A DNA stretch of 51,644 bases from Candidatus Parcubacteria bacterium (lineage in GTDB: Bacteria; Patescibacteriota; Patescibacteriia; UBA1558; GWA2-36-10). This document shows positions 1 through 51,644 of this stretch, in pieces (the stretch's first letter is position 1; every line of letters begins with the position of its first letter). Under the pieces are notes generated by a model. That model had not been told where the DNA came from and did not search any database. It saw only the letters and a list, made by a program, of their open reading frames with translations. The stretch spans positions 1 through 51,644 of the forward strand of contig JABJNO010000023.1 of assembly GCA_018664825.1 (NCBI GenBank). Reading direction: 5' to 3'. Both the position numbers and the translations under genes were made by a program.

Positions 1-815
<815 letters not shown>

Positions 816-904
816 AATCTAGTAAACTAGATTATATTAGAATTTGAGTCTTATGACTCTATAAACTTAAAAAAAATTGAAATTGATTGAGAACCAATCA
901 CTTC

Positions 905-920
905 TAAATTGTCAAAATGC
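905..920 (-). promoter_or_regulatory. boxA-like antitermination element in the rRNA leader
   Basis: Minus strand GCATTTTGACAATTTA between the promoter and the mature 16S 5' end; resembles E. coli boxA TGCTCTTTAACAATTTA. Confidence 0.55.
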
Positions 921-1066
921 TTTTTCTTGCCATTTTTGAATTCAAGAAAAAACAGCAAAGTCTGAAAATTTCAGACACTACTGCCTTTTCTCGTCATAGG
1001 CAACTCTTTTATGTTGTATATCAATCAGCTACGAAAGATTTGTACACTTAAAATTAATGCTTCACA

Positions 1067-1095
1067 ATGATAGGGCAAAATCAAACATTTGTCAA
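1067..1095 (-). promoter_or_regulatory. sigma70 promoter of the rRNA operon
   Basis: Minus strand TTGACA-17 nt-TATCAT about 250 nt upstream of the 16S. Confidence 0.8.
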
Positions 1096-1113
1096 GCCTT
1101 TTGAGACAAAAAT

Positions 1114-1148
1114 AAAAGGGGCATCTCAATTAGAGATGCCCCTGTTTT
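1114..1148 (-). terminator. Intrinsic terminator of the 3750-1160 operon
   Basis: GGGGCATCTC/GAGATGCCCC 10-bp inverted repeat with A/T tracts, just past the stop at 1160. Confidence 0.85.
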
Positions 1149-1159
1149 ACTAGCTTTTG

Positions 1160-2809
1160 CTAGTTTAAAAGAGCAATTGGTCGCTGGCTACTGCCATTGA
1201 CCAACAAAATACCTTCCGAAGAAGCGGATTTGTTGGATTCGATGTCCCCATAAAGATAGAGCATCCGATCCCAACCATCGCACTTATCAGGGTAAATACC
1301 TCCCAAATAGTGGAGTTTGATCTCCATTCCTGCTTCGACCAGTGCTTCGCCAGCATGGACGATCAGCTCACTGGGTCGTTCCGGATTGAGGTCCGGAATG
1401 GTCCAGTACCAGCTACTGCCGTCAGCGTATTTGAATTCGACAACGACATCAGCTCGGTCAGCATTGGCTACATCAAACTTCATCAAGAAGCTAATATAAT
1501 AACGCTGAGTTTGATACGGAACATGCGACAGGCCATTTGAGTCTACGGCCTGACTAGGACCAACCTTGAGAGCCTTCTGTTCTCCGAAAGATTCGGCATA
1601 ATAGGTCAAGGCCCTCTCCCAGACTGTATCCGTTGCCACCAAACCATTGGCATCAATGACCTCAACTTCGAAAAGCTGATCGTCAGGAGAACCCTTGATA
1701 CCGTGATAGAGATCTCCCCAATAATCAGTAAGAGCTTGACGCTCACCGTCAACGATCTCATACCAATTGATATCAACAATAGGCGCGTCGCCAGATGTTG
1801 TATCAGCTTCAAGTGTGAAGTGGAACGGTGCATAGTCCCGATGATTATCTGAGATCAAATTGACCCTAGGGCCCACTGGACCATCCGGAGGAGTTACAGT
1901 CACAGGACCATAGCCATTGACTCGCATCAAGCCATTTACAATGACCCGACACTCAAGCTCATCTTGTCCCAAGGTGGTAGGCGTGTAAGTGATGTGATCA
2001 CTGTAGCCCTTGAAATCTCCAGTAGAAACTTCATACCACTCAAGGGTGTACTCACCGATGAGATTGTGCACATCGACATGTGCAGTTGTGCTTTTTCCAA
2101 GTTGGAACTCTTTGGGAGTTACCGAAACATCGGCTCTTGGATCATCAAAGGCATCCGCCGGATTGACGGTCAGTGTCTTTGTCTGACCAGCGACAAAATT
2201 GTCCTGGTAAAAAACATGGACACTAATAGACGGAAAACCAGGATTGTCAAAAATCAATTCGACATCACGACCCTGGGCAATGGGATTATCAAAATCTCCA
2301 GTGAGATACCAAAGGATAGTATCCGATTCACTCCCATCTACATCAGCTTGAAAATAGAAGGGGTCGCCGGCCTTACCAACGTGTCGACCTGATATATCTA
2401 CTGTTGCCGGATGAACATAGCCATCCGGAGCCTCTCCAGTCAAAATGACTGTAGCCTGAGCAGACCGACTTTCCTTGTCGCTGACAGAATCAATGACAAA
2501 GACAGTTACAGTGTCAGGGCCAACGCTCTCAAAAACATAATAGATGGATTCAGTGGTACCAATGATGGTGCCATCGTTTTTCCTCCAACTGTAATCGAGA
2601 GTACCTTCGGCACCCTCAACATCGGCATCGCCTCCGGTGTTTCTGCCGATAGTATCAGAAAGCGTGCCCATCCTAATGGTCACTGTCAGCTCTGCCGGAT
2701 CATCCTCGATGACCGGGGCTACAAGATTCATAGGCGCCTCACTTTCGCAGGCACCCAAGAAAAACAAGATTGCCATCATGGGCAAAGCCCAATATTTGAT
2801 CTTCATCAT
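1160..2809 (-). CDS. Putative lipoprotein with about four PKD/Ig-like repeats (549 aa)
   Basis: Signal peptide with lipobox LGA-C; about 90-aa repeated units with P..V.I...A.V.G...Y/W.W pattern; SD AGGAGG; GC-richer than flanks. Confidence 0.75.
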   Translation of the reverse strand: MMKIKYWALPMMAILFFLGACESEAPMNLVAPVIEDDPAELTVTIRMGTLSDTIGRNTGGDADVEGAEGTLDYSWRKNDGTIIGTTESIYYVFESVGPDTVTVFVIDSVSDKESRSAQATVILTGEAPDGYVHPATVDISGRHVGKAGDPFYFQADVDGSESDTILWYLTGDFDNPIAQGRDVELIFDNPGFPSISVHVFYQDNFVAGQTKTLTVNPADAFDDPRADVSVTPKEFQLGKSTTAHVDVHNLIGEYTLEWYEVSTGDFKGYSDHITYTPTTLGQDELECRVIVNGLMRVNGYGPVTVTPPDGPVGPRVNLISDNHRDYAPFHFTLEADTTSGDAPIVDINWYEIVDGERQALTDYWGDLYHGIKGSPDDQLFEVEVIDANGLVATDTVWERALTYYAESFGEQKALKVGPSQAVDSNGLSHVPYQTQRYYISFLMKFDVANADRADVVVEFKYADGSSWYWTIPDLNPERPSELIVHAGEALVEAGMEIKLHYLGGIYPDKCDGWDRMLYLYGDIESNKSASSEGILLVNGSSQRPIALLN

Positions 2810-2817
2810 GGGACCTC

Positions 2818-3750
2818 CTAAAAAGTGAGGATGTTCAAACGAACACCCAGGTTGATGGTCGGCTCGACTCTACGATCTTGATTTAAGCGATCAAAGTATT
2901 GAATACCTACTGTCAAATGAATGCGATAGCTTTTCTCACACCACATCAGACCAGCTGTTGGGCCAAAGCCCTGTTGGATATAGCTACCAAAAGTTTCGAT
3001 AGATTCACTGGCGTAGATAACCCTAGCCATATAACCAAGCTTACCACCATTGGGAAAATAAATTCCCGATCCAGCAAAAAACTTTTGATCAGTACCTCCA
3101 GTTGGTAGATAACCACCCGTCAGACTGAGCATATGATTCTTCCCTGGAAACTCCAGAGAGAAAATCGGTACAGTCACAGGCTTGCCATCAGATACCACAG
3201 TACTTTCGCCACCTACCAAAAGATTTTTGGTCGAACCCACTACGTAAAGAGTATCAACGCGACTGACATGGGTAGTGTCACGCCGACCCTTTGCAGATTC
3301 AGGATAGCCTTCAAAATAAATTTCGACAAAGGCATTGTCCTTGTCACGCAAAGGGACATAGCGATAAGCATTTCGCTCTAGGCCCTTGTCCGTCATCAGA
3401 CGAGCTACGTTTTGCATTCGAGCAACATTGAGTGAGGCGTCAAAAAGCATGTCCAAAAAGTGAAAATTAAGAATACTCACTTTTTCCTGCTTTTCTAGCC
3501 AGTTGACGATATCTTGTTCTGTGGGGCCATTGTAGACATCCACACAAAAGACACCTGTGCTATCGTTGACCGCTTGGATCTTTTGATCGACCCAGTCAGG
3601 CCAATCGACATTGTCGATCTTCAAACTTTCGCCGGTATCATCCGACCCTAGTTTGATCACCATCCTTTGACTGTCCTCTTCGACTGCCAAAGCTGCTCCA
3701 CTGATCAAAAAGATGATCAGAAGCATCAAAACTCCACACCTGTTGGCCAT
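2818..3750 (-). CDS. Secreted hypothetical protein with beta-strand-rich C-terminus ending in Phe (310 aa)
   Basis: Hydrophobic signal peptide (..GAALA), alternating-residue beta strands in the C-terminal third, terminal ..LGVRLNILTF; SD AAGGAG. Confidence 0.7.
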   Translation of the reverse strand: MANRCGVLMLLIIFLISGAALAVEEDSQRMVIKLGSDDTGESLKIDNVDWPDWVDQKIQAVNDSTGVFCVDVYNGPTEQDIVNWLEKQEKVSILNFHFLDMLFDASLNVARMQNVARLMTDKGLERNAYRYVPLRDKDNAFVEIYFEGYPESAKGRRDTTHVSRVDTLYVVGSTKNLLVGGESTVVSDGKPVTVPIFSLEFPGKNHMLSLTGGYLPTGGTDQKFFAGSGIYFPNGGKLGYMARVIYASESIETFGSYIQQGFGPTAGLMWCEKSYRIHLTVGIQYFDRLNQDRRVEPTINLGVRLNILTF

Positions 3751-3828
3751 TCTTATCTCCTTAATGCGGTTAAAAAAACACCACGACCAAACGACTACGC
3801 TTTCTCCTTTTGATTTGAAAGGTATTAA

Positions 3829-3920
3829 TTGTGAAAGAGCGTCCTCAAAACTTATTTTTTGAGGCTTCTTCCTGCTAATTCAGGACCGTGAAATATACCA
3901 TTTTTATAGTATTTTGTCAA
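3829..3920 (-). promoter_or_regulatory. Promoter, leader hairpins and boxA-like motif of the 3750 cassette
   Basis: TTGACA(3920-3915)-17-TATATT; hairpins CCTG/CAGG and CCTCAAAA/TTTTGAGG; then CGCTCTTTCACAA (3841-3829). Confidence 0.75.
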
Positions 3921-3972
3921 TCATAAAACCCTTTACTTGATAAAGGGCTAAAAGTTATGTTTTTATAGTGTA

Positions 3973-4542
3973 TTACTTTACTTTTTTGTACCTAAAACAC
4001 TCAATAGTATGATCATTTACCATGCCCGCTGCCTGCATAAAAGCATAGCAAATAGTACTTCCTACAAATTTAAAACCCTTTTCCTTTAAATCTAGGCTCA
4101 TTTTATCAGAAATGGCTGTTTTTGCAGGAATCTGTGACATTTTTTTAAACTTATTTTGAATTGGCTTATAGTCTACAAATTGCCAAATATACTTATCAAA
4201 ACTGCCAAATTCCTTTTTTAGTTCCAAATATCTGACTGCATTATTGATAGTAGCCAATATTTTGAGTCTATTCCTGATTATTCCAGCATCAGCCAAAAGT
4301 CTATTTATATCCCTTTGGGTAAATTCTGATATTTTTACAGGATCAAAATTGGCAAAGGCTTTTTTGAAATTTTGTCTTTTATGCAAAACAGTTCGCCAAC
4401 TCAAACCCGCCTGAAAAGCGTCCAATACAAAAAACTCAAAAAGCTTACGGTCATTGTGAAGTGGTACCCCCCACTCCTCGTCATGATATTTTATCATCAG
4501 CTGATCATCACTTGGCCACTGACAACGTTTTTGATCTGGCAT
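3973..4542 (-). CDS. tag: DNA-3-methyladenine glycosylase I
   Basis: RC.W, YHDEEWG, FQAGLSW, IIRNRLKI, FKFVG, AAGMVNDH..C family motifs. Confidence 0.95.
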   Translation of the reverse strand: MPDQKRCQWPSDDQLMIKYHDEEWGVPLHNDRKLFEFFVLDAFQAGLSWRTVLHKRQNFKKAFANFDPVKISEFTQRDINRLLADAGIIRNRLKILATINNAVRYLELKKEFGSFDKYIWQFVDYKPIQNKFKKMSQIPAKTAISDKMSLDLKEKGFKFVGSTICYAFMQAAGMVNDHTIECFRYKKVK

Positions 4543-5210
4543 TATTTTCTAAACTTAGTTTGTTTGTCTCGCCATTTTTTTATTTCTCCATGATGCCCAG
4601 AAAGTAAAACATCAGGAACTTTATATCCCTTGAATTCTTCGGGACGAGTATATTGAGGAAATTCAATGTTGAACTCGGTGGTTTTTTTGTCATACTCAGA
4701 AAAAGATTCCTCTTCTACTGATTCTTGTTTGCCTACTACTCCTGGGATCAACCTAGCTACACTATCGACTACACAAGCGGCGGCCAACTCTCCACCAGTC
4801 AATACAAAATTACCTAGCGAAATTTTCTCATCAATAAAATTGTCTATGCGCGCATCTATTGCTTCATAGTGTCCGGCAATCAAAATAATTCTTTTATACT
4901 TTGATAATCTTTTTACTTCATTTTGATTTAAAGTCTGACCACGAGGTGACATCAAAATCACGCGAGTGTTTTTATTTTTCTTTTTATAAACTTTTTTCAA
5001 AGTTTTATAAACTGGCTCAATCTGAAGTACCATGCCAGGACCACCACCATAAGGAGTATCGTCTACCGTCCTTCTCTTGTCGGTAGTCTGTTCACGGATA
5101 TCATGAGTATTTATACTTATCAGTTTATTTTTTTGAGCTCTATCCAAAATCGAACAGTTGAAATAACTATTTAGTGACTCTGGAAAAATTGTTAGAATTT
5201 CGAATTTCAT
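4542..5210 (-). CDS. trmD: tRNA (guanine37-N1)-methyltransferase
   Basis: LTIFPE, VDDTPYGGGPGM, GHYEAIDAR, SLGNFVLTGGE, PQYTRP motifs. Confidence 0.98.
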   Translation of the reverse strand: MKFEILTIFPESLNSYFNCSILDRAQKNKLISINTHDIREQTTDKRRTVDDTPYGGGPGMVLQIEPVYKTLKKVYKKKNKNTRVILMSPRGQTLNQNEVKRLSKYKRIILIAGHYEAIDARIDNFIDEKISLGNFVLTGGELAAACVVDSVARLIPGVVGKQESVEEESFSEYDKKTTEFNIEFPQYTRPEEFKGYKVPDVLLSGHHGEIKKWRDKQTKFRK

Positions 5211-5211
5211 A

Positions 5212-5643
5212 TTATTTTATATTACTCAAATCTTTAGCCAGGACAATTGGTTGCATTGCTACAATCTCATCGGTATAGCTAATTTCTGGAATATTATTTA
5301 ACAAAAATATTTTTTTATTTAAAATAAATGCAAAACCTATTTCCAAAAAGGAACTTCCTCCGATGTATCCGGAAATATTATTTTTATCTTCATTTACTAC
5401 CAAAATAGCGTCCGAAGATTCAATTTTTTTATGATGATTTATAATGGCATTATTTTTTATAACTCTATCAGCAGCGGCTTGAGTACCTTTTTCAGAATCA
5501 ATTTCTTTTTGATCAAAAATACCCTTCAAGATTTTTTCTGTACTTGCCGGCAATAAAACTTCATGCCCTAAATTTTCTAACTCCTTGGCAATTTTACCCA
5601 TTTCTTGAGAAAAGGCCAAACTACCACAAATTGTTATCTTCAT
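5212..5643 (-). CDS. Nucleoside 2-deoxyribosyltransferase-like protein
   Basis: Rossmann-like ITICGS start, SDAILVVN, GSSFLEIGFAFILNKKI matches the NDT/DMP N-glycosidase pattern. Confidence 0.6.
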   Translation of the reverse strand: MKITICGSLAFSQEMGKIAKELENLGHEVLLPASTEKILKGIFDQKEIDSEKGTQAAADRVIKNNAIINHHKKIESSDAILVVNEDKNNISGYIGGSSFLEIGFAFILNKKIFLLNNIPEISYTDEIVAMQPIVLAKDLSNIK

Positions 5644-5722
5644 AGTTTTAGATTACTATATATTTGGCAAAAACAAAAGACCGCTGAATTGCGGCCTTTC
5701 ATTTTAATATAAAATGTTCAAA

Positions 5723-6067
5723 TTATAATTTTAGATCATCTACATCAGCGTCTGTTACAGATTCAGTCACAGGTTCAATTACAGGTTCAGAACTTGCAGC
5801 TGGTGCTGGGGCATCTCCACCCTCTTTTTCTGGTTCGTAAACTTTCAAATTGACATAAGAATTGTTCTTGTTGCCAATGATACGCAAAAGTGTTCTTAGA
5901 GAACGTGCGGTTTGACCTTGCTTACCAATGATCTTACCCATTTCTTCTGGATTGACTTTCAAAGTCAATAAAACTCCTCTTTCGTCGATATTCCTTTCAA
6001 CAACTACGTCTTCTGGTTTGTCGACCAACGCTTTAACGATTGTTTCCAAAAATTCTTTATCATCCAT
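5723..6067 (-). CDS. khpA: KH-domain RNA-binding protein KhpA
   Basis: MGKIIGKQGQTARSLRTLL KH motif; directly downstream of rpsP. Confidence 0.92.
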   Translation of the reverse strand: MDDKEFLETIVKALVDKPEDVVVERNIDERGVLLTLKVNPEEMGKIIGKQGQTARSLRTLLRIIGNKNNSYVNLKVYEPEKEGGDAPAPAASSEPVIEPVTESVTDADVDDLKL

Positions 6068-6162
6068 TTCTTTGTTGGTTAATGATTTTCTTATTCAATT
6101 ATTCCTATTTAAAGAATAACTCATTTATTATATAATCGGTTGTAAATAACGTCAAGAAAATT

Positions 6163-6612
6163 TTATTTCTTTTCTTCTGCTTCGGCTGGTTTAGGCTCTT
6201 CTTTTTTAGGCTCTTCTTTTGGCTCTTCTTTCTTTTCTTCTACTTTTTCTTCGGCTGGTTTTGCTTTTTCTTCGGCTGGTTTTTCAGCTGATGCAGATTT
6301 TTCTTTTGCCTCGGCTTTGGCACCCTCTAGTTTAGCCCTTCTTTTTTTGCTAATACTAACGGATTTCTTTTTATCTCCAGTGACAATACCTGCTTTCAAA
6401 AATAAATTATGAACAGTCTCTGAGGCTTGAGCCCCATTGTCTAGCCAATGTTTTATTCGTTCTTCTTTTAGGTCTGTATCTTTTGTATGAGGATTATAGG
6501 TACCCAAAATCTCCAAATGATTCCCGTACATGTCTTTGGATTTCTCAGAAACAACAACTCTATACATTGCTAGTTTCTTTCTACCTACTCTTTGCAATCT
6601 AATAGCTAACAT
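6163..6612 (-). CDS. rpsP: 30S ribosomal protein S16 with Lys/Glu/Pro-rich tail (start corrected to 6612)
   Basis: MLAIRLQRVGRKK..YRVVV, LGTYNP, WLDNGAQASETV; the ORF-track N-terminal 30 aa are not S16-like. Confidence 0.97.
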   Translation of the reverse strand: MLAIRLQRVGRKKLAMYRVVVSEKSKDMYGNHLEILGTYNPHTKDTDLKEERIKHWLDNGAQASETVHNLFLKAGIVTGDKKKSVSISKKRRAKLEGAKAEAKEKSASAEKPAEEKAKPAEEKVEEKKEEPKEEPKKEEPKPAEAEEKK

Positions 6613-6775
6613 TTTCAATTTTAGCTTAATAATTAATTGGTATATAACGGGGTCAATATTACTATATTTGCCTTTCTTTGTCAATATCCGTGGGAAATCC
6701 ACAAAATAAGCTAGACTTTAGCTGGTATAAGGTTGTATAATACAAATCAGATAAAATAACTTAAATTGAACAAAA

Positions 6776-7615
6776 ATGAACAAAGATTTACTTATTGGAT
6801 TTATTGGTCAAGGCTTTATTGGCAAAAATTATGCCGATGACTTTGAAAACCGAAACTACAAAATTGTCCGCTATGATATAGATAGCTATGCTGATAATAA
6901 GGATAAAATCAAAGAGGCTGATATTGTCTTGATAGCCGTACCTACTCCTACAACTCCCCAGGGATTTGACTATAGCATCGTCCAAGAAGTCTTGAAATTG
7001 ATAGGCAAAGGGAAAATAGCTGTCATAAAATCTACATTACAGCTTGGCACAACTCGTAAGCTACAAGAGCTCTATCCTGATATTACTGTCATGCATTCAC
7101 CTGAATTTTTGAGAGAAGTTTCGGCTGCCGAAGATGCAAAAAAACCAAATAGAAACATTGTCGGTATTGTTGATAAAGAAAATAAAGATTTATATAAAAA
7201 AGCAGACCTTGTGATGAAAACTTTGGCCAAGGCGCCCTATGAATTGATCACTAATTCCGAAGATGCTGAAATGATAAAATATGGCGGCAATTGTTTTCTT
7301 TATACAAAAGTAATCTTTATGAACATTTTTTACGACTTGATAAATAAAAATAATCTTGATTTTGAAACTATAAAAACTGCTCTAGCGGCTGACCCTCGCA
7401 TAGGCGATAGTCATCTGGGCGTAGTCCATGATGGCGGTCGAGGTGCTGGTGGACATTGTTTTATCAAAGACTTTGAGGCTTTTATAGAAATGCTAGACAA
7501 AAACGAACTATCCGATCAAAGCAAAACTGCTCAGGAAATTCGTAATCTAAACTTAAAATATTTACGGGACTCTGGAAAAAATCTTGACCTCATAAAAGAT
7601 ATCTACGGAAAATAA
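6776..7615 (+). CDS. UDP-glucose/GDP-mannose dehydrogenase family protein, lacking the C-terminal domain
   Basis: GFIGQGFIG NAD motif, IAVPTP, IKST, HSPEFLRE, catalytic GGHCFIKD; only 279 aa. Confidence 0.85.
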   Translation: MNKDLLIGFIGQGFIGKNYADDFENRNYKIVRYDIDSYADNKDKIKEADIVLIAVPTPTTPQGFDYSIVQEVLKLIGKGKIAVIKSTLQLGTTRKLQELYPDITVMHSPEFLREVSAAEDAKKPNRNIVGIVDKENKDLYKKADLVMKTLAKAPYELITNSEDAEMIKYGGNCFLYTKVIFMNIFYDLINKNNLDFETIKTALAADPRIGDSHLGVVHDGGRGAGGHCFIKDFEAFIEMLDKNELSDQSKTAQEIRNLNLKYLRDSGKNLDLIKDIYGK

Positions 7616-7616
7616 A

Positions 7617-7655
7617 AATAAAGCCCCTCTCAATTTTGAGAGGGGCTGTTTTTTT
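7617..7655. terminator. Bidirectional intrinsic terminator
   Basis: GCCCCTCTCAA/TTGAGAGGGGC inverted repeat with A and T tracts between convergent genes. Confidence 0.85.
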
Positions 7656-7895
7656 TCAGGAAGAAGTTTCCACGGAATTGATTTCGGCGAGAGGAATCTC
7701 CTTCGCTTTTCCGCCATTAGGAATCACGCGAAATTTTTTGCCCTGCTGACAATAACTGGTAACTTTATAAACATCGATGACGTGTCCTTCCCAGGTAATG
7801 ATCCTAGGATTCTTGATAGGATTAAGGCCAGCCAAATCTTCGATGATTTGCTGTTCACGGCTAAGTTTGGCAGATGTGGGGTTAGTATTGCTCAA
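7656..7895 (-). CDS. Small hypothetical protein (79 aa, TTG start)
   Basis: SD AAGGAGG 7 nt before TTG; own promoter TTGACA(8016-8011)-17-TATACT; ends at a terminator. Confidence 0.65.
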   Translation of the reverse strand: MSNTNPTSAKLSREQQIIEDLAGLNPIKNPRIITWEGHVIDVYKVTSYCQQGKKFRVIPNGGKAKEIPLAEINSVETSS

Positions 7896-8087
7896 TTCTT
7901 ATCCTCCTTGAATGGTTTGGATTGTGAAGACCACCGGCTTGAGACTCCTTTCTTGAAAAAATAAATATTAAAGGGCTGGATTTTTCCAGTATAATTATTA
8001 TCCCTTTATTTGTCAACAGATTCGATAAACTCACTGCAAGTAAATAAAAAACCACCTAAATTGGGTGGTTTTATTTAAAATATTATT

Positions 8088-10676
8088 TTAGGCTGCTATT
8101 TCATCTGCTTGATCAAAGTTTACAGACAACAATTTGGACACTCTATCATCTCCCATTGTCACTCCATAAATAATCTTGGCTTTATGCATAGTTGCTCTAT
8201 TATGAGTAATGGCTATAAACTGAGTTTTGTCTGACAACTCATCCAAAATTTCTACAAAACGTACTGAATTAGCCTCATCTAGGGCTGCATCTACTTCATC
8301 AAGTACTACAAATGGAGATGGATTGTTGGCAATAATGGCGCAGATTAGAGCGATAGAGGTCAAGGCTTTTTCACCACCCGAAAGCATATTGATACTAGAC
8401 AATCTTTTTCCTGGAGGAGTAGCTTTGATATCAATGCCGTATTCTTTTTTAATTACTTTCTTTTTTATTGGTTTCTCTTGTTCCTCATCATCCCCTTCTT
8501 CTTCGTCACCTTCATCACTTTCTTCCTCTTCTTCAAAAACTTCTTTGATATTCAAAATCAATTCTGCTTTACCACCACTAAATAATTTTTTGAAATACTT
8601 GTCAAAAAGTTTATTGATACTTTGAAAAGATTTGTTAAACTGATCAGAAATTGATTCATCCAAATCTTTGATTATTTTTTCTAAATGCTTGATAGCTTCA
8701 TTCAAATCAGTTGTTTGCTCATTCAAAAAATTGTACCTTTCTGAAACTTCTTTATATTCTTCCAAAACCAACTCATCTATACCACCTATAATGCTAAGTT
8801 GATTTTTTAAATTCAAAATTTTATCCTTGGTGGCTGACAAATCTATATTGGAAACTTTTTTGACTTGCAAATCAGAAATTTCTTCGTTGATTTCTTTTAT
8901 CAATTCTTCCCATCTAGTTTCCAGTCTAGCCAATCCTACCTTTACTTCGTTTAGTTGATTGTTTTTTTGATTGAAGTCTTCCTGAACCTGCCTGAATTCT
9001 TTTTGAGATTTTACTAGAGATTGTTTTTTAGCTTCTTCTTGTCTATTAAAATCTTTTATTTTGTTTTCTATCTCTTCGATGTCTTTATTATGTTTTTCTA
9101 CCTTAGCTTGCAATTGACTGAGTTGATCTTTTATTCCTGAATCCTCTCCTTGTTTACCCAACAAGCTTTGTTGATCTGCCTCTAGCTTGTTTAGCTCATG
9201 AGTATCTTCTTCGATGTCTTTTTTTAGTTTATCGACTTCGCTACGAACAATGGCTGTGCTAGTACGAGCATCTCCAATTTCTGATACCAGTGTATCCTTG
9301 GTCATCAAAAGCTTGTTAAACTCACCCTGCCAATGCCCTCTATTATCTTCTTTTGATACTTTTACTTTGTTCCAAAGTTTTGAAAGAACCTCGGTCAAAC
9401 TCTTTGCTTTTTGACGTAAACTATCTATTTTTTCTAGGCTTTCCAGTCTTTCAAGACTTTCTTGTAGTTCCCTTTGTTGTTTTAGTATGTTATTCAAAGC
9501 CGTTGAGATGTCTTCACTAGACAAATCTTGCGGTGGATTCAAAAGTTTTTCTTCTAGTTTTTTGAACTCTGCCAAAATCTTTTCTCTTTTTTCTTCCAAA
9601 GATGCAAACTCTTCTTTTGCTTGAGATAGTTGCTGTTGTTTTTCTGATAAAATTATTTTGTTTCTACTAAGGGTATTCTTGAGACTAGTCATCCTGTCTT
9701 TGAGCCAAACAATATCTGCTTGACCAGTTTTCATCAATTGCAAATCTGCCTTTCCTTCCAAAATTGTTTTTTCTTTTACGATGCTATTGAGCTCACTTTG
9801 AGCTTGTTGAAGTTTTTGTTGAAGCAAATCAAAGCTATCTTGCCGAGAAGATCCTCTTTCTTCTTTTTCTAGATTGGTTTGTAGCTCTACCAACTTTTGA
9901 TTTAGACTTGAAACTTGTTTTTGTAATCCATCAAAGCTATGACGACTGGTTTGTAAGTCTTTGTCTAGATTATTTTTTTGAAAACTATAATATTCTGTTT
10001 GTAAGTCTTTTAATTCTGTTTCTATTTTTTCACGACGCTCAAGTTTTTTTACTTGCCTAGTCAAACTACGTAACCTTGGCTCAAGCTCAGTCAAAATCTG
10101 GCCAGTTGCTTCCAAATTCTTTTTTGTACCCTCTAGTTTGTTGAGCGACTGATTTTTTTTGATTTGAAATTGCCTCACACCAGTAGCTTCATCAAAAAAA
10201 TCTTTTCTCTCGGGCCCTGAAGCGGTCAGTATAGAATCGATCATACCCTGCCCAATCACACTATAAGTCCTTTGACCAAAATTTGCTTTAGCCAAAAGTA
10301 GCTGAACGTCCAATAATCTTACTTTGTTGTTATTTATAAAATATTCTCCCTCACCATTTCTATCTACTTTACGAGAAATTATTACTTGCTCATAATCAAT
10401 GTCTGCGGTTTTGTCACTATTGTTCAAATAAAGGTCCACTTGAGCAAAACCCAAACGAGCCTTTTTGTCTGATCCAGAAAAAATAACATCCTCGGCTTTT
10501 TTACCACGAAGAGTTTTGGTACTTTGTTCTCCTGTCACCCAACGGATAGCGTCGGCTGCATTTGATTTACCAGAACCATTTGGACCAACTATAGCTGTCA
10601 TCTCACGATTAAAAACCAACTCCAATGGGTTGGCAAATGATTTGAATCCTTGAATTTCTAGTTTTTCTAAATACAT
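8088..10676 (-). CDS. smc: SMC chromosome segregation ATPase (862 aa, no recognisable hinge)
   Basis: Walker A GPNGSGKS, signature LSGGEK, Walker B/D-loop LDEVDAALD, coiled coil between. Confidence 0.93.
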   Translation of the reverse strand: MYLEKLEIQGFKSFANPLELVFNREMTAIVGPNGSGKSNAADAIRWVTGEQSTKTLRGKKAEDVIFSGSDKKARLGFAQVDLYLNNSDKTADIDYEQVIISRKVDRNGEGEYFINNNKVRLLDVQLLLAKANFGQRTYSVIGQGMIDSILTASGPERKDFFDEATGVRQFQIKKNQSLNKLEGTKKNLEATGQILTELEPRLRSLTRQVKKLERREKIETELKDLQTEYYSFQKNNLDKDLQTSRHSFDGLQKQVSSLNQKLVELQTNLEKEERGSSRQDSFDLLQQKLQQAQSELNSIVKEKTILEGKADLQLMKTGQADIVWLKDRMTSLKNTLSRNKIILSEKQQQLSQAKEEFASLEEKREKILAEFKKLEEKLLNPPQDLSSEDISTALNNILKQQRELQESLERLESLEKIDSLRQKAKSLTEVLSKLWNKVKVSKEDNRGHWQGEFNKLLMTKDTLVSEIGDARTSTAIVRSEVDKLKKDIEEDTHELNKLEADQQSLLGKQGEDSGIKDQLSQLQAKVEKHNKDIEEIENKIKDFNRQEEAKKQSLVKSQKEFRQVQEDFNQKNNQLNEVKVGLARLETRWEELIKEINEEISDLQVKKVSNIDLSATKDKILNLKNQLSIIGGIDELVLEEYKEVSERYNFLNEQTTDLNEAIKHLEKIIKDLDESISDQFNKSFQSINKLFDKYFKKLFSGGKAELILNIKEVFEEEEESDEGDEEEGDDEEQEKPIKKKVIKKEYGIDIKATPPGKRLSSINMLSGGEKALTSIALICAIIANNPSPFVVLDEVDAALDEANSVRFVEILDELSDKTQFIAITHNRATMHKAKIIYGVTMGDDRVSKLLSVNFDQADEIAA

Positions 10677-10828
10677 TGAAATAAAAATATGTCCTTAAAA
10701 GACGGTATTATTTTACCATATTTTACAATTAAAATAAACTATAATCATTGACAAAATAGCAAAAAGATGTTAAATTATATTGTTTTTATTGAACCTTACA
10801 AACCCTTTCCAAAATAGGAGGTGCCACT

Positions 10829-11458
10829 GTGAACTTTATAGAATTTCAAAATTGGGGCTTAAACGCCTTAACAGTCGGTGCAATCGGCACCATAATTTTT
10901 ACCTTTGTAGAGACCTGGGGACTCTGGCAACAAAACAAAACCATCTGGAAGTTTGAATCTGGTCAATCCATTTCTATTGTTTACTTTGCTTATGCTACTG
11001 GCGTATTTATGTCTGTTCTCATCTATGGCATTGCCGAGCATAGCTTAGCTATGATTATCAATGGATTTTTCCTGACCTTGTTTCACTTGCCTATCCTGAT
11101 AGGACTTTGGAAATTTGAAAGTTTCTCTACTTGGGACAAGCGGATATGCGTTGGCATTATTGCCTACATGATCCTTATGTCTCTGGTACCCTTCAAGGAT
11201 ATCTTGTTTATGATATTCTCTTTCACCAATGTCCTCTTTACCTGCACCCAACCTTGGAAAATTTGGCGCGAGAAAGACGCTGGTGCTGTTGAGATCAAAT
11301 TGATCTTTACTTATCTGGCCAATACGTTCTTCTGGATTGCCTATGCCTACACCATTCATGATTGGGTATTGCAGATTATCTGCCCTTGTTACTTTGTACT
11401 TTCTGCTCTTATCATCGTATTGTGGTTCAAATACCGCAATCCAGCTTTCCGAAGCTAA
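10829..11458 (+). CDS. 7-TM PQ-loop/SWEET-like membrane transporter (GTG start)
   Basis: Two SemiSWEET-like units (QQNKTIWKFESGQSIS and TQPWKIWREKDAGAVE); SD AGGAGG; promoter TTGACA(10748)-17-TAAATT. Confidence 0.65.
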   Translation: MNFIEFQNWGLNALTVGAIGTIIFTFVETWGLWQQNKTIWKFESGQSISIVYFAYATGVFMSVLIYGIAEHSLAMIINGFFLTLFHLPILIGLWKFESFSTWDKRICVGIIAYMILMSLVPFKDILFMIFSFTNVLFTCTQPWKIWREKDAGAVEIKLIFTYLANTFFWIAYAYTIHDWVLQIICPCYFVLSALIIVLWFKYRNPAFRS

Positions 11459-11459
11459 A

Positions 11460-11497
11460 TAAAAAGGACCTAGATTTCTCTAGGTCCTTTTCTTTTT
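11460..11497. terminator. Bidirectional terminator between the two PQ-loop-like genes
   Basis: AAAAGGACCTAGA/TCTAGGTCCTTTT inverted repeat. Confidence 0.85.
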
Positions 11498-12135
11498 CAA
11501 GAAGTTGCCGATTTCAATGACCGAGCACGAATATACAGTATGTACATCATGGTCGACTCAATAATGAAAAAGACAATAGGTTGGCCAGCGTGAGCTGTAT
11601 CCCAAATAGTGGTTCCTAGAAGTCCGAAGACACAGGAGAGCCAGAACAAAGTCCAGGCAAACTTGTCTTCCCGACTAGGATCTTTCCAGGCATGGGAAAA
11701 AGTAGGAAAAGCTCCCACAAAGAGTAATATCAAACTGATATAAATACTCAAAAGTGGATTGATAGCTAAAATAATAAAGCCAATTGCGGCTCCAGCTATG
11801 CAAAACTTTTCCAAGGTTGTCCAACCAGGTGCTCCGTACTTAAACGAAAAGAAAACGGTGGTTGTAGCACAGATTACAGCTGCGCCAATCATGTAGTTGA
11901 GTGAACCTTTCATTAGCATCCCTGCAAAAGCGACGATGTCCAGAGATGCCCAGACAATCCAACTAGCCTTGGAAGGCTTGGTTTCGCCTTTTACGATAGC
12001 AATAAAGTAGGGAATAAAGGCGAGAATTAGTATAACTCCAGCCAATAATGCACAAACTTTTTGCCACCCAATAAAAGGAGCACTTACAACGGCGGTAGCC
12101 ATTATAAACATTAACGCGCGTTTCAACCATTTCAT
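11497..12135 (-). CDS. Multi-pass membrane protein with two PQ-loop-like repeats
   Basis: Repeats AFIPYFIAIVKGETKPSKASW and AFPTFSHAWKDPSREDKFAW; SD AGGAGG; perfect promoter TTGACA(12232-12227)-17-TATAAT. Confidence 0.6.
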   Translation of the reverse strand: MKWLKRALMFIMATAVVSAPFIGWQKVCALLAGVILILAFIPYFIAIVKGETKPSKASWIVWASLDIVAFAGMLMKGSLNYMIGAAVICATTTVFFSFKYGAPGWTTLEKFCIAGAAIGFIILAINPLLSIYISLILLFVGAFPTFSHAWKDPSREDKFAWTLFWLSCVFGLLGTTIWDTAHAGQPIVFFIIESTMMYILYIRARSLKSATS

Positions 12136-12242
12136 GACTTTCCTCCTATTTTTGAAGCTTTTTCAAGCGTTTCAATGACAATGTACTTATTTAAGAATAT
12201 ATAATTATAGCATAAAAATACTAAAATGTCAATGATAATAAG

Positions 12243-12377
12243 AAAAAAGCCCCCTCTTCCAATAGTGGGCTTCTGACAGAACGACCTTTTGGGTAACGGC
12301 AATCACATGGATTAACCAGGACGAGCATGGCGGAAGCAAATTTTGGAAGAGGGGGCAATGTTTAATGTACGATTGAG
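12243..12377 (-). ncRNA. Candidate small RNA A (14-bp closing stem plus U-tract)
   Basis: Promoter TTGACA(12412-12407)-17-TAGTAT; boxA-like 12371-12360; perfect inverted repeat 12343-12356/12249-12262 followed by U6; no SD-led ORF. Confidence 0.55.
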
Positions 12378-12413
12378 AAACTCATACTACTATAACAAAA
12401 GTCAATTGTCAAT

Positions 12414-12612
12414 AAAAAAACCACCCTCTAAGCAGTTTTTTATTGAAAAAGCTGGCAAAGAGGGTGGGGCGAGAAAGTAGGTCGTTGTAAGATGTTGAGT
12501 TTCCACTCTGCGGTGTTTTGGAGGTGTCCAAATAAAAAATGTGGGGGAAAGCTTTGGCGCGACTCAAAGACAAACAACAGAGCTTACAACGACCATTTCA
12601 AAGATCTATATA
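12414..12612 (-). ncRNA. Candidate small RNA B (12-bp closing stem, irregular rod, terminator)
   Basis: boxA-like AGATCTTTGAAA (12607-12596); GGTCGTTGTAAG/CTTACAACGACC at 12583-12594 and 12480-12491; terminator 12421-12467 plus U-tract. Confidence 0.6.
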
Positions 12613-12632
12613 TATATTAGCAAAATTTTGTA

Positions 12633-12775
12633 TAAAATAAAACCCCCTATATTTCTATAGGGGGTGTTGGGGAGCAGGCGCACGGCACGGGCATGGGAAA
12701 TTGACACAAAAGGAGTCAGCAGGAGAGGGTGCGATTGAACCGCCAAGTTTAGAAAGTATGAAAGTACTCTGATAT
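12633..12775 (-). ncRNA. Candidate small RNA C (C/U-rich, terminator-ended)
   Basis: Promoter TTGACA(12810-12805)-17-TAAAAT; boxA-like AGTACTTTCATA; terminator CCCCCTATA/TATAGGGGG at 12643-12664. Confidence 0.5.
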
Positions 12776-12813
12776 GTCTATATTTTATCAAATAAAAAAA
12801 GTGGTGTCAAATT

Positions 12814-13506
12814 TTACCACTTCTTTATTTCTAATCCTTTGGTTGCTGCTGCTGTTTGAGCTTCTTGCTTACTATAGCCATCTCCTTCAGCTACCAAGTC
12901 TTTATCCAAATATACTCCTACTATAAATTTTTTGTTATGATCTGGGCCCGACTCCGACGATACCTTATAGCGCGGGGTAATCCCACTCATCTCTTGGGCT
13001 CTTTCTTGAAACATGCTCTTGGCATCTATATATGACTTGTCTTTGATTATCTTTTCTAGATGAACCACTAGGTTGTTTTCTATAAATTGTCTAGTTATTT
13101 CATAACCTCTATCCAAATAGATGGCCCCAACTACAGCCTCAAAGGCATTGGCCAAAATATACTGACGAGCTTTTTTGTTGTTGTCTTTTGATTCACCTTT
13201 ACTCAAATACATAAAATCGTAAATACCCAAATCCTCTGAAATAGAAGCTAGTCTCTCGCCATTTACTAGACTTGATCTCCAGTTGGTCAATATTCCTTCT
13301 GGTTTATCATAGTTTTTATAAAGATAATCAGTCACCACCAACTCCAATACAGCATCACCAAGAAACTCCATTCGTTCATTTTGATCCAAGCTAAAATCTT
13401 TGTGCTCATTCAAATAAGAACGATGCACAAGGGCTGTCTTCAAAAAATTTGTATCTTTAAATTTTACGTCTATTCTTTTTTCTAGTTCGCTGAGAGTTTT
13501 TTTCAT
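12814..13506 (-). CDS. rnc: Ribonuclease III
   Basis: NERMEFLGDAVL signature, ANAFEAVVGAIYLD, C-terminal dsRBD. Confidence 0.98.
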   Translation of the reverse strand: MKKTLSELEKRIDVKFKDTNFLKTALVHRSYLNEHKDFSLDQNERMEFLGDAVLELVVTDYLYKNYDKPEGILTNWRSSLVNGERLASISEDLGIYDFMYLSKGESKDNNKKARQYILANAFEAVVGAIYLDRGYEITRQFIENNLVVHLEKIIKDKSYIDAKSMFQERAQEMSGITPRYKVSSESGPDHNKKFIVGVYLDKDLVAEGDGYSKQEAQTAAATKGLEIKKW

Positions 13507-13507
13507 C

Positions 13508-14371
13508 TTATTTTATACCCAATTTATCCAGGCCAGTGTTAAATATTTCTTTGGCATTTTCATAGCCCAAAATATCCAATGCCTCTTGTTTTGTAAACCA
13601 TTTTACATCTTTTAGTTCTTTTACTTTTGGTACTATAATTTTTGTATCCTCAGTTTCAATCAAAAAATATTTTATCAACTTTCTGTATGGCTTTTCATTT
13701 GGTTTATGAACTTTGACCGTAGTCTCTCCTAGATATTCTCTAGGATCCAAATTTTCTAGACCAGTTTCTTCTTGTAATTCACGAACAGCTGTTTCTTCTA
13801 ATTTTTCCCCTTCTTCAACTCCCCCTTTTGGAAAAGTCCATTTGTCATAAGCATCCAAAACAAGTACAAAATGAAAGCCGTCATCTTCTTGGCGATAAAT
13901 CATACCACCAGCAGAGACCTCTTTTATTCCTTGGCTGGACATAGATTGTTTTTCTCCATTTTTGACCATCTCTTTGTAGATGCTACCCAATACTCCGTTG
14001 ACAAATTTTCCACTAGAATCTCCTCCATAAGCCTTGGCTAATTCAATAGCTTCGTTGATGGCTACCTTTGGTGGAATCTCTGGATCAAATTTTAATTCAT
14101 AAATTCCCATACGCAAAACATTGCGGTCAGTCATAGTAATCTGATCAAGTGGCCACTCAGGAGCAAATTGAGTAATAATTTTATCAATTTCTTCTTGTTT
14201 TTTGATTACTGCCTCTGCCAAATGCAAAGAAAAATCCTGATCATCAAAATCAGGAGCAAATTCTTTTTTGTTGTGCTCTACAACTTTTTTAATTTTACGC
14301 TTACCATTGTTAAAATCCCACTCAAAAAGAGACTGCAAGACAATATTACGCGCTAAATGTCGATTTGCCAT
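13508..14371 (-). CDS. nusB: Transcription antitermination factor NusB fused to a C-terminal Nudix hydrolase
   Basis: N-half: RNIVLQSLFEWDF, DRNVLRMGIYEL, INEAIELAKAYG, FVNGVLG. C-half: intact Nudix box GGVEEGEKLEETAVRELQEETGL. Confidence 0.95.
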   Translation of the reverse strand: MANRHLARNIVLQSLFEWDFNNGKRKIKKVVEHNKKEFAPDFDDQDFSLHLAEAVIKKQEEIDKIITQFAPEWPLDQITMTDRNVLRMGIYELKFDPEIPPKVAINEAIELAKAYGGDSSGKFVNGVLGSIYKEMVKNGEKQSMSSQGIKEVSAGGMIYRQEDDGFHFVLVLDAYDKWTFPKGGVEEGEKLEETAVRELQEETGLENLDPREYLGETTVKVHKPNEKPYRKLIKYFLIETEDTKIIVPKVKELKDVKWFTKQEALDILGYENAKEIFNTGLDKLGIK

Positions 14372-14379
14372 TTATATTT

Positions 14380-14550
14380 TTATTTTAATTTTTTCTCGCC
14401 TTTATAGTAACCACATTTTGCACAAGCACGATGTGGCAATAAAGTAACTCCACAATTAGAACATTTTACAGTACTTTTACCTTTTATTGCGAAATGAGAA
14501 CCATGTCTTCTGCTGGCTGCTTTAGTCTTTCTTTTCTTTGGTACGGACAT
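14380..14550 (-). CDS. rpmF: 50S ribosomal protein L32 (56 aa, not in ORF track)
   Basis: Hand translation MSVPKKRKTKAASRRHGSHFAIKGKSTVKCSNCGVTLLPHRACAKCGYYKGEKKLK, with Cys zinc ribbon. Confidence 0.97.
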   Translation of the reverse strand: MSVPKKRKTKAASRRHGSHFAIKGKSTVKCSNCGVTLLPHRACAKCGYYKGEKKLK

Positions 14551-14710
14551 AAAAAACTTTCAATTAATCTATTATTAGTGTTTAAGGATAATACCTTAAA
14601 ACGCTTTTACGGTCAAGCCTATATTACTAAGAAAATACCGTAAAACTGTTATTATTATACCAAAAACAGCAGACCTTGACAATGTTTGTTTTTTATGATA
14701 GTATAATAAG

Positions 14711-14875
14711 TCCAGTACCTACTATGTTTTCAGCTAACTGTGTCCACGACAAGCATGGGGATCCTTTCTCCGATAAAATTAGGCTCAGGCTTAATTTTTT
14801 CAAGAAATGATTTTCTTGGGCACAGTTAATTGGAAGCATAAAAAAACCCAGACCTCTGTCTGGGATTTTTGTTTT
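14711..14875 (+). ncRNA. Candidate small RNA D (about 18-bp closing stem, multibranch, terminator)
   Basis: Promoter TTGACA(14676)-17-TAGTAT; arms 14729-14746/14817-14835; inner hairpin AAAATTAGGC/GCTTAATTTT; terminator CCCAGAC/GTCTGGG plus T-tract. Confidence 0.55.
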
Positions 14876-16736
14876 ATTCAATTTCATCTGGCGTTGTCGT
14901 GGCATTTCCTTCTTGCTCTGCCGCAAGCTCCTCTTCGGTCACTCCTACCAGACATACTTCTTGCCAAGGAATATAATGACTATAAAAAGTTATCTCTCTT
15001 GGTTCCTCTTCATCAGGATATTGAACCATATAATCAAATTTGGCATCTGCTCCATTGTGAGCTCTCTCTGTACACCTTATCTTACCGGGCTCAAGGTCGG
15101 TTGTTTTTATTTCTTTTCTAGCTGGCGGAGAAACTATGTTGTATATAATTGGTGAGGTGGTAGATACTGTTCTACCGTCCGATGTACCCCAATAATCAAA
15201 ATAAATTTTTGTATCCTCTATTCTGGTTTGTAACAATATGTAATTTTCCGTATCATTCAGAAATTTGAAATCAGGCCAAGGACTATAAATAGTAGCATCT
15301 GTACCAGCTGGCTCATAATAAGAAACACGATAAGAATGATTTCGTCTTTCGGTAATCTCTAAGCCACTAGCCAACGCTCCTCTAAATACAGTTGTACCTA
15401 TCTGACACAATCCTCCTCCATATTCAGGAATTGTCTTATTTCCCTTGATCACTAGTTCTTGGAGATAACCAGCTTCACCGTCTATATCCCCCAAAGAGCC
15501 AACTAGAGAAAACTCTTCTCCAGGAGCTATCAAAAGTCCATTTAGTGTATCGGCTCCAAGAGTTATATTGTGGACGCGATTTGATGGGCTACCAGAAAAA
15601 TCAGATTCACCCGTACCTATTATCTCCGTTATTCCCAAATCATTTACATCTTGAGTAGCTACCCTTGGTTGTTCTATTATCACTGCCAATTCTACTTCCA
15701 GCTCACCTGATTCAGCCAAGGCTATTCTTATTTTGTTCAAAGAAACTTCTACATCTATCTTGCGCCCTGCCTGACTATTACTAAACTCTGTTACTCTGTT
15801 ATTTTCTAGAGAAAATTTTGCATCTTGAACTTCTACTTCTATATCTCCTTTGATATTTGCCGTTTCCAAATATTCTACAAATTTTTGTTTTTCAAGACTT
15901 ATAAAAAAATTACCTTTATTGTCCTGTACCCTTAGCCACTGCCTCCATGTTTCGTTTGCTACAAACCAATCACTAGTCTCAAAAGTAAGATACAAACCTC
16001 CTAGGTTTTTCATACCCAAAATATCAGTCTCCATAGATTTGATAGTAGCGGCGGTTATTATTGGCTTATCTTCGATAACTCCCAATTTTATATCTCCGGT
16101 AATTAATTTTTCTATTTGATCTTTAGTTTCAGCCAAAGCTTTATCATAATCAAAGGTTTGGCCAACCTTTTCTGGAATTATTTTTAGATTTTCACCAGCA
16201 AACTCAAAACTAGCTTCTGTTTTTTCTGTAAGCAAATCACTAAAGCTAGATTGTAAAATATCTAGATGTTGTTTCCTGTCCCAAGAATAAATAATAGGAA
16301 AATCAGAACCAAAAAGTAAAACCCTTACCTTACTCAGTAGGCCTCCTATACTTTTATTTTCTTGCAACTTCTGAGCCTGATAAAGACTCCTATCTACATC
16401 CCAATCAACCAAAACATAAGGACTGTCGGTAGACTCCATAGCTGAAAGATTTGGATAGATGATTATTGGCTTTTCTTTTGTGGTGTATACAAAGCCCCGT
16501 CTATTTATATAATCTATTTTTTTATCAACTGCTGATTTGGCATTTTCAAAATCCATACCACCAATCTCTACCCCCTGGATAGTGATGCCGGGCAAAAATG
16601 TTTCTTTGTATCTAAACTCCACATAAAAATGAACTCCAATCAACAAAATAAAACCAATAACAAAAACAGCCATTGTAATCAATGACCATTTAGTAGCAAG
16701 TACCGTCTTTATGTTAGAAATAATTTTCTTACTCAT
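14874..16736 (-). CDS. VanW family protein with N-terminal TM and peptidoglycan-binding-4-like region
   Basis: NRVHNI, GGGLCQIGTTVFR, ERRNHS, GTDATIY, DFKFLNDT VanW motifs. Confidence 0.9.
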   Translation of the reverse strand: MSKKIISNIKTVLATKWSLITMAVFVIGFILLIGVHFYVEFRYKETFLPGITIQGVEIGGMDFENAKSAVDKKIDYINRRGFVYTTKEKPIIIYPNLSAMESTDSPYVLVDWDVDRSLYQAQKLQENKSIGGLLSKVRVLLFGSDFPIIYSWDRKQHLDILQSSFSDLLTEKTEASFEFAGENLKIIPEKVGQTFDYDKALAETKDQIEKLITGDIKLGVIEDKPIITAATIKSMETDILGMKNLGGLYLTFETSDWFVANETWRQWLRVQDNKGNFFISLEKQKFVEYLETANIKGDIEVEVQDAKFSLENNRVTEFSNSQAGRKIDVEVSLNKIRIALAESGELEVELAVIIEQPRVATQDVNDLGITEIIGTGESDFSGSPSNRVHNITLGADTLNGLLIAPGEEFSLVGSLGDIDGEAGYLQELVIKGNKTIPEYGGGLCQIGTTVFRGALASGLEITERRNHSYRVSYYEPAGTDATIYSPWPDFKFLNDTENYILLQTRIEDTKIYFDYWGTSDGRTVSTTSPIIYNIVSPPARKEIKTTDLEPGKIRCTERAHNGADAKFDYMVQYPDEEEPREITFYSHYIPWQEVCLVGVTEEELAAEQEGNATTTPDEIE

Positions 16737-16959
16737 TTTTTTGGCTTGAATCTAAAAGTTCATTTAAAACTTCCTTTTGACTACTATCCGAAGACATGAT
16801 GATTTTTTCATCCAAAGATAAATAAAGTTTTTTACCCTTGTCTTTGTATTCATCTAGTAAAAACTCTGCCAGAGCTACTTCAGCGCCTGACCCTGTCTTT
16901 AGGATGACCTTGTCGCCCTCTTGTCGATCAAAAGATAATTCTAGGTTTTTAATTAACAT
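16729..16959 (-). CDS. Small hypothetical protein (76 aa)
   Basis: Tightly coupled between hsp20 and vanW (1-nt gap, 8-nt overlap); host-like composition. Confidence 0.7.
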   Translation of the reverse strand: MLIKNLELSFDRQEGDKVILKTGSGAEVALAEFLLDEYKDKGKKLYLSLDEKIIMSSDSSQKEVLNELLDSSQKNE

Positions 16960-16960
16960 A

Positions 16961-17386
16961 TCAATTTTCGTCTTCTACTTCTATATTTATATCTTGTTTT
17001 TTGATTTTTGGCAAAGAAATGGTCAAAACCCCATTTTTGATAGTAGCCTTTATTCTTTCTGGATCAACATCGACTGGTAGTATAATAGATCTAGAAAAAC
17101 CACCCCAATAACATTCTTGATAAAAATAATCACCCTCTTCTATACTAAGGTCCTTTTTTCTCTTACCACGGATAGTAATCATGTCATTATCAAAAGTAAT
17201 ATCAATATCTTCTGGTTCTACACCGGCTATTGTTGATTTTATAATAACGTTTTTTTTGTCTTGAAATACATCTACCGCCAATTGGCCGTCTTCTTCCAGG
17301 TCTTCTTCTTCCTCATATAAATCAGCCGGATCATAGTTTACTTCCACTTCTTCTTCTTTTACTTTTTTGTTTTTCTTTTTGAGCAT
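16961..17386 (-). CDS. Small heat-shock protein Hsp20/alpha-crystallin
   Basis: LAVDVFQ, AGVEPEDIDI, FSRSIILP, ATIKNGVLTISLPK. Confidence 0.93.
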   Translation of the reverse strand: MLKKKNKKVKEEEVEVNYDPADLYEEEEDLEEDGQLAVDVFQDKKNVIIKSTIAGVEPEDIDITFDNDMITIRGKRKKDLSIEEGDYFYQECYWGGFSRSIILPVDVDPERIKATIKNGVLTISLPKIKKQDINIEVEDEN

Positions 17387-17499
17387 ACTATCCTAGTAAA
17401 AATAATAATTAATACTACCTATATTATAGGATTTTAAAGATCATTTGTAAAGAAAACTTTAGTTCTTGACAATATTCTTATATATGGTAAAGTGATTTT

Positions 17500-17825
17500 T
17501 GATATTGTACATAGATAAATCGCTGTTGGAAAAGAGTGCTCTAGAGGGCCGAAGTGGAAAAGGATTTGGTTGGCAGCAGTCAACTTTACTCCCTGTCTAG
17601 TAGGACACACAAATCTACACCCAAGTAGGGTGTGCCATTCAGTTGTTTGGGCTAGGAGTCCCCGTGAGACTCCGAAAGCGGAGTAAACCCAAACAGAGAA
17701 GTGGCTAGTCTGCCGTCTCGGACGAATGTGTGTTGTCAGACGTACATGACTACCTTTGGTTTGCACCACCTTATTCAACAGCGTACCACCCCCCGTCAGG
17801 CTGAGCTTGACGGGGGGATTTTTTT
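17500..17825 (+). ncRNA. Candidate large structured RNA E (about 263-nt rod/multibranch plus terminator)
   Basis: Promoter TTGACA(17466) with extended -10 TGgTAAAGT; closing arms 17521-17534/17770-17783; several internal hairpins; 11-bp terminator 17789-17817 plus T7. Confidence 0.65.
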
Positions 17826-17859
17826 GACCAATTTTACACTTTGGTATATTATGCTATAT

Positions 17860-18006
17860 TAAAAATATATAGTTCTTTTGGAAATCAGCACAATGCCGTG
17901 CTTATCAAAAAGAAAGGTGGGAACGCTGAAGGGGTGAGTCGTTACAGGGACAACACTCTGAAGCTCTGTATAGATGTATTATTTACTATACAGAGCTTCT
18001 TTTTTT
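17860..18006 (+). ncRNA. Candidate small RNA F
   Basis: Promoter TTGACC(17824)-17-TATTAT; boxA-like AGTTCTTTTGGAAA at 17871; perfect 14-bp terminator 17960-17999 plus T-tract; no convincing ORF. Confidence 0.45.
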
Positions 18007-18047
18007 ACAAAATAAAAACCCCGTTCAATTGAACGGGGTTTGTTTTT

Positions 18048-18725
18048 TTAGTCACTACCCAAAAGGACGTGTACTTTGATGTCTTTGAAAATCTGGAATT
18101 CATCCAGCTCCTCAGCAATTGCCCCGGCTAAATCTTGTCGATTACATTCTGTTTTGTTATTAGCATAATAAGTCCTCTGCCAATAACCGTCGTCTGAAAC
18201 AAAAAATGTTTCTCCATATTGATTGTATTCTACATCCTCAGTGTCTATCTCCCAGCCTTTTCGATAAACACTACCGACGTCTGTATCATACAATGAAACT
18301 GTCATATAGATGACGATGTTTCCTTTTTGATCAAACCAAGTCAACCAATCAAATCCCCAGGCACCCTCTAACGAATTATCTTCGTCAGACTTCCAAAAAT
18401 AGATTCCTTCTCCACAGGCAATTAGGTGAGGAAATCCTCCCTCGGGGTTTTCACTGCTATAATAGCTGTGCCCAATCTCAATTATCTTAGCGAGAATCTC
18501 GGGACTGATTTCCATAGGGTGAATATTTTTGAAGATATCTGTAATACCAGACTCTTCATTACCAAGAGTGTCTTGGTTGGCAATAGATGCCGATTTTAGA
18601 GAGTCATAGAGCTCTCCTGCTCTTTCGGCTCTATCTGGTTTACCAGGCTCGCTTGGCTGAGCAAAAGCCAGGCTAGCAACACAGAGAATCAACATGCTGA
18701 CGAGGAACAAATTTCGGAACTTCAT
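18048..18725 (-). CDS. Secreted hypothetical protein (225 aa)
   Basis: Sec-type signal peptide (..ASLAFA), SD-like AAGGAAG, own promoter and terminator 18014-18045. Confidence 0.7.
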   Translation of the reverse strand: MKFRNLFLVSMLILCVASLAFAQPSEPGKPDRAERAGELYDSLKSASIANQDTLGNEESGITDIFKNIHPMEISPEILAKIIEIGHSYYSSENPEGGFPHLIACGEGIYFWKSDEDNSLEGAWGFDWLTWFDQKGNIVIYMTVSLYDTDVGSVYRKGWEIDTEDVEYNQYGETFFVSDDGYWQRTYYANNKTECNRQDLAGAIAEELDEFQIFKDIKVHVLLGSD

Positions 18726-18828
18726 TTAAGCCACTTCCTTCATTTGAGCTTATATTATGGAATGAACTACCCAGAAATTACTATACAAACAAATATATGT
18801 CAACCAAAAAAATAGCCCTTGGGCTATC

Positions 18829-18905
18829 TGGTGGGTGTACCTGGATTTGAACCGGGGACCTCTACAATGTCAATGTAGCGCTCTAACCAACTGAGCTATA
18901 CACCC
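18829..18905 (-). tRNA. tRNA-Val(GAC)
   Basis: Cloverleaf GGGTGTA..CTACA-TT-GAC-AT-TGTAG..GGTTCAAATCC..CACCCACCA with encoded CCA. Confidence 0.97.
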
Positions 18906-18912
18906 AATAAAA

Positions 18913-19419
18913 TTATTTTATCTCATAAAGATATATAGCCGGACCCTTTTCTCTCTTTTCTACTTTGGTAGGCTCCCAACCTTCTATTGGCCAAACATAG
19001 GCTATCACCTTGGCTCCTGGTTTTAAATCTTTTTCTAATTTGGTTTTTAATTTTGGATAAATTCGAGGAATCAAGAAAAAATATACCAAGTCTGCATCTG
19101 ACAAATCCGTCATCCAAAAATCTTTGAAACTTATTTTAGCTTTATTACGAGAAATTATTTTCCTAGCATTGGCTATCAAATATGGTAATACAGATATTTC
19201 TAGTCCTTCGGCCTTGGCTCCTCTATCAGCAGCTGCAAAAACCACCTTTCCATCTCCACAACCAAGATCATATACTTTGTCGTCCTTTTTTACATCTGCT
19301 AGGTCCAATATTGTTTTTATATCTTTGCCCCACATAGGCACCCAGGAAATAGCCCTGACAACAGAGTAAAAAAAACTAAGCAATATTGCGAAAAGTAAAA
19401 CTAATAAAAAGATTCCCAT
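18913..19419 (-). CDS. Small class I SAM-dependent methyltransferase with N-terminal TM (start corrected to 19419)
   Basis: YDLGCGDG motif I; the ORF-track extension to 19518 runs through tRNA-Leu and is spurious. Confidence 0.85.
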   Translation of the reverse strand: MGIFLLVLLFAILLSFFYSVVRAISWVPMWGKDIKTILDLADVKKDDKVYDLGCGDGKVVFAAADRGAKAEGLEISVLPYLIANARKIISRNKAKISFKDFWMTDLSDADLVYFFLIPRIYPKLKTKLEKDLKPGAKVIAYVWPIEGWEPTKVEKREKGPAIYLYEIK

Positions 19420-19439
19420 AAAGTTTTTATAATATTGTG

Positions 19440-19524
19440 TGGTACCGGAGAGAGGACTTGAACCTCCACGCCCGAAGGCACTTGGTCCTAAACCAAGCGT
19501 GTCTACCAATTTCACCACTCCGGC
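19440..19524 (-). tRNA. tRNA-Leu(TAG)
   Basis: GCCGGAG..CTTGG-TT-TAG-GA-CCAAG, long variable arm, GGTTCAAGTCC, terminal ACCA. Confidence 0.97.
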
Positions 19525-19668
19525 TTAAATTTAAATAACGCCTATATTTATACCTAAATTTTGATAAAAGTCAATAAAGAACCCCTCCTAGTTAACTATA
19601 CTTGCAAACTATAAAAAAACATTGTAAGCTCAGGAAAGTTATTTTGTTCATTTAATAAAGGAGAAAAA

Positions 19669-19836
19669 ATGGAATACCCCTTTGATTACAGAAGCGCCAA
19701 AACACACAACCTGGTTACTACTGCCGACAGATCAGGCGCTATACCCATCCCCATTGCTCTTGGCCTTGATAAACAAGCCAAGGACGAGCACGTGAGATCT
19801 CAAATCAACAGATCCAGGCGTATGGATGACTACTAG
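19669..19836 (+). CDS. Small hypothetical protein (55 aa, not in ORF track)
   Basis: MEYPFDYRSAKTHNLVTTADRSGAIPIPIALGLDKQAKDEHVRSQINRSRRMDDY; promoter TTGCAA(19602)-17-TAAGCT, SD AAGGAG, terminator ATCCTCTAGAT/ATCTAGAGGAT. Confidence 0.65.
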   Translation: MEYPFDYRSAKTHNLVTTADRSGAIPIPIALGLDKQAKDEHVRSQINRSRRMDDY

Positions 19837-19862
19837 TCAAAACCAACAATCCTCTAGATATT

Positions 19863-22310
19863 TTATCTAGAGGATTTTTTTGTTACTCTTTTAACAACCA
19901 TCATTACTACTATTACTATACTTCCAACCAACAAAAACAACAATGTCTGTTTTACTTGATTTTTATTATCATTGTTATCAACAAAATTGGTCGAAGTATT
20001 TATCTCCAATTCTTCCAAACTTTGGCTAGAATGTATTTTTTCTGCTAAGACTTGCTGAGAAACCCATAAATCAGCCAAGTTTTGTGGTAAAATTTTAAAA
20101 CCACTATCGGTTTCTGTTAAAATTCCCTTGATTATCACCTCTAGCCCTTTTTTTATCTCCAATTCTTTGGTAGAAAAATTGCTATACGCCCGTAAAATAT
20201 AATCTTCTTCAATATCGCTACCCAAATATATATTTTTACCGCTTTTTTTAACGACTACTCCCCTGATTCTCAAATATCCACCCAAAAAATCTTCATCTAT
20301 ATTTTCTACTTCCGTTATTTCTGGTTCTACCAAATCTACCAACACATCATTTATACTAATATCTTCCCTAGATGATATTTTGACTCGAGGTAGATATCCT
20401 GTTTTAGAAATTTCCCCAACTACCATCACCACCTGTCCTATTTTTAATTCTGGAAAATTTTTGTGATAAGAATAAATTTCCAAAATATTTTCAAAGTCTG
20501 TTTCACCAGCTTGCCAACCAGCTATATAAAAACTTTTTGTTTTGTCGTCCGCTGGAGTGATCACTACTCCTTGTGTAAGTACTTTATCTTTTTTGGCAAA
20601 ATCTTTGACTTCAGCTGTAGATAAAATAATTTCTTCCATCTTTTCTAAAACCAAAATATTTTTTTGTTCGGGCATTGGGTCAGACACAAGCCATTCGCTA
20701 TTACTCAAATCCCAGGCATAGGATTTTCCTTCTGGGATTTTCTCATATACCACCTCTTGCCAAAGTTCTTCTGCTGGGGTAATCAGCCTGACTGAATCTG
20801 TCGAGTTGTTCAGAGTTATTTTACTAACACTTCTTTGTACTACCAAAAAATCATCTGCTGATACTATTGTACTGCTAGAAAATAAATATGGTTTACTACC
20901 ACCATCTTGATCATCAAGCCTCCAGGCTCTCAGGTCTATATCTTTGGCAGAAGCATTATAAATTTCTATCCACTCATTATCATCACTACCAACGGGATTT
21001 GGTATAAACTCTGAAATTATCAAATCATCTTCACCAAAATCAATCGGCACAATTTCGATAATTTGCTCTGTACTATTTATTTGTTCAATTTCCTCTATTT
21101 TCCGGGTTATATTTATACTTAATTCTGATCTATTTTCCAGCCCTTCGGAGTCTTCAATTCGAAGGATTATTGTATAGGCTCCAACATTATCAAATTTATG
21201 TTTTATAGTCTCCTTGCTACTAGTATCACCATCCCCAAAATCCCACTTGAAATCAAGCTCATCTCCTTCGGGATCAGAAGAATTTTTGGCTGAAAAACTT
21301 ATCGTTTCACCAACAATAAAATCCCCATTTTCTACGACTATTTGCGCCGTAGGCGCTTGATTGACCACTATATCATTGTCACTTCCTGGGGTAGGATTTT
21401 TTGTCCAAAAAAACACATTGTCCTGTCTGGCATAGCTACGCCCCTCCAAGGCATTCGTATAGCTTATGGTTTCCAAAATATTATCGTCCGGATCATACAA
21501 TTTTACAGAATCTCCACTAGAGTTATTTAGAGAAATTCCGGTAATATTTTTGTACAGAATTTTGTAGCCATTTGAGGGTAGTAATAAGTCTATATTGGTA
21601 TCCAAATCTAGTGTAAATTTTCTAACAGAATTATCTTGTAGAGAAAATCCTTCCAAATTTATATCCTCCACTCCTCTATTGTAGAGCTCTATCCATTCTT
21701 CATCATCACTGCCAACTGGATTTGGAATAAATTCAGAAACTATGATTTGCGACCAATCAAAAATTTCTTCTTCAGGATGAGCCTCTTCTTCCACAAAAAT
21801 ATTTTCCTCGCCTGGACTACCACCCAATATCTGACTAGCCTGCCAAACATTGGTCGAGGTATTTAGTTGCAAAGAATATCCCGACTCCCCTCCCAAAACA
21901 GAATCATAAAAAAATTCTAAGGGATAATTTTGACCACTGTCAAAACTAAGACCCAAAGTAGAGCTAGAGTTTGGTAGGCTCATCACACTATCAAATAAGT
22001 TTCCAGAAAAATCTGGATAATCTAGTAAAAAGTTTTCTGCATTATCAGCCACCACAAAATAATCATTGACCAAAATTGTACTGCTACCATGATACAAATT
22101 TAAACTATGATTTGATCCATCAAAAAATCTCCAAGTACTACTAGCTACCAAGTCTTGGTCTCCTCCATTAAAAATTTCTACCCATTCGTGCCCGCTGTCT
22201 GCGCCTACAGCATCATACATTATCTCTGAAAAAACCAGATCATCCGTTGATGCCTGAGCTTTTGAGCAAAACAAAAATACTATTGTTAGAACAATCGCTT
22301 TCTTCTTCAT
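19863..22310 (-). CDS. Membrane-anchored surface protein with three lamin-tail domains, PKD and OB-fold-like regions
   Basis: Repeats SE(I/F).(Y/P)...G.D..EW(V/I)E.(F/Y)N three times; PKD FKWDFGDG; signal peptide and C-terminal TM. Confidence 0.85.
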   Translation of the reverse strand: MKKKAIVLTIVFLFCSKAQASTDDLVFSEIMYDAVGADSGHEWVEIFNGGDQDLVASSTWRFFDGSNHSLNLYHGSSTILVNDYFVVADNAENFLLDYPDFSGNLFDSVMSLPNSSSTLGLSFDSGQNYPLEFFYDSVLGGESGYSLQLNTSTNVWQASQILGGSPGEENIFVEEEAHPEEEIFDWSQIIVSEFIPNPVGSDDEEWIELYNRGVEDINLEGFSLQDNSVRKFTLDLDTNIDLLLPSNGYKILYKNITGISLNNSSGDSVKLYDPDDNILETISYTNALEGRSYARQDNVFFWTKNPTPGSDNDIVVNQAPTAQIVVENGDFIVGETISFSAKNSSDPEGDELDFKWDFGDGDTSSKETIKHKFDNVGAYTIILRIEDSEGLENRSELSINITRKIEEIEQINSTEQIIEIVPIDFGEDDLIISEFIPNPVGSDDNEWIEIYNASAKDIDLRAWRLDDQDGGSKPYLFSSSTIVSADDFLVVQRSVSKITLNNSTDSVRLITPAEELWQEVVYEKIPEGKSYAWDLSNSEWLVSDPMPEQKNILVLEKMEEIILSTAEVKDFAKKDKVLTQGVVITPADDKTKSFYIAGWQAGETDFENILEIYSYHKNFPELKIGQVVMVVGEISKTGYLPRVKISSREDISINDVLVDLVEPEITEVENIDEDFLGGYLRIRGVVVKKSGKNIYLGSDIEEDYILRAYSNFSTKELEIKKGLEVIIKGILTETDSGFKILPQNLADLWVSQQVLAEKIHSSQSLEELEINTSTNFVDNNDNKNQVKQTLLFLLVGSIVIVVMMVVKRVTKKSSR

Positions 22311-22387
22311 AATAATTCTTAATTATCTTATCAAAGGCCTAAAGATACAGGCAAACTTTAGGCCTCCAATAAACCAACTAACTAGTT

Positions 22388-22792
22388 TTATTCTTCGATT
22401 TGAATTTCTTCAATATCTATCTCCTCTTTAGCTGTTTCGTCCCCTTTTATCTCTTTTTTGTTACGACCACCTAGCATAATAAGGTCAGAAGCTACAATTT
22501 CTGTAATATACTTCTTGTTTTTGTCCTTATCTTCGTAACTTCTATTTTGTAGACGGCCTTCCAAAAAGATTTTTGAGCCTTTTTTTAGATAAGTTGAGAT
22601 AATCTCCGCCAATTTCCCCCAAGCCACTACTTTGTGAAAATCAGCTCGACTCTTTTTTTCCTTGGTCTTAACGTCTTTCCAATTATAATTGGTTGCAATG
22701 CTGAACAGGGCAATGCTTTGTCCAGAAGGTAAACTTTTTGCTTCTGGGTCACCGGCTAAATTGCCGATTAAACTCACTTTGTTTAAATCCAT
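22388..22792 (-). CDS. ssb: Single-stranded DNA-binding protein (start corrected to 22792)
   Basis: MDLNKVSLIGNL..DPE, FSIATN, VAWGKLAE, LKKGSKIFLEGRLQNRSY; SD AAGGAG. Confidence 0.95.
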   Translation of the reverse strand: MDLNKVSLIGNLAGDPEAKSLPSGQSIALFSIATNYNWKDVKTKEKKSRADFHKVVAWGKLAEIISTYLKKGSKIFLEGRLQNRSYEDKDKNKKYITEIVASDLIMLGGRNKKEIKGDETAKEEIDIEEIQIEE

Positions 22793-23104
22793 ATCGCTTT
22801 TCTCCTTTCTTTTCCTATCCACCAGCCGGCAGAAGGAACACTTATTAATTATTGACAAAATGGCCATTTTGTACTACTCTATCGATGAGACTAACCTAGT
22901 TAGCTCTCAAAATCGCTTTTCTTCACAAAAACCCCCGTTTCGGCGGGGGTCTTTGTATTTTTTAGCCGTCTCAAATGAGGTGGCTATTTAATTTGTATTT
23001 GTATCTTATAAATAAAAAAAAATACTGTCAAGCTTTACAATTTTTTTACCTGTTGCTAATCTGAATATACTTAGTTCGTTTCAAACTTTAAATACAAGGA
23101 GGTA

Positions 23105-23353
23105 GTGATGTTACAACAAGATGAAATCACACGTGAAAATATCAATGGTTTCAACAAGGTCACTTACTACATTTCAAAGGTTGTCTTTTATTCTGCCCTG
23201 CCAATCTCCGCCATACTGGCTGTAATGGATTATTATTACCATTACTTTACTATCGGTTGGTGGTGGATTCTTATTATTCTTTCATTGGTACTTTCCAGAG
23301 AAATAAAAACCATGGTCGAAAGGAGTTCCGATGACAACAAGTCAAAAAAATAA
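23105..23353 (+). CDS. Small membrane protein
   Basis: Two hydrophobic segments; SD AAGGAGG; promoter TTTACA(23034)-17-TAATCT. Confidence 0.65.
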   Translation: MMLQQDEITRENINGFNKVTYYISKVVFYSALPISAILAVMDYYYHYFTIGWWWILIILSLVLSREIKTMVERSSDDNKSKK

Positions 23354-23354
23354 A

Positions 23355-23570
23355 ATGACCCCCACAGAAGAAGTTGCTCATCTAACAGCAGATGTTGTCG
23401 GTCTACTGATAATCATCGGTGGTGCCATCATGCTTCTTTTGAGAAAACTCAATGTGGTTGAGTTTGGTGATTTTTGGGTGATTGCTGCTGTGGTCGTTTT
23501 GTTTATGTGTATAGTCACTCAAGACAATGCTATAGAAAATGACGACGGAGCCGATTGCCTTCCTCCTTAA
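23355..23570 (+). CDS. Small membrane protein (probable start ATG 23355)
   Basis: Two TM segments; starts 1 nt after the upstream stop; terminator follows at about 23575-23610. Confidence 0.6.
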   Translation: MTPTEEVAHLTADVVGLLIIIGGAIMLLLRKLNVVEFGDFWVIAAVVVLFMCIVTQDNAIENDDGADCLPP

Positions 23571-23608
23571 AAAACAAACCCCTGATAAAATTATCAGGGG
23601 TTTTACTT

Positions 23609-24184
23609 TTATATATGATTTGTTAAAAAAGATTTTCGATGTATGGAGCTTGTACCAAATTTTTTGATAAGCTCAAGATGTTTTTTTGTACCGTAGCCTT
23701 TGTGTGCCCAGAGATCATAGTGAGGAAAATATTTATCCAAACTAGACATCAGGCTGTCTCTATATACCTTTGCTATTATCGAGGCCGCGGCAATCTCCGC
23801 AAACTTGGTTTCTCCTTGTTTATAAAAATTTATGTTAGCGACCTCAAAACCCCCGACATAATCAGCCACTACTGTATATTCATCATTTACCAATTTAGCT
23901 ACTTCATCCAAGACTTCTATAAAAACCATTTTGTTGGCAGCTTGGATTCCATACTTATCAATAAATTTATTATCCAAGAGTTGGATAGACCAAATAAAAT
24001 TTTCTATAATCTCAGAAAACAAAGACTCTCTCTTGTAGGGAGATAAAATTTTTGAATCCCTAACTTCTGACAAAATCTGTTTTTGTTTTTTGGTATTACC
24101 AGAAGCAACCGCAGCTGCTACTATCGGACCAGCTACCGGTCCTCTACCCACCTCATCTATTCCAATGATTATTTTCCTTGGCAT
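23609..24184 (-). CDS. rnhB: Ribonuclease HII
   Basis: GIDEVGRGPVAGP, RDSK, IAAASIIAKVYRD, HKGYGT, IHRKSF. Confidence 0.97.
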   Translation of the reverse strand: MPRKIIIGIDEVGRGPVAGPIVAAAVASGNTKKQKQILSEVRDSKILSPYKRESLFSEIIENFIWSIQLLDNKFIDKYGIQAANKMVFIEVLDEVAKLVNDEYTVVADYVGGFEVANINFYKQGETKFAEIAAASIIAKVYRDSLMSSLDKYFPHYDLWAHKGYGTKKHLELIKKFGTSSIHRKSFLTNHI

Positions 24185-25413
24185 TAATGTTGTACCTTTA
24201 TAGCCTCTGCCAGTCTTTTGAGTGCAGTCACAAAAGCAGCGGTTCTTAAATCTATTTTATATTCTTTGGAATTTTTCAAAACTGACTGCCAGGCTGGAAT
24301 CATTCTTTCTTTTAATTCATCATCCACCTCTTTGTCACTCCAATAATTATTTTCATTGTTTTGTATCCATTCAAAATATGAAACTGTCACACCACCCGCA
24401 TTGGCTAATACATCAGGTATGACCATTACATTGTTTTCAAATAAAATCTCATCTGCTTCAGGAGTAGTTGGTCCATTGGCCAATTCCAAAATAATTTTGG
24501 CCTTGATATCAGATGCGTTACTTTTGGTGATTTGATTTTCTAAAGCGGCTGGCACCAATACATCTACATCCAAAGCAAAGAACTCCTTAATGTCTATTTC
24601 TTTGGATCCTTTAAATCCGGCTAATGTTTTTATTTTTTCTTTATGTTCAATCACCTTGTCAACGTCAAAGCCTTTTTTATCAAAAATAATTACTCGTGAA
24701 TCAGCCAGGGCTACTACTTTATAGCCAGCATCATACAAAAGCTTGGCAGCAACACTTCCGGCATTACCAAAACCTTGGATGGCTACCTTCAACTTGCTTG
24801 CCTTGAGATCGAGTTCATTTATAGCTTCTTGTAATACATAAAATCCACCCATAGCAGTGGCTGTGTCGCGTCCTTTTGATCCACCAAAATCAAGCGGCTT
24901 GCCAGTGACAACTCCCCATTGCTTTTTACCTACAAGATTTGAGTATTCATCAGCCATCCAACACATTATCTGTGGCGTGGTATAAACATCAGGAGCAGGA
25001 ATGTCTTTTTCGGGTCCAATCACATCTTTAAAGGCCTTGATCCAGGCTCGAGACAATCTCTGTATTTCTGCTTCACTCATGGCTTTTGGATCAACCAAAA
25101 TACCACCCTTACCTCCACCCATTGGGATATTGGCAACAGCAGTTTTGATAGCCATCCAAAAACTCAAGGCCTTTACTTCATCGAGATCTACTTGTGGATG
25201 AAAACGAATACCGCCTTTGTATGGTCCTCTAGCGCTATTGTATTGGACACGATAAGCTTCAAAAATTTTCAAACTACCATCATCCATTTTTATAGGTAGC
25301 GAAGCCATCACGGTCCTCTCAGGTGTGCTCAACCTAGCCACCACATCTTTATCAAGGTCAATGAGCTTGGCCGCTTTTTCAAGTTGCCTCAAAGCATTGT
25401 CGTATGCATTCAT
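24184..25413 (-). CDS. gdhA: Glutamate dehydrogenase (Glu/Leu/Phe/Val dehydrogenase family)
   Basis: GPYKGGIRFHP, GGGKGG, DIPAPDV, IQGFGNAG, ELANGPTT, ANAGGVTVSYFEW. Confidence 0.93.
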   Translation of the reverse strand: MNAYDNALRQLEKAAKLIDLDKDVVARLSTPERTVMASLPIKMDDGSLKIFEAYRVQYNSARGPYKGGIRFHPQVDLDEVKALSFWMAIKTAVANIPMGGGKGGILVDPKAMSEAEIQRLSRAWIKAFKDVIGPEKDIPAPDVYTTPQIMCWMADEYSNLVGKKQWGVVTGKPLDFGGSKGRDTATAMGGFYVLQEAINELDLKASKLKVAIQGFGNAGSVAAKLLYDAGYKVVALADSRVIIFDKKGFDVDKVIEHKEKIKTLAGFKGSKEIDIKEFFALDVDVLVPAALENQITKSNASDIKAKIILELANGPTTPEADEILFENNVMVIPDVLANAGGVTVSYFEWIQNNENNYWSDKEVDDELKERMIPAWQSVLKNSKEYKIDLRTAAFVTALKRLAEAIKVQH

Positions 25414-25417
25414 ATAT

Positions 25418-26563
25418 TTATCTAACTTTATATTTAGCTACTGCCTTGGCTATTGCCAAAACAACTTTTTTATCCAAAACATTTGGTACAATTTTATTTT
25501 TTGTCGGCTTCTTGATAGATTTTGCCAAAGCCTCAGCAGCTACAATCTTCATACCATCTACTACTTGTTTATGTTTGCCTAATAAAATTCCCTTAAAAAA
25601 TCCTGGGAAAACCAAAGCGTTGTTTATCTGATTTGGAAAATCAGACCTTCCTGTTCCTATTATTTTTGCACCTGCTTTTTTGGCAAGCTCTGGCATGATC
25701 TCGGGTGTTGGGTTTGACATCGCAAAAACAATTGAGTCTTTATTCATTTTGGTGACCATTTGTTTTTTTAATACTCCCCCTTTTGATACTCCAACAAAAA
25801 CATCTGCCCCCACAATAGCCTCGGCCAATCCTCCGGTAATATTTTTTTTGTTGGCAATCAAAATTTCTTTTTTATAAATATTCAAATCTTTTCTATCTTT
25901 TGAAACTATACCCTTTGAATCAATTACCAATATTTCTTTTATACCATATTTATAAAATAACTTTGTTATAGCAATACCAGCGGCGCCCGCCCCTGAAACC
26001 ACTACTTTTAAATTTTTTATTTTTTTGTTCAACAATTTTGCAGAGTTTATAAGAGCCGCCAAAGCCACAATAGCTGTGCCATGCTGATCATCATGAAAAA
26101 CTGGAATATCCAGTTCTTTTTGTAGGCGCTGTTCTATCTCAAAACAACGAGGTGCTGAAATGTCTTCCAAGTTTATTGCCGCAAAATTTGGTTGTAAATA
26201 TTTTATAGTATCTATTATTTTATCCGTATCTTTGGTATCAAGACTTATAGGGAAAGCATCTATACCTGCTAGTTCTTTAAACAAAATAGATTTACCTTCC
26301 ATCACTGGCGTGGCTGCCTCGGGACCAATATCTCCCAAACCCAAAACTGCCGTACCGTCTGTGATTATACCAACCATATTAGCACGACTAGTAAAATCAT
26401 AAGACTTCTTCTTGTCTTTGTGTATTTCCAAACATACTTGAGCAACCCCTGGCGTATAAACAATAGCCAAGTCCCGGCTATTGTTTATTTTTACTTTACT
26501 ATTGATAGATATCTTACCACGCTTGCTCTTGTGTTTGTCTAGTATTTCTCTGCGTGTAATCAT
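25418..26563 (-). CDS. NAD(P)-dependent malic enzyme (short type)
   Basis: YTPGVA, TDGTAVLGLGDIG, MEGK, NLEDISAPRCF, FHDDQHGTA, NQINNAL. Confidence 0.95.
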   Translation of the reverse strand: MITRREILDKHKSKRGKISINSKVKINNSRDLAIVYTPGVAQVCLEIHKDKKKSYDFTSRANMVGIITDGTAVLGLGDIGPEAATPVMEGKSILFKELAGIDAFPISLDTKDTDKIIDTIKYLQPNFAAINLEDISAPRCFEIEQRLQKELDIPVFHDDQHGTAIVALAALINSAKLLNKKIKNLKVVVSGAGAAGIAITKLFYKYGIKEILVIDSKGIVSKDRKDLNIYKKEILIANKKNITGGLAEAIVGADVFVGVSKGGVLKKQMVTKMNKDSIVFAMSNPTPEIMPELAKKAGAKIIGTGRSDFPNQINNALVFPGFFKGILLGKHKQVVDGMKIVAAEALAKSIKKPTKNKIVPNVLDKKVVLAIAKAVAKYKVR

Positions 26564-26566
26564 ATT

Positions 26567-27529
26567 TTACTTTTTCTTTGGAGTCCAATCTGGAATCAAT
26601 GGCTGATCACCTTGTATATAACGATAAGCTTGCAAGGCAGCCTTACAGCCCTCGCCAGCTGATATCACAGCTTGCTTATAAGTAATCTCCGTCACATCTC
26701 CTGCGGCAAAAATACCAGGTTGATTTGTTTCATTATCGATTGATATTTTTATCTCACCTCTCTCTGTCCTATCAACCACATCTTTGAGCCAGTCTGTCTT
26801 GGCTATATGGCCTATTTCTATAAATACACCATCTACATCAATTTCTGTTTCTTTACCATCGTCAGTAGCATAAACCAAAGACTCAACCTTGTCGGTACCT
26901 TTGATTTCTTTGGCATTGACCTGAAAAACTACTTCTATATTTTCAGCATCGTGTACTTTTTTAGCCAAAATCTGCTCACCTCTAAACTTGTCTTTTCTGA
27001 CTAGCATGTATACTTTTTTGGCTAGCTTACTCATGTACTCGGCTGCATCAAGGGCTGAATTTCCACCCCCAACAACAACCACCACTTTACCTCTGTATAG
27101 AGGCCCATCACAAGTAGCACAATAAGTAACTCCCTTGCCGGTAAGCTCAATTTCTCCTGGTACACCCAAATTTCGTGGAGTCAATCCAAATCCCAAAATA
27201 ACTGCCTTGGCATTTATTTCTTTTCCACTAGCTGTTTTGACGCTAAATTTTGTATCACCATTTTCCTTTTTTTCCAAAGACACAACTTCTTCAAATAAAA
27301 ACTCAGTTCCTGTCTTGGCCGCTTGTTGTTGGAATTTTACAGAAAGATCCATTCCTCCAATAGACTCAAAGCCAGGATAGTTTTCTACATCATCGGTCAA
27401 GGAAAGTTGTCCCCCAATGTCCTTGGATATCACCAAGGTCTTTAGAGAGCGACGAGTAGTATAAATTGCCGCTGTCAGACCAGATGGTCCTCCTCCAATT
27501 ATTACTATGTCATAATTGTCTGTGCTCAT
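26567..27529 (-). CDS. trxB: Thioredoxin-disulfide reductase
   Basis: GGGPSG, CATCDG redox motif, GGGNSA, FAAGDV. Confidence 0.96.
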   Translation of the reverse strand: MSTDNYDIVIIGGGPSGLTAAIYTTRRSLKTLVISKDIGGQLSLTDDVENYPGFESIGGMDLSVKFQQQAAKTGTEFLFEEVVSLEKKENGDTKFSVKTASGKEINAKAVILGFGLTPRNLGVPGEIELTGKGVTYCATCDGPLYRGKVVVVVGGGNSALDAAEYMSKLAKKVYMLVRKDKFRGEQILAKKVHDAENIEVVFQVNAKEIKGTDKVESLVYATDDGKETEIDVDGVFIEIGHIAKTDWLKDVVDRTERGEIKISIDNETNQPGIFAAGDVTEITYKQAVISAGEGCKAALQAYRYIQGDQPLIPDWTPKKK

Positions 27530-27535
27530 ATTTTT

Positions 27536-27862
27536 TTAGCTTAAATGACTATTTATCTTTTCTACTAAACTTTCTTTACTTTGCAATCCTACAAAGTTTT
27601 CTACTGGTTTTCCATCTTTAAATATTTTCAAAGTTGGAATACTCATCACTTCCCACTCCTGAGCTTTGCCTTGATTTTCATCTACATTTAGTTTGGCTAT
27701 TTTTATTTTGTCGTTTCCTTTGAGCTCTTCTACCAATTGATCTATGATTGGTCCTTGCATTTTACAAGGTCCACACCAAGGAGCCCAAAAATCTACCAAA
27801 GCTACACCCTTAAACTCTTTAATTTCTTGATCAAAATTTTGATCTGTTACTTCCAATGCCAT
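27536..27862 (-). CDS. trxA: Thioredoxin
   Basis: DFWAPWCGPC active site, SIPTL. Confidence 0.97.
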   Translation of the reverse strand: MALEVTDQNFDQEIKEFKGVALVDFWAPWCGPCKMQGPIIDQLVEELKGNDKIKIAKLNVDENQGKAQEWEVMSIPTLKIFKDGKPVENFVGLQSKESLVEKINSHLS

Positions 27863-27879
27863 ATTTTTATTCTTAATTA

Positions 27880-28140
27880 TTATGTATTTTTAAATAAAAC
27901 TTCTACCAATTTTAATAACTCTTGTTTTTTGACAACCCTGTTTCCATCATAACAACCACTTACCTTGTCGTTGACCAGTAACCTAGTGACCGAATCAAGT
28001 GATGAACGAGCTGCCTGTACTACTCTAACAATTTCTTCTATATCTCGCTTGTCATTGTACATTTTTTCAATAGCCCGAACCTGCCCCTCAATACGGTGCA
28101 GTTGTAAAATTATCTTTTTTGGATCACAGTTGTTTTTCAT
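27880..28140 (-). CDS. CsoR/RcnR-family transcriptional repressor (start corrected to 28140)
   Basis: LHRIEGQVRAIEKM motif; 86 aa; follows promoter TTGACA-17-TATAAT. Confidence 0.88.
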   Translation of the reverse strand: MKNNCDPKKIILQLHRIEGQVRAIEKMYNDKRDIEEIVRVVQAARSSLDSVTRLLVNDKVSGCYDGNRVVKKQELLKLVEVLFKNT

Positions 28141-28144
28141 ACCT

Positions 28145-28161
28145 ATACCCTCTATGGGTAT
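28145..28161. promoter_or_regulatory. CsoR-type operator overlapping the -10/+1 of the csoR-trxA-trxB operon
   Basis: Inverted repeat ATACCC-TCTAT-GGGTAT, the G/C-tract palindrome form typical of CsoR operators. Confidence 0.75.
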
Positions 28162-28197
28162 TATACTACCGCTTTGTTTATTTGTCAATACAAAATA

Positions 28198-28228
28198 AAA
28201 ACCCCGCTCAACTAATGTTGAGCGGGGC
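28198..28228 (-). terminator. Terminator of the MTAP cassette
   Basis: CCCCGCTCAAC/GTTGAGCGGGG inverted repeat with minus-strand T-tract. Confidence 0.85.
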
Positions 28229-28306
28229 ACACAAAGATGCACCTAGGTCGGGTAGACTCCCGACACCCTCCTCAAAGGATGCAGCTGGGCATAGGTCCAT
28301 ACTTTG

Positions 28307-29167
28307 CTATTTGGAGTCAGCTCCTATCATCTGCCAGACAGATTGTTCCCTCCCCTTTCGGCAAGGACAATCTGGTTTATGCCAGACATCTTTACACTGG
28401 ATCATATAGACAGCAGATATCACCCGATCGATGATCAACGGACGCATGGTTTCCATGGCAACCAAAACTTTTTTCCCATCATCATCTGCTGGGGCCATAT
28501 TGGTCACACCACATATCAAGGCATAAGGCACAGAAGCCTCACCTGCCAAGACTATCTCTGGAAAAGCAGTGGTCATACCCACAACAGTGATGTTGTCTCG
28601 ACGGCGAGTCGCAATTTCTGATGGGGTCTCAAAACGAGGTCCCTTGAGACTACAGGCCAGGGTGCCGGCTCTCTTGATCTTTTGATCACCAGCCAACATA
28701 GATTGTAGGCTAGGACAAAACGGCACATCAAGTGGACGATGAAACGCTCCTTGATGAGTAAAGCTTGGCAACATAAAAGTGTAGGGATCCAAAACATGGT
28801 CGTGAGTTTGATCAGGAATGATCAAATCTCCTGGCTTTAGGCCATTGGTGTGCAGAGATTCTACAATTGCTCCAACTGCCGAAGATGCCAGGATAGCATC
28901 AACCTTGAGCACGTGGACCAAAACATACATATAAGCTTGATGAACAAGCTCATGAGGTGCCTTGAAGCCACCAGTAGAATAATGTCTACTAATAAAAGTA
29001 AACTCAACCACTTCTCCTGGTTGGATTTCTTTACGGACAGTGGTCCAATGGACTGGTCCACCATAAGGTGTGTCTTCTGCCCTTCCTTCTTTTAGTTCAA
29101 ATCCATCAGCCTGAAAAGCTTCAAGCATACCCGTACCACCGATAAAGGCAACTTTTTTGGTAATCAT
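28307..29167 (-). CDS. MTAP-family purine nucleoside phosphorylase
   Basis: AFIGGTG, FISRH, SAVG, HRPLDVPFC, GPRFETPSE, VVGMT, CGVTNMA; SD AAGGAG; GC-richer than flanks. Confidence 0.88.
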   Translation of the reverse strand: MITKKVAFIGGTGMLEAFQADGFELKEGRAEDTPYGGPVHWTTVRKEIQPGEVVEFTFISRHYSTGGFKAPHELVHQAYMYVLVHVLKVDAILASSAVGAIVESLHTNGLKPGDLIIPDQTHDHVLDPYTFMLPSFTHQGAFHRPLDVPFCPSLQSMLAGDQKIKRAGTLACSLKGPRFETPSEIATRRRDNITVVGMTTAFPEIVLAGEASVPYALICGVTNMAPADDDGKKVLVAMETMRPLIIDRVISAVYMIQCKDVWHKPDCPCRKGREQSVWQMIGADSK

Positions 29168-29334
29168 CTTAACTCCTTTTAGATTTAATGAACATTTACA
29201 CGGAAAAACATATCAATATAACAGGATAACTCGTTGCTTGTCAATAATGCTTGACAAATACTTGAATATATGCTATGATTATATATTATCGTAGAACGTT
29301 CCTTTAACCCAAAACCTCAAAAGGAGGTGAAAAA

Positions 29335-29658
29335 ATGGATTTTATCAGCCGCTTTTCAATGGCCATCTTGGTCAAAATTGTCCAGTTTATCCTGATTTTA
29401 GGGCTTCTCTTTGTAACTGCCCTTTGCCAGGCTGGACTGATGTCCAATGCTTGGTTCCACGATCTCAAGGACTATCTCAACGTCGACACTATCCAACTAC
29501 TCATGACATTTGCTGTCGCTTTTGGAATCTGGACCTTTATTTATCTGGTCATTTCTGGCCTACTAAATAAGATGAATGGAGTACTACACCTAATACTAGT
29601 AATCATTCATTATGGTGTGCCATTAGGACTGATGATCATTTTTTCAAAACTATATTAA
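29335..29658 (+). CDS. Hypothetical membrane protein (3 TM)
   Basis: SD AAGGAGG, promoter TTGACA(29251)-17-TATGAT, terminator about 29657-29687. Confidence 0.7.
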   Translation: MDFISRFSMAILVKIVQFILILGLLFVTALCQAGLMSNAWFHDLKDYLNVDTIQLLMTFAVAFGIWTFIYLVISGLLNKMNGVLHLILVIIHYGVPLGLMIIFSKLY

Positions 29659-29728
29659 AACCCCTGTTAGAAATAACGGGGGTTTTCGCTAATATTAGAC
29701 AAATTTTTGTTTTCTAGCCAAAATCTAG

Positions 29729-30688
29729 CTAATCATTTTCATCCTCAATATCACCTACAATTTCTTCCAATAAGTCCTCCATTGTCACCAAACCAACTAA
29801 TTCATCATTTCTGATCACTATGGCCATATGGGTACGTTTTCTCCTCATTTTATTGAAAACATTGTTGATTTTATCATCCTCTTTTATCTTCAAAATAGGG
29901 TGGACATGCTTTTCCAAAGAATCCTCTCTGTTGTCACTATTCAAAACTTCCATAATATCCAACACATGCACATAGCCAACAATGTTGTCTTTTTGATTAT
30001 GATAAACAGGGTATCTACTAAAACCCTCTTGTGCCATAAAATATGAAACCTGATCAACTTCGGCATCATCATTTAATACCACCATCTTATAGCGAGGTAT
30101 CATAATTTCTTTTATTTCTTTATCATCAAATTCCAATATATTCATTATCATTTCATGTTCTTCAAACTCCAAGACACCCTCTTCAACCGCCAAACGACTC
30201 AAAGCCTTAAACTCAGTCTCTGACACTCCTTGGCTATTTTTACCTCTAGTTAGCCAAATTAATAACTTTTCCAAGATATAAACTATTGGGAAAAGTATAA
30301 TTTGTAAAAAATACACCATTGGAGAAAATAATCTAGCCAATCTTTCGGCATTGATTTCAAAATAGGCTTTGGGATACATCTCACCAAAAACCAATATCAA
30401 CAATGTCATTGCTCCGGTAGCAATACCCGCACCCGCTGAACCAAATTTTTGAGTTGCCATCACAGTAGCCAAACTAGCTGCTCCAATATTTACCAAATTA
30501 TTACCCAATAATATTACAACCAATAAGCGTTGTTTTTTTATTAACAATTTTTGTAACAATTCAGCGTTTGATTTTTTGGCCATAGCCATAGATTTTACCT
30601 GGGCAGAAGACATAGAAAACATGGCAATTTCCATACCAGAAAACCACGCAGACAAAGCTATTAAAATAAGTAACACTAAATACATCAT
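29729..30688 (-). CDS. CNNM/CorB-type (DUF21 plus CBS pair) Mg2+ transport/hemolysin-like protein
   Basis: FSGMEIA, ILLGNNLVN, LVFGEMYPK, MIPR, FSRYPVY, GLVTMEDLLEEIVGDI; start placed at ATG 30688. Confidence 0.9.
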   Translation of the reverse strand: MMYLVLLILIALSAWFSGMEIAMFSMSSAQVKSMAMAKKSNAELLQKLLIKKQRLLVVILLGNNLVNIGAASLATVMATQKFGSAGAGIATGAMTLLILVFGEMYPKAYFEINAERLARLFSPMVYFLQIILFPIVYILEKLLIWLTRGKNSQGVSETEFKALSRLAVEEGVLEFEEHEMIMNILEFDDKEIKEIMIPRYKMVVLNDDAEVDQVSYFMAQEGFSRYPVYHNQKDNIVGYVHVLDIMEVLNSDNREDSLEKHVHPILKIKEDDKINNVFNKMRRKRTHMAIVIRNDELVGLVTMEDLLEEIVGDIEDEND

Positions 30689-30692
30689 ATTT

Positions 30693-30785
30693 TTATAAAA
30701 CAAAAATCTGCCTATCAAAAAGGCAGTCTAAAAAACGAATTAGATTGTGTGGCGATATCGGACTGGGCTCGTCAATAATCATCAT
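30693..30785 (-). promoter_or_regulatory. Leaderless Pro-rich uORF overlapping a terminator hairpin (putative attenuator)
   Basis: Extended -10 TGgTATTAT 6 nt before ATG; peptide MMIIDEPSPISPHNLIRFLDCLFDRQIFVL; hairpin CTGCCT/AGGCAG at 30708-30726 plus T-tract. Confidence 0.5.
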
Positions 30786-30851
30786 ATTTATATAATACCA
30801 GAATTTGAAAATAGGGGACAGCGTGCCACATCTTGCTGTGGCAAATTTGCA

Positions 30852-30927
30852 TGGTGACCCCACCAGGACTTGAACCTGGATCTACAGCTTAGGAGGCTAT
30901 TGTTTTATCCGGTTAAACTATGGAGTC
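30852..30927 (-). tRNA. tRNA-Arg(CCT)
   Basis: GACTCCA..ATAGC-CT-CCT-AA-GCTGT..GGTTCAAGTCC..TGGGGTCACCA. Confidence 0.96.
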
Positions 30928-30979
30928 TGGGCACTATTTTATTTAAAACTAAATAAAATGTAGTGTCGTAATATATTAT

Positions 30980-31111
30980 CTATGCTATCAAATTAATCAG
31001 AAGATCATTGTTTAGATCAAGATATTTCAATAATCCAAAAATAGCCAAGATGATTATTAAAAATAAAAGTGATTTCTTTATTTCTGACTTTAAGTCTTTT
31101 AATTGTTCCAT
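30980..31111 (-). CDS. Small single-pass membrane protein (43 aa, not in ORF track)
   Basis: MEQLKDLKSEIKKSLLFLIIILAIFGLLKYLDLNNDLLINLIA; promoter TAGACT-17-TACAAT upstream, apparently co-transcribed with tRNA-Arg. Confidence 0.55.
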   Translation of the reverse strand: MEQLKDLKSEIKKSLLFLIIILAIFGLLKYLDLNNDLLINLIA

Positions 31112-31269
31112 GTTTATATTTTACTGTTTTTAGCACTGACAATTGTAATATAATTTTGATAAAAAGTCTACCTTTTAAACACTTTTTCCACTTATTTATC
31201 TTTACTTTTTTGGCTGTCTAGATTAAGATATAGTGGCAATATTTAAATATTAAAACTAATTTAAACTAT

Positions 31270-31701
31270 ATGTTTTCTAAAAATCAGCCGACACAAAATC
31301 ATAAGTCCATTGAAACCATTATTGGCCCCTCTGTAAAAGTACAAGGAGACTTCCAGGGAGAGGGTGATTTGGTGATTGAGGGTATTTTGATGGGTAGTCT
31401 AGAAACCAAAAATAATCTCAAGGTAGGACAAAATGCCATAGTTGAAGCTGGTATCAAAGCCAACAACGCTTTTATATCAGGTAAGGTAAAAGGTAATATT
31501 TCTGTCAAAGGAAAACTAGAAATTACAGGTACCGCTATTGTCCTTGGAGACATCAAGGCTCAAATCCTTTCTATTGAAAGTGGGGCGCTACTCAAAGGTA
31601 ATATCAATATGCCTGTTAGTAAATTTTCTGCTCAAGATGAACTACCAGTTAACCCGACAGAAGAAGTTGAGGTTTCTGTAGAAGAAGTTGAAGAAAAATA
31701 A
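31270..31701 (+). CDS. Bactofilin (polymer-forming cytoskeletal protein)
   Basis: TIIGPSVKVQGDF..GDLVIEG..G...V..G...G.I beta-helix pattern. Confidence 0.93.
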   Translation: MFSKNQPTQNHKSIETIIGPSVKVQGDFQGEGDLVIEGILMGSLETKNNLKVGQNAIVEAGIKANNAFISGKVKGNISVKGKLEITGTAIVLGDIKAQILSIESGALLKGNINMPVSKFSAQDELPVNPTEEVEVSVEEVEEK

Positions 31702-31718
31702 AAATTAATTCCCAAGTA

Positions 31719-32468
31719 ATGTATCTCTACATCTACGACTCTTTTTTAAATGACAAAAAGTATACAGACCTTTTGATCAAAATAGAAAAGAGGATTACCG
31801 ATTTAGGCATCAAGGGTAAGGTCGCTCGTCTATCTGTCCTCAAAAACATGAAAGAGCTTATCATGGATGGGGTCAAAGAGGGTGTACAAACCGTTGTGGC
31901 CATCGGCAACAATCAAACTTTTGCAAAAGTCATAAATGTTGTGGCTGATCTTGATGTTACTTTGGGACTAATTCCTGTCGACAATGACAACTCTATTGCC
32001 AAGACGCTAGGTATTCCTCCAAAGGTTTTGGCTTGTGATATTTTGGCTTCTCGTATTATCAAAAAAATAGATTTAGGCAAAATAAACAACTATTATTTCA
32101 TAAATACAGCCGAAATTGTAAACGGAGATGTGGTGATAGAATACAATAATTTTAAAGTCCAACCCATTACCCGACAAAACAAAATCACTCTTTATAATTT
32201 TGCTACAAATGAAAACGCTCGAGTCGTCTCCAATCCAGTAGATGGTATACTAGAAGCTGTGATTACCCCTATAAAATCTACTATTTTTGGCAAAAAAAAT
32301 ATCGCTGGTACAGTTTTACCTTTTACAAAAATCAAGATTGGTAGTAATGCTGACGAGCAAATCTCTATCCTTACAGACGAGCAAATCATCATGAAAACAC
32401 CCGCTGAGATAAGCGTGGTTCCTCAAAAGCTCAAAATAATAGTCGGATCTGAGAGATCTTTTGAATAA
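31719..32468 (+). CDS. Diacylglycerol kinase (YegS-like) family protein with degenerate GGDG motif
   Basis: VVAIGNNQT, LGLIPV, IDLGKIN..YFIN, IKIVP-like pattern. Confidence 0.7.
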   Translation: MYLYIYDSFLNDKKYTDLLIKIEKRITDLGIKGKVARLSVLKNMKELIMDGVKEGVQTVVAIGNNQTFAKVINVVADLDVTLGLIPVDNDNSIAKTLGIPPKVLACDILASRIIKKIDLGKINNYYFINTAEIVNGDVVIEYNNFKVQPITRQNKITLYNFATNENARVVSNPVDGILEAVITPIKSTIFGKKNIAGTVLPFTKIKIGSNADEQISILTDEQIIMKTPAEISVVPQKLKIIVGSERSFE

Positions 32469-32474
32469 ATAATG

Positions 32475-32610
32475 TGTTCAATATAAAAGTCGGAGTAGGT
32501 GTTGGTTTCTATGCCTAAGCATGGTGCTTTATTAAGCATAGAAACGTCTCGTGCTTCACCTGCTCCGACCCAAAACAAAAACCCCTGAATAATTTCAGGG
32601 GTTTCTTTTT
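32475..32610 (+). ncRNA. Candidate structured RNA H (13-bp closing stem, 10-bp inner stem, terminator)
   Basis: Arms 32489-32501/32557-32569 and 32505-32514/32536-32545; terminator CCCCTGAA/TTCAGGGG; no own promoter found. Confidence 0.5.
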
Positions 32611-32618
32611 ATATAAAT

Positions 32619-33350
32619 TTATTTTTGGTCTACTACCTCTGGCTCTGAATCTTTCTTTTTCTTTTTACCGAGTACTAGATACTGTTGAGCAACTGAGAAT
32701 AATGTAGTCAGCAACCAATAAAATGTCAGACCAGCTGGAAACTGTGAACCAATCACTATGGTAATCACTGGCATGATATAAACCATCTGTGTTCCCATGG
32801 CACCAGCCATGCCTCCGCCTCCTCCTGGTTTCTTTTTGGCGACCATCATCTTTGATTGCCAAAACTGAGCTGCACCAGCAAGCACTGCGAGCACAATACT
32901 TTTTTCAGCTAAGTTGAAAAATCCAAAAGCCATTGTGTCCATCATGCCTGGGTTGTAAATAAAACCATACAAGGCACTCATGCTATCTTCCTTTGTCAGT
33001 CCATTGAAAAAGACCCTGTAGATGGCAAACAAAAATGGAAGCTGAATCAACATTGGCAAACAAGAAGAAAAAGGATTTATTTTTTTCTCTTTATAGAGAC
33101 CCATAATCTCTGGCCCCATCTTCTCTTTATCGTCTTTATATTTTTCTTTGATTTCTTCTATCGCTGGTTGAAGCTCTGATAAAGATTTTTGAGATTGAAT
33201 AGCTTTTTTGGAAAGAGGATAGAGGAGTAAACGAATGATTAGAGTCAACAAAATAATAGCTACACCCAAGTCATGTCCTGGAATTATATTATAAAGCCAA
33301 ACCAGTAAGTTGAAGATTGGTTGGTAAAATATAACGAAAAAAATGTTCAT
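32619..33350 (-). CDS. yidC: Membrane protein insertase YidC (short form)
   Basis: LTLIIRLLLYPL, MGLYKEKKINPFSSCLPMLIQLP, PAGLTFYW. Confidence 0.96.
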   Translation of the reverse strand: MNIFFVIFYQPIFNLLVWLYNIIPGHDLGVAIILLTLIIRLLLYPLSKKAIQSQKSLSELQPAIEEIKEKYKDDKEKMGPEIMGLYKEKKINPFSSCLPMLIQLPFLFAIYRVFFNGLTKEDSMSALYGFIYNPGMMDTMAFGFFNLAEKSIVLAVLAGAAQFWQSKMMVAKKKPGGGGGMAGAMGTQMVYIMPVITIVIGSQFPAGLTFYWLLTTLFSVAQQYLVLGKKKKKDSEPEVVDQK

Positions 33351-33364
33351 TTCTGTTTTTTTAA

Positions 33365-33601
33365 TTATTTAACTGGATCGTGCCCGCCCTGAGACCAAGG
33401 ATTACAACGAAAAACCCTATATGTTGCCAAGATAATACCCTTGAAAACACCAAATTTTTTGATAGATTGATAACCGTATTCAGAACAATGTGGATGATAA
33501 CGACAAAATCCATGAGGATAAAACACTTTAAACCAACCACTATCCGGAGAAAGTGTTTTTTGATAACCACGGATAACCTTTAATAGTATCTTTTTAAGCA
33601 T
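33365..33601 (-). CDS. yidD: Membrane protein insertion efficiency factor YidD
   Basis: CRYHPHCSEY, RVFRCNPWSQGGHDPV. Confidence 0.96.
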   Translation of the reverse strand: MLKKILLKVIRGYQKTLSPDSGWFKVFYPHGFCRYHPHCSEYGYQSIKKFGVFKGIILATYRVFRCNPWSQGGHDPVK

Positions 33602-33951
33602 TATTTGCTCTTATTATAGATTTTTATTTTTGAAAAAGCAAAGATAAATTGTTTTTTTATACTCTCAAAATCAAGTTCAAGTGCTTGTTTTTTGGCTATT
33701 ATTAGCACAGAGTAGCCTTTCCCAATATCTGGTAACAAACTTTTTACCACTTCTCTCATTTGTCTAGTAAGTTTGTTGCGAATTACAGCTCTTTTATCTA
33801 CTTTAGCAGAAACTATAAAGCCTACCTTGGTTTTTTCTTCTTTATTTGCAGTATATTTTATTACAAATTGCGGCAAAAAAAAGGTTTTGCCCGCACGGAC
33901 CAACCCTTTGATTTCACTATCTTTATGTAATCGGTGCTCTTTAGGCAACAT
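33601..33951 (-). CDS. rnpA: Ribonuclease P protein component
   Basis: MLPKEHRL, VGFIVSAKVDKRAVIRNKLTR RNR motif. Confidence 0.96.
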   Translation of the reverse strand: MLPKEHRLHKDSEIKGLVRAGKTFFLPQFVIKYTANKEEKTKVGFIVSAKVDKRAVIRNKLTRQMREVVKSLLPDIGKGYSVLIIAKKQALELDFESIKKQFIFAFSKIKIYNKSK

Positions 33952-33970
33952 AAAACTTGCCTATAAATAT

Positions 33971-34111
33971 TTAAGTGCTTAATTTTGCGCGTCCTCTTGT
34001 TCTTCTGCGCTTCAAAATATTTTTACCGCCCGGACTAGACATTCTAGCTCTAAAACCGTGTGTTTTAGCTCTTTTTCTAGTATTGGGTTGATAAGTTCTT
34101 TTAGTTGACAT
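33971..34111 (-). CDS. rpmH: 50S ribosomal protein L34 (46 aa, not in ORF track)
   Basis: Hand translation [46 protein letters not shown]. Confidence 0.98.
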
Positions 34112-34287
34112 AAACTGTTATTACTTCAATCTTGTATAAATTTTAACTCGGTTAAGATAACATAATTTAAATGTTTTGACAAGGGTTTAAAAGTTGTCCC
34201 CCTTATAAACATTTTATGCACATTTTATTAACTTTTAGAGGATTTTTTAAAAAATTGATTTGTGGTACTATTATATAAGTATTAACT

Positions 34288-35676
34288 TTGGACCTAAAAA
34301 ACATGGATAATTACGAGAAAAATTGGGAAAATGCTTTGGGTGAACTAGAGCTTTTGATTAGTAAAGCAAATTTTACTACTTGGTTTAAGAACACCTTTAT
34401 AGCCGAAGAAAATGATGGCAATATTGTGGTTGGTGTACCAAATGCTTTTACTAAAGTTTGGTTAGAAAAAAAGTATGATGACAAGATAACCAGTGCCTTG
34501 GAAAGTGTTTTATCAAAAAGTAATCTACAGGTTATCTACAGGGTCGAAAGTAAGGGTAAAAGTACTAACGTTAGTACAAAACCAGTTGACCAGGGAATCA
34601 AAAAAATCACCCCTGTGTACAACTCAAATGGAAATTCAGAGAAAGTTATCAATAAATTTGGGCTAAATCCTTCCTATAAATTCAATAGTTTTGTGGTTGG
34701 TCCTGGCAACGAGCTAGCTCAGGCAGCCGCTCATGCTTCTGCTCAAAAACCAGGAGCCTTATACAACCCTTTATTTATATATGGTGGTGTTGGTTTGGGG
34801 AAAACCCACCTAATACAATCCGTTGGTAATTATATTTTGGCAAAGAATCCAGAAAAAAAGATTCTTTACATAAATAGTGAGAAATTTACCAACGATTTTA
34901 TTTTTGCCATCAAAAGAGGTCAGACTGACCAATTTAAAGAAAAATATCGTAGTGTTGATGTTTTGTTAATTGATGATATCCAGTTTATCGCCGGAAAAGA
35001 ACAAACTCAAGAAGAATTTTTCCATACCTTTAATGCTTTACACCAAAACAACAAACAAATTATTATTTCTTCTGATAGACCACCAAAGGCTATCCAAGAA
35101 ATTGAAAATAGATTGATATCTAGATTTGAGTGGGGGATGATCGCTGATATATCTTTTCCAGACCTAGAAACTCGTGTAGCCATCTTACAAATGAAGGCTG
35201 CTAGTAAAAATTATAATCTTGATCAAGATATAATCCATTTTGTAGCTGCAAATATCCAAGAAAATATCCGTGAACTAGAAGGTGCTCTAAATAGAATTAT
35301 AGCCTTTCATGAACTCAACAATACAAGACCAACCCTAGATAGTGTAAAATCAATTTTAGGAGGCTTGTCTACTAATCCAAAAAAGGCTGGACTGACTAGT
35401 AAAAAACTTTTGGGTGTAGTGGCGATATTTTTTGATATTCATATGGACGATCTACTTGGTGCTAGTCGTAAAAAAGAATTAGTAGTGCCGCGTCAAATTT
35501 CTATGTACCTAATGAGAGAGGAGCTCAAGGCCTCTTATCCAAACATAGGGCGAGACGTTGGTAAGAGAGACCACACCACAGCTATGCACGCTTGTATCAA
35601 AATAAATAAGATGTTGGAGATAAATGACAAAATAAAAAACGATGTAGCGGTACTTCGTCAAAAGATATATGAATAA
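34288..35676 (+). CDS. dnaA: Chromosomal replication initiator DnaA (start TTG 34288 or ATG 34303)
   Basis: YNPLFIYGGVGLGKTHL, LLIDDIQF, NIRELEGAL, RDHTTAMHA. Confidence 0.99.
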   Translation: MDLKNMDNYEKNWENALGELELLISKANFTTWFKNTFIAEENDGNIVVGVPNAFTKVWLEKKYDDKITSALESVLSKSNLQVIYRVESKGKSTNVSTKPVDQGIKKITPVYNSNGNSEKVINKFGLNPSYKFNSFVVGPGNELAQAAAHASAQKPGALYNPLFIYGGVGLGKTHLIQSVGNYILAKNPEKKILYINSEKFTNDFIFAIKRGQTDQFKEKYRSVDVLLIDDIQFIAGKEQTQEEFFHTFNALHQNNKQIIISSDRPPKAIQEIENRLISRFEWGMIADISFPDLETRVAILQMKAASKNYNLDQDIIHFVAANIQENIRELEGALNRIIAFHELNNTRPTLDSVKSILGGLSTNPKKAGLTSKKLLGVVAIFFDIHMDDLLGASRKKELVVPRQISMYLMREELKASYPNIGRDVGKRDHTTAMHACIKINKMLEINDKIKNDVAVLRQKIYE

Positions 35677-35968
35677 GCTGTTTATAAATTATCAACAACC
35701 CTGTTTATAAAACAAGTTAAACTGCTTATAAGTCACCCCTCGCTTGTTTATAAAAATTTACTTATCCACCTCGACTCAAAAAAAATTTTTTACTTATCCA
35801 CCAACATGGGACTTATTCACAAAATTATAAACCGTTTATCCCCCTGTCAAAATTTTGAAAAACAGATAAAAACACTAACAAATAATCCAATTATTTAACA
35901 CTTATAAACATATTAACACCCCCTTACTACTACTACCTTTAATATAAATAAAAAATAAATATAATACT
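35677..35968. other. Replication origin oriC between dnaA and dnaN
   Basis: Nine or more DnaA-box-like 9-mers (e.g. TTATCAACA 35689, TTATCCACC 35762 and 35794, TTATTCACA 35813, TTATAAACA 35902), C-tract, TACTACTACTAC DnaA-trios at 35925-35936, then an AT-rich tract. Confidence 0.88.
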
Positions 35969-37069
35969 ATGAGGATAATTTGCACACAAGAAAATTTTAA
36001 CAAAGGATTAGGATTGGTCTCTCATATTGCAAATAAAAATTCCAATCTTCCAATCTTGAACAATGTTTTATTAAAAGCAGAAAAGGAAGGATTAACATTG
36101 ATAACAACAGACTTGGAAATTGGTATAAAGGTTTTTGTTCGTAGTAAGATAGAAACCCCAGGAGAGTTTACAGTAGACGCCAAACTCCTAAATAGCTTTG
36201 TGAGTCTTTTACCAAGAGAAAACATAGAGGTAAATTTAGAAGAAGGAAATCTAGAAGTAAAAACCAAAAACCAAGAGACTACCATCAATGGTATGGAAGC
36301 AGAAGACTTTCCTCTTATCCCTGATATAGACAAAGAAAATGAAGTAAATATTTCTGGTACTGCTTTGAGAAAAAGTTTGAGCCAAGCTATATTTGCTGCT
36401 TCTCTAGATACTTCTCGGGTTGAGATCAATGCTGTAAATTTTGTTTTCAAAAAAGATGAGCTTGTACTAGCTGCAACCGATAGTTATCGATTGGCAGAAA
36501 AAAAGCTAAAGATAGAAAACGACAAGGAAGCCAATTTGATAGTACCGCTCAAAACACTTCAGGAGCTTTTACGTATTTTGGGAGAATATGAAAATCAACA
36601 AGTAAAAATATATTTCAACGAAAACCAAATAATGTTTGCCTTTGATGGTGTGGAGTTGGTCTCTAGGGTGATAGATGGAAAATATCCAGATTACAAACAA
36701 ATAATCCCGGATGATTTTTCTACTATTTCCAAAATAAAAGTAAGTGAATTTGTACCCGCTATCAAATCAGTGGCCCTGTTTTGTAAACAAGGTATCAATG
36801 ATATAAGATTTAGCCTTGATTCAACCAAAAATGAGCTTGTGATAGCCACAGCATCATCTAGTATGGGTACTAGTACTGCCAAGGTACCAATCGAAATCAA
36901 AGGAGAGGATAATGATATTGTGTTTAATTATCGTTATTTACTTGATGGACTCAGTAATATGAGTAGTGATGAAGTAGAGCTCAAAATAAACAATAATGCG
37001 TCCCCTGGCCTAATTCAACCAACCAACGATAAAAACTATAAATATTTAGTAATGCCTATTAGGCAGTAA
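35969..37069 (+). CDS. dnaN: DNA polymerase III beta sliding clamp
   Basis: LPILNNVLL, TDLEIGI, AATDSYRLAE, SRVIDGKYPDY, YLVMPIR. Confidence 0.98.
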   Translation: MRIICTQENFNKGLGLVSHIANKNSNLPILNNVLLKAEKEGLTLITTDLEIGIKVFVRSKIETPGEFTVDAKLLNSFVSLLPRENIEVNLEEGNLEVKTKNQETTINGMEAEDFPLIPDIDKENEVNISGTALRKSLSQAIFAASLDTSRVEINAVNFVFKKDELVLAATDSYRLAEKKLKIENDKEANLIVPLKTLQELLRILGEYENQQVKIYFNENQIMFAFDGVELVSRVIDGKYPDYKQIIPDDFSTISKIKVSEFVPAIKSVALFCKQGINDIRFSLDSTKNELVIATASSSMGTSTAKVPIEIKGEDNDIVFNYRYLLDGLSNMSSDEVELKINNNASPGLIQPTNDKNYKYLVMPIRQ

Positions 37070-37127
37070 AAAATACACAAAAATAAAAACCCCACTACTT
37101 CTAGTGGGGTTTTGGTTTCAACAAAAT

Positions 37128-38288
37128 TTATTCAGGACTTGTCATGTGTTTGGTAAACTTACGACAAATACTCTTGAAATAAGAGGTTGCCTCATCATCA
37201 GGTAATAAGGTGTAGAGTTTACGCCACTTGTCTTTGGGGCTACCAGCTGAACTGAGGTGGAGTAAAATCTGACCCAACATACCTAGGGCGGTTTGGTAAA
37301 TTTCCTCAGGAAGAGTAAGGAGCATCCTTTCGAGGTTGCCACTAACCATCCGATTCATCAAATAAGTGAAGCTGAGTTTGTCAGCCACCATGTATCCGAT
37401 GTAGGTTTGGAATTTTACTTTGACGCGTAAGCCGTTTGAAAAACGAATTACATAACCCTCTGTATTTTGTACAGCTCGATCACCCATCATCTCAACTAGA
37501 GAGGTGATGTTTTTTCGTAGGTCCACCAGAGGATCACTTTCGGACTTACCGGTCCAAATAGGTGTGACCTCGAGGCCGAGCTTGCTAGCGTAGCCCATGA
37601 GGCGTCTGTAGCCATAATCAGCCATAGTAGCCGTGCTGTTGGCACTGATGATGGTGAATCTTTTTTGACCTTGATAATCCACAAATACTTTTGTGTCAGG
37701 GTGGATGATTTCTACGAGTAGGGTTAGGTTGGTGGGAAAATTTTTCTTCCAATTGTTTTCTCGCACATAGCGGGTCAACATGGTATTTCCCAAAACCGAA
37801 CTTCTACTCTCAAACGAACCACGTGTAGTCAAAACAAACTCATGTTGGTAGCGGAAAATAATTCCCAGGTGACCATCTTGTTTGAGGGTAGCCTCAAATG
37901 GTAGTTTGGGGAGGTTTTGTGTTTCAGGGTGTTCTCCGTGATTGAAAAATTTTGGGAAAGATAGGGCTACTAGTTGACCGGTACGATCAAAAATAATACC
38001 TCGACAAAGCCGAAGTTGATCTGTCCATCCTTGGGGGAACATATAAAGCACATTGTGAGCTACGGGTGTATAGTTGAGCCCAATCAAGGGTAGGGTGGGG
38101 TGAAAAAATGGTTTGACCAAAGAGGTGATAGCGGGTAGTTCTTCTTCTTGGGGGTAGTCAAATAGTTGGCCAATTTCTACCTTGTGCTCTGCAGCAAAAG
38201 ATTTCCAAGAGCCGTGATCTACTACACCACACGAAACCATAAACTGGATGAACTGAGCGAGTTTTTTGAGGGCTGGTTTTCTTTTCAC
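37128..38288 (-). CDS. T4 Rnl1-like RNA ligase (GTG start)
   Basis: LCRGIIFD..ALSFPKFFN, motif I KQDG, TRGSF, EII, EGYVI, RVKVKF; own promoter TTGACA-17-TATTTT. Confidence 0.85.
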   Translation of the reverse strand: MKRKPALKKLAQFIQFMVSCGVVDHGSWKSFAAEHKVEIGQLFDYPQEEELPAITSLVKPFFHPTLPLIGLNYTPVAHNVLYMFPQGWTDQLRLCRGIIFDRTGQLVALSFPKFFNHGEHPETQNLPKLPFEATLKQDGHLGIIFRYQHEFVLTTRGSFESRSSVLGNTMLTRYVRENNWKKNFPTNLTLLVEIIHPDTKVFVDYQGQKRFTIISANSTATMADYGYRRLMGYASKLGLEVTPIWTGKSESDPLVDLRKNITSLVEMMGDRAVQNTEGYVIRFSNGLRVKVKFQTYIGYMVADKLSFTYLMNRMVSGNLERMLLTLPEEIYQTALGMLGQILLHLSSAGSPKDKWRKLYTLLPDDEATSYFKSICRKFTKHMTSPE

Positions 38289-38460
38289 GATTTACCTTCT
38301 TTTTGTTGAGTGTTTTTAAGGATCGAAAATAACCACATAAAATATCATAAAGGTGTTTTTTTGTCAATACATAAACCCAGTAAACATGGGTTTTTTTTAT
38401 CTTATTTTTAATAGTTGTACACAAGGCCTTTGCAAAGGTTTAAAAAGTTTGTTATAATAT

Positions 38461-38565
38461 AAGCACCTAAAAAGGCTTTTTGAACGAGAGCCCAGATAGG
38501 TACTATTTAATATTGTTCCCGATGGAGCATCCAAATGACATCCTAGCGCGATTGGGGTGTTTTTT
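38461..38565 (+). ncRNA. Candidate small RNA I, divergent from the RNA ligase
   Basis: Promoter TTGCAA(38430)-17-TATAAT; ends pair (AAGCACCTAA 38461 with TTGGGGTGTTT 38552); inner hairpins; T-tract; no ORF. Confidence 0.4.
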
Positions 38566-38582
38566 GGTTGTCAAAAAAAGAG

Positions 38583-39068
38583 CTATGTAGGCTCTTTTAA
38601 TAGTATGGTAGTCTGTAAATTATCACCTCTGATTTCGAGCGAAATCACATCGTCTATTATTTTATTTCTAACTATTGTTTTTAAAACATAAGCAACCAAT
38701 GAAGCATCTTTGGATAGTATAGAATCAAATTCATTATTATCTATAAAAGAATATAGTTGCTGTTTATCCAGTGCTCCTTTGTTTCTCAATAATTCAACTG
38801 GTATTTGTAGGTGAAGTTGGGTGTTGTTGTTTTTTGGTATTGGTATTATTGTAATACCAACATCACCAGAACTAAGGGAGTTGTAATTTTCAAAATAATC
38901 ATAAACAATTTTTTGAATATCATTTTGACAGGCGTGTATTCCTAAAACTACTTTTTCTTTTTGTGATTTGGTTTCCTCTAAATTATTTTCATCAACCACA
39001 AAATCAACTAATTCTTTTTTAGTAATAACTAGATTGTCTATTAATCTTTGGCAGTCTGATTTTTTCAT
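38583..39068 (-). CDS. Hypothetical protein, paralog 6 of tandem array
   Basis: MKKSDCQRLID start; similar to 39070-39516 at protein and 5' DNA level. Confidence 0.8.
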   Translation of the reverse strand: MKKSDCQRLIDNLVITKKELVDFVVDENNLEETKSQKEKVVLGIHACQNDIQKIVYDYFENYNSLSSGDVGITIIPIPKNNNTQLHLQIPVELLRNKGALDKQQLYSFIDNNEFDSILSKDASLVAYVLKTIVRNKIIDDVISLEIRGDNLQTTILLKEPT

Positions 39069-39069
39069 A

Positions 39070-39516
39070 TTAATTTTCTAATGTTATGTGTATTGTGCCG
39101 TTGGGAATTTTTAAAACCTCATCAACCTTAAAGTGTTTATTTTTTGTTAGTATTTTTAAAACATTGCTTATCAATTTACTATCTGGAAATATTGTATCAA
39201 AGTCCTCAACAAGGGCAGCTTCTTTTATTTTTTGTAAATCTCGTTTTTGGCCCATGGGAAAGATTTGAATTTTAATAGTATCAGAAAGATCAGAGACAAA
39301 ATTTATAACAATTCCATCTGCAGAAAACTCACCAGTTTTGAGTAAATCAAAAACAACACTTTCTAAATCGTTTTCACAAACAAACAACCCATGCTCTACT
39401 TGTTGTTTTTGAACCCCAGCTGTTACCAAATCATCTCCATTGGTTTCCAGAACAGCTAGGTGTATTTTTAAATCTTTAAAACTGTCTATTAATTTTTGGC
39501 AGCGTGATTTTTTCAT
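39070..39516 (-). CDS. Hypothetical protein, paralog 5 of tandem array
   Basis: MKKSRCQKLID start; C..D(L/I)..(V/I)V.D and FD.I motifs shared with neighbours. Confidence 0.8.
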   Translation of the reverse strand: MKKSRCQKLIDSFKDLKIHLAVLETNGDDLVTAGVQKQQVEHGLFVCENDLESVVFDLLKTGEFSADGIVINFVSDLSDTIKIQIFPMGQKRDLQKIKEAALVEDFDTIFPDSKLISNVLKILTKNKHFKVDEVLKIPNGTIHITLEN

Positions 39517-39521
39517 ATATT

Positions 39522-40022
39522 TTATGTGTTAGAAATTTCTATAGAAATAGAAAGGGCGTTATCGGGGCCATGAAAAATATTTTTTATTTTATATTTTCTA
39601 TACATTGCTATTTGGCGTAAAATCCCAATCAAAACATCGCGGCCAGGGAATACTTCTTTAAAATTACCATCCTCAATAAGCTCTGTGAGTTTAGCTGAAT
39701 CTTTCATTTGTATACTTGGAGGAATATGGATATCAAGAATATCATTATCATGTTTGGAATAAACAAGTTTAACGTCATTTATAATAATTGTTTTATTTGA
39801 CTCACCTTTATCCAAGAGTATAGAGTAGACAATGTGTACTAGGGTTTCTCTACAGTTATTAATTTTCGCGACTCCTCCTCTTTTTTTTCGTCTCAAATTT
39901 TGAAGGTTCAATTTATTTTGATCACTCAAAAAACTTTCTAGATGTCCATCATAAGCAGGCACAAACTCTTTTAAAGCTCGAATATCTCTTACAAGTCCTA
40001 CGCAATTGTTTCTTGTATACAT
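39522..40022 (-). CDS. Hypothetical protein, paralog 4 of tandem array
   Basis: MYTRNNC start; CRETLVHIV and FKEVFP align with paralogs 5 and 6. Confidence 0.78.
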   Translation of the reverse strand: MYTRNNCVGLVRDIRALKEFVPAYDGHLESFLSDQNKLNLQNLRRKKRGGVAKINNCRETLVHIVYSILLDKGESNKTIIINDVKLVYSKHDNDILDIHIPPSIQMKDSAKLTELIEDGNFKEVFPGRDVLIGILRQIAMYRKYKIKNIFHGPDNALSISIEISNT

Positions 40023-40023
40023 A

Positions 40024-40587
40024 TTATCTTTTTCTTGGGAAATTAAATTCTATACATTGTTTTCGAACAACATCACCGCGGTTTTTTATTTTTATCGTTG
40101 GGTTAAGAGGGGATAAGCCCTTTTCTACCAACTCTTTTTTTGTATGAAGCTTAGAATTTTTTTTGATAGTCAGGAGTATTTGGAATACCAGTAACAACTC
40201 TCTGTCTTCTGGATAATCTTCTTTTAATTCTTTTATAAATTCAAAAAGAGATCCTTGTTCGTGCTCTCTTATAAAAGATTCCATTTCAAAAGCGTCTTGG
40301 CTAGCTGGCGTCATAAAATTATAACCAAAACTAAACCTCACCCCCTTGTAGCCAGGAGGGGTATCATCTGTTAATAAAAATCTTTTCGAGTCCATGTAAT
40401 CAGCAATAATCAAAAACCTGGACATGGTAAGAGTTTTATAAGCCTCCATATCTACTTTGGCTTGCGACATCTCACCAAAGTCTTTGGTCTTTATGGCTTT
40501 GGCTAAATCAGAATCAAAATCAACCAAGGTCTCGTGTCCACCTTTTATGTAGTGTCTCAAATATTCACAGTTTTGTTTTTTACTCAT
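40024..40587 (-). CDS. Hypothetical protein, probable paralog 3 of tandem array
   Basis: MSKKQNC start, same size class and tight coupling; most divergent member. Confidence 0.72.
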   Translation of the reverse strand: MSKKQNCEYLRHYIKGGHETLVDFDSDLAKAIKTKDFGEMSQAKVDMEAYKTLTMSRFLIIADYMDSKRFLLTDDTPPGYKGVRFSFGYNFMTPASQDAFEMESFIREHEQGSLFEFIKELKEDYPEDRELLLVFQILLTIKKNSKLHTKKELVEKGLSPLNPTIKIKNRGDVVRKQCIEFNFPRKR

Positions 40588-41104
40588 ATTGTTTTATTTT
40601 TGGATCAAAACTTATTGAAAGAGCACCCACCGCATCTTGGGGGTCGGTGATTTCTGAAACATCCTCATGCTCAATTTTTACAGTATTGTTTACAGATAAC
40701 ATTTTTAAAAGTGAATAAATCACCTTTTGTGATATTGTGTATTTAGAAACTTGTTCTATGTCCAATTCTCCTGTTGCTTTTAATTTTTCGATAACTTTTT
40801 TAAGAGCTGATACAGAGGCATGTGAGGACATAAGATTTGTTGATAAATCAATTGTAGGTACTGTAGCTACTTTGAAGCCACGTAAAGAAAAATCTCCACC
40901 ATAAACGTGTGCGTCCATGTGCATCAATATAAAATGTTGAATACCGGCGATAGAATTGAGAATACCATTTTTTCTACTATTGGTATGTTGTAGGGCTTCT
41001 GGGCTACCAAAAAAATAATCAGCCTGAGAATCAAGCTCGTCTATAAGCCCTCTGGCATGACCGATGTATATGCGCATTTCTTCACACAATTCTTTTCTAT
41101 CCAT
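40580..41104 (-). CDS. Hypothetical protein, paralog 2 of tandem array
   Basis: MDRKELC start; LKATGELDIEQVSKY, LLKMLS, SISFDP align with paralog 1. Confidence 0.8.
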   Translation of the reverse strand: MDRKELCEEMRIYIGHARGLIDELDSQADYFFGSPEALQHTNSRKNGILNSIAGIQHFILMHMDAHVYGGDFSLRGFKVATVPTIDLSTNLMSSHASVSALKKVIEKLKATGELDIEQVSKYTISQKVIYSLLKMLSVNNTVKIEHEDVSEITDPQDAVGALSISFDPKIKQYE

Positions 41105-41105
41105 A

Positions 41106-41630
41106 TTATTTATTAGGTATAAATTCTATTGAAAAACCAGTTGTTTTGTTTTCTGGTCGCCAGGGAGATAATTCTTTTACTATTTTTATAGTAGTCTGTA
41201 GGGTTAAGATTTTCAAGAGGGGGGCGGGAAAACTATAACTTATATTTTGGTCATATTTAGAAAGTGTGTCTATATCCAAAACCCCAGTTGTTTTAAGTTG
41301 GTCAAATACCCCTTGCAAATCCATTTGCGAGTTACTACCGGAGTGATCATGAACATAGAATTGTAAACCCCTACTTAATATATTGTCATTTTCAAGGTTT
41401 ATAGTATCCAAAACAATATCAGATACATGTCTATTGGAACTCAGGTGCCTTAGAATATCAAGTTGTATATCAGCCACACTCTTTAGAAATATTTTTTTTA
41501 ATTCCTTTGATTGATTAAGCTCTTGGTTACCATCTAAAAAATCAGAAAAATGATAATCAAACAAGTCTTCGGATTTTTTTACAATAAGGAGGTGTTTTTG
41601 AATTGATTTACACAACTCTTTTTTATCCAT
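41106..41630 (-). CDS. Hypothetical protein, paralog 1 of tandem array
   Basis: MDKKELC start; LKTTGVLDIDTLSKY, LLKILT, FSIEFIP. Confidence 0.8.
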   Translation of the reverse strand: MDKKELCKSIQKHLLIVKKSEDLFDYHFSDFLDGNQELNQSKELKKIFLKSVADIQLDILRHLSSNRHVSDIVLDTINLENDNILSRGLQFYVHDHSGSNSQMDLQGVFDQLKTTGVLDIDTLSKYDQNISYSFPAPLLKILTLQTTIKIVKELSPWRPENKTTGFSIEFIPNK

Positions 41631-41631
41631 A

Positions 41632-41838
41632 TTATTTTATTTCTTCTATTTTTAGAACCTCTATTGGACAAGCTTCTATAGCCTGTTGGACACAATCAAA
41701 AGTTTCCTCTGTGATTTCATCTGTGGTTACAGAAACCTTGCCGTCATCGCTGGGGGTAAATATTTTTTCACAAACAGCACTACAGGTCATACAGCCAATA
41801 CAATCTTCTTTATTTAGGGTTATTTTATATTTTTTCAT
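41632..41838 (-). CDS. Small ferredoxin (single-cluster type)
   Basis: CIGCMTC..C and distal ACP motif, 68 aa. Confidence 0.92.
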   Translation of the reverse strand: MKKYKITLNKEDCIGCMTCSAVCEKIFTPSDDGKVSVTTDEITEETFDCVQQAIEACPIEVLKIEEIK

Positions 41839-41847
41839 TATTTTTGT

Positions 41848-43107
41848 TTAATCGTAGATTTCTCTTGTCTTTATTATATACAATTTATCGTTTTTACGCA
41901 CAGGTTTATCCACTGGTATAGTGACAAGTTGTTTTGGTTTGGCAGACTTTGCTTTACTTTCATCCTCTAGTTGGAGAGATTTTATTTTGCCAAAAAGTAC
42001 ACCAGTCTTTGGTCCGGTGATAGAAAAGTTATCTCCGATTTTTATATTATGAGCCTGTAGGTCTATTTCGGCTATCTTTGATTTTGGAAAATAATGAGTA
42101 ATGATACCTGCAAAAAATCTTTCTTCGGTAGCCTGTGAGTTTCCACTAGCTGACCATTCGTGGGTAGGTTTACCAAGATAGTATCCATCGCTTATTCCTC
42201 TATTGAAAACAGTTTTCAATTCTTTTTCCCATTTTTTGATTTTACCCAAAGTATAGGTTCCCTCATCAATACTATTTATAGCCTCACGGTAAGACTTGAT
42301 AACCTTGGCGACGTACTCTGGACTTCTGCCTCGGCCCTCTATCTTGAGACTGTATATCCCAGCTTCCAAAAAATCTTTTAGAAAACCAATTGTACAAATA
42401 TCTTTTGGGCTCATCACAAACTCATTGTCTATTACCATCTCTTGGCCGGTATCGACATCACTTACCTTGTATTTACGTCTACACATTTGCCTACAAGCCC
42501 CACGGTTGGCAGATGTATTTTCACTGTATAGGCTCATATAACAACGACCAGATATTCCGATACACAAAGCACCGTGGGCAAAAGCTTCTATGGGGATTAG
42601 TTTGCCTTGTTTGTTTTTTATCTTTTCTTTTTTTATAGTTTCCGTAATATTTTTTATCATTGGTAGAGTGAGTTCGCGGGCTAGTACAATCTGATCTGCA
42701 TACTGAGCATAAAACTTTACACTTTCAACGTTGGACACAGAAAGTTGAGTAGAAATATGTAAAGGCATATCTATGCTATCGGCATACTGTACCGCTGCCA
42801 TATCAGAAACAATCACAGCTGTTACTTTATTTTCTTTAGCTGTCTTGATTATTTTTTTCATCATTTCTAAATCACTATCATAAAGTACGGTGTTTACAGT
42901 GAGGTAGGATTTTATTTTGGCTTTCTGACAAATTTTGGATATTTTTTTGAGATCATCCAAATCAAAGTTGGCAGCAGCCACTGAGCGCATATTGATATGA
43001 CCAACACCAAAGTACACAGCGTCGGCACCGTTGTCTATAGCGGCTTGCAGGGCTTCGTATGAGCCAGCAGGAGCTAGTAGTTCTACGTTGTATTTTTTCT
43101 TTTTCAT
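41848..43107 (-). CDS. Peptidase U32-family protein (TrhP/RlhA-like RNA hydroxylation protein) with C-terminal beta domain
   Basis: ELLAPAGS, GADAVYFG, LHISTQ, LARELTL, HGALC..SGRCYMS..NRGACRQMCR, SLKIEGR. Confidence 0.9.
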   Translation of the reverse strand: MKKKKYNVELLAPAGSYEALQAAIDNGADAVYFGVGHINMRSVAAANFDLDDLKKISKICQKAKIKSYLTVNTVLYDSDLEMMKKIIKTAKENKVTAVIVSDMAAVQYADSIDMPLHISTQLSVSNVESVKFYAQYADQIVLARELTLPMIKNITETIKKEKIKNKQGKLIPIEAFAHGALCIGISGRCYMSLYSENTSANRGACRQMCRRKYKVSDVDTGQEMVIDNEFVMSPKDICTIGFLKDFLEAGIYSLKIEGRGRSPEYVAKVIKSYREAINSIDEGTYTLGKIKKWEKELKTVFNRGISDGYYLGKPTHEWSASGNSQATEERFFAGIITHYFPKSKIAEIDLQAHNIKIGDNFSITGPKTGVLFGKIKSLQLEDESKAKSAKPKQLVTIPVDKPVRKNDKLYIIKTREIYD

Positions 43108-43194
43108 AATATACTATTAAACTATATAATATCTTACTTGTCTAGGCAAAATAAAAAGCCCCGATTTTGTAATCGGGGCTTGTAATGTTCAAAC

Positions 43195-43668
43195 CTAATC
43201 TCGACTTGAGATCATGTGACGAAGTCCATGGAAACTAGACCAGATGATCCAGCCAACCAAACAGGCTATGGCGACAAACATTATTGTGCCATCCACATAA
43301 ACACCTATTTTCAGAAGGTGAGCAAAGATAACGCTGATATTAGCAAAATACAGTAGCCAAGCTAGGATTCCACAGAAAACTAGTGAAGCTAGTATTTTGA
43401 GTTGACCAGCGCCACTGAGGCTATCATTGGAAATTGGCGGAGAGGTGCGAATCACCCAGATGGCACAGAGGCTAATCAACAGGGTCCATAGGACAGGATC
43501 GACAAACGAGTGTTTGATATCAAAGGCGTGTTCGCCTCCATTCATGGTTAATTCGACATCAATCCAGCTTGAATCTGTCATAGGGGTGGGAATCAAAAAG
43601 ATACAGCGACTAATAGCTAGTGTGATTACAGTCACAAAAAGCAGGATTTTTAGTTGTTTTCTGGACAT
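43195..43668 (-). CDS. Hypothetical membrane protein (about 4 TM)
   Basis: SD GGAGG, promoter TTGACA-17-TAGTTT, terminator AAGCCCCGATT/AATCGGGGCTT at about 43156-43181. Confidence 0.7.
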   Translation of the reverse strand: MSRKQLKILLFVTVITLAISRCIFLIPTPMTDSSWIDVELTMNGGEHAFDIKHSFVDPVLWTLLISLCAIWVIRTSPPISNDSLSGAGQLKILASLVFCGILAWLLYFANISVIFAHLLKIGVYVDGTIMFVAIACLVGWIIWSSFHGLRHMISSRD

Positions 43669-43803
43669 TTTTATCCTCCGTGGTTTGAAAATTCAAGGAA
43701 CGCTTATTGACTATTTAATTAATAGTTCAAACTACTATAATGATTGTTTTTTGTCAAAGCTCTCATCATTGAATTTGTTTAAAAACTCTGATAAAATAAG
43801 TCC

Positions 43804-44373
43804 ATGATAGCATATATAAAAGGAAAGATTATAAATAAAACAAACAGGTCTATAGTTGTTTTGACGGGTGGAATTGGTTATGAAGTATTTTTACCTCTAA
43901 AACAGCTGGAAACCATCAAGATTAATGATGAAAAAGAGCTTTTTATCTATTCACACATAAAAGAAGACATGTTTGATTTGTATGGTTTTTCAAAAGAAGA
44001 AGAAATGGATTTTTTTAAAAAAGTAATTTCAGTTTCTGGTGTTGGTCCAAAATCAGCTCTCAACATCCTGGGTCTGACTAGTGTAGAGGATCTCAAAAGA
44101 GCTATTGCTAGTGAGGATCCTAGTCTACTCCAAAAGGTTTCGGGTATTGGCAAAAAAACAGCCGAGAGACTCGTGGTGGAACTCAAAGAAAAGTTTATAG
44201 TTGATTTGTCTGAAAAGATTGTGGTCAGCAACAAAGATAAACAAGTTGTAGATGGTCTTGTGTCCTTGGGCTACAAAGAAAGTGAAGCCAAGGAGGCGGT
44301 CAATAGTTTATCAAAAGAAGAGATGGATTTGGCCACCCGCATCAAACAAGCTTTGCAGGTATTGAATAAATAA
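43804..44373 (+). CDS. ruvA: Holliday junction branch migration protein RuvA
   Basis: MIAYIKG, GGIGYEV, DLYGF, VSGVGPKSAL, VSGIGKKTAERLVVELK, LVSLGY. Confidence 0.97.
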   Translation: MIAYIKGKIINKTNRSIVVLTGGIGYEVFLPLKQLETIKINDEKELFIYSHIKEDMFDLYGFSKEEEMDFFKKVISVSGVGPKSALNILGLTSVEDLKRAIASEDPSLLQKVSGIGKKTAERLVVELKEKFIVDLSEKIVVSNKDKQVVDGLVSLGYKESEAKEAVNSLSKEEMDLATRIKQALQVLNK

Positions 44374-45381
44374 ATGGAATTAGTAAACAAAAAAAACAAT
44401 TACGATGAGTTTTTAAAAACCAGGTTCATTTCTGGTAATTTTTTACAATCTAGTATTTGGCAAGATTTTTTGGATAAACAAAAAAAAGTTTTTTGGCAGG
44501 TCGCTGTAATAGAAAACAATCAAACAATAGCCAGTTGTTTGCTTTATGAAAATAAATTGATGATGGGACGCAGCTATCTCTATGCGCCAAAGGGGCCGAT
44601 AATCTCCAATGAGCTTTCTGATCAAAAAATAAAACAAGCTCTGGGATTGATATTGTCTCGGGCTAGGGATATTGCTATTTCGACAACCAAAAAAGAAGAA
44701 ATATTTTTTAAAGTAGAATTGGAAAAAGAAAACTTACCAGAACTGACAAAATGTCCCGATGTTCAACCACGTGACACCTGGGTACTTGATATCGACAAAG
44801 ATCCAAAAGAACTTTTGGGCGACATGCATCAAAAGACTCGTTACAATATAGCATTGGCTAGGCGGCATGGAGTGACTACACGATTTAGTAAAGACGAAAA
44901 AGACATAAAAGATTTTCTGCGCCTGATAAAAAAAACATATTCTCGTAATCAAATCACTGCTCACTCAGATGATTATTACAAAACTCTTTTTAAGGTTTTA
45001 TTGAGGCATGGTGCGGGACAACTTTGTTTGGCAGAAGTAAATAAAAAAGTAATTGCTGCCAATATGATTATCAGATTTGGTCCAGCTGTCACTTATCTGC
45101 ACGGGGCATCTGATTATAAGTTCCGTAAGCATATGGCTCCGCAACTTTTACAATGGGAAACAATAAAACAATCAATAGAGCTTGGCTATAAGGTTTATGA
45201 TTTTTGGGGCATTGCTCCCGAGGATGACAGTAAGCCAAATTGGGCGGGCATCACTAGATTCAAAAAAAGTTTTGGTGGCAGAGCTGTCACAAGCCCAGGG
45301 TCACACAACTTGATATATGATAAAAACTGGTATAAGGTTTATCAACTGATTGGACGCTTAAGAAAGGTTATTAAAAGATGA
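44374..45381 (+). CDS. FemABX-family peptidoglycan aminoacyltransferase
   Basis: NFLQS..W, YAPKGP, KTRYNIALA, YLHGAS, YDFWG, GITRFKKSFGG. Confidence 0.9.
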   Translation: MELVNKKNNYDEFLKTRFISGNFLQSSIWQDFLDKQKKVFWQVAVIENNQTIASCLLYENKLMMGRSYLYAPKGPIISNELSDQKIKQALGLILSRARDIAISTTKKEEIFFKVELEKENLPELTKCPDVQPRDTWVLDIDKDPKELLGDMHQKTRYNIALARRHGVTTRFSKDEKDIKDFLRLIKKTYSRNQITAHSDDYYKTLFKVLLRHGAGQLCLAEVNKKVIAANMIIRFGPAVTYLHGASDYKFRKHMAPQLLQWETIKQSIELGYKVYDFWGIAPEDDSKPNWAGITRFKKSFGGRAVTSPGSHNLIYDKNWYKVYQLIGRLRKVIKR

Positions 45382-46103
45382 TAAAAAAGGTACTGATTTC
45401 AGCAGCTGGTCGTGGTACCAGGATGTTAGATTTATCCAAAGACAAGCCAAAACACCTTATAGAAGTAAACAAAAAACCCTTTCTTTATTATCTTTTGGAT
45501 AATTTGAAAAAAGCTGGCTTTGAAGAAATAATAATGGTAGTTGGCTACAAAAAAGAATTTATGGAAAGTTTTTTGGCTGAATACAAAGATGATTTTCATA
45601 TTACTCTGGTCAACCAATTTGATGTTTTGGGAGAAGATAGATATGGTACAGCTTGTCCGCTTGAGTGCACAAAAGACTTATTGCAAGGACAAAGTTTTTT
45701 AGCAGTTTATGGTGACAACTTATATTCAGTTGAAGACTTAAAAAGATTAAATATAGACGATGGTTATTCTTATATAGCCGGCTTGGCTCATGAGACTCCA
45801 GAAAAATATGGAGTACTACAAGTAGAGGGTGGACTCTTGAAAAAGATTGTTGAAAAACCAGCTAAGCCAATTGGCAATTTGATAAACACCGGACTTTATA
45901 AATTTAGCCCAGAGGTTTTTGATCATTTGGATAAAATAGATTTGTCTCCTCGTGGTGAATATGAGCTGACAGATGTGATAAACATTTTGGCAAAAAAAGA
46001 CAAGGTCAAAGCGATAGACCTCAGGGGTGTTTGGCTAGACTTTGGCAAGCCGGGAGATATAAAAAAAGTAGAACAATATTTAGATGCTGAAAAAAATAAT
46101 TAA
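45378..46103 (+). CDS. Sugar-phosphate nucleotidyltransferase family protein
   Basis: ISAAGRGTRM..PKHL, YGTA, YGDN, EKP, INTGLY, RGEYELTD. Confidence 0.88.
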   Translation: MIKKVLISAAGRGTRMLDLSKDKPKHLIEVNKKPFLYYLLDNLKKAGFEEIIMVVGYKKEFMESFLAEYKDDFHITLVNQFDVLGEDRYGTACPLECTKDLLQGQSFLAVYGDNLYSVEDLKRLNIDDGYSYIAGLAHETPEKYGVLQVEGGLLKKIVEKPAKPIGNLINTGLYKFSPEVFDHLDKIDLSPRGEYELTDVINILAKKDKVKAIDLRGVWLDFGKPGDIKKVEQYLDAEKNN

Positions 46104-47364
46104 AAAAGTAGTTCCCAAAAAGTTATTATTGACTTACCATTTTCTTTTGGCAAAATTGGCGTCTTTGTTTTATGGAAATCCTAGCAACAAGTTGATCATA
46201 ATAGGAGTGACGGGTACAAACGGAAAAACCACGACTGTAAATTTTATTTCTCAATATTTAGAATGTCTTGGTCAAAAAACAGGATTAGCTTCTACTGTAA
46301 ATTTTAAAGTCGATAAAAAAGAATGGCTCAATGATAAAAAGATGACCATGCTTGGTCGTTTTCAAACACAAAGACTTTTGAAAGACATGGTGGAGGCGGG
46401 TTGCAAGTATGCGGTGATAGAAACATCATCCCAAGGGGTGGAGCAATTTCGTCACGCAGGTATAAATTATGACTTGGTTGTTTTTTGCAACCTGACGCCT
46501 GAGCATATTGAGGCGCATGGTGGTTTTATAAATTATCGTAAACAAAAAGAAAAACTCTTTGAACATTTATCAAAAAGTAAAGTTAAAGATTTTTTTGGTA
46601 AAAAAATTATTGTAACCAACAACGATGATGAAGAGAGTGATCGCTTGAAAAAATTCAAAGTAGATAAGTTTAAAACTTATGGTTTTGAAAAAACATCTGA
46701 CTACCAAGGTAGTAATATTGTATTAGATGATGGCTTGGTTTCTTTTGAAATAAAAAATCAAAAAATCAAAACAAATTTGATTGGTAGATTTAATGCCTAC
46801 AATGTATTAGCCTCTTTGTCAGCGGTAGCTGAGTTGGGCTTTGAATTTTCCAAAATGATTGATTGTAAAATAAATGGTGTACCTGGTAGGCAAGAATTGA
46901 TAGAACAGGGGCAGGATTTTAAAATAATGATAGATTATGCACCTGAGCCAGAAAGTCTCAAGCAACTTTATCAAGCCCTAAAAAGTATACCAAAAAATAG
47001 ATTGATACATGTTTTGGGTTCTTGTGGTGGTGGACGCGACAAGGCTCGCCAACCTGTTTTGGGTAAAATGGCTGGAAAACGAGCTGATATTGTAGTTATT
47101 ACCAATGAAGATCCTTATGACGATGATCCTGTGGAGATAATAGATAATGTGGCTAGTGGTGCAATTGAAGCTGGAAAAGAAGTAGATAAAGACCTATTTA
47201 AAGAAGAAGATAGGGTAAAAGGTATTGAAAAGGCACTAAAATTGGCCAAAAAGGGTGATTTGGTATTAATAACAGGTAAAGGAGCAGAACAATATATATG
47301 TAGCAAAAATAATACTAAAATACCCCACGATGATCGTACAATAGTAAAAAATTTGCTAAAATAA
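46084..47364 (+). CDS. murE: UDP-N-acetylmuramyl-tripeptide synthetase (MurE-like)
   Basis: GVTGTNGKTT, ETSSQG, NLTPEH, GRFNAYN, VPGRQE, GGGRD, VVITNEDP, GKGAE. Confidence 0.88.
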   Translation: MLKKIIKKVVPKKLLLTYHFLLAKLASLFYGNPSNKLIIIGVTGTNGKTTTVNFISQYLECLGQKTGLASTVNFKVDKKEWLNDKKMTMLGRFQTQRLLKDMVEAGCKYAVIETSSQGVEQFRHAGINYDLVVFCNLTPEHIEAHGGFINYRKQKEKLFEHLSKSKVKDFFGKKIIVTNNDDEESDRLKKFKVDKFKTYGFEKTSDYQGSNIVLDDGLVSFEIKNQKIKTNLIGRFNAYNVLASLSAVAELGFEFSKMIDCKINGVPGRQELIEQGQDFKIMIDYAPEPESLKQLYQALKSIPKNRLIHVLGSCGGGRDKARQPVLGKMAGKRADIVVITNEDPYDDDPVEIIDNVASGAIEAGKEVDKDLFKEEDRVKGIEKALKLAKKGDLVLITGKGAEQYICSKNNTKIPHDDRTIVKNLLK

Positions 47365-47485
47365 GCCAAAAAATAATGATTCTAATAAAAATAGGCCTTG
47401 ACAAAAGGCCTGTTTTTTGATATATATACATAATTCGCATTTCGCGTATTGTTCACTAAAATCAAATAAAAAAGGAGGTCTAAGG

Positions 47486-48211
47486 ATGCAAACCTGGATT
47501 GTTTTGTCCGCGGTTTTCGGAGCTTTATTGGCGAGTTTTGCCAATGTATTGATCTATCGTCTACCCAACAACATAAACCTAGTGATTCCTGCCACCTCTT
47601 TTTGTCCTAGCTGTAAAACCAAAATCAACTGGTACGATAAGGTACCTATTTTTAGCTGGTTGTTTCTCAAGGGAAATTGTCGTCATTGCGGACAAGAAAT
47701 CAGCATGCGCTACATAATTGTAGAAATGTTGGGAGCTTTGTTTGCTGTGTTGGCCTGTTTCCATTTTGGCTTTAACATGACAGCTCTAACTGCTTTATTG
47801 CTCTTTATCAATCTAATGGCAATCGCTATTATTGATTGGCAACATCAGATTATTCCACATACCCTGACTATTTCAGGTATGGTTATTGGACTGGCTTTGG
47901 CGCCGTACAACAACAGAGGAATTGAAGATGCTATTATTGGAGCAATTATGGGTGCTTGTATTATCTTGTTGCTTTCTTATGGCTACAAGGCTTTTACTAG
48001 CCGACATGGCATGGGAGGAGGAGATATATTGCTCCTAGCAATGATTGGGACCTATTTTGGTCCAGTAGGAGCGGCTATAATTTTGTTTGTAGCAGCTATA
48101 TTAGTAATCCTCTTTGTCACCCTGGTGCGTCGTTGGCGCATAGAGCGCACTGACAAGCTTTCGCTTGGTAGTTTTCTTTCGGTGGCAACAATTTTGATGT
48201 TATTGTCATAA
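47486..48211 (+). CDS. Prepilin peptidase (A24, PilD-like; start corrected to 47486)
   Basis: S.CP.C...I.WYD.VPI.SW..L.G.CR.C zinc domain, IIDW, MGGGDI; SD AAGGAGG. Confidence 0.93.
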   Translation: MQTWIVLSAVFGALLASFANVLIYRLPNNINLVIPATSFCPSCKTKINWYDKVPIFSWLFLKGNCRHCGQEISMRYIIVEMLGALFAVLACFHFGFNMTALTALLLFINLMAIAIIDWQHQIIPHTLTISGMVIGLALAPYNNRGIEDAIIGAIMGACIILLLSYGYKAFTSRHGMGGGDILLLAMIGTYFGPVGAAIILFVAAILVILFVTLVRRWRIERTDKLSLGSFLSVATILMLLS

Positions 48212-48252
48212 GGGTAATAACTACGCTTTTCTTTTGGAGAAAGGAACGTATC

Positions 48253-48411
48253 ATGGCAGAAGAAAAACCCCAAAGAAGATTTGGTTGGATAGATGTTTTG
48301 CTGATATTGGTGATCATTGCAATCCTCTTGTCTGTTTCGATTGTTAAATTTGAAAGAAACCCAAGTGGGGTTGATTCTACCGCTGTTTCCACAGAAGCAG
48401 TCAAGCAGTAG
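48253..48411 (+). CDS. Mini pilin-like protein with degenerate class III signal (52 aa, not in ORF track)
   Basis: MAEEKPQRRFGWIDVLLILVIIAILLSVSIVKFERNPSGVDSTAVSTEAVKQ; aligns with the N-terminal helix of the adjacent pilin; SD-like AAGGA. Confidence 0.6.
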   Translation: MAEEKPQRRFGWIDVLLILVIIAILLSVSIVKFERNPSGVDSTAVSTEAVKQ

Positions 48412-48511
48412 ATTTCTTTAATTAGAAATCTAGAAAGGAGAAGATCTGCTCAGCCTCAATGTAACAAGATGTGGCACATTTAAAAGAAACCGTTCTTGAA
48501 GGAGAAAAGTA

Positions 48512-48928
48512 ATGTTAAACAGAAAAGGGTTTACCCTTATCGAGTTGATGATTGTGGTTGTGATCATTGGGATCTTGGCCGCAATTGCCATTCCTAATTT
48601 TATGTCAATGCAAGAGCGTGCTAAGGATGCAAGAATCCTTGGTATTGCCGAGACTATCAAGGTTGTGGCCGAGAAGGACTTCAAGGCATCTGAAGATGGG
48701 AATTATCCCGATTCTATTTTGATGCCCGATGGCAATATACCTGAAAATCTTTATGACCACGGAGATGTGTGTGTTGTTTTTAGTGAACCACCAAGTTTAC
48801 ATGAAATGAACAACCCTCTCCGCAAGGGCCGTGTCTACTATTACAAGCCCGATGGCAAAAATTATCGAATTTTAGCCTACGGGAAATTAGGCCAAGAGCT
48901 CAAGGAACTTGTACCCGAAAAAAGCTAG
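48512..48928 (+). CDS. Type IV pilin
   Basis: RKG-FTLIELMIVVVIIGILAAIAIP class III signal peptide; SD AAGGAG. Confidence 0.95.
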   Translation: MLNRKGFTLIELMIVVVIIGILAAIAIPNFMSMQERAKDARILGIAETIKVVAEKDFKASEDGNYPDSILMPDGNIPENLYDHGDVCVVFSEPPSLHEMNNPLRKGRVYYYKPDGKNYRILAYGKLGQELKELVPEKS

Positions 48929-48936
48929 GACCACCT

Positions 48937-48988
48937 TCAGGGGCGATCGAGCGCATACAAATGCGCTCTCGCCCTTATTTTTTTTATG
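48937..48988 (+). terminator. Terminator of the pilin cassette
   Basis: GGGCGA-tc-GAGCGCAT/ATGCGCTC-TCGCCC bulged stem followed by a T-tract. Confidence 0.85.
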
Positions 48989-49194
48989 TAAAATTAGAAA
49001 AAACATAGTAAAAAGCCTATTTTTGTGGATAACTTGTTGGTAAACCCCCTAAAATGTGTATAGTTTTGCCTTATTTAAAGGCTAAAGTCATGAAATTTGA
49101 CAAAAAATCTATAATATATATAGGTGTTTTGTATCTAATGTTAGCAAAAAAACCTTTAAAAAAACCAAAAATTTTCAAAATTTGAGCCAAATCC

Positions 49195-49310
49195 TTGACA
49201 AGGAGGGCGAAAACTGATAATATTGTGCTATGAATTTTCAGCTCCATCGCCCACTTTAAATTGAAAATCAACTGTAAAACTGACCCAAGAGTTGGGTGAG
49301 TTCTTTTTTT
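49195..49310 (+). promoter_or_regulatory. rpoB promoter with leaderless uORF and terminator-like hairpin
   Basis: TTGACA(49195)-17-TAATAT; ATG at 49230 (MNFQLHRPL, stop 49259); hairpin 49278-49302 plus T7. Confidence 0.6.
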
Positions 49311-49384
49311 GCGCCGTTAAAATTTAGATTATATATTTGACCTCTTCAATGAGGATGATTGTTAATAATTAGCATAAAGCCACT

Positions 49385-51644
49385 ATGCCCCAAGCCAAGA
49401 CTACTACGCGTAAATATTTTACTACTTTACGCGAAGCCATTCCTTTGACTGACCTGATAGAGGTCCAAAAAAAATCATATGATTGGTTTTTCAAAGACGG
49501 TCTAAAGGAATTGTTTGACGAAATTTCTCCAATCAAAGACTTTATTGGTCGTGATCTAGAACTCTACTTCACTGATTACTATTTGGATGAACCAAAATTT
49601 GATGAAGTAACAGCAAAAGATAAAAATGTTACCTTTGAAGCTCCATTACGTGTAAACGTAAGGTTGACCAACAAACGAACCAACGAGGTCAAAGAACAGG
49701 AAATTTATTTAGGCGACTTTCCATTGATGACCGAGCGCGGTACTTTTATTATCAATGGTGTAGAAAGAGTTGTGGTTTCCCAGCTTATTAGAAGCGCTGG
49801 TGTTTTCTTTACCTCTGCAATTACTAAAGGTAGAAAATATTATGGAGCAAAGATTATACCAAATCGTGGAGCTTGGCTTGAAATAGAAACAGACGGCAAC
49901 AATATAATATATGTAAAAATAGATCGAAAAAGAAAAGTTCCTATAACTGCTCTTTTCCGAGCTTTTGGATATAGTAGCGATGAAGAAATTATCAACTTAT
50001 TTAAAGAAGTAGATAATCATCCAGAGGTAAGTTTTATTCAATCAACCTTGGATAAAGATACTTCAAAAAACGACGCTGAAGGATTAAAAGAAGTTTATAA
50101 ACGTATTCGTCCAGGAGATTTAGCGACGACCGAAAATGCCCGTAGTCTGATACACTCAATGTTTTTTGACTTTGACCGTTATGACTTTGGTAGAGTAGGA
50201 CGTTATAAAATAAATTCAAGATTTGATTTGAATTTACCAAACAACAAAGAAACAAGAGTTCTTCGTCGTGAAGATTTGATTTTGGTTATTAGTGAAATTA
50301 TAAGATTAAATTTGACCCAAGAAGATGCTGATGATATTGATCACTTGGGTAACCGTAGAGTAAGGGCAATTGGGGAACTTGTTCAAAACAGATTCCGTAT
50401 TGGTTTAGCTCGTATGGAAAGAATCATCAAAGATAGGATGAGTACTTTGGATATTGCGGCTTTGAATCCAAACCAACTTATAAACGCTCGTCCGGTGATT
50501 GGTGTGATCAAAGAATTTTTTATGAGCTCACAGCTTTCTCAATTCATGGACCAAGTAAATCCACTAGCTGAGCTAGAACACAAAAGACGTTTATCAGCCA
50601 TGGGACCAGGTGGTCTATCTAGAGAAAGAGCTGGTTTTGAGGTAAGAGATGTACATCGTACTCATTACGGTCGTATTTGTCCTATTGCTACTCCAGAGGG
50701 ACCAAATATTGGTCTAGTAGGTCATCTTGCTGCTTACGCCAAGGTAAATGATTTTGGTTTTATTGAGACTCCTTTTAGAAGGGTTTATCATGATGTGGAT
50801 AATAATCCAAAAATGACCACTGATCGTCAAGCTAGGCAGGACATCAAGGATGCCAAGGGCAAAACAATCTTGAAAGCTGGTGATAAAATAACAGCCGCCA
50901 AAGCCAAAGAATTGGCAGGGCACAAAGATATTGAAATAGTAGCAATCAAACCTGTGGTTACAGACGAGATTGTTTATATGGATGCTTTTGAAGAAGAAAG
51001 ATACAATACAGCAGCAGCCACTACCCCGATTGATGACGAGGGATACTTTGTAAATGATTATGCTGAAATTAGAATCAAAGGTAATCCTACCTATGAAAAG
51101 GTACACCATATTGATTTATTGGATGTTGCTCCAAATCAAATTATTTCTATTGCCACTTCAATGATTCCTTTCTTGGAGCATGATGATGCGGTACGTGCTT
51201 TGATGGGAACAAATATGCAACGTCAAGCAGTTTCTGTAATTAGACCACAAGCTCCAATAGTTGGAACTGGTATCGAAGCAAAGGCTGCTATGGATTCAGG
51301 ACAAGTAGTATTAGCCAAAGAAGCCGGTGAAGTTACTAGAGTAGATAGTCGTAGAATTGACCTTACCGATAAAAACGGAGTGGTCGCTACTTATAACTTA
51401 AATAAATTTGCTCGTTCTAATACCTCTACTAGCATGAACCAGCACCCAATAGTTGATAAGGGACAAAAAGTTAAAAAAGGGGAAGTTTTAGCCGATGGTG
51501 CTGCTACTGATCAAGGAGAGTTAGCGCTTGGCCAAAACATGTTGGTAGCCTATATGACTTGGGATGGTGGTAATTATGAGGACGCTATTTTGATTTCCGA
51601 ACGAGTGGTAAAGAATGATAACTACACTTCCGTTAGCATTGAAG
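49385..51644 (+). CDS. rpoB: DNA-directed RNA polymerase beta subunit (partial, runs off the window end; absent from ORF track)
   Basis: Hand translation: GDFPLMTERGTFIINGVERVVVSQL, SQLSQFMDQVNPLAELEHKRRLSA, GRICPIATPEGPNIG, GQNMLVAYM..NYEDAI. Confidence 0.99.
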   Translation, partial: MPQAKTTTRKYFTTLREAIPLTDLIEVQKKSYDWFFKDGLKELFDEISPIKDFIGRDLELYFTDYYLDEPKFDEVTAKDKNVTFEAPLRVNVRLTNKRTNEVKEQEIYLGDFPLMTERGTFIINGVERVVVSQLIRSAGVFFTSAITKGRKYYGAKIIPNRGAWLEIETDGNNIIYVKIDRKRKVPITALFRAFGYSSDEEIINLFKEVDNHPEVSFIQSTLDKDTSKNDAEGLKEVYKRIRPGDLATTENARSLIHSMFFDFDRYDFGRVGRYKINSRFDLNLPNNKETRVLRREDLILVISEIIRLNLTQEDADDIDHLGNRRVRAIGELVQNRFRIGLARMERIIKDRMSTLDIAALNPNQLINARPVIGVIKEFFMSSQLSQFMDQVNPLAELEHKRRLSAMGPGGLSRERAGFEVRDVHRTHYGRICPIATPEGPNIGLVGHLAAYAKVNDFGFIETPFRRVYHDVDNNPKMTTDRQARQDIKDAKGKTILKAGDKITAAKAKELAGHKDIEIVAIKPVVTDEIVYMDAFEEERYNTAAATTPIDDEGYFVNDYAEIRIKGNPTYEKVHHIDLLDVAPNQIISIATSMIPFLEHDDAVRALMGTNMQRQAVSVIRPQAPIVGTGIEAKAAMDSGQVVLAKEAGEVTRVDSRRIDLTDKNGVVATYNLNKFARSNTSTSMNQHPIVDKGQKVKKGEVLADGAATDQGELALGQNMLVAYMTWDGGNYEDAILISERVVKNDNYTSVSIE

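Follow-up and report, generated by a model that had tools for sequence, protein, structure and literature searches.

Control by boxA and the Nus factors is seen as essentially reserved for rRNA, gamma-proteobacterial genomes having a handful of mRNA targets each (PMC5725501). NusB-NusE contact only about 7–8 nt of boxA, (U/G)GCUC(U/C)UU, in which G2, C5, U6, and U8 are the key positions (PMC3177189). The rrn boxA consensus of B. subtilis, AUGAUCUUUGAAA, is bound by BsNusB (PMC13753749). The mRNA boxA of suhB, GYTCTTTAANA, is a 5'UTR element separated from the SD by 6 nt, and mutating C4 or T6 abolishes its function; suhB and other mRNA boxAs (rpsJ, prsA, ParE-like toxin) are the precedent for Nus-factor control of protein genes (PMC5725501). 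No published description of boxA in leaders of Patescibacteria was found. To our knowledge, no transcript-level signals have been characterised so far in this phylum.

The window analysed here (the whole stretch of 51,644 nt) is a dnaA-centred chromosome segment of a Komeilibacteria-like member of the Parcubacteria (CPR); rpoB-rpoC-ftsK are neighbours on a 106-kb contig. Its leaders carry GTTCNT(T), a leader element of Komeilibacteria-like Patescibacteria that is real and specific to the RNA strand. Like the rrn boxA of E. coli (UGCUCUUUAACA) and B. subtilis, the motif lies on the transcribed strand past the promoter, and at the site 3829–3841 it is preceded by a hairpin in the arrangement of rrn boxB-boxA. 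The B. subtilis consensus shares 11 of its 13 bases with GATCTTTGAAA, within AGATCTTTGAAA (12596–12607). In contrast to rrn boxA, which is found on rRNA, the motif is spread over numerous mRNA leaders and over small RNAs, is without the conserved 3' AACA/GAAA, and leaves position 6 free. The 5'UTR boxA of suhB in Enterobacteriaceae is near the 5' end, at most 50 nt from the start and before the SD, and so is the window motif. Described mRNA boxAs number 0–7 sites per genome, mostly at Nus and translation genes (PMC5725501), whereas the motif is found at about two thirds of the SD-led units of a 52-kb window. The autoregulatory targeting of Nus genes that goes with suhB-type control, by translational repression and Rho termination, is unmatched, the leader of the nusB operon (rpmF-nusB-rnc) being devoid of the motif. 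In the case of lambda nutL and nutR, which act with N, a short single-stranded boxA lies by a hairpin in the early transcript, an arrangement resembling the one proposed here; unlike the nut sites, the elements of the window are chromosomal and dispersed, with no N-like protein and no conserved boxB.

Strand-specific enrichment in leaders

Matches to GTTCNTT are not over-represented in the entire window (34 vs. 40 expected). In sense leaders (n = 37) the same string occurs 7 times vs. 1.17 expected (P < 0.001). The leader test in the window covered the 50 nt before the SD, and 15 SD-led first genes were set against 20 non-SD units. Among the former, GTTC was found in 10 leaders (3.4 expected; P = 0.0005) and GTTC.T in 9 (about 1.1 expected), with an antisense count of 0; among the latter, GTTC was found in one and GTTC.T in none. 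The SD is largely missing from the housekeeping genes of this genome. In an unbiased enumeration of 6- and 7-mers limited to the window, the motif ranked 22nd, behind the -35, SD, and -10 elements, and was not significant after correction. The variants GCCC (7976), GTAC (12371 and 12768), and GATC (12607 and 38325) show no separate enrichment and are indistinguishable from chance in the window.

The comparison set consisted of 80 independent Patescibacteria loci around nusB, gathered through a NusB-Nudix alignment (L001–L206 denote loci of relatives, W the window). Of all 4-mers past non-redundant promoters in these loci, GTTC ranks first (36 vs. 12.7), and it is enriched neither upstream of promoters nor on the antisense strand. 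Under the most conservative null, the enrichment of bare GTTC is modest (1.7-fold). GTTC.T[TC] is enriched about 4–6-fold after intergenic sigma-70 promoters in three clade groups (9 vs. 1.6, 5 vs. 1.2, and 10 vs. 2.4), and its reverse complement is unenriched there. The motif starts 5–25 nt past the -10 (median about 12), and an SD-led ORF comes next at 12 of 29 motif-bearing promoters vs. 45 of 294 motif-free ones (P = 0.0014). The core retains G, T, T, C, and, at its seventh position, T; the eighth is frequently T, and position 6 holds A or G at about half of the sites (n = 38). About six positions are informative, and the 3' AACAA/GAAAA part is absent.

The sequence-only reading had cited 16 strings under the consensus hGTWCHTTnAA. 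All 16 strings are present at their coordinates and strands, but only 5 fit that consensus, which is both too loose and too strict, its 3' nAA having no information content in relatives. The GTTCNT(T) core is narrower, statistically real, and strand-specific. The proposed check against shuffled sequence and related genomes upheld the motif, with an excess of GTTC past promoters over dinucleotide shuffles of z = 3.3 in the closest clade. Its restriction to one lineage did not hold, as the full form GTTCTTT(GA) follows promoters across distant Patescibacteria too. The core of the present clade is looser, GTTCNTY.

Conservation at individual leaders is partial. Orthologous PNP leaders have GTTC in 3 of 4 cases (W, L203, and L204) and GTAC in L206, the remainder of these leaders being unalignable; PNP as a single-protein query for further loci in genome contigs gave no match. 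In relatives, GTTC or GATC opens the small-RNA units of the rnc-SMC gap, and the motif is present at rpmF (L009) and KhpA (L012). GTTC[CT]T also heads SD-led genes that immediately precede hsp20 in these relatives; such genes form one orthogroup in L005, L007, L008, and L011 and are unrelated ORFs in L003 and L013, and none has detectable homology to hyp225 of the window. The motif is not retained in the ssb leader of L204, nor that of 3829–3841 in the L001 ortholog leader.

Motif-bearing units of the window

The motif is mostly found at genes for small hypothetical proteins that are secreted or membrane-bound, and also at the PNP, RNA ligase, pilD, and pilin genes. An exact fit to GYTCYTT is found at five sites (hyp310, 17871 on the plus strand, hyp107, hyp157, and ssb). 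In the hyp107 5'UTR, CGTTCCTTTAAC (29297–29308, plus strand) lies 18 nt past the -10 and 14 nt ahead of AAAGGAGG, and its core, GTTCCTT, is identical to the Aquifex-type boxA core. The 5'UTR of the PNP-like gene has TGTTCATTAAAT (29183–29194, minus strand), and that of hyp82 has AGTTCGTTTCAA (23073–23084, plus strand). In the hyp157 5'UTR, CGTTCCTTGAAT (43691–43702, minus strand) is followed 11 nt further on by GGAGG. The ssb leader has TGTTCCTTCTG (22830–22840, minus strand), the true start being the ATG at 22792, with AAGGAG. In the hyp225 5'UTR, the -10 is 7 nt before AGTTCATTCCAT (18757–18768, minus strand). TGTTCATTTAAT (19645–19656, plus strand), 15 nt past the promoter TTGCAA-17-TAAGCT, has AAGGAGA directly after it and an unlisted SD-led 55-aa ORF downstream (19669–19836, plus strand). 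The leader of the prepilin peptidase gene pilD has TGTTCACTAAAA (47450–47461, plus strand), with the true start at 47486 and a gene call of a 241-aa product. CGTTCTTGAA (48491–48500, plus strand) adjoins the SD of the pilin gene and matches GTTC.T, though not GTTCNTT. The RNA ligase 5'UTR has the GATC variant CGATCCTTAAAA (38314–38325, minus strand).

CGCTCTTTCACAA (3829–3841, minus strand) is in the leader of the GC-richer hyp310-hyp549 pair, directly 3' of the hairpin 3843–3864 and with the promoter 3892–3920 upstream, and has 11/12 identity to the E. coli boxA. Within the pair, GTTCGTTTGAAC (2833–2844, minus strand) precedes the AGGAGG of hyp549 by 17 nt and forms a small hairpin itself; this site was absent from the earlier list. 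GCCCTTTAATA (7966–7976, minus strand), past the promoter 7988–8016 and ahead of an SD-led 79-aa ORF starting at 7895 (minus strand), has one mismatch to the GCTCTTT core and is without statistical support.

Other sites head small-RNA-like units. AGTTCTTTTGGA (17871–17882, plus strand) lies 11 nt past the -10 of the promoter 17824–17852, and its unit (17824–17999, plus strand) ends in the terminator hairpin 17960–17999. Three units on the minus strand occupy the rnc-SMC gap. Unit 1 is headed by the GTAC variant AGTACTTTCATA (12757–12768), 13 nt past the -10 of the promoter 12782–12810, with a terminator at 12643–12664. The 5' end of unit 2 has AGATCTTTGAAA (12596–12607), a GATC variant, and unit 3 is headed by CGTACATTAAAC (12360–12371), a GTAC variant 13 nt past the -10 of the promoter 12384–12412, with terminator arms at 12345–12356 and 12249–12260. 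Three public metatranscriptomes yielded two short contigs on the window, too sparse for 5' ends.

The recurrent leader motif that had been proposed is strand-specific and favors SD-led, mostly lineage-specific genes and non-coding units over housekeeping leaders; all cited sites lie past a sigma-70-like promoter, before an SD-led ORF or at the head of a promoter-to-terminator unit. Its presence at nearly every accessory unit was overstated, the actual reach being about two thirds of SD-led units and several small-RNA-like units, and the notion of a licensing code goes beyond the data. Of the two hairpins said to precede the motif directly, that at 3843–3864 is clear and that at 7976 is weak. 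The leaders said to be free of the motif include those of ruvA, csoR, and the ugd-like gene, where this is correct, and that of rpoB, upstream of which GTTCTTT occurs at 49300. The latter string is part of a terminator T-tract.

Relation to boxA and the candidate reader

The conserved G, T, T, C, -, T, T of the motif coincide with the boxA positions contacted by NusB-NusE, and also with the suhB-critical C4 and T6. The leader motif is not identical to the rRNA-leader boxA of the organism itself. The boxA-like element of the clade's rrn leader, GCATTTTGACAATTTAGAAGTGA in the 16S leader (GCATTTTGACAATT; 898–920, minus strand), makes up the 5' strand of the helix between leader and trailer; its conserved form in relatives is (C)TTTGACAAYT, with GTATTTTGACAA, GTTGTTTGACAA, and [GA][TA]T[A]TTTGACAA in the closest of them. 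Its T-run is the sole part shared with the mRNA motif, and the C invariant in the latter is missing from it in the window and in relatives. TTGACAA of the 16S leader was rejected as a P2 promoter: it has no -10, is conserved across Patescibacteria, and is paired to the 3' flank of 16S. No 23S gene, for a 23S leader boxA, was found in the loci collected.

The candidate reader is encoded by a nusB-Nudix fusion gene (13508–14371, minus strand; Pfam NusB and NUDIX), and the same fusion is found in more than 100 clusters. In an alignment of its NusB domain to T. maritima and A. aeolicus NusB, the U8-pocket equivalents G78, E81, and F122 are kept. Because the core matches the positions contacted by NusB-NusE and the U8-pocket residues are kept, the best reading, at a probability of about 0.4, is a boxA-like leader element that may well be read by NusB/S10.

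The motif lies in about the first 25 nt of predicted transcripts that open with a long untranslated stretch, namely small promoter-to-terminator RNA units and the 5'UTRs of genes that are SD-led and mostly lineage-specific. We infer both the reader and the effect of its binding, as follows. The motif would be a candidate boxA-type single-stranded site for the Nudix-fused NusB and S10, with GUUCCUUUAAC and GUUCAUUAAAU RNAs as putative ligands. Binding is predicted to bring Nus factors to the elongation complex at an early stage. This might prevent premature termination of the untranslated leader or RNA, or might link both the translation of the SD-led gene and its termination to the free NusB/S10 pool, as in E. 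coli suhB.

If the motif is a NusB/S10 site, the boxA module would have been extended in ultra-small bacteria to a large gene class, comprising strong-SD genes for mostly lineage-specific envelope or secreted proteins and small RNAs. Two expression regimes in CPR genomes would then be suggested, and a handle would be given on accessory-gene control where classical regulators are very few. The NusB-Nudix fusion is a concrete, assayable protein. Even with another reader, a conserved 5' leader signal is defined for an uncultured phylum.

Alternative readings

It is possible, if somewhat unlikely, that the motif is a real RNA element with another reader, such as a stability or processing site for an RNase or RNA chaperone (cold-shock, KH-domain) or a translation control site of SD mRNAs, its boxA likeness being coincidental. 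A strand-specific motif near the 5' end that associates with the SD, has about six informative positions and no 3' AACAA/GAAAA part, and differs from the lineage's own rrn element would suit such a reader, and a KhpA gene is present within the window; however, no known motif of such factors fits GTTCNTT better than boxA does, and the distant-clade form GTTCTTTGA lengthens the boxA likeness. Several observations weigh against NusB/S10 recognition itself. The 16S leader element of the clade differs and is without the invariant C, and the nusB operon leader has no motif. The mean unpaired probability of the motif (0.53 vs. 0.49 in control windows, P = 0.52) shows no preference for an accessible or unpaired context. 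Transversions at core position 6 impair binding by E. coli NusB-NusE, and about half of the sites here have A or G at that position. The motif was also rejected as a T-loop mimic (GTTCRA), its position 6 being T and not the conserved A.

Action at the level of DNA, as an asymmetric operator or half-site just past the promoter or as a feature of the initially transcribed region, is improbable. The location 5–25 nt past the -10 and the palindromic context of some sites (GAACGTTC at hyp107 and GTTCGTTTGAAC at hyp549) are in its favor, but GAAC is unenriched (6 vs. 23 GTTC in the closest clade; 14 downstream vs. 16 upstream of promoters overall), the spacing to the -10 is variable, and a second half-site is absent from the position weight matrix. 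A palindromic operator or Cheo-box-like site was rejected on the same GAAC counts. By-eye selection in AT-rich leaders, that is, chance matches to a loose pattern combined with 5'UTR compositional bias, is quite improbable as a general account and is largely refuted for the GTTCNT core: enrichment, strand bias, and SD association were reproduced in independent loci, orthologous PNP leaders retain GTTC, and the window itself gives 9/15 vs. 0/20. In favor of such selection are the poor fit of the cited strings to their consensus (5/16), the whole-window count under expectation, the rank of 22 in the window-only enumeration, and the lack of statistical support for the GCCC, GTAC, and GATC variants. 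Least probable, and very much so, is a pyrimidine stretch resembling an anti-SD (UUCCUU, CCUUC) that would pair with the SD and mask it as a fourU/ROSE-like thermosensor or translational switch. SD-led genes do bear the motif, UUCCUUU of hyp107 is able to pair with AAAGGAG, and GTTCCTTC and GTTCCCTCC forms occur in relatives. In MFE folds, however, the motif pairs with the SD in 2 of 10 window leaders, which does not support such pairing as a general feature; GTTCATT and GTTCGTT are unable to pair with the SD, and non-coding units are headed by the motif too.

A further role for the NusB-read element has a small chance of being right. Given the fusion of NusB to an Ap4A-hydrolase/RppH-like Nudix domain in this clade and a motif position inside the first ~20 nt of transcripts, the motif might direct an activity on 5' ends (pyrophosphohydrolase or decapping) to a particular group of RNAs, the SD-led accessory mRNAs together with small RNAs. 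If true, sequence-addressed 5'-end conversion would set RNA decay or translation, and the boxA/NusB module would have a new role other than antitermination. The Nudix part of the fusion is closest to Ap4A hydrolases.

The leader motif within the window

The window (GC about 36%) is part of the chromosome of a Parcubacteria/Komeilibacteria-like CPR bacterium. A 16S rRNA gene contributes its 5' half (1-815, minus strand), dnaA stands at 34288, where the GC skew turns, and the rest consists of housekeeping genes mixed with small hypothetical genes. The 16 strings cited in the sequence-only reading as examples of a recurrent boxA-like motif are all present at their positions, but only five of them fit the consensus given there, hGTWCHTTnAA. 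Each is preceded by a sigma-70-like promoter (TTGACA-17-TAnnnT) and followed by an ORF with a Shine-Dalgarno sequence (SD) or by the body of a promoter-to-terminator unit, as in the leaders of the hypothetical gene hyp107 (GUUCCUUUAAC, plus strand) and of the PNP-like gene (GUUCAUUAAAU, minus strand), and at 12607 (AGAUCUUUGAAA, minus strand). This includes two sites that had seemed orphan. The motif at 19645 (plus strand) is preceded by a TTGCAA-17-TAAGCT promoter and followed by an AAGGAGA-ATG ORF of 55 aa (19669-19836), and GTTCTTT at 17871 (plus strand) heads a promoter-to-terminator unit at 17824-17999 with its terminator hairpin at 17960-17999. The latter unit is small, about 140 nt, and converges on the 3' end of hyp225. 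The 55-aa ORF and an SD-led 79-aa ORF (start 7895, minus strand), which has a clear terminator at its end, are absent from the 80-aa ORF list.

Over the whole window GTTCNTT shows no excess (34 matches, 40 expected). In 37 sense leaders it occurs seven times vs 1.17 expected, and twice on the antisense strand. First genes were also split by the presence of an SD, and the 50 nt before the SD were scanned, with expectations from dinucleotide shuffles. GTTC is found in 10 of 15 SD-led first genes (3.4 expected, P=0.0005) and GTTC.T in 9 of 15 (1.1 expected; antisense 0), and the corresponding counts for non-SD units are 1/20 and 0/20. When 6/7-mers are enumerated without bias, using only the window, GTTCNTT ranks 22nd, behind the -35, SD and -10 words, and is not significant after correction. 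The window alone could not settle whether the motif is real.

The GTAC and GATC variants in window units, like GCCC at 7976, are not separately supported by the statistics. The pair hyp310-hyp549 (1160-3920, minus strand; no Pfam match) is GC-richer (about 45%) and has a leader with a hairpin followed by CGCTCTTTCACAA (3829-3864), which is 11/12 identical to the E. coli boxA, the NusB-NusE(S10) site of rRNA leaders. Base composition gives an estimate of about 0.4 chance near-matches of this kind for the window, and this leader is not kept in the orthologous locus of a relative (L001), where only weak homologs of the genes are found. Upstream of rpoB, GAGTTCTTTTTTT (49296-49310, plus strand) forms the T-tract that goes with the terminator hairpin of the pilin gene (cccaagagttggg); it is a look-alike not to be counted as a motif site.

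The motif in independent loci

An alignment of NusB-Nudix proteins (see below) gave 80 loci of up to 21 kb each from Patescibacteria genomes. Promoters were predicted in them, near-identical copies were dropped, and the 40 nt after the -10 box were scanned. In the fusion-bearing set GTTC is the most enriched 4-mer (36 vs 12.7), and CGTTC, AGTTC, GTTCT and GTTCTT are likewise high. Tested against dinucleotide shuffles of the segments themselves, the most conservative null, GTTC still ranks first among the 256 words for the closest clade (24 vs 13.8, z=3.3). GTTC.T[TC] after intergenic promoters is found 9 times vs 1.6 in the closest clade, 5 vs 1.2 in a more distant fusion-bearing clade and 10 vs 2.4 in distant Patescibacteria without the fusion, where the form is mostly GTTCTTT(GA); its reverse complement is not enriched in any of these three groups. 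The position weight matrix reads G-T-T-C-N-T-(T) and nothing beyond. The distance from the -10 box to the motif start is 5-25 nt (median about 12), which puts the motif in the first 20 nt or so of the RNA. An SD-led ORF follows 12/29 promoters with the motif vs 45/294 without it (P=0.0014), and about a third of motif-bearing promoters have no ORF within 150 nt.

Orthologous leaders can be compared at several positions. The PNP leaders of four syntenic loci with independent gene calls are unalignable except for the promoter and SD, and carry GTTCATT (window), GTTCCCC (L203), GTTCCTT (L204) and GTACCTT (L206). In six of six relatives the leaders of SD-led genes just upstream of hsp20 begin with GTTC[CTG]T; these genes comprise one orthogroup of four and two unrelated ORFs that occupy the same place. 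Between rnc and hyp212/SMC the window has three promoter-to-terminator units (12230-12810, minus strand), which are C-rich candidate small RNAs, and the same gap holds two to three such units in five relatives (L002, L005, L007, L008 and L011); no unit in the window or in the relatives matches an Rfam family. Their 5' ends read GTTCTTC, GTTCATT, GTTCTTT or GTTCGTT. One unit is a recognisably homologous RNA in the relatives (ATCGCTCATGCCACC...), with GATCGCT, CGTCGCT or GTTCGCT at the motif position.

The independent loci rule out pure chance as the source of the GTTCNT core; chance may account for individual cited sites, notably those with GTAC and the one at 7976. The lack of GAAC enrichment makes a palindromic DNA operator unlikely. 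For GTTCCTT sites the pyrimidines of the motif could on paper mask the SD, but this is not general and is inapplicable to the non-coding units. The observation of a recurrent leader motif is confirmed in part, for the GTTCNT core, which is concentrated in sense SD-led leaders and enriched in independent loci.

Relation to boxA and to NusB

Crystallography of boxA bound to NusB-NusE shows a reading frame of just 8 nt, (U/G)GCUC(U/C)UU, with G2, C5, U6 and U8 important and no base-specific contacts past position 8 (PMC3177189). The suhB 5'UTR has its boxA (consensus GYTCTTTAANA) a few nt from the 5' end, with 6 nt separating it from the SD and with C4 and T6 as critical positions (PMC5725501); AUGAUCUUUGAAA is bound by the NusB of B. 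subtilis (PMC13753749). Conserved in the motif are G, T, T, C, -, T, T, exactly the core that NusB-NusE contacts, so the absent 'AACAA' tail is no argument against a NusB site. The motif differs from boxA in having a purine at position 6 in about half of the sites.

The natural yardstick is the 16S rRNA leader, from which GTTCNT(T) is absent. In the window this leader has, after a conserved stem, GCATTTTGACAATTTAGAAGTGA (898-920, minus strand; leader element GCAUUUUGACAAUU), and in the closest relatives, at 88-91% 16S identity, the sequences are GTATTTTGACAATT, GTTGTTTGACAATT and TATTTGACAACT. Across Patescibacteria the element is G-N-A-C-TTTGACAAYT, a good boxA, from which the Komeilibacteria clade has lost the C equivalent to C5. 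The element also pairs with the 3' flank of the 16S gene (TCACTTYCYAGTTRTTAA), supplying the 5' strand of that helix. By this comparison the leader motif and the rrn element of the clade share the T-run only. Membership of the motif in boxA is weakened by this mismatch, by the purine at position 6 and by the absence of any bias towards unpaired context. In the window (816-1095, minus strand) and in two relatives (L099, L141) the 16S gene comes with a promoter of its own, a leader stem that is conserved (AGAAAAGGCAG...CTGTTTTTTCT) and a leader-trailer helix; in relatives the 3' flank is directly followed by the gene's own intrinsic terminator, a sign of unlinked rRNA genes.

The window encodes a NusB fused to a C-terminal Nudix domain (13508-14371, minus strand), an architecture common to >100 protein clusters (57-76% identity) annotated as Komeilibacteria/Patescibacteria, many of them as Komeilibacteria. 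Aligned to T. maritima and A. aeolicus NusB, its NusB domain keeps the U8-pocket residues. Ap4A hydrolases (A. aeolicus 3i7u, T. thermophilus Ndx1) are the closest matches of the Nudix part, and the match to E. coli RppH is weak. NusB(-Nudix)/S10 would be the best, though unproven, candidate reader of the motif. The genome-wide NusB licensing code proposed from the sequence is supported in part: a boxA-like element lies in the leaders of SD-led accessory genes and of small RNAs and is probably read at the RNA level. The 5'-proximal position together with the NusB-Nudix fusion allows a model in which the motif may guide 5'-end processing. No published description of such a leader element was found in the literature; new points are the comparison with the rrn leader of the clade itself, the cross-clade test anchored on promoters, the motif-SD association in independent loci and the joint consideration of 5'-proximal position and fusion.

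Other conserved leader features

The csoR operon has an operator, ATACCC-N5-GGGTAT, overlapping -10/+1 (28141-28170, minus strand) and kept near letter-for-letter in L203, L204 and L206 (atacccccatagggtat). A leaderless uORF precedes the CNNM/CorB gene (30719-30800, minus strand) and encodes a D-[DE]-P-S-P peptide conserved in L203 and L204 (MNNSDDPSPN and MINSDDPSPN in relatives vs MMIIDEPSPISP in the window), which supports translation of this leader. The unit upstream of ssb (22925-23003, minus strand) consists of a promoter, a short hairpin and a GC-rich terminator; the terminator and the next GTGAAGAAAAGCGATTTYGAGAGCTAACTAGGTTAG stretch are kept in L204.

Follow-up and report, generated by a model that had tools for sequence, protein, structure and literature searches.

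Six tandem genes behind a U32-ferredoxin pair in a Parcubacteria genome as a probable sub-repertoire of a large Cys-capped N-module family

Why do six small, divergent genes lie in a row directly behind the genes for a U32-family protein and a ferredoxin? The question is raised by positions 38583-41630 of the window, by which we mean the whole 51,644-nucleotide stretch of Candidatus Parcubacteria DNA that was analysed. An earlier note, made from the letters alone, took the six genes for paralogs of one lineage-specific family under diversifying selection. We believe, with a probability of roughly 0.6, that they belong to a large family that combines a constant N-terminal module with variable C-terminal domains, within which they form a sub-repertoire that is specific to the lineage, varies in copy number and evolves fast.

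The array and its neighbourhood

The six ORFs, here called P1 to P6, are on the minus strand and encode proteins of 148-187 aa. They and their neighbours are as follows (sequence groups and module matches are discussed below).

37128..38288, minus strand: Rnl1-type RNA ligase (PF09511 3.5e-17; phrog_562 1e-34), with a promoter-like site at 38367-38339
38373..38598, no strand assigned: conserved non-coding stretch downstream of P6, with 79% identity over 227 nt to the relative L017 and two hairpins
38583..39068, minus strand: P6, 161 aa, group C; second Cys at position 47; module match 38895-39068, E 4.8e-9
39070..39516, minus strand: P5, 148 aa, group C; second Cys at position 47; module match 39346-39516, E 4.2e-7
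39522..40022, minus strand: P4, 166 aa, group C; second conserved Cys, Cys57; module match 39840-40022, E 1.4e-5
40024..40587, minus strand: P3, 187 aa, group B, no paralogue; 8-nt overlap with P2; module match 40456-40587, E 1.9e-10
40580..41104, minus strand: P2, 174 aa, group A; single Cys; module match 40928-41104, E 3.2e-9
41106..41630, minus strand: P1, 174 aa, group A; N-module at about 41630-41451 (profile match 41451-41630, E 1.8e-6); private alpha/beta C-terminal domain
41632..41838, minus strand: single-cluster 4Fe-4S ferredoxin, 68 aa (PF13370 4.8e-12, PF13459 1.9e-10)
41848..43107, minus strand: U32-family gene, TrhP/UbiU-like (PF01136 E 6.5e-68; NCBIfam TrhP 1.2e-54 and UbiU 5.1e-51, both below cut-off)

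The layout is as the earlier note described it, including the tight packing, the host-like composition and the lack of Shine-Dalgarno sequences and signal peptides. The gaps between consecutive genes from P1 to P6 are 1, -8 (an overlap), 1, 5 and 1 nt; a single nucleotide separates the ferredoxin stop codon from the start of P1. All six proteins begin with M-x(4-5)-C, the Cys being Cys7 in P1-P4 and Cys6 in P5-P6. P1, in which this Cys7 is the sole Cys, and P2 have one cysteine each, and P3-P6 have two each. No GGAGG-type Shine-Dalgarno sequence occurs upstream of any of the six genes. Four of them start in the context TAA-T-ATG, which suggests stop/start coupling, and the six genes are translated in series. 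Their GC content (0.30-0.35) matches the surroundings. The N-termini are hydrophilic, and a signal peptide was found in none of the six proteins. A reading as bacterial lipoproteins was rejected: there is no hydrophobic signal peptide or lipobox, and the leaders are 5-6 hydrophilic residues (MDKKEL, MSKKQN, MKKS[DR]). Orthologues in other assemblies, a dN/dS below 1 and the excess of the N-terminal motif over shuffled sequences (70 genes, compared with 3.6 +/- 1.9) argue against chance ORFs.

The array's transcription unit begins with the U32 gene, and just upstream of that gene are a terminator-like hairpin (43181-43156) and a promoter-like site (43149-43121). At the other end, the conserved non-coding stretch downstream of P6 has no Rfam match, and its counterpart in L017 sits between a single array gene and dnaN. 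It is probably the 3′ end of the array's transcription unit. The RNA ligase gene beyond it has a GC content of 0.42, compared with ~0.33 nearby, and is absent from L017 and the family relatives; it is a separate insertion outside the array.

The pairing of a U32 hydroxylase with a ferredoxin is known from TrhP and the ferredoxin YfhL in E. coli tRNA ho5U synthesis, and the two genes upstream of the array fit this type (PF01136 plus a single-cluster ferredoxin). The six proteins could be interchangeable specificity subunits, or a hetero-oligomer, that work with the U32 enzyme and its ferredoxin, for example directing an RNA or quinone hydroxylase to different substrates. Such a role would agree with the shared strand, the 1-nt distance between the ferredoxin gene and P1, the conserved Cys beside Fe-S proteins and the retention of the U32-ferredoxin-array order in two relatives.

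However, the pair is not tied to the array. The ferredoxin gene follows U32 in 5 of 6 family-level relatives, and in four of these the U32-ferredoxin pair (65-77% identity) is directly before a convergent dnaN and the array is absent. Nor do we know of any U32-ferredoxin system, TrhP/YfhL-type pairs included, with such an accessory array. The number of array genes behind the pair is six here, one in L017 and at least three in the relative L012 (without P2), while U32 stays 86-90% identical to the genes of both. Similar arrays also lie behind unrelated housekeeping genes, and the N-terminal module is common to ~90 genes unconnected with U32. We therefore consider a role as U32 subunits very improbable, and the functional tie suggested in the earlier note is contradicted. 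The position of the array looks incidental: like its sister arrays behind metG, glyS, xth and others, it was added on at the 3′ end of an existing operon, here that of U32 and ferredoxin, and the link is one of position. This corrects an inviting mis-annotation: the array genes are not to be read as U32/ferredoxin accessory subunits.

Kinship and evolution of the array genes

BLAST and jackhmmer divide the array into three sequence groups: A (P1/P2), B (P3) and C (P4/P5/P6). The two subgroups recognized in the earlier note are thereby upheld, with P3 apart. Identity within the groups is low (29% for P1 and P2, E 3e-15; 29% for P5 and P6, E 4e-12; 28% for P4 and P5, E 1.5e-7). Whole-length homology among all six proteins is not demonstrable. 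Between groups, demonstrable kinship at the sequence level is limited to the N-terminal ~55 residues and runs via larger sister families. When hhalign was applied to the C-terminal parts only, column-shuffled controls reached the observed score between groups in 14/100, 24/100 and 3/100 cases. The idea that the six are paralogs of one family thus stands for the N-terminal part, and fails for the C-terminal part, whose similarity is within the shuffled controls.

The AlphaFold2 model of P1 (pLDDT 81.6) has a helical hairpin followed by beta-beta/three helices/beta-beta, and that of P5 (pLDDT 83.5) has the same order of elements. The N-terminal helices are predicted at residues 3-32/39-65 in P1 and 3-22/30-61 in P5. 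The models reproduce the helical hairpin and alpha/beta C-terminus that had been predicted from the sequence, but since both were built from one shallow mixed alignment, their agreement in element order is weak evidence.

As the earlier note supposed, the family is uncharacterised: Pfam, NCBIfam, PHROGs, PADLOC, PDB and BFVD hold no characterised family that matches the array proteins, Pfam gave no family for the six even at E up to 1, and neither a public fold nor a published paper matched. The top Foldseek rows, which were histidine kinase/ChpT-like DHp + CA structures, were rejected, with TM-scores of 0.2-0.38, no match at E <=0.001 and alignments without an invariant His.

When 1.84 billion proteins were searched exhaustively with a profile, only 9 matched, all in assemblies of the same lineage or near relatives apart from one marginal coiled-coil match, and the array family was found in none of 60 related genomes. 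The expansion is thus lineage-specific, as had been proposed. Close relatives differ in which genes they have. P2 is missing from L012, where the order runs P1'-P3' and the DNA alignment skips ~470 nt. The L012 orthologues of P1 and P3 are 44% and 58% identical, and P5 is the sole member with an orthologue in the one-gene L017 locus (protein P0020, 46% identical). The copy-number variation that the earlier note had proposed to check is therefore present, at one, at least three and six genes.

The array genes have dN values of 0.29-0.47, compared with 0.06-0.08 for U32, and so evolve 5-8 times faster. Gene-wide dN/dS, measured with dS near saturation, is 0.52 for P1, 0.27 for P3 and 0.39 for P5. 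The array genes are evolving fast under relaxed purifying selection; positive selection is unsupported, and with it the diversifying selection that had been suggested. A diversity-generating retroelement target was considered and rejected, RVT_1 being absent from the genome. In L015, eight clustered differences are T>G, A>C or G>C changes in a contig of 3.6x coverage and are not adenine-specific.

Fast divergence, small and tightly packed tandem genes, copy-number variation among close relatives and confinement to one lineage would all be expected if the array consisted of 'orphan' immunity/antitoxin-like cassettes of a polymorphic toxin or defence system, diverging under conflict. However, no toxin, nuclease or secretion genes occur in or beside the array, no Pfam immunity family was matched, and the best PADLOC matches are partial (16-17 bits, E 7.6e-4 to 8.5e-4; Csn2 and DpdD). 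Moreover, dN/dS is below 1, and the N-module also stands at the head of proteins with LRR-like or WG repeats, which serve binding and would be atypical as immunity folds. We regard such cassettes as improbable.

A genome-wide family with an N-terminal module

The module that relates the groups is a ~55-residue N-terminal helical region with an invariant Cys. A six-frame search with a profile of it (A7) gave 92 matches in this 1.16-Mb genome, compared with 0-1 per genome among 60 relatives, although the profile was trained on this genome, so that the counts in relatives are lower bounds. All six array genes were matched (E 1.9e-10 to 1.4e-5), being themselves among the training rows, and P3 has the best-matching module. 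In a leave-out model made without any array gene, P3, P2, P6 and P5 rank 65, 68, 69 and 73 of 1222 genes, directly behind the training set. P1 (rank 214) and P4 (rank 149) are weak alone and are included through their paralogues. When the first 70 aa are compared using hhalign, each group of the array (cluster C15) aligns 1:1 in register with clusters 0 (35 members) and 1 (13 members), with a probability of 88-95% and E of 2e-8 to 2.5e-6, values comparable to inter-cluster matches elsewhere; for P3 and cluster 0 they are 95% and 2e-8.

The motif C-[EKQ]-x-[LFI]-[KR]-x-x-[LIF]-x-x-h-K-x5-[FL], with the Cys within the first ~14 residues, opens an amphipathic helix. It occurs at the start of 70 genes in this genome, compared with 3.6 +/- 1.9 in shuffles, and the six array proteins fit it, P1 (CKSIQKHL) and P4 (CVGLVRDI) loosely. 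The earlier note's constrained Cys-bearing N-terminus is borne out across the family: the Cys is invariant in 81/81 aligned modules. It is in phase with hydrophobic positions +3, +7, +10, +17 and +21, and is preceded by a hydrophilic leader of 1-12 residues. Of 86 module proteins, 46 have no other Cys, and Cys makes up 0.35% of residues outside the tag, compared with 0.87% genome-wide.

The C-terminal partner domains vary and include WG_beta_rep (1e-58), LRR-like repeats, small alpha/beta domains and unknown domains; BLAST clustering yields 27 head groups. The family is laid out in 33 arrays or singletons of like build, in tandem on the same strand with gaps of a few nt, and other arrays begin 0-4 nt behind housekeeping genes such as metG, glyS and xth. 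Sequence comparison thus places the array among about thirty clusters of a ~90-gene family in this genome. Because the constrained N-terminus is shared with ~90 other genes across the genome, the array is best read as a sub-repertoire of a larger system, and the 92 module matches do not fit the self-contained six-member family envisaged at first.

As the earlier note had pointed out, P5 and P6 begin almost identically, with 32 of 36 nt the same, while the remainder has diverged. This could mean that the shared N-terminus is a matter of nucleotide sequence and not a protein domain, for instance an element for translation initiation or recombination that was copied from one gene start to another. 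The absence of Shine-Dalgarno sequences at the starts, and their dependence on stop/start coupling, would be in keeping with this. However, DNA-level identity is limited to this one pair, where it fits local gene conversion, while conservation in the family is at the amino-acid level, extends over ~55 residues and has heptad-like spacing. The module is also kept in other taxonomic families despite different DNA. A nucleotide-level explanation is hardly tenable.

Possible function and known systems

Under the sub-repertoire reading, each array protein opens with a hydrophilic leader of 5-6 residues. The module comes next, an amphipathic helical hairpin of ~55 residues whose first turn holds the invariant Cys, and it is followed by a ~90-120-residue alpha/beta C-terminal domain that is confined to the array locus and close relatives. 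The module may be a common handle for docking or assembly, by which interchangeable heads attach to a single shared partner or to one another. Since the Cys is invariant in the module and depleted elsewhere in module proteins, it could serve thiol chemistry (disulfide, metal or covalent capture). We infer that the heads of the array might be quickly diverging binding or recognition domains.

A candidate partner is a three-gene set of a giant MoxR-class AAA+ ATPase, a zincin(HExxH)/vWA protein and a small acidic protein with one or two cysteines. Module genes adjoin this set in three genomes (G000, G164 and G095). Among 400 class-level genomes, the module occurs in 12, the ATPase in 13 and both in 3 (Fisher p = 0.005), and 10 ATPase-positive genomes have no module match. 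Neither the ATPase nor the zincin/vWA protein was detected in several genomes that carry the module, among them G268, with 8 genuine module genes, and G340 and G354, which like the others have 1-2. P1-P6 and the three-gene set are on different contigs, and A7 has no matches within C7:67598-73978, which encodes a 70-aa protein, the AAA+ ATPase and the zincin/vWA protein. The set is the best partner candidate for the module proteins, with a non-obligate link, and we put it forward as a tentative possibility.

More speculative, and quite doubtful, is a scheme in which the Cys acts as a chemical plug. Module proteins would be captured by a mixed disulfide with the small Cys-bearing protein, or via the zincin metal site in a cysteine-switch manner, and the AAA+/zincin-vWA machine, or an equivalent partner where it is absent, would load, exchange or release them. 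If this were true, ultra-small CPR bacteria would have a genome-encoded, rapidly diversifying library of recognition heads on a common chassis. To our knowledge, no thiol-coupled modular repertoire of this kind has been described in bacteria.

The module might instead be an unconventional export or surface-targeting signal, the family being the secreted or surface repertoire of an episymbiotic CPR cell for its host. This idea draws on the ~7.5% of genes in a fast-evolving family with binding-type heads, the depletion of Cys save the one conserved Cys and the small, symbiont-like genome. However, signal peptide, lipobox and transmembrane segment are all absent, the leader being 1-12 hydrophilic residues, and the genes that recur beside module genes are confined to the cytoplasmic-type AAA+/vWA set, with no known secretion ATPase linked. 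Neither WXG100 nor LXG was matched in Pfam. We find export rather doubtful.

Whatever the function, ~7.5% of genes (92 module matches among ~1,220 called) belong to one undescribed tagged family. Such an investment under strong genome reduction implies something central to the lifestyle, with host or partner recognition as the likely candidate. The array shows how, among members of one genus, the repertoire grows by gene addition, duplication and loss behind a housekeeping operon. Its proteins are small (148-187 aa), have one or two cysteines and are well predicted, which makes them convenient for expression and structure work.

Three kinds of known system invite comparison. WXG100 and LXG domains are helical-hairpin N-domains of type VII secretion substrates. 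As here, their variable C-terminal domains stand behind an N-terminal hairpin of about this length, and the genes occur in clusters. By contrast, the module has an invariant Cys in place of the WxG turn motif, there is no PF06013 or PF04740 match, and no EssC-type system came up in the searches made.

Polymorphic toxin/immunity loci, known from the Zhang/Aravind literature, have a constant N-terminus with variable C-termini or orphan cassettes. The array is like them in its tandem arrangement, its constant N-terminus with swappable C-terminus, its rapid divergence and its strain-level copy-number change. It differs in the absence of toxin domains, of immunity-family matches and of trafficking domains of known secretion systems. 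Also, each of its short proteins (148-187 aa) has its own module, whereas those loci have displaced C-terminal cassettes.

The third comparison is with the effector-associated domains (EADs) of MoxR-vWA ternary conflict systems, which are small, non-enzymatic, mostly helical terminal domains proposed to be coupling adaptors (Kaur, Burroughs, Iyer and Aravind 2020, PMC7159879). Those systems are defined by a second EAD copy within a core component such as VMAP, iSTAND or vWA (PMC7159879), whereas no module copy is fused to a core component here. Further, EAD heads are usually enzymatic effectors and EAD hosts are multicellular, while the heads here are repeats or small unknown domains and the host is a tiny-genome CPR bacterium. 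The module has an invariant Cys and no Pfam match to a named family; seven other module proteins gave no named-EAD match in Pfam at E up to 0.01. The vWA protein has a zincin-like HExxH region, and several module-bearing genomes have no AAA+/vWA machine. Nevertheless, in both cases a small, mostly helical terminal module is common to proteins with varying other domains, copies of it are found at other sites in the genome as well as next to a MoxR-class AAA+/vWA pair, and the proposed role is the same, that of a coupling adaptor.

Layout and grouping of the array genes

The six genes of the array (P1 to P6) follow one another in the same direction on the minus strand, 1 nt behind a ferredoxin gene, with spacings of 1, -8, 1, 5 and 1 nt.

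Features of the array and its surroundings
43107-41848, minus: U32 gene (PF01136, 6.5e-68), directly 5′ of the ferredoxin gene
41838-41632, minus: single-cluster ferredoxin gene, between U32 and P1
41630-41106, minus: P1, ORF of 174 aa
41104-40580, minus: P2, ORF of 174 aa
40587-40024, minus: P3, ORF of 187 aa
40022-39522, minus: P4, ORF of 166 aa
39516-39070, minus: P5, ORF of 148 aa
39068-38583, minus: P6, ORF of 161 aa
38373-38598: non-coding stretch 3′ of P6
37128-38288: gene for an Rnl1-type RNA ligase with GC 0.42 and a promoter-like site of its own, located between array and dnaN

All six proteins begin with M-x(4-5)-C, and no GGAGG-type ribosome-binding site precedes any of the six starts. 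The sequence TAA-T-ATG at four of the starts is consistent with coupling between stop and start codons. Immediately 5′ of U32 are a promoter-like site and a terminator-like hairpin. Within the U32-array unit, no strong terminator showed up on the minus strand, and the GC content of the array is that of its neighbourhood. The starts of P5 and P6 (39516-39481 and 39068-39033) share 32 of 36 nt, whereas the whole proteins are only 29% identical, which suggests local gene conversion or a constraint acting on this stretch of DNA or mRNA. In all of these respects, the sequence description in the earlier note was accurate.

That note also regarded the six genes as paralogs of one family with two subgroups. 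BLASTP and phmmer comparisons among the six recover both subgroups, one with P1 and P2 (29% identity, E 3e-15; group A) and the other with P5 and P6 (29%, E 4e-12), which P4 joins via P5 (28%, E 1.5e-7; group C). P3 (group B) groups with none of the other five. Jackhmmer runs over every ORF in the genome, one started with each array protein, never merged or exceeded these three groups. Direct profile-profile comparisons between groups are weak (E 0.017-0.061). The groups link through their N-terminal ~70 residues, but their C-terminal parts do not: with the first ~60-66 residues cut off, profile scores fall within a column-shuffled null. On the basis of this grouping, the weak profiles between groups and the null C-terminal comparisons, we count three sequence families and not six proven paralogues. 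AlphaFold2 models of P1 (pLDDT 81.6) and P5 (83.5) have an identical order of elements: a pair of long helices and then two beta hairpins with three helices between them. This agreement is only suggestive, because both models rest on one mixed, shallow alignment.

Among the family libraries, solved structures, viral models and papers covered by the searches, none describes the array or its module, an N-terminal helical hairpin discussed below. P1 to P6 have no significant match in Pfam, NCBIfam, PHROGs or PADLOC, and full-text literature searches returned no description of the array family or the module. Word-indexed homologue searches with P1 and P3 gave matches in this lineage only, an exhaustive profile search for the array family gave 9 matches among 1.84 billion representative proteins, and the family is absent from the genomes of all 60 relatives. 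By these searches, the family is almost unique. Fold searches of P1 against PDB, and of P5 against PDB and BFVD, found nothing at E <= 0.001; the best TM-scores (0.3-0.4) belong to proteins with a generic architecture of hairpin and alpha/beta part, among them MexA and histidine kinases. The module profile found only coiled-coil noise among PDB sequences. Scans of metagenome and genome collections based on U32 returned only distant U32 genes (34-48% identity), and back-translated patterns were too specific.

Two candidate observations were rejected. A 339-aa ORF (P0018; L016:1875-2894, JGI 3300025660 contig) carries a radical-SAM N-terminal half in frame with P6 residues 24-161. We treated this fusion as a chimeric assembly, and the contig is probably chimeric because nothing in this genome matches its first 2473 nt. 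In a second contig of 1731 nt, eight differences cluster at L015:283-362 (window 40399-40320, P3 codons 63-90), while the rest is identical. All eight are T>G, A>C or G>C and the coverage is 3.6x, so the cluster looks like sequencing error; it would otherwise mimic targeted hypermutation. DGR-type hypermutation of P3 was set aside on this resemblance and on the lack of a reverse transcriptase in the genome.

Genomic neighbourhood and rate of evolution

The pairing of U32 with a single-cluster ferredoxin is an ordinary one, and the closest NCBIfam models for the U32 gene, TrhP and UbiU, are both below cut-off. In four family-level relatives (U32 65-77% identity), U32 and ferredoxin lead straight to a convergent dnaN and then dnaA, and there is no array. 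In a fifth, the pair lies ahead of unrelated genes, and a sixth has U32 without ferredoxin. The copy number, which the earlier note proposed to compare across strains, varies in close relatives. L017 (U32 86% and DnaN 91% identical) has one P5-like gene between ferredoxin and dnaN, and L012 (U32 90% identical) has P1′, P3′ and a P4-6-like gene in order, with P2 missing. The array has thus expanded, within one genus, from an insertion at the tail of the operon.

Many of the other arrays with the same module begin 0-4 nt after a housekeeping gene (metG, glyS, xth, GluRS-like or map), as though they were carried along on its transcript. Given these arrays and the array-free relatives, the contiguity with U32 and ferredoxin is best read as positional, and the functional tie that was proposed from it does not hold.

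The RNA ligase gene is missing from L017 and from the six family-level relatives; this GC-richer gene is a further insertion, separate from the array. The non-coding stretch has a counterpart with 79% conservation in L017, located between dnaN and the lone array gene. Two hairpins within the stretch look like plus-strand terminators, and it has no Rfam match; an Rfam search over window 37000-44000 likewise gave no credible RNA. Across the GTDB family (window 34288-43668; L057, L058, L060, L062), a TM protein gene is followed by U32, ferredoxin, convergent dnaN and dnaA in a conserved order, which places the array no more than ~3-7 kb from dnaA. This TM protein 5′ of U32 is itself fast-evolving, with 55% identity to L017 and no similarity to L012.

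Rates of evolution, window versus L012 and L017 (dS 0.7-1.5, near saturation)
U32: dN 0.06-0.08, dN/dS 0.05-0.07
Ferredoxin: dN 0.11-0.23, dN/dS 0.14-0.32
P1: dN 0.47, dN/dS 0.52
P3: dN 0.29, dN/dS 0.27
P5: dN 0.39, dN/dS 0.39

Protein change in the array genes is 5-8 times as fast as in U32. Diversifying selection, which the earlier note had proposed, is not borne out by the gene-wide dN/dS of 0.27-0.52 for P1, P3 and P5, all below 1, with dS near saturation.

A shared N-terminal module across the genome

A profile of the six proteins gave a weak six-frame match elsewhere in the genome, which led to further tandem arrays whose proteins start with M-x(n)-C-E-x-L-K. This motif occurs in 70 of 1,222 called genes, versus 3.6 +/- 1.9 with shuffled N-termini. 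Motif genes, HMM matches and hand-checked neighbours together gave 86 trimmed members. A profile of 81 modules matches 92 places in the genome, about 7.5% of genes. Module arrays occupy ~33 loci, e.g., C3:223575-231582, C7:83926-86110, C16:8635-12930 and C23:73287-76657.

The module is a helical hairpin of ~55 residues with an invariant cysteine (the tag Cys), and its consensus, anchored on this residue, is C-[EKQ]-x-[LFI]-[KR]-x-x-[LIF]-x-x-h-K-x5-[FL]-x3-[LF]. The hydrophobic seam and the tag Cys share the same phase. In each array group, the first 70 residues align in register with the two largest module clusters outside the array (35 and 13 members) at 88-95% probability (E 2e-8 to 2.5e-6), which is no worse than the matches of other clusters to each other. 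A model built without any array gene ranks P3, P2, P6 and P5 directly behind its training set; P1 and P4 do not score alone in it. The array is real and part of something unusual, but it is a peripheral instance of it.

Outside the module, the family divides into 27 groups. Among these variable C-terminal domains (heads) are repeats of LRR-like type, WG beta-repeats (PF14903, 1e-58) and several small domains of unknown type, and the heads of the array groups match none of the other groups' heads. The tag Cys is the sole cysteine in 46 of the 86 module proteins. Over all 86, cysteine outside the tag makes up 0.35% of residues versus 0.87% genome-wide, a 2.5-fold depletion. Group C and its orthologues have a second conserved cysteine 41-50 residues past the tag Cys, which should face it according to the predicted hairpin geometry.

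Candidate partner and comparison with known systems

The distribution of the module is patchy: its profile has 0-1 matches per genome in 60 relatives, and of 400 class-level genomes 12 contain the module, which is expanded in G164 and G268. A candidate partner lies at C7:66910-74683, where two module genes with LRR-like heads flank a set of three genes. They encode a giant ATPase of the AAA_5 type (965 aa), an acidic protein of 70 aa with one Cys, and a protein of 1053 aa that has a zincin HEFAH motif and a vWA DxSxS motif (DNSGS). The same three genes have four module genes immediately 5′ in G164 (L063) and one in G095 (L064). Module and ATPase occur together in 3 of 400 genomes versus 0.4 expected (Fisher p = 0.005). 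Neither the ATPase nor the zincin/vWA protein turns up in G268, with its 8 genuine module genes, or in several further genomes with 1-2 of them, and the module profile has no match in 10 ATPase-positive genomes. The link is real but not obligate.

The family combines a conserved helical N-terminal module, one invariant cysteine, variable heads, tandem coupled genes and fast turnover with a partial genomic link to the AAA+/zincin-vWA set. The module might serve as a docking or assembly handle whose tag Cys performs thiol chemistry, the heads could be recognition domains, and the array genes would be a private sub-repertoire of the family.

Of published concepts, the EAD adaptor principle described for MoxR-vWA conflict systems (PMC7159879) comes closest. 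EAD systems have a defining copy of the adaptor in a core component; by contrast, the module profile finds no module copy within the core proteins of the ATPase set, and no EAD family matches the module. By analogy, the module system would work like an EAD system, yet it is not a member.
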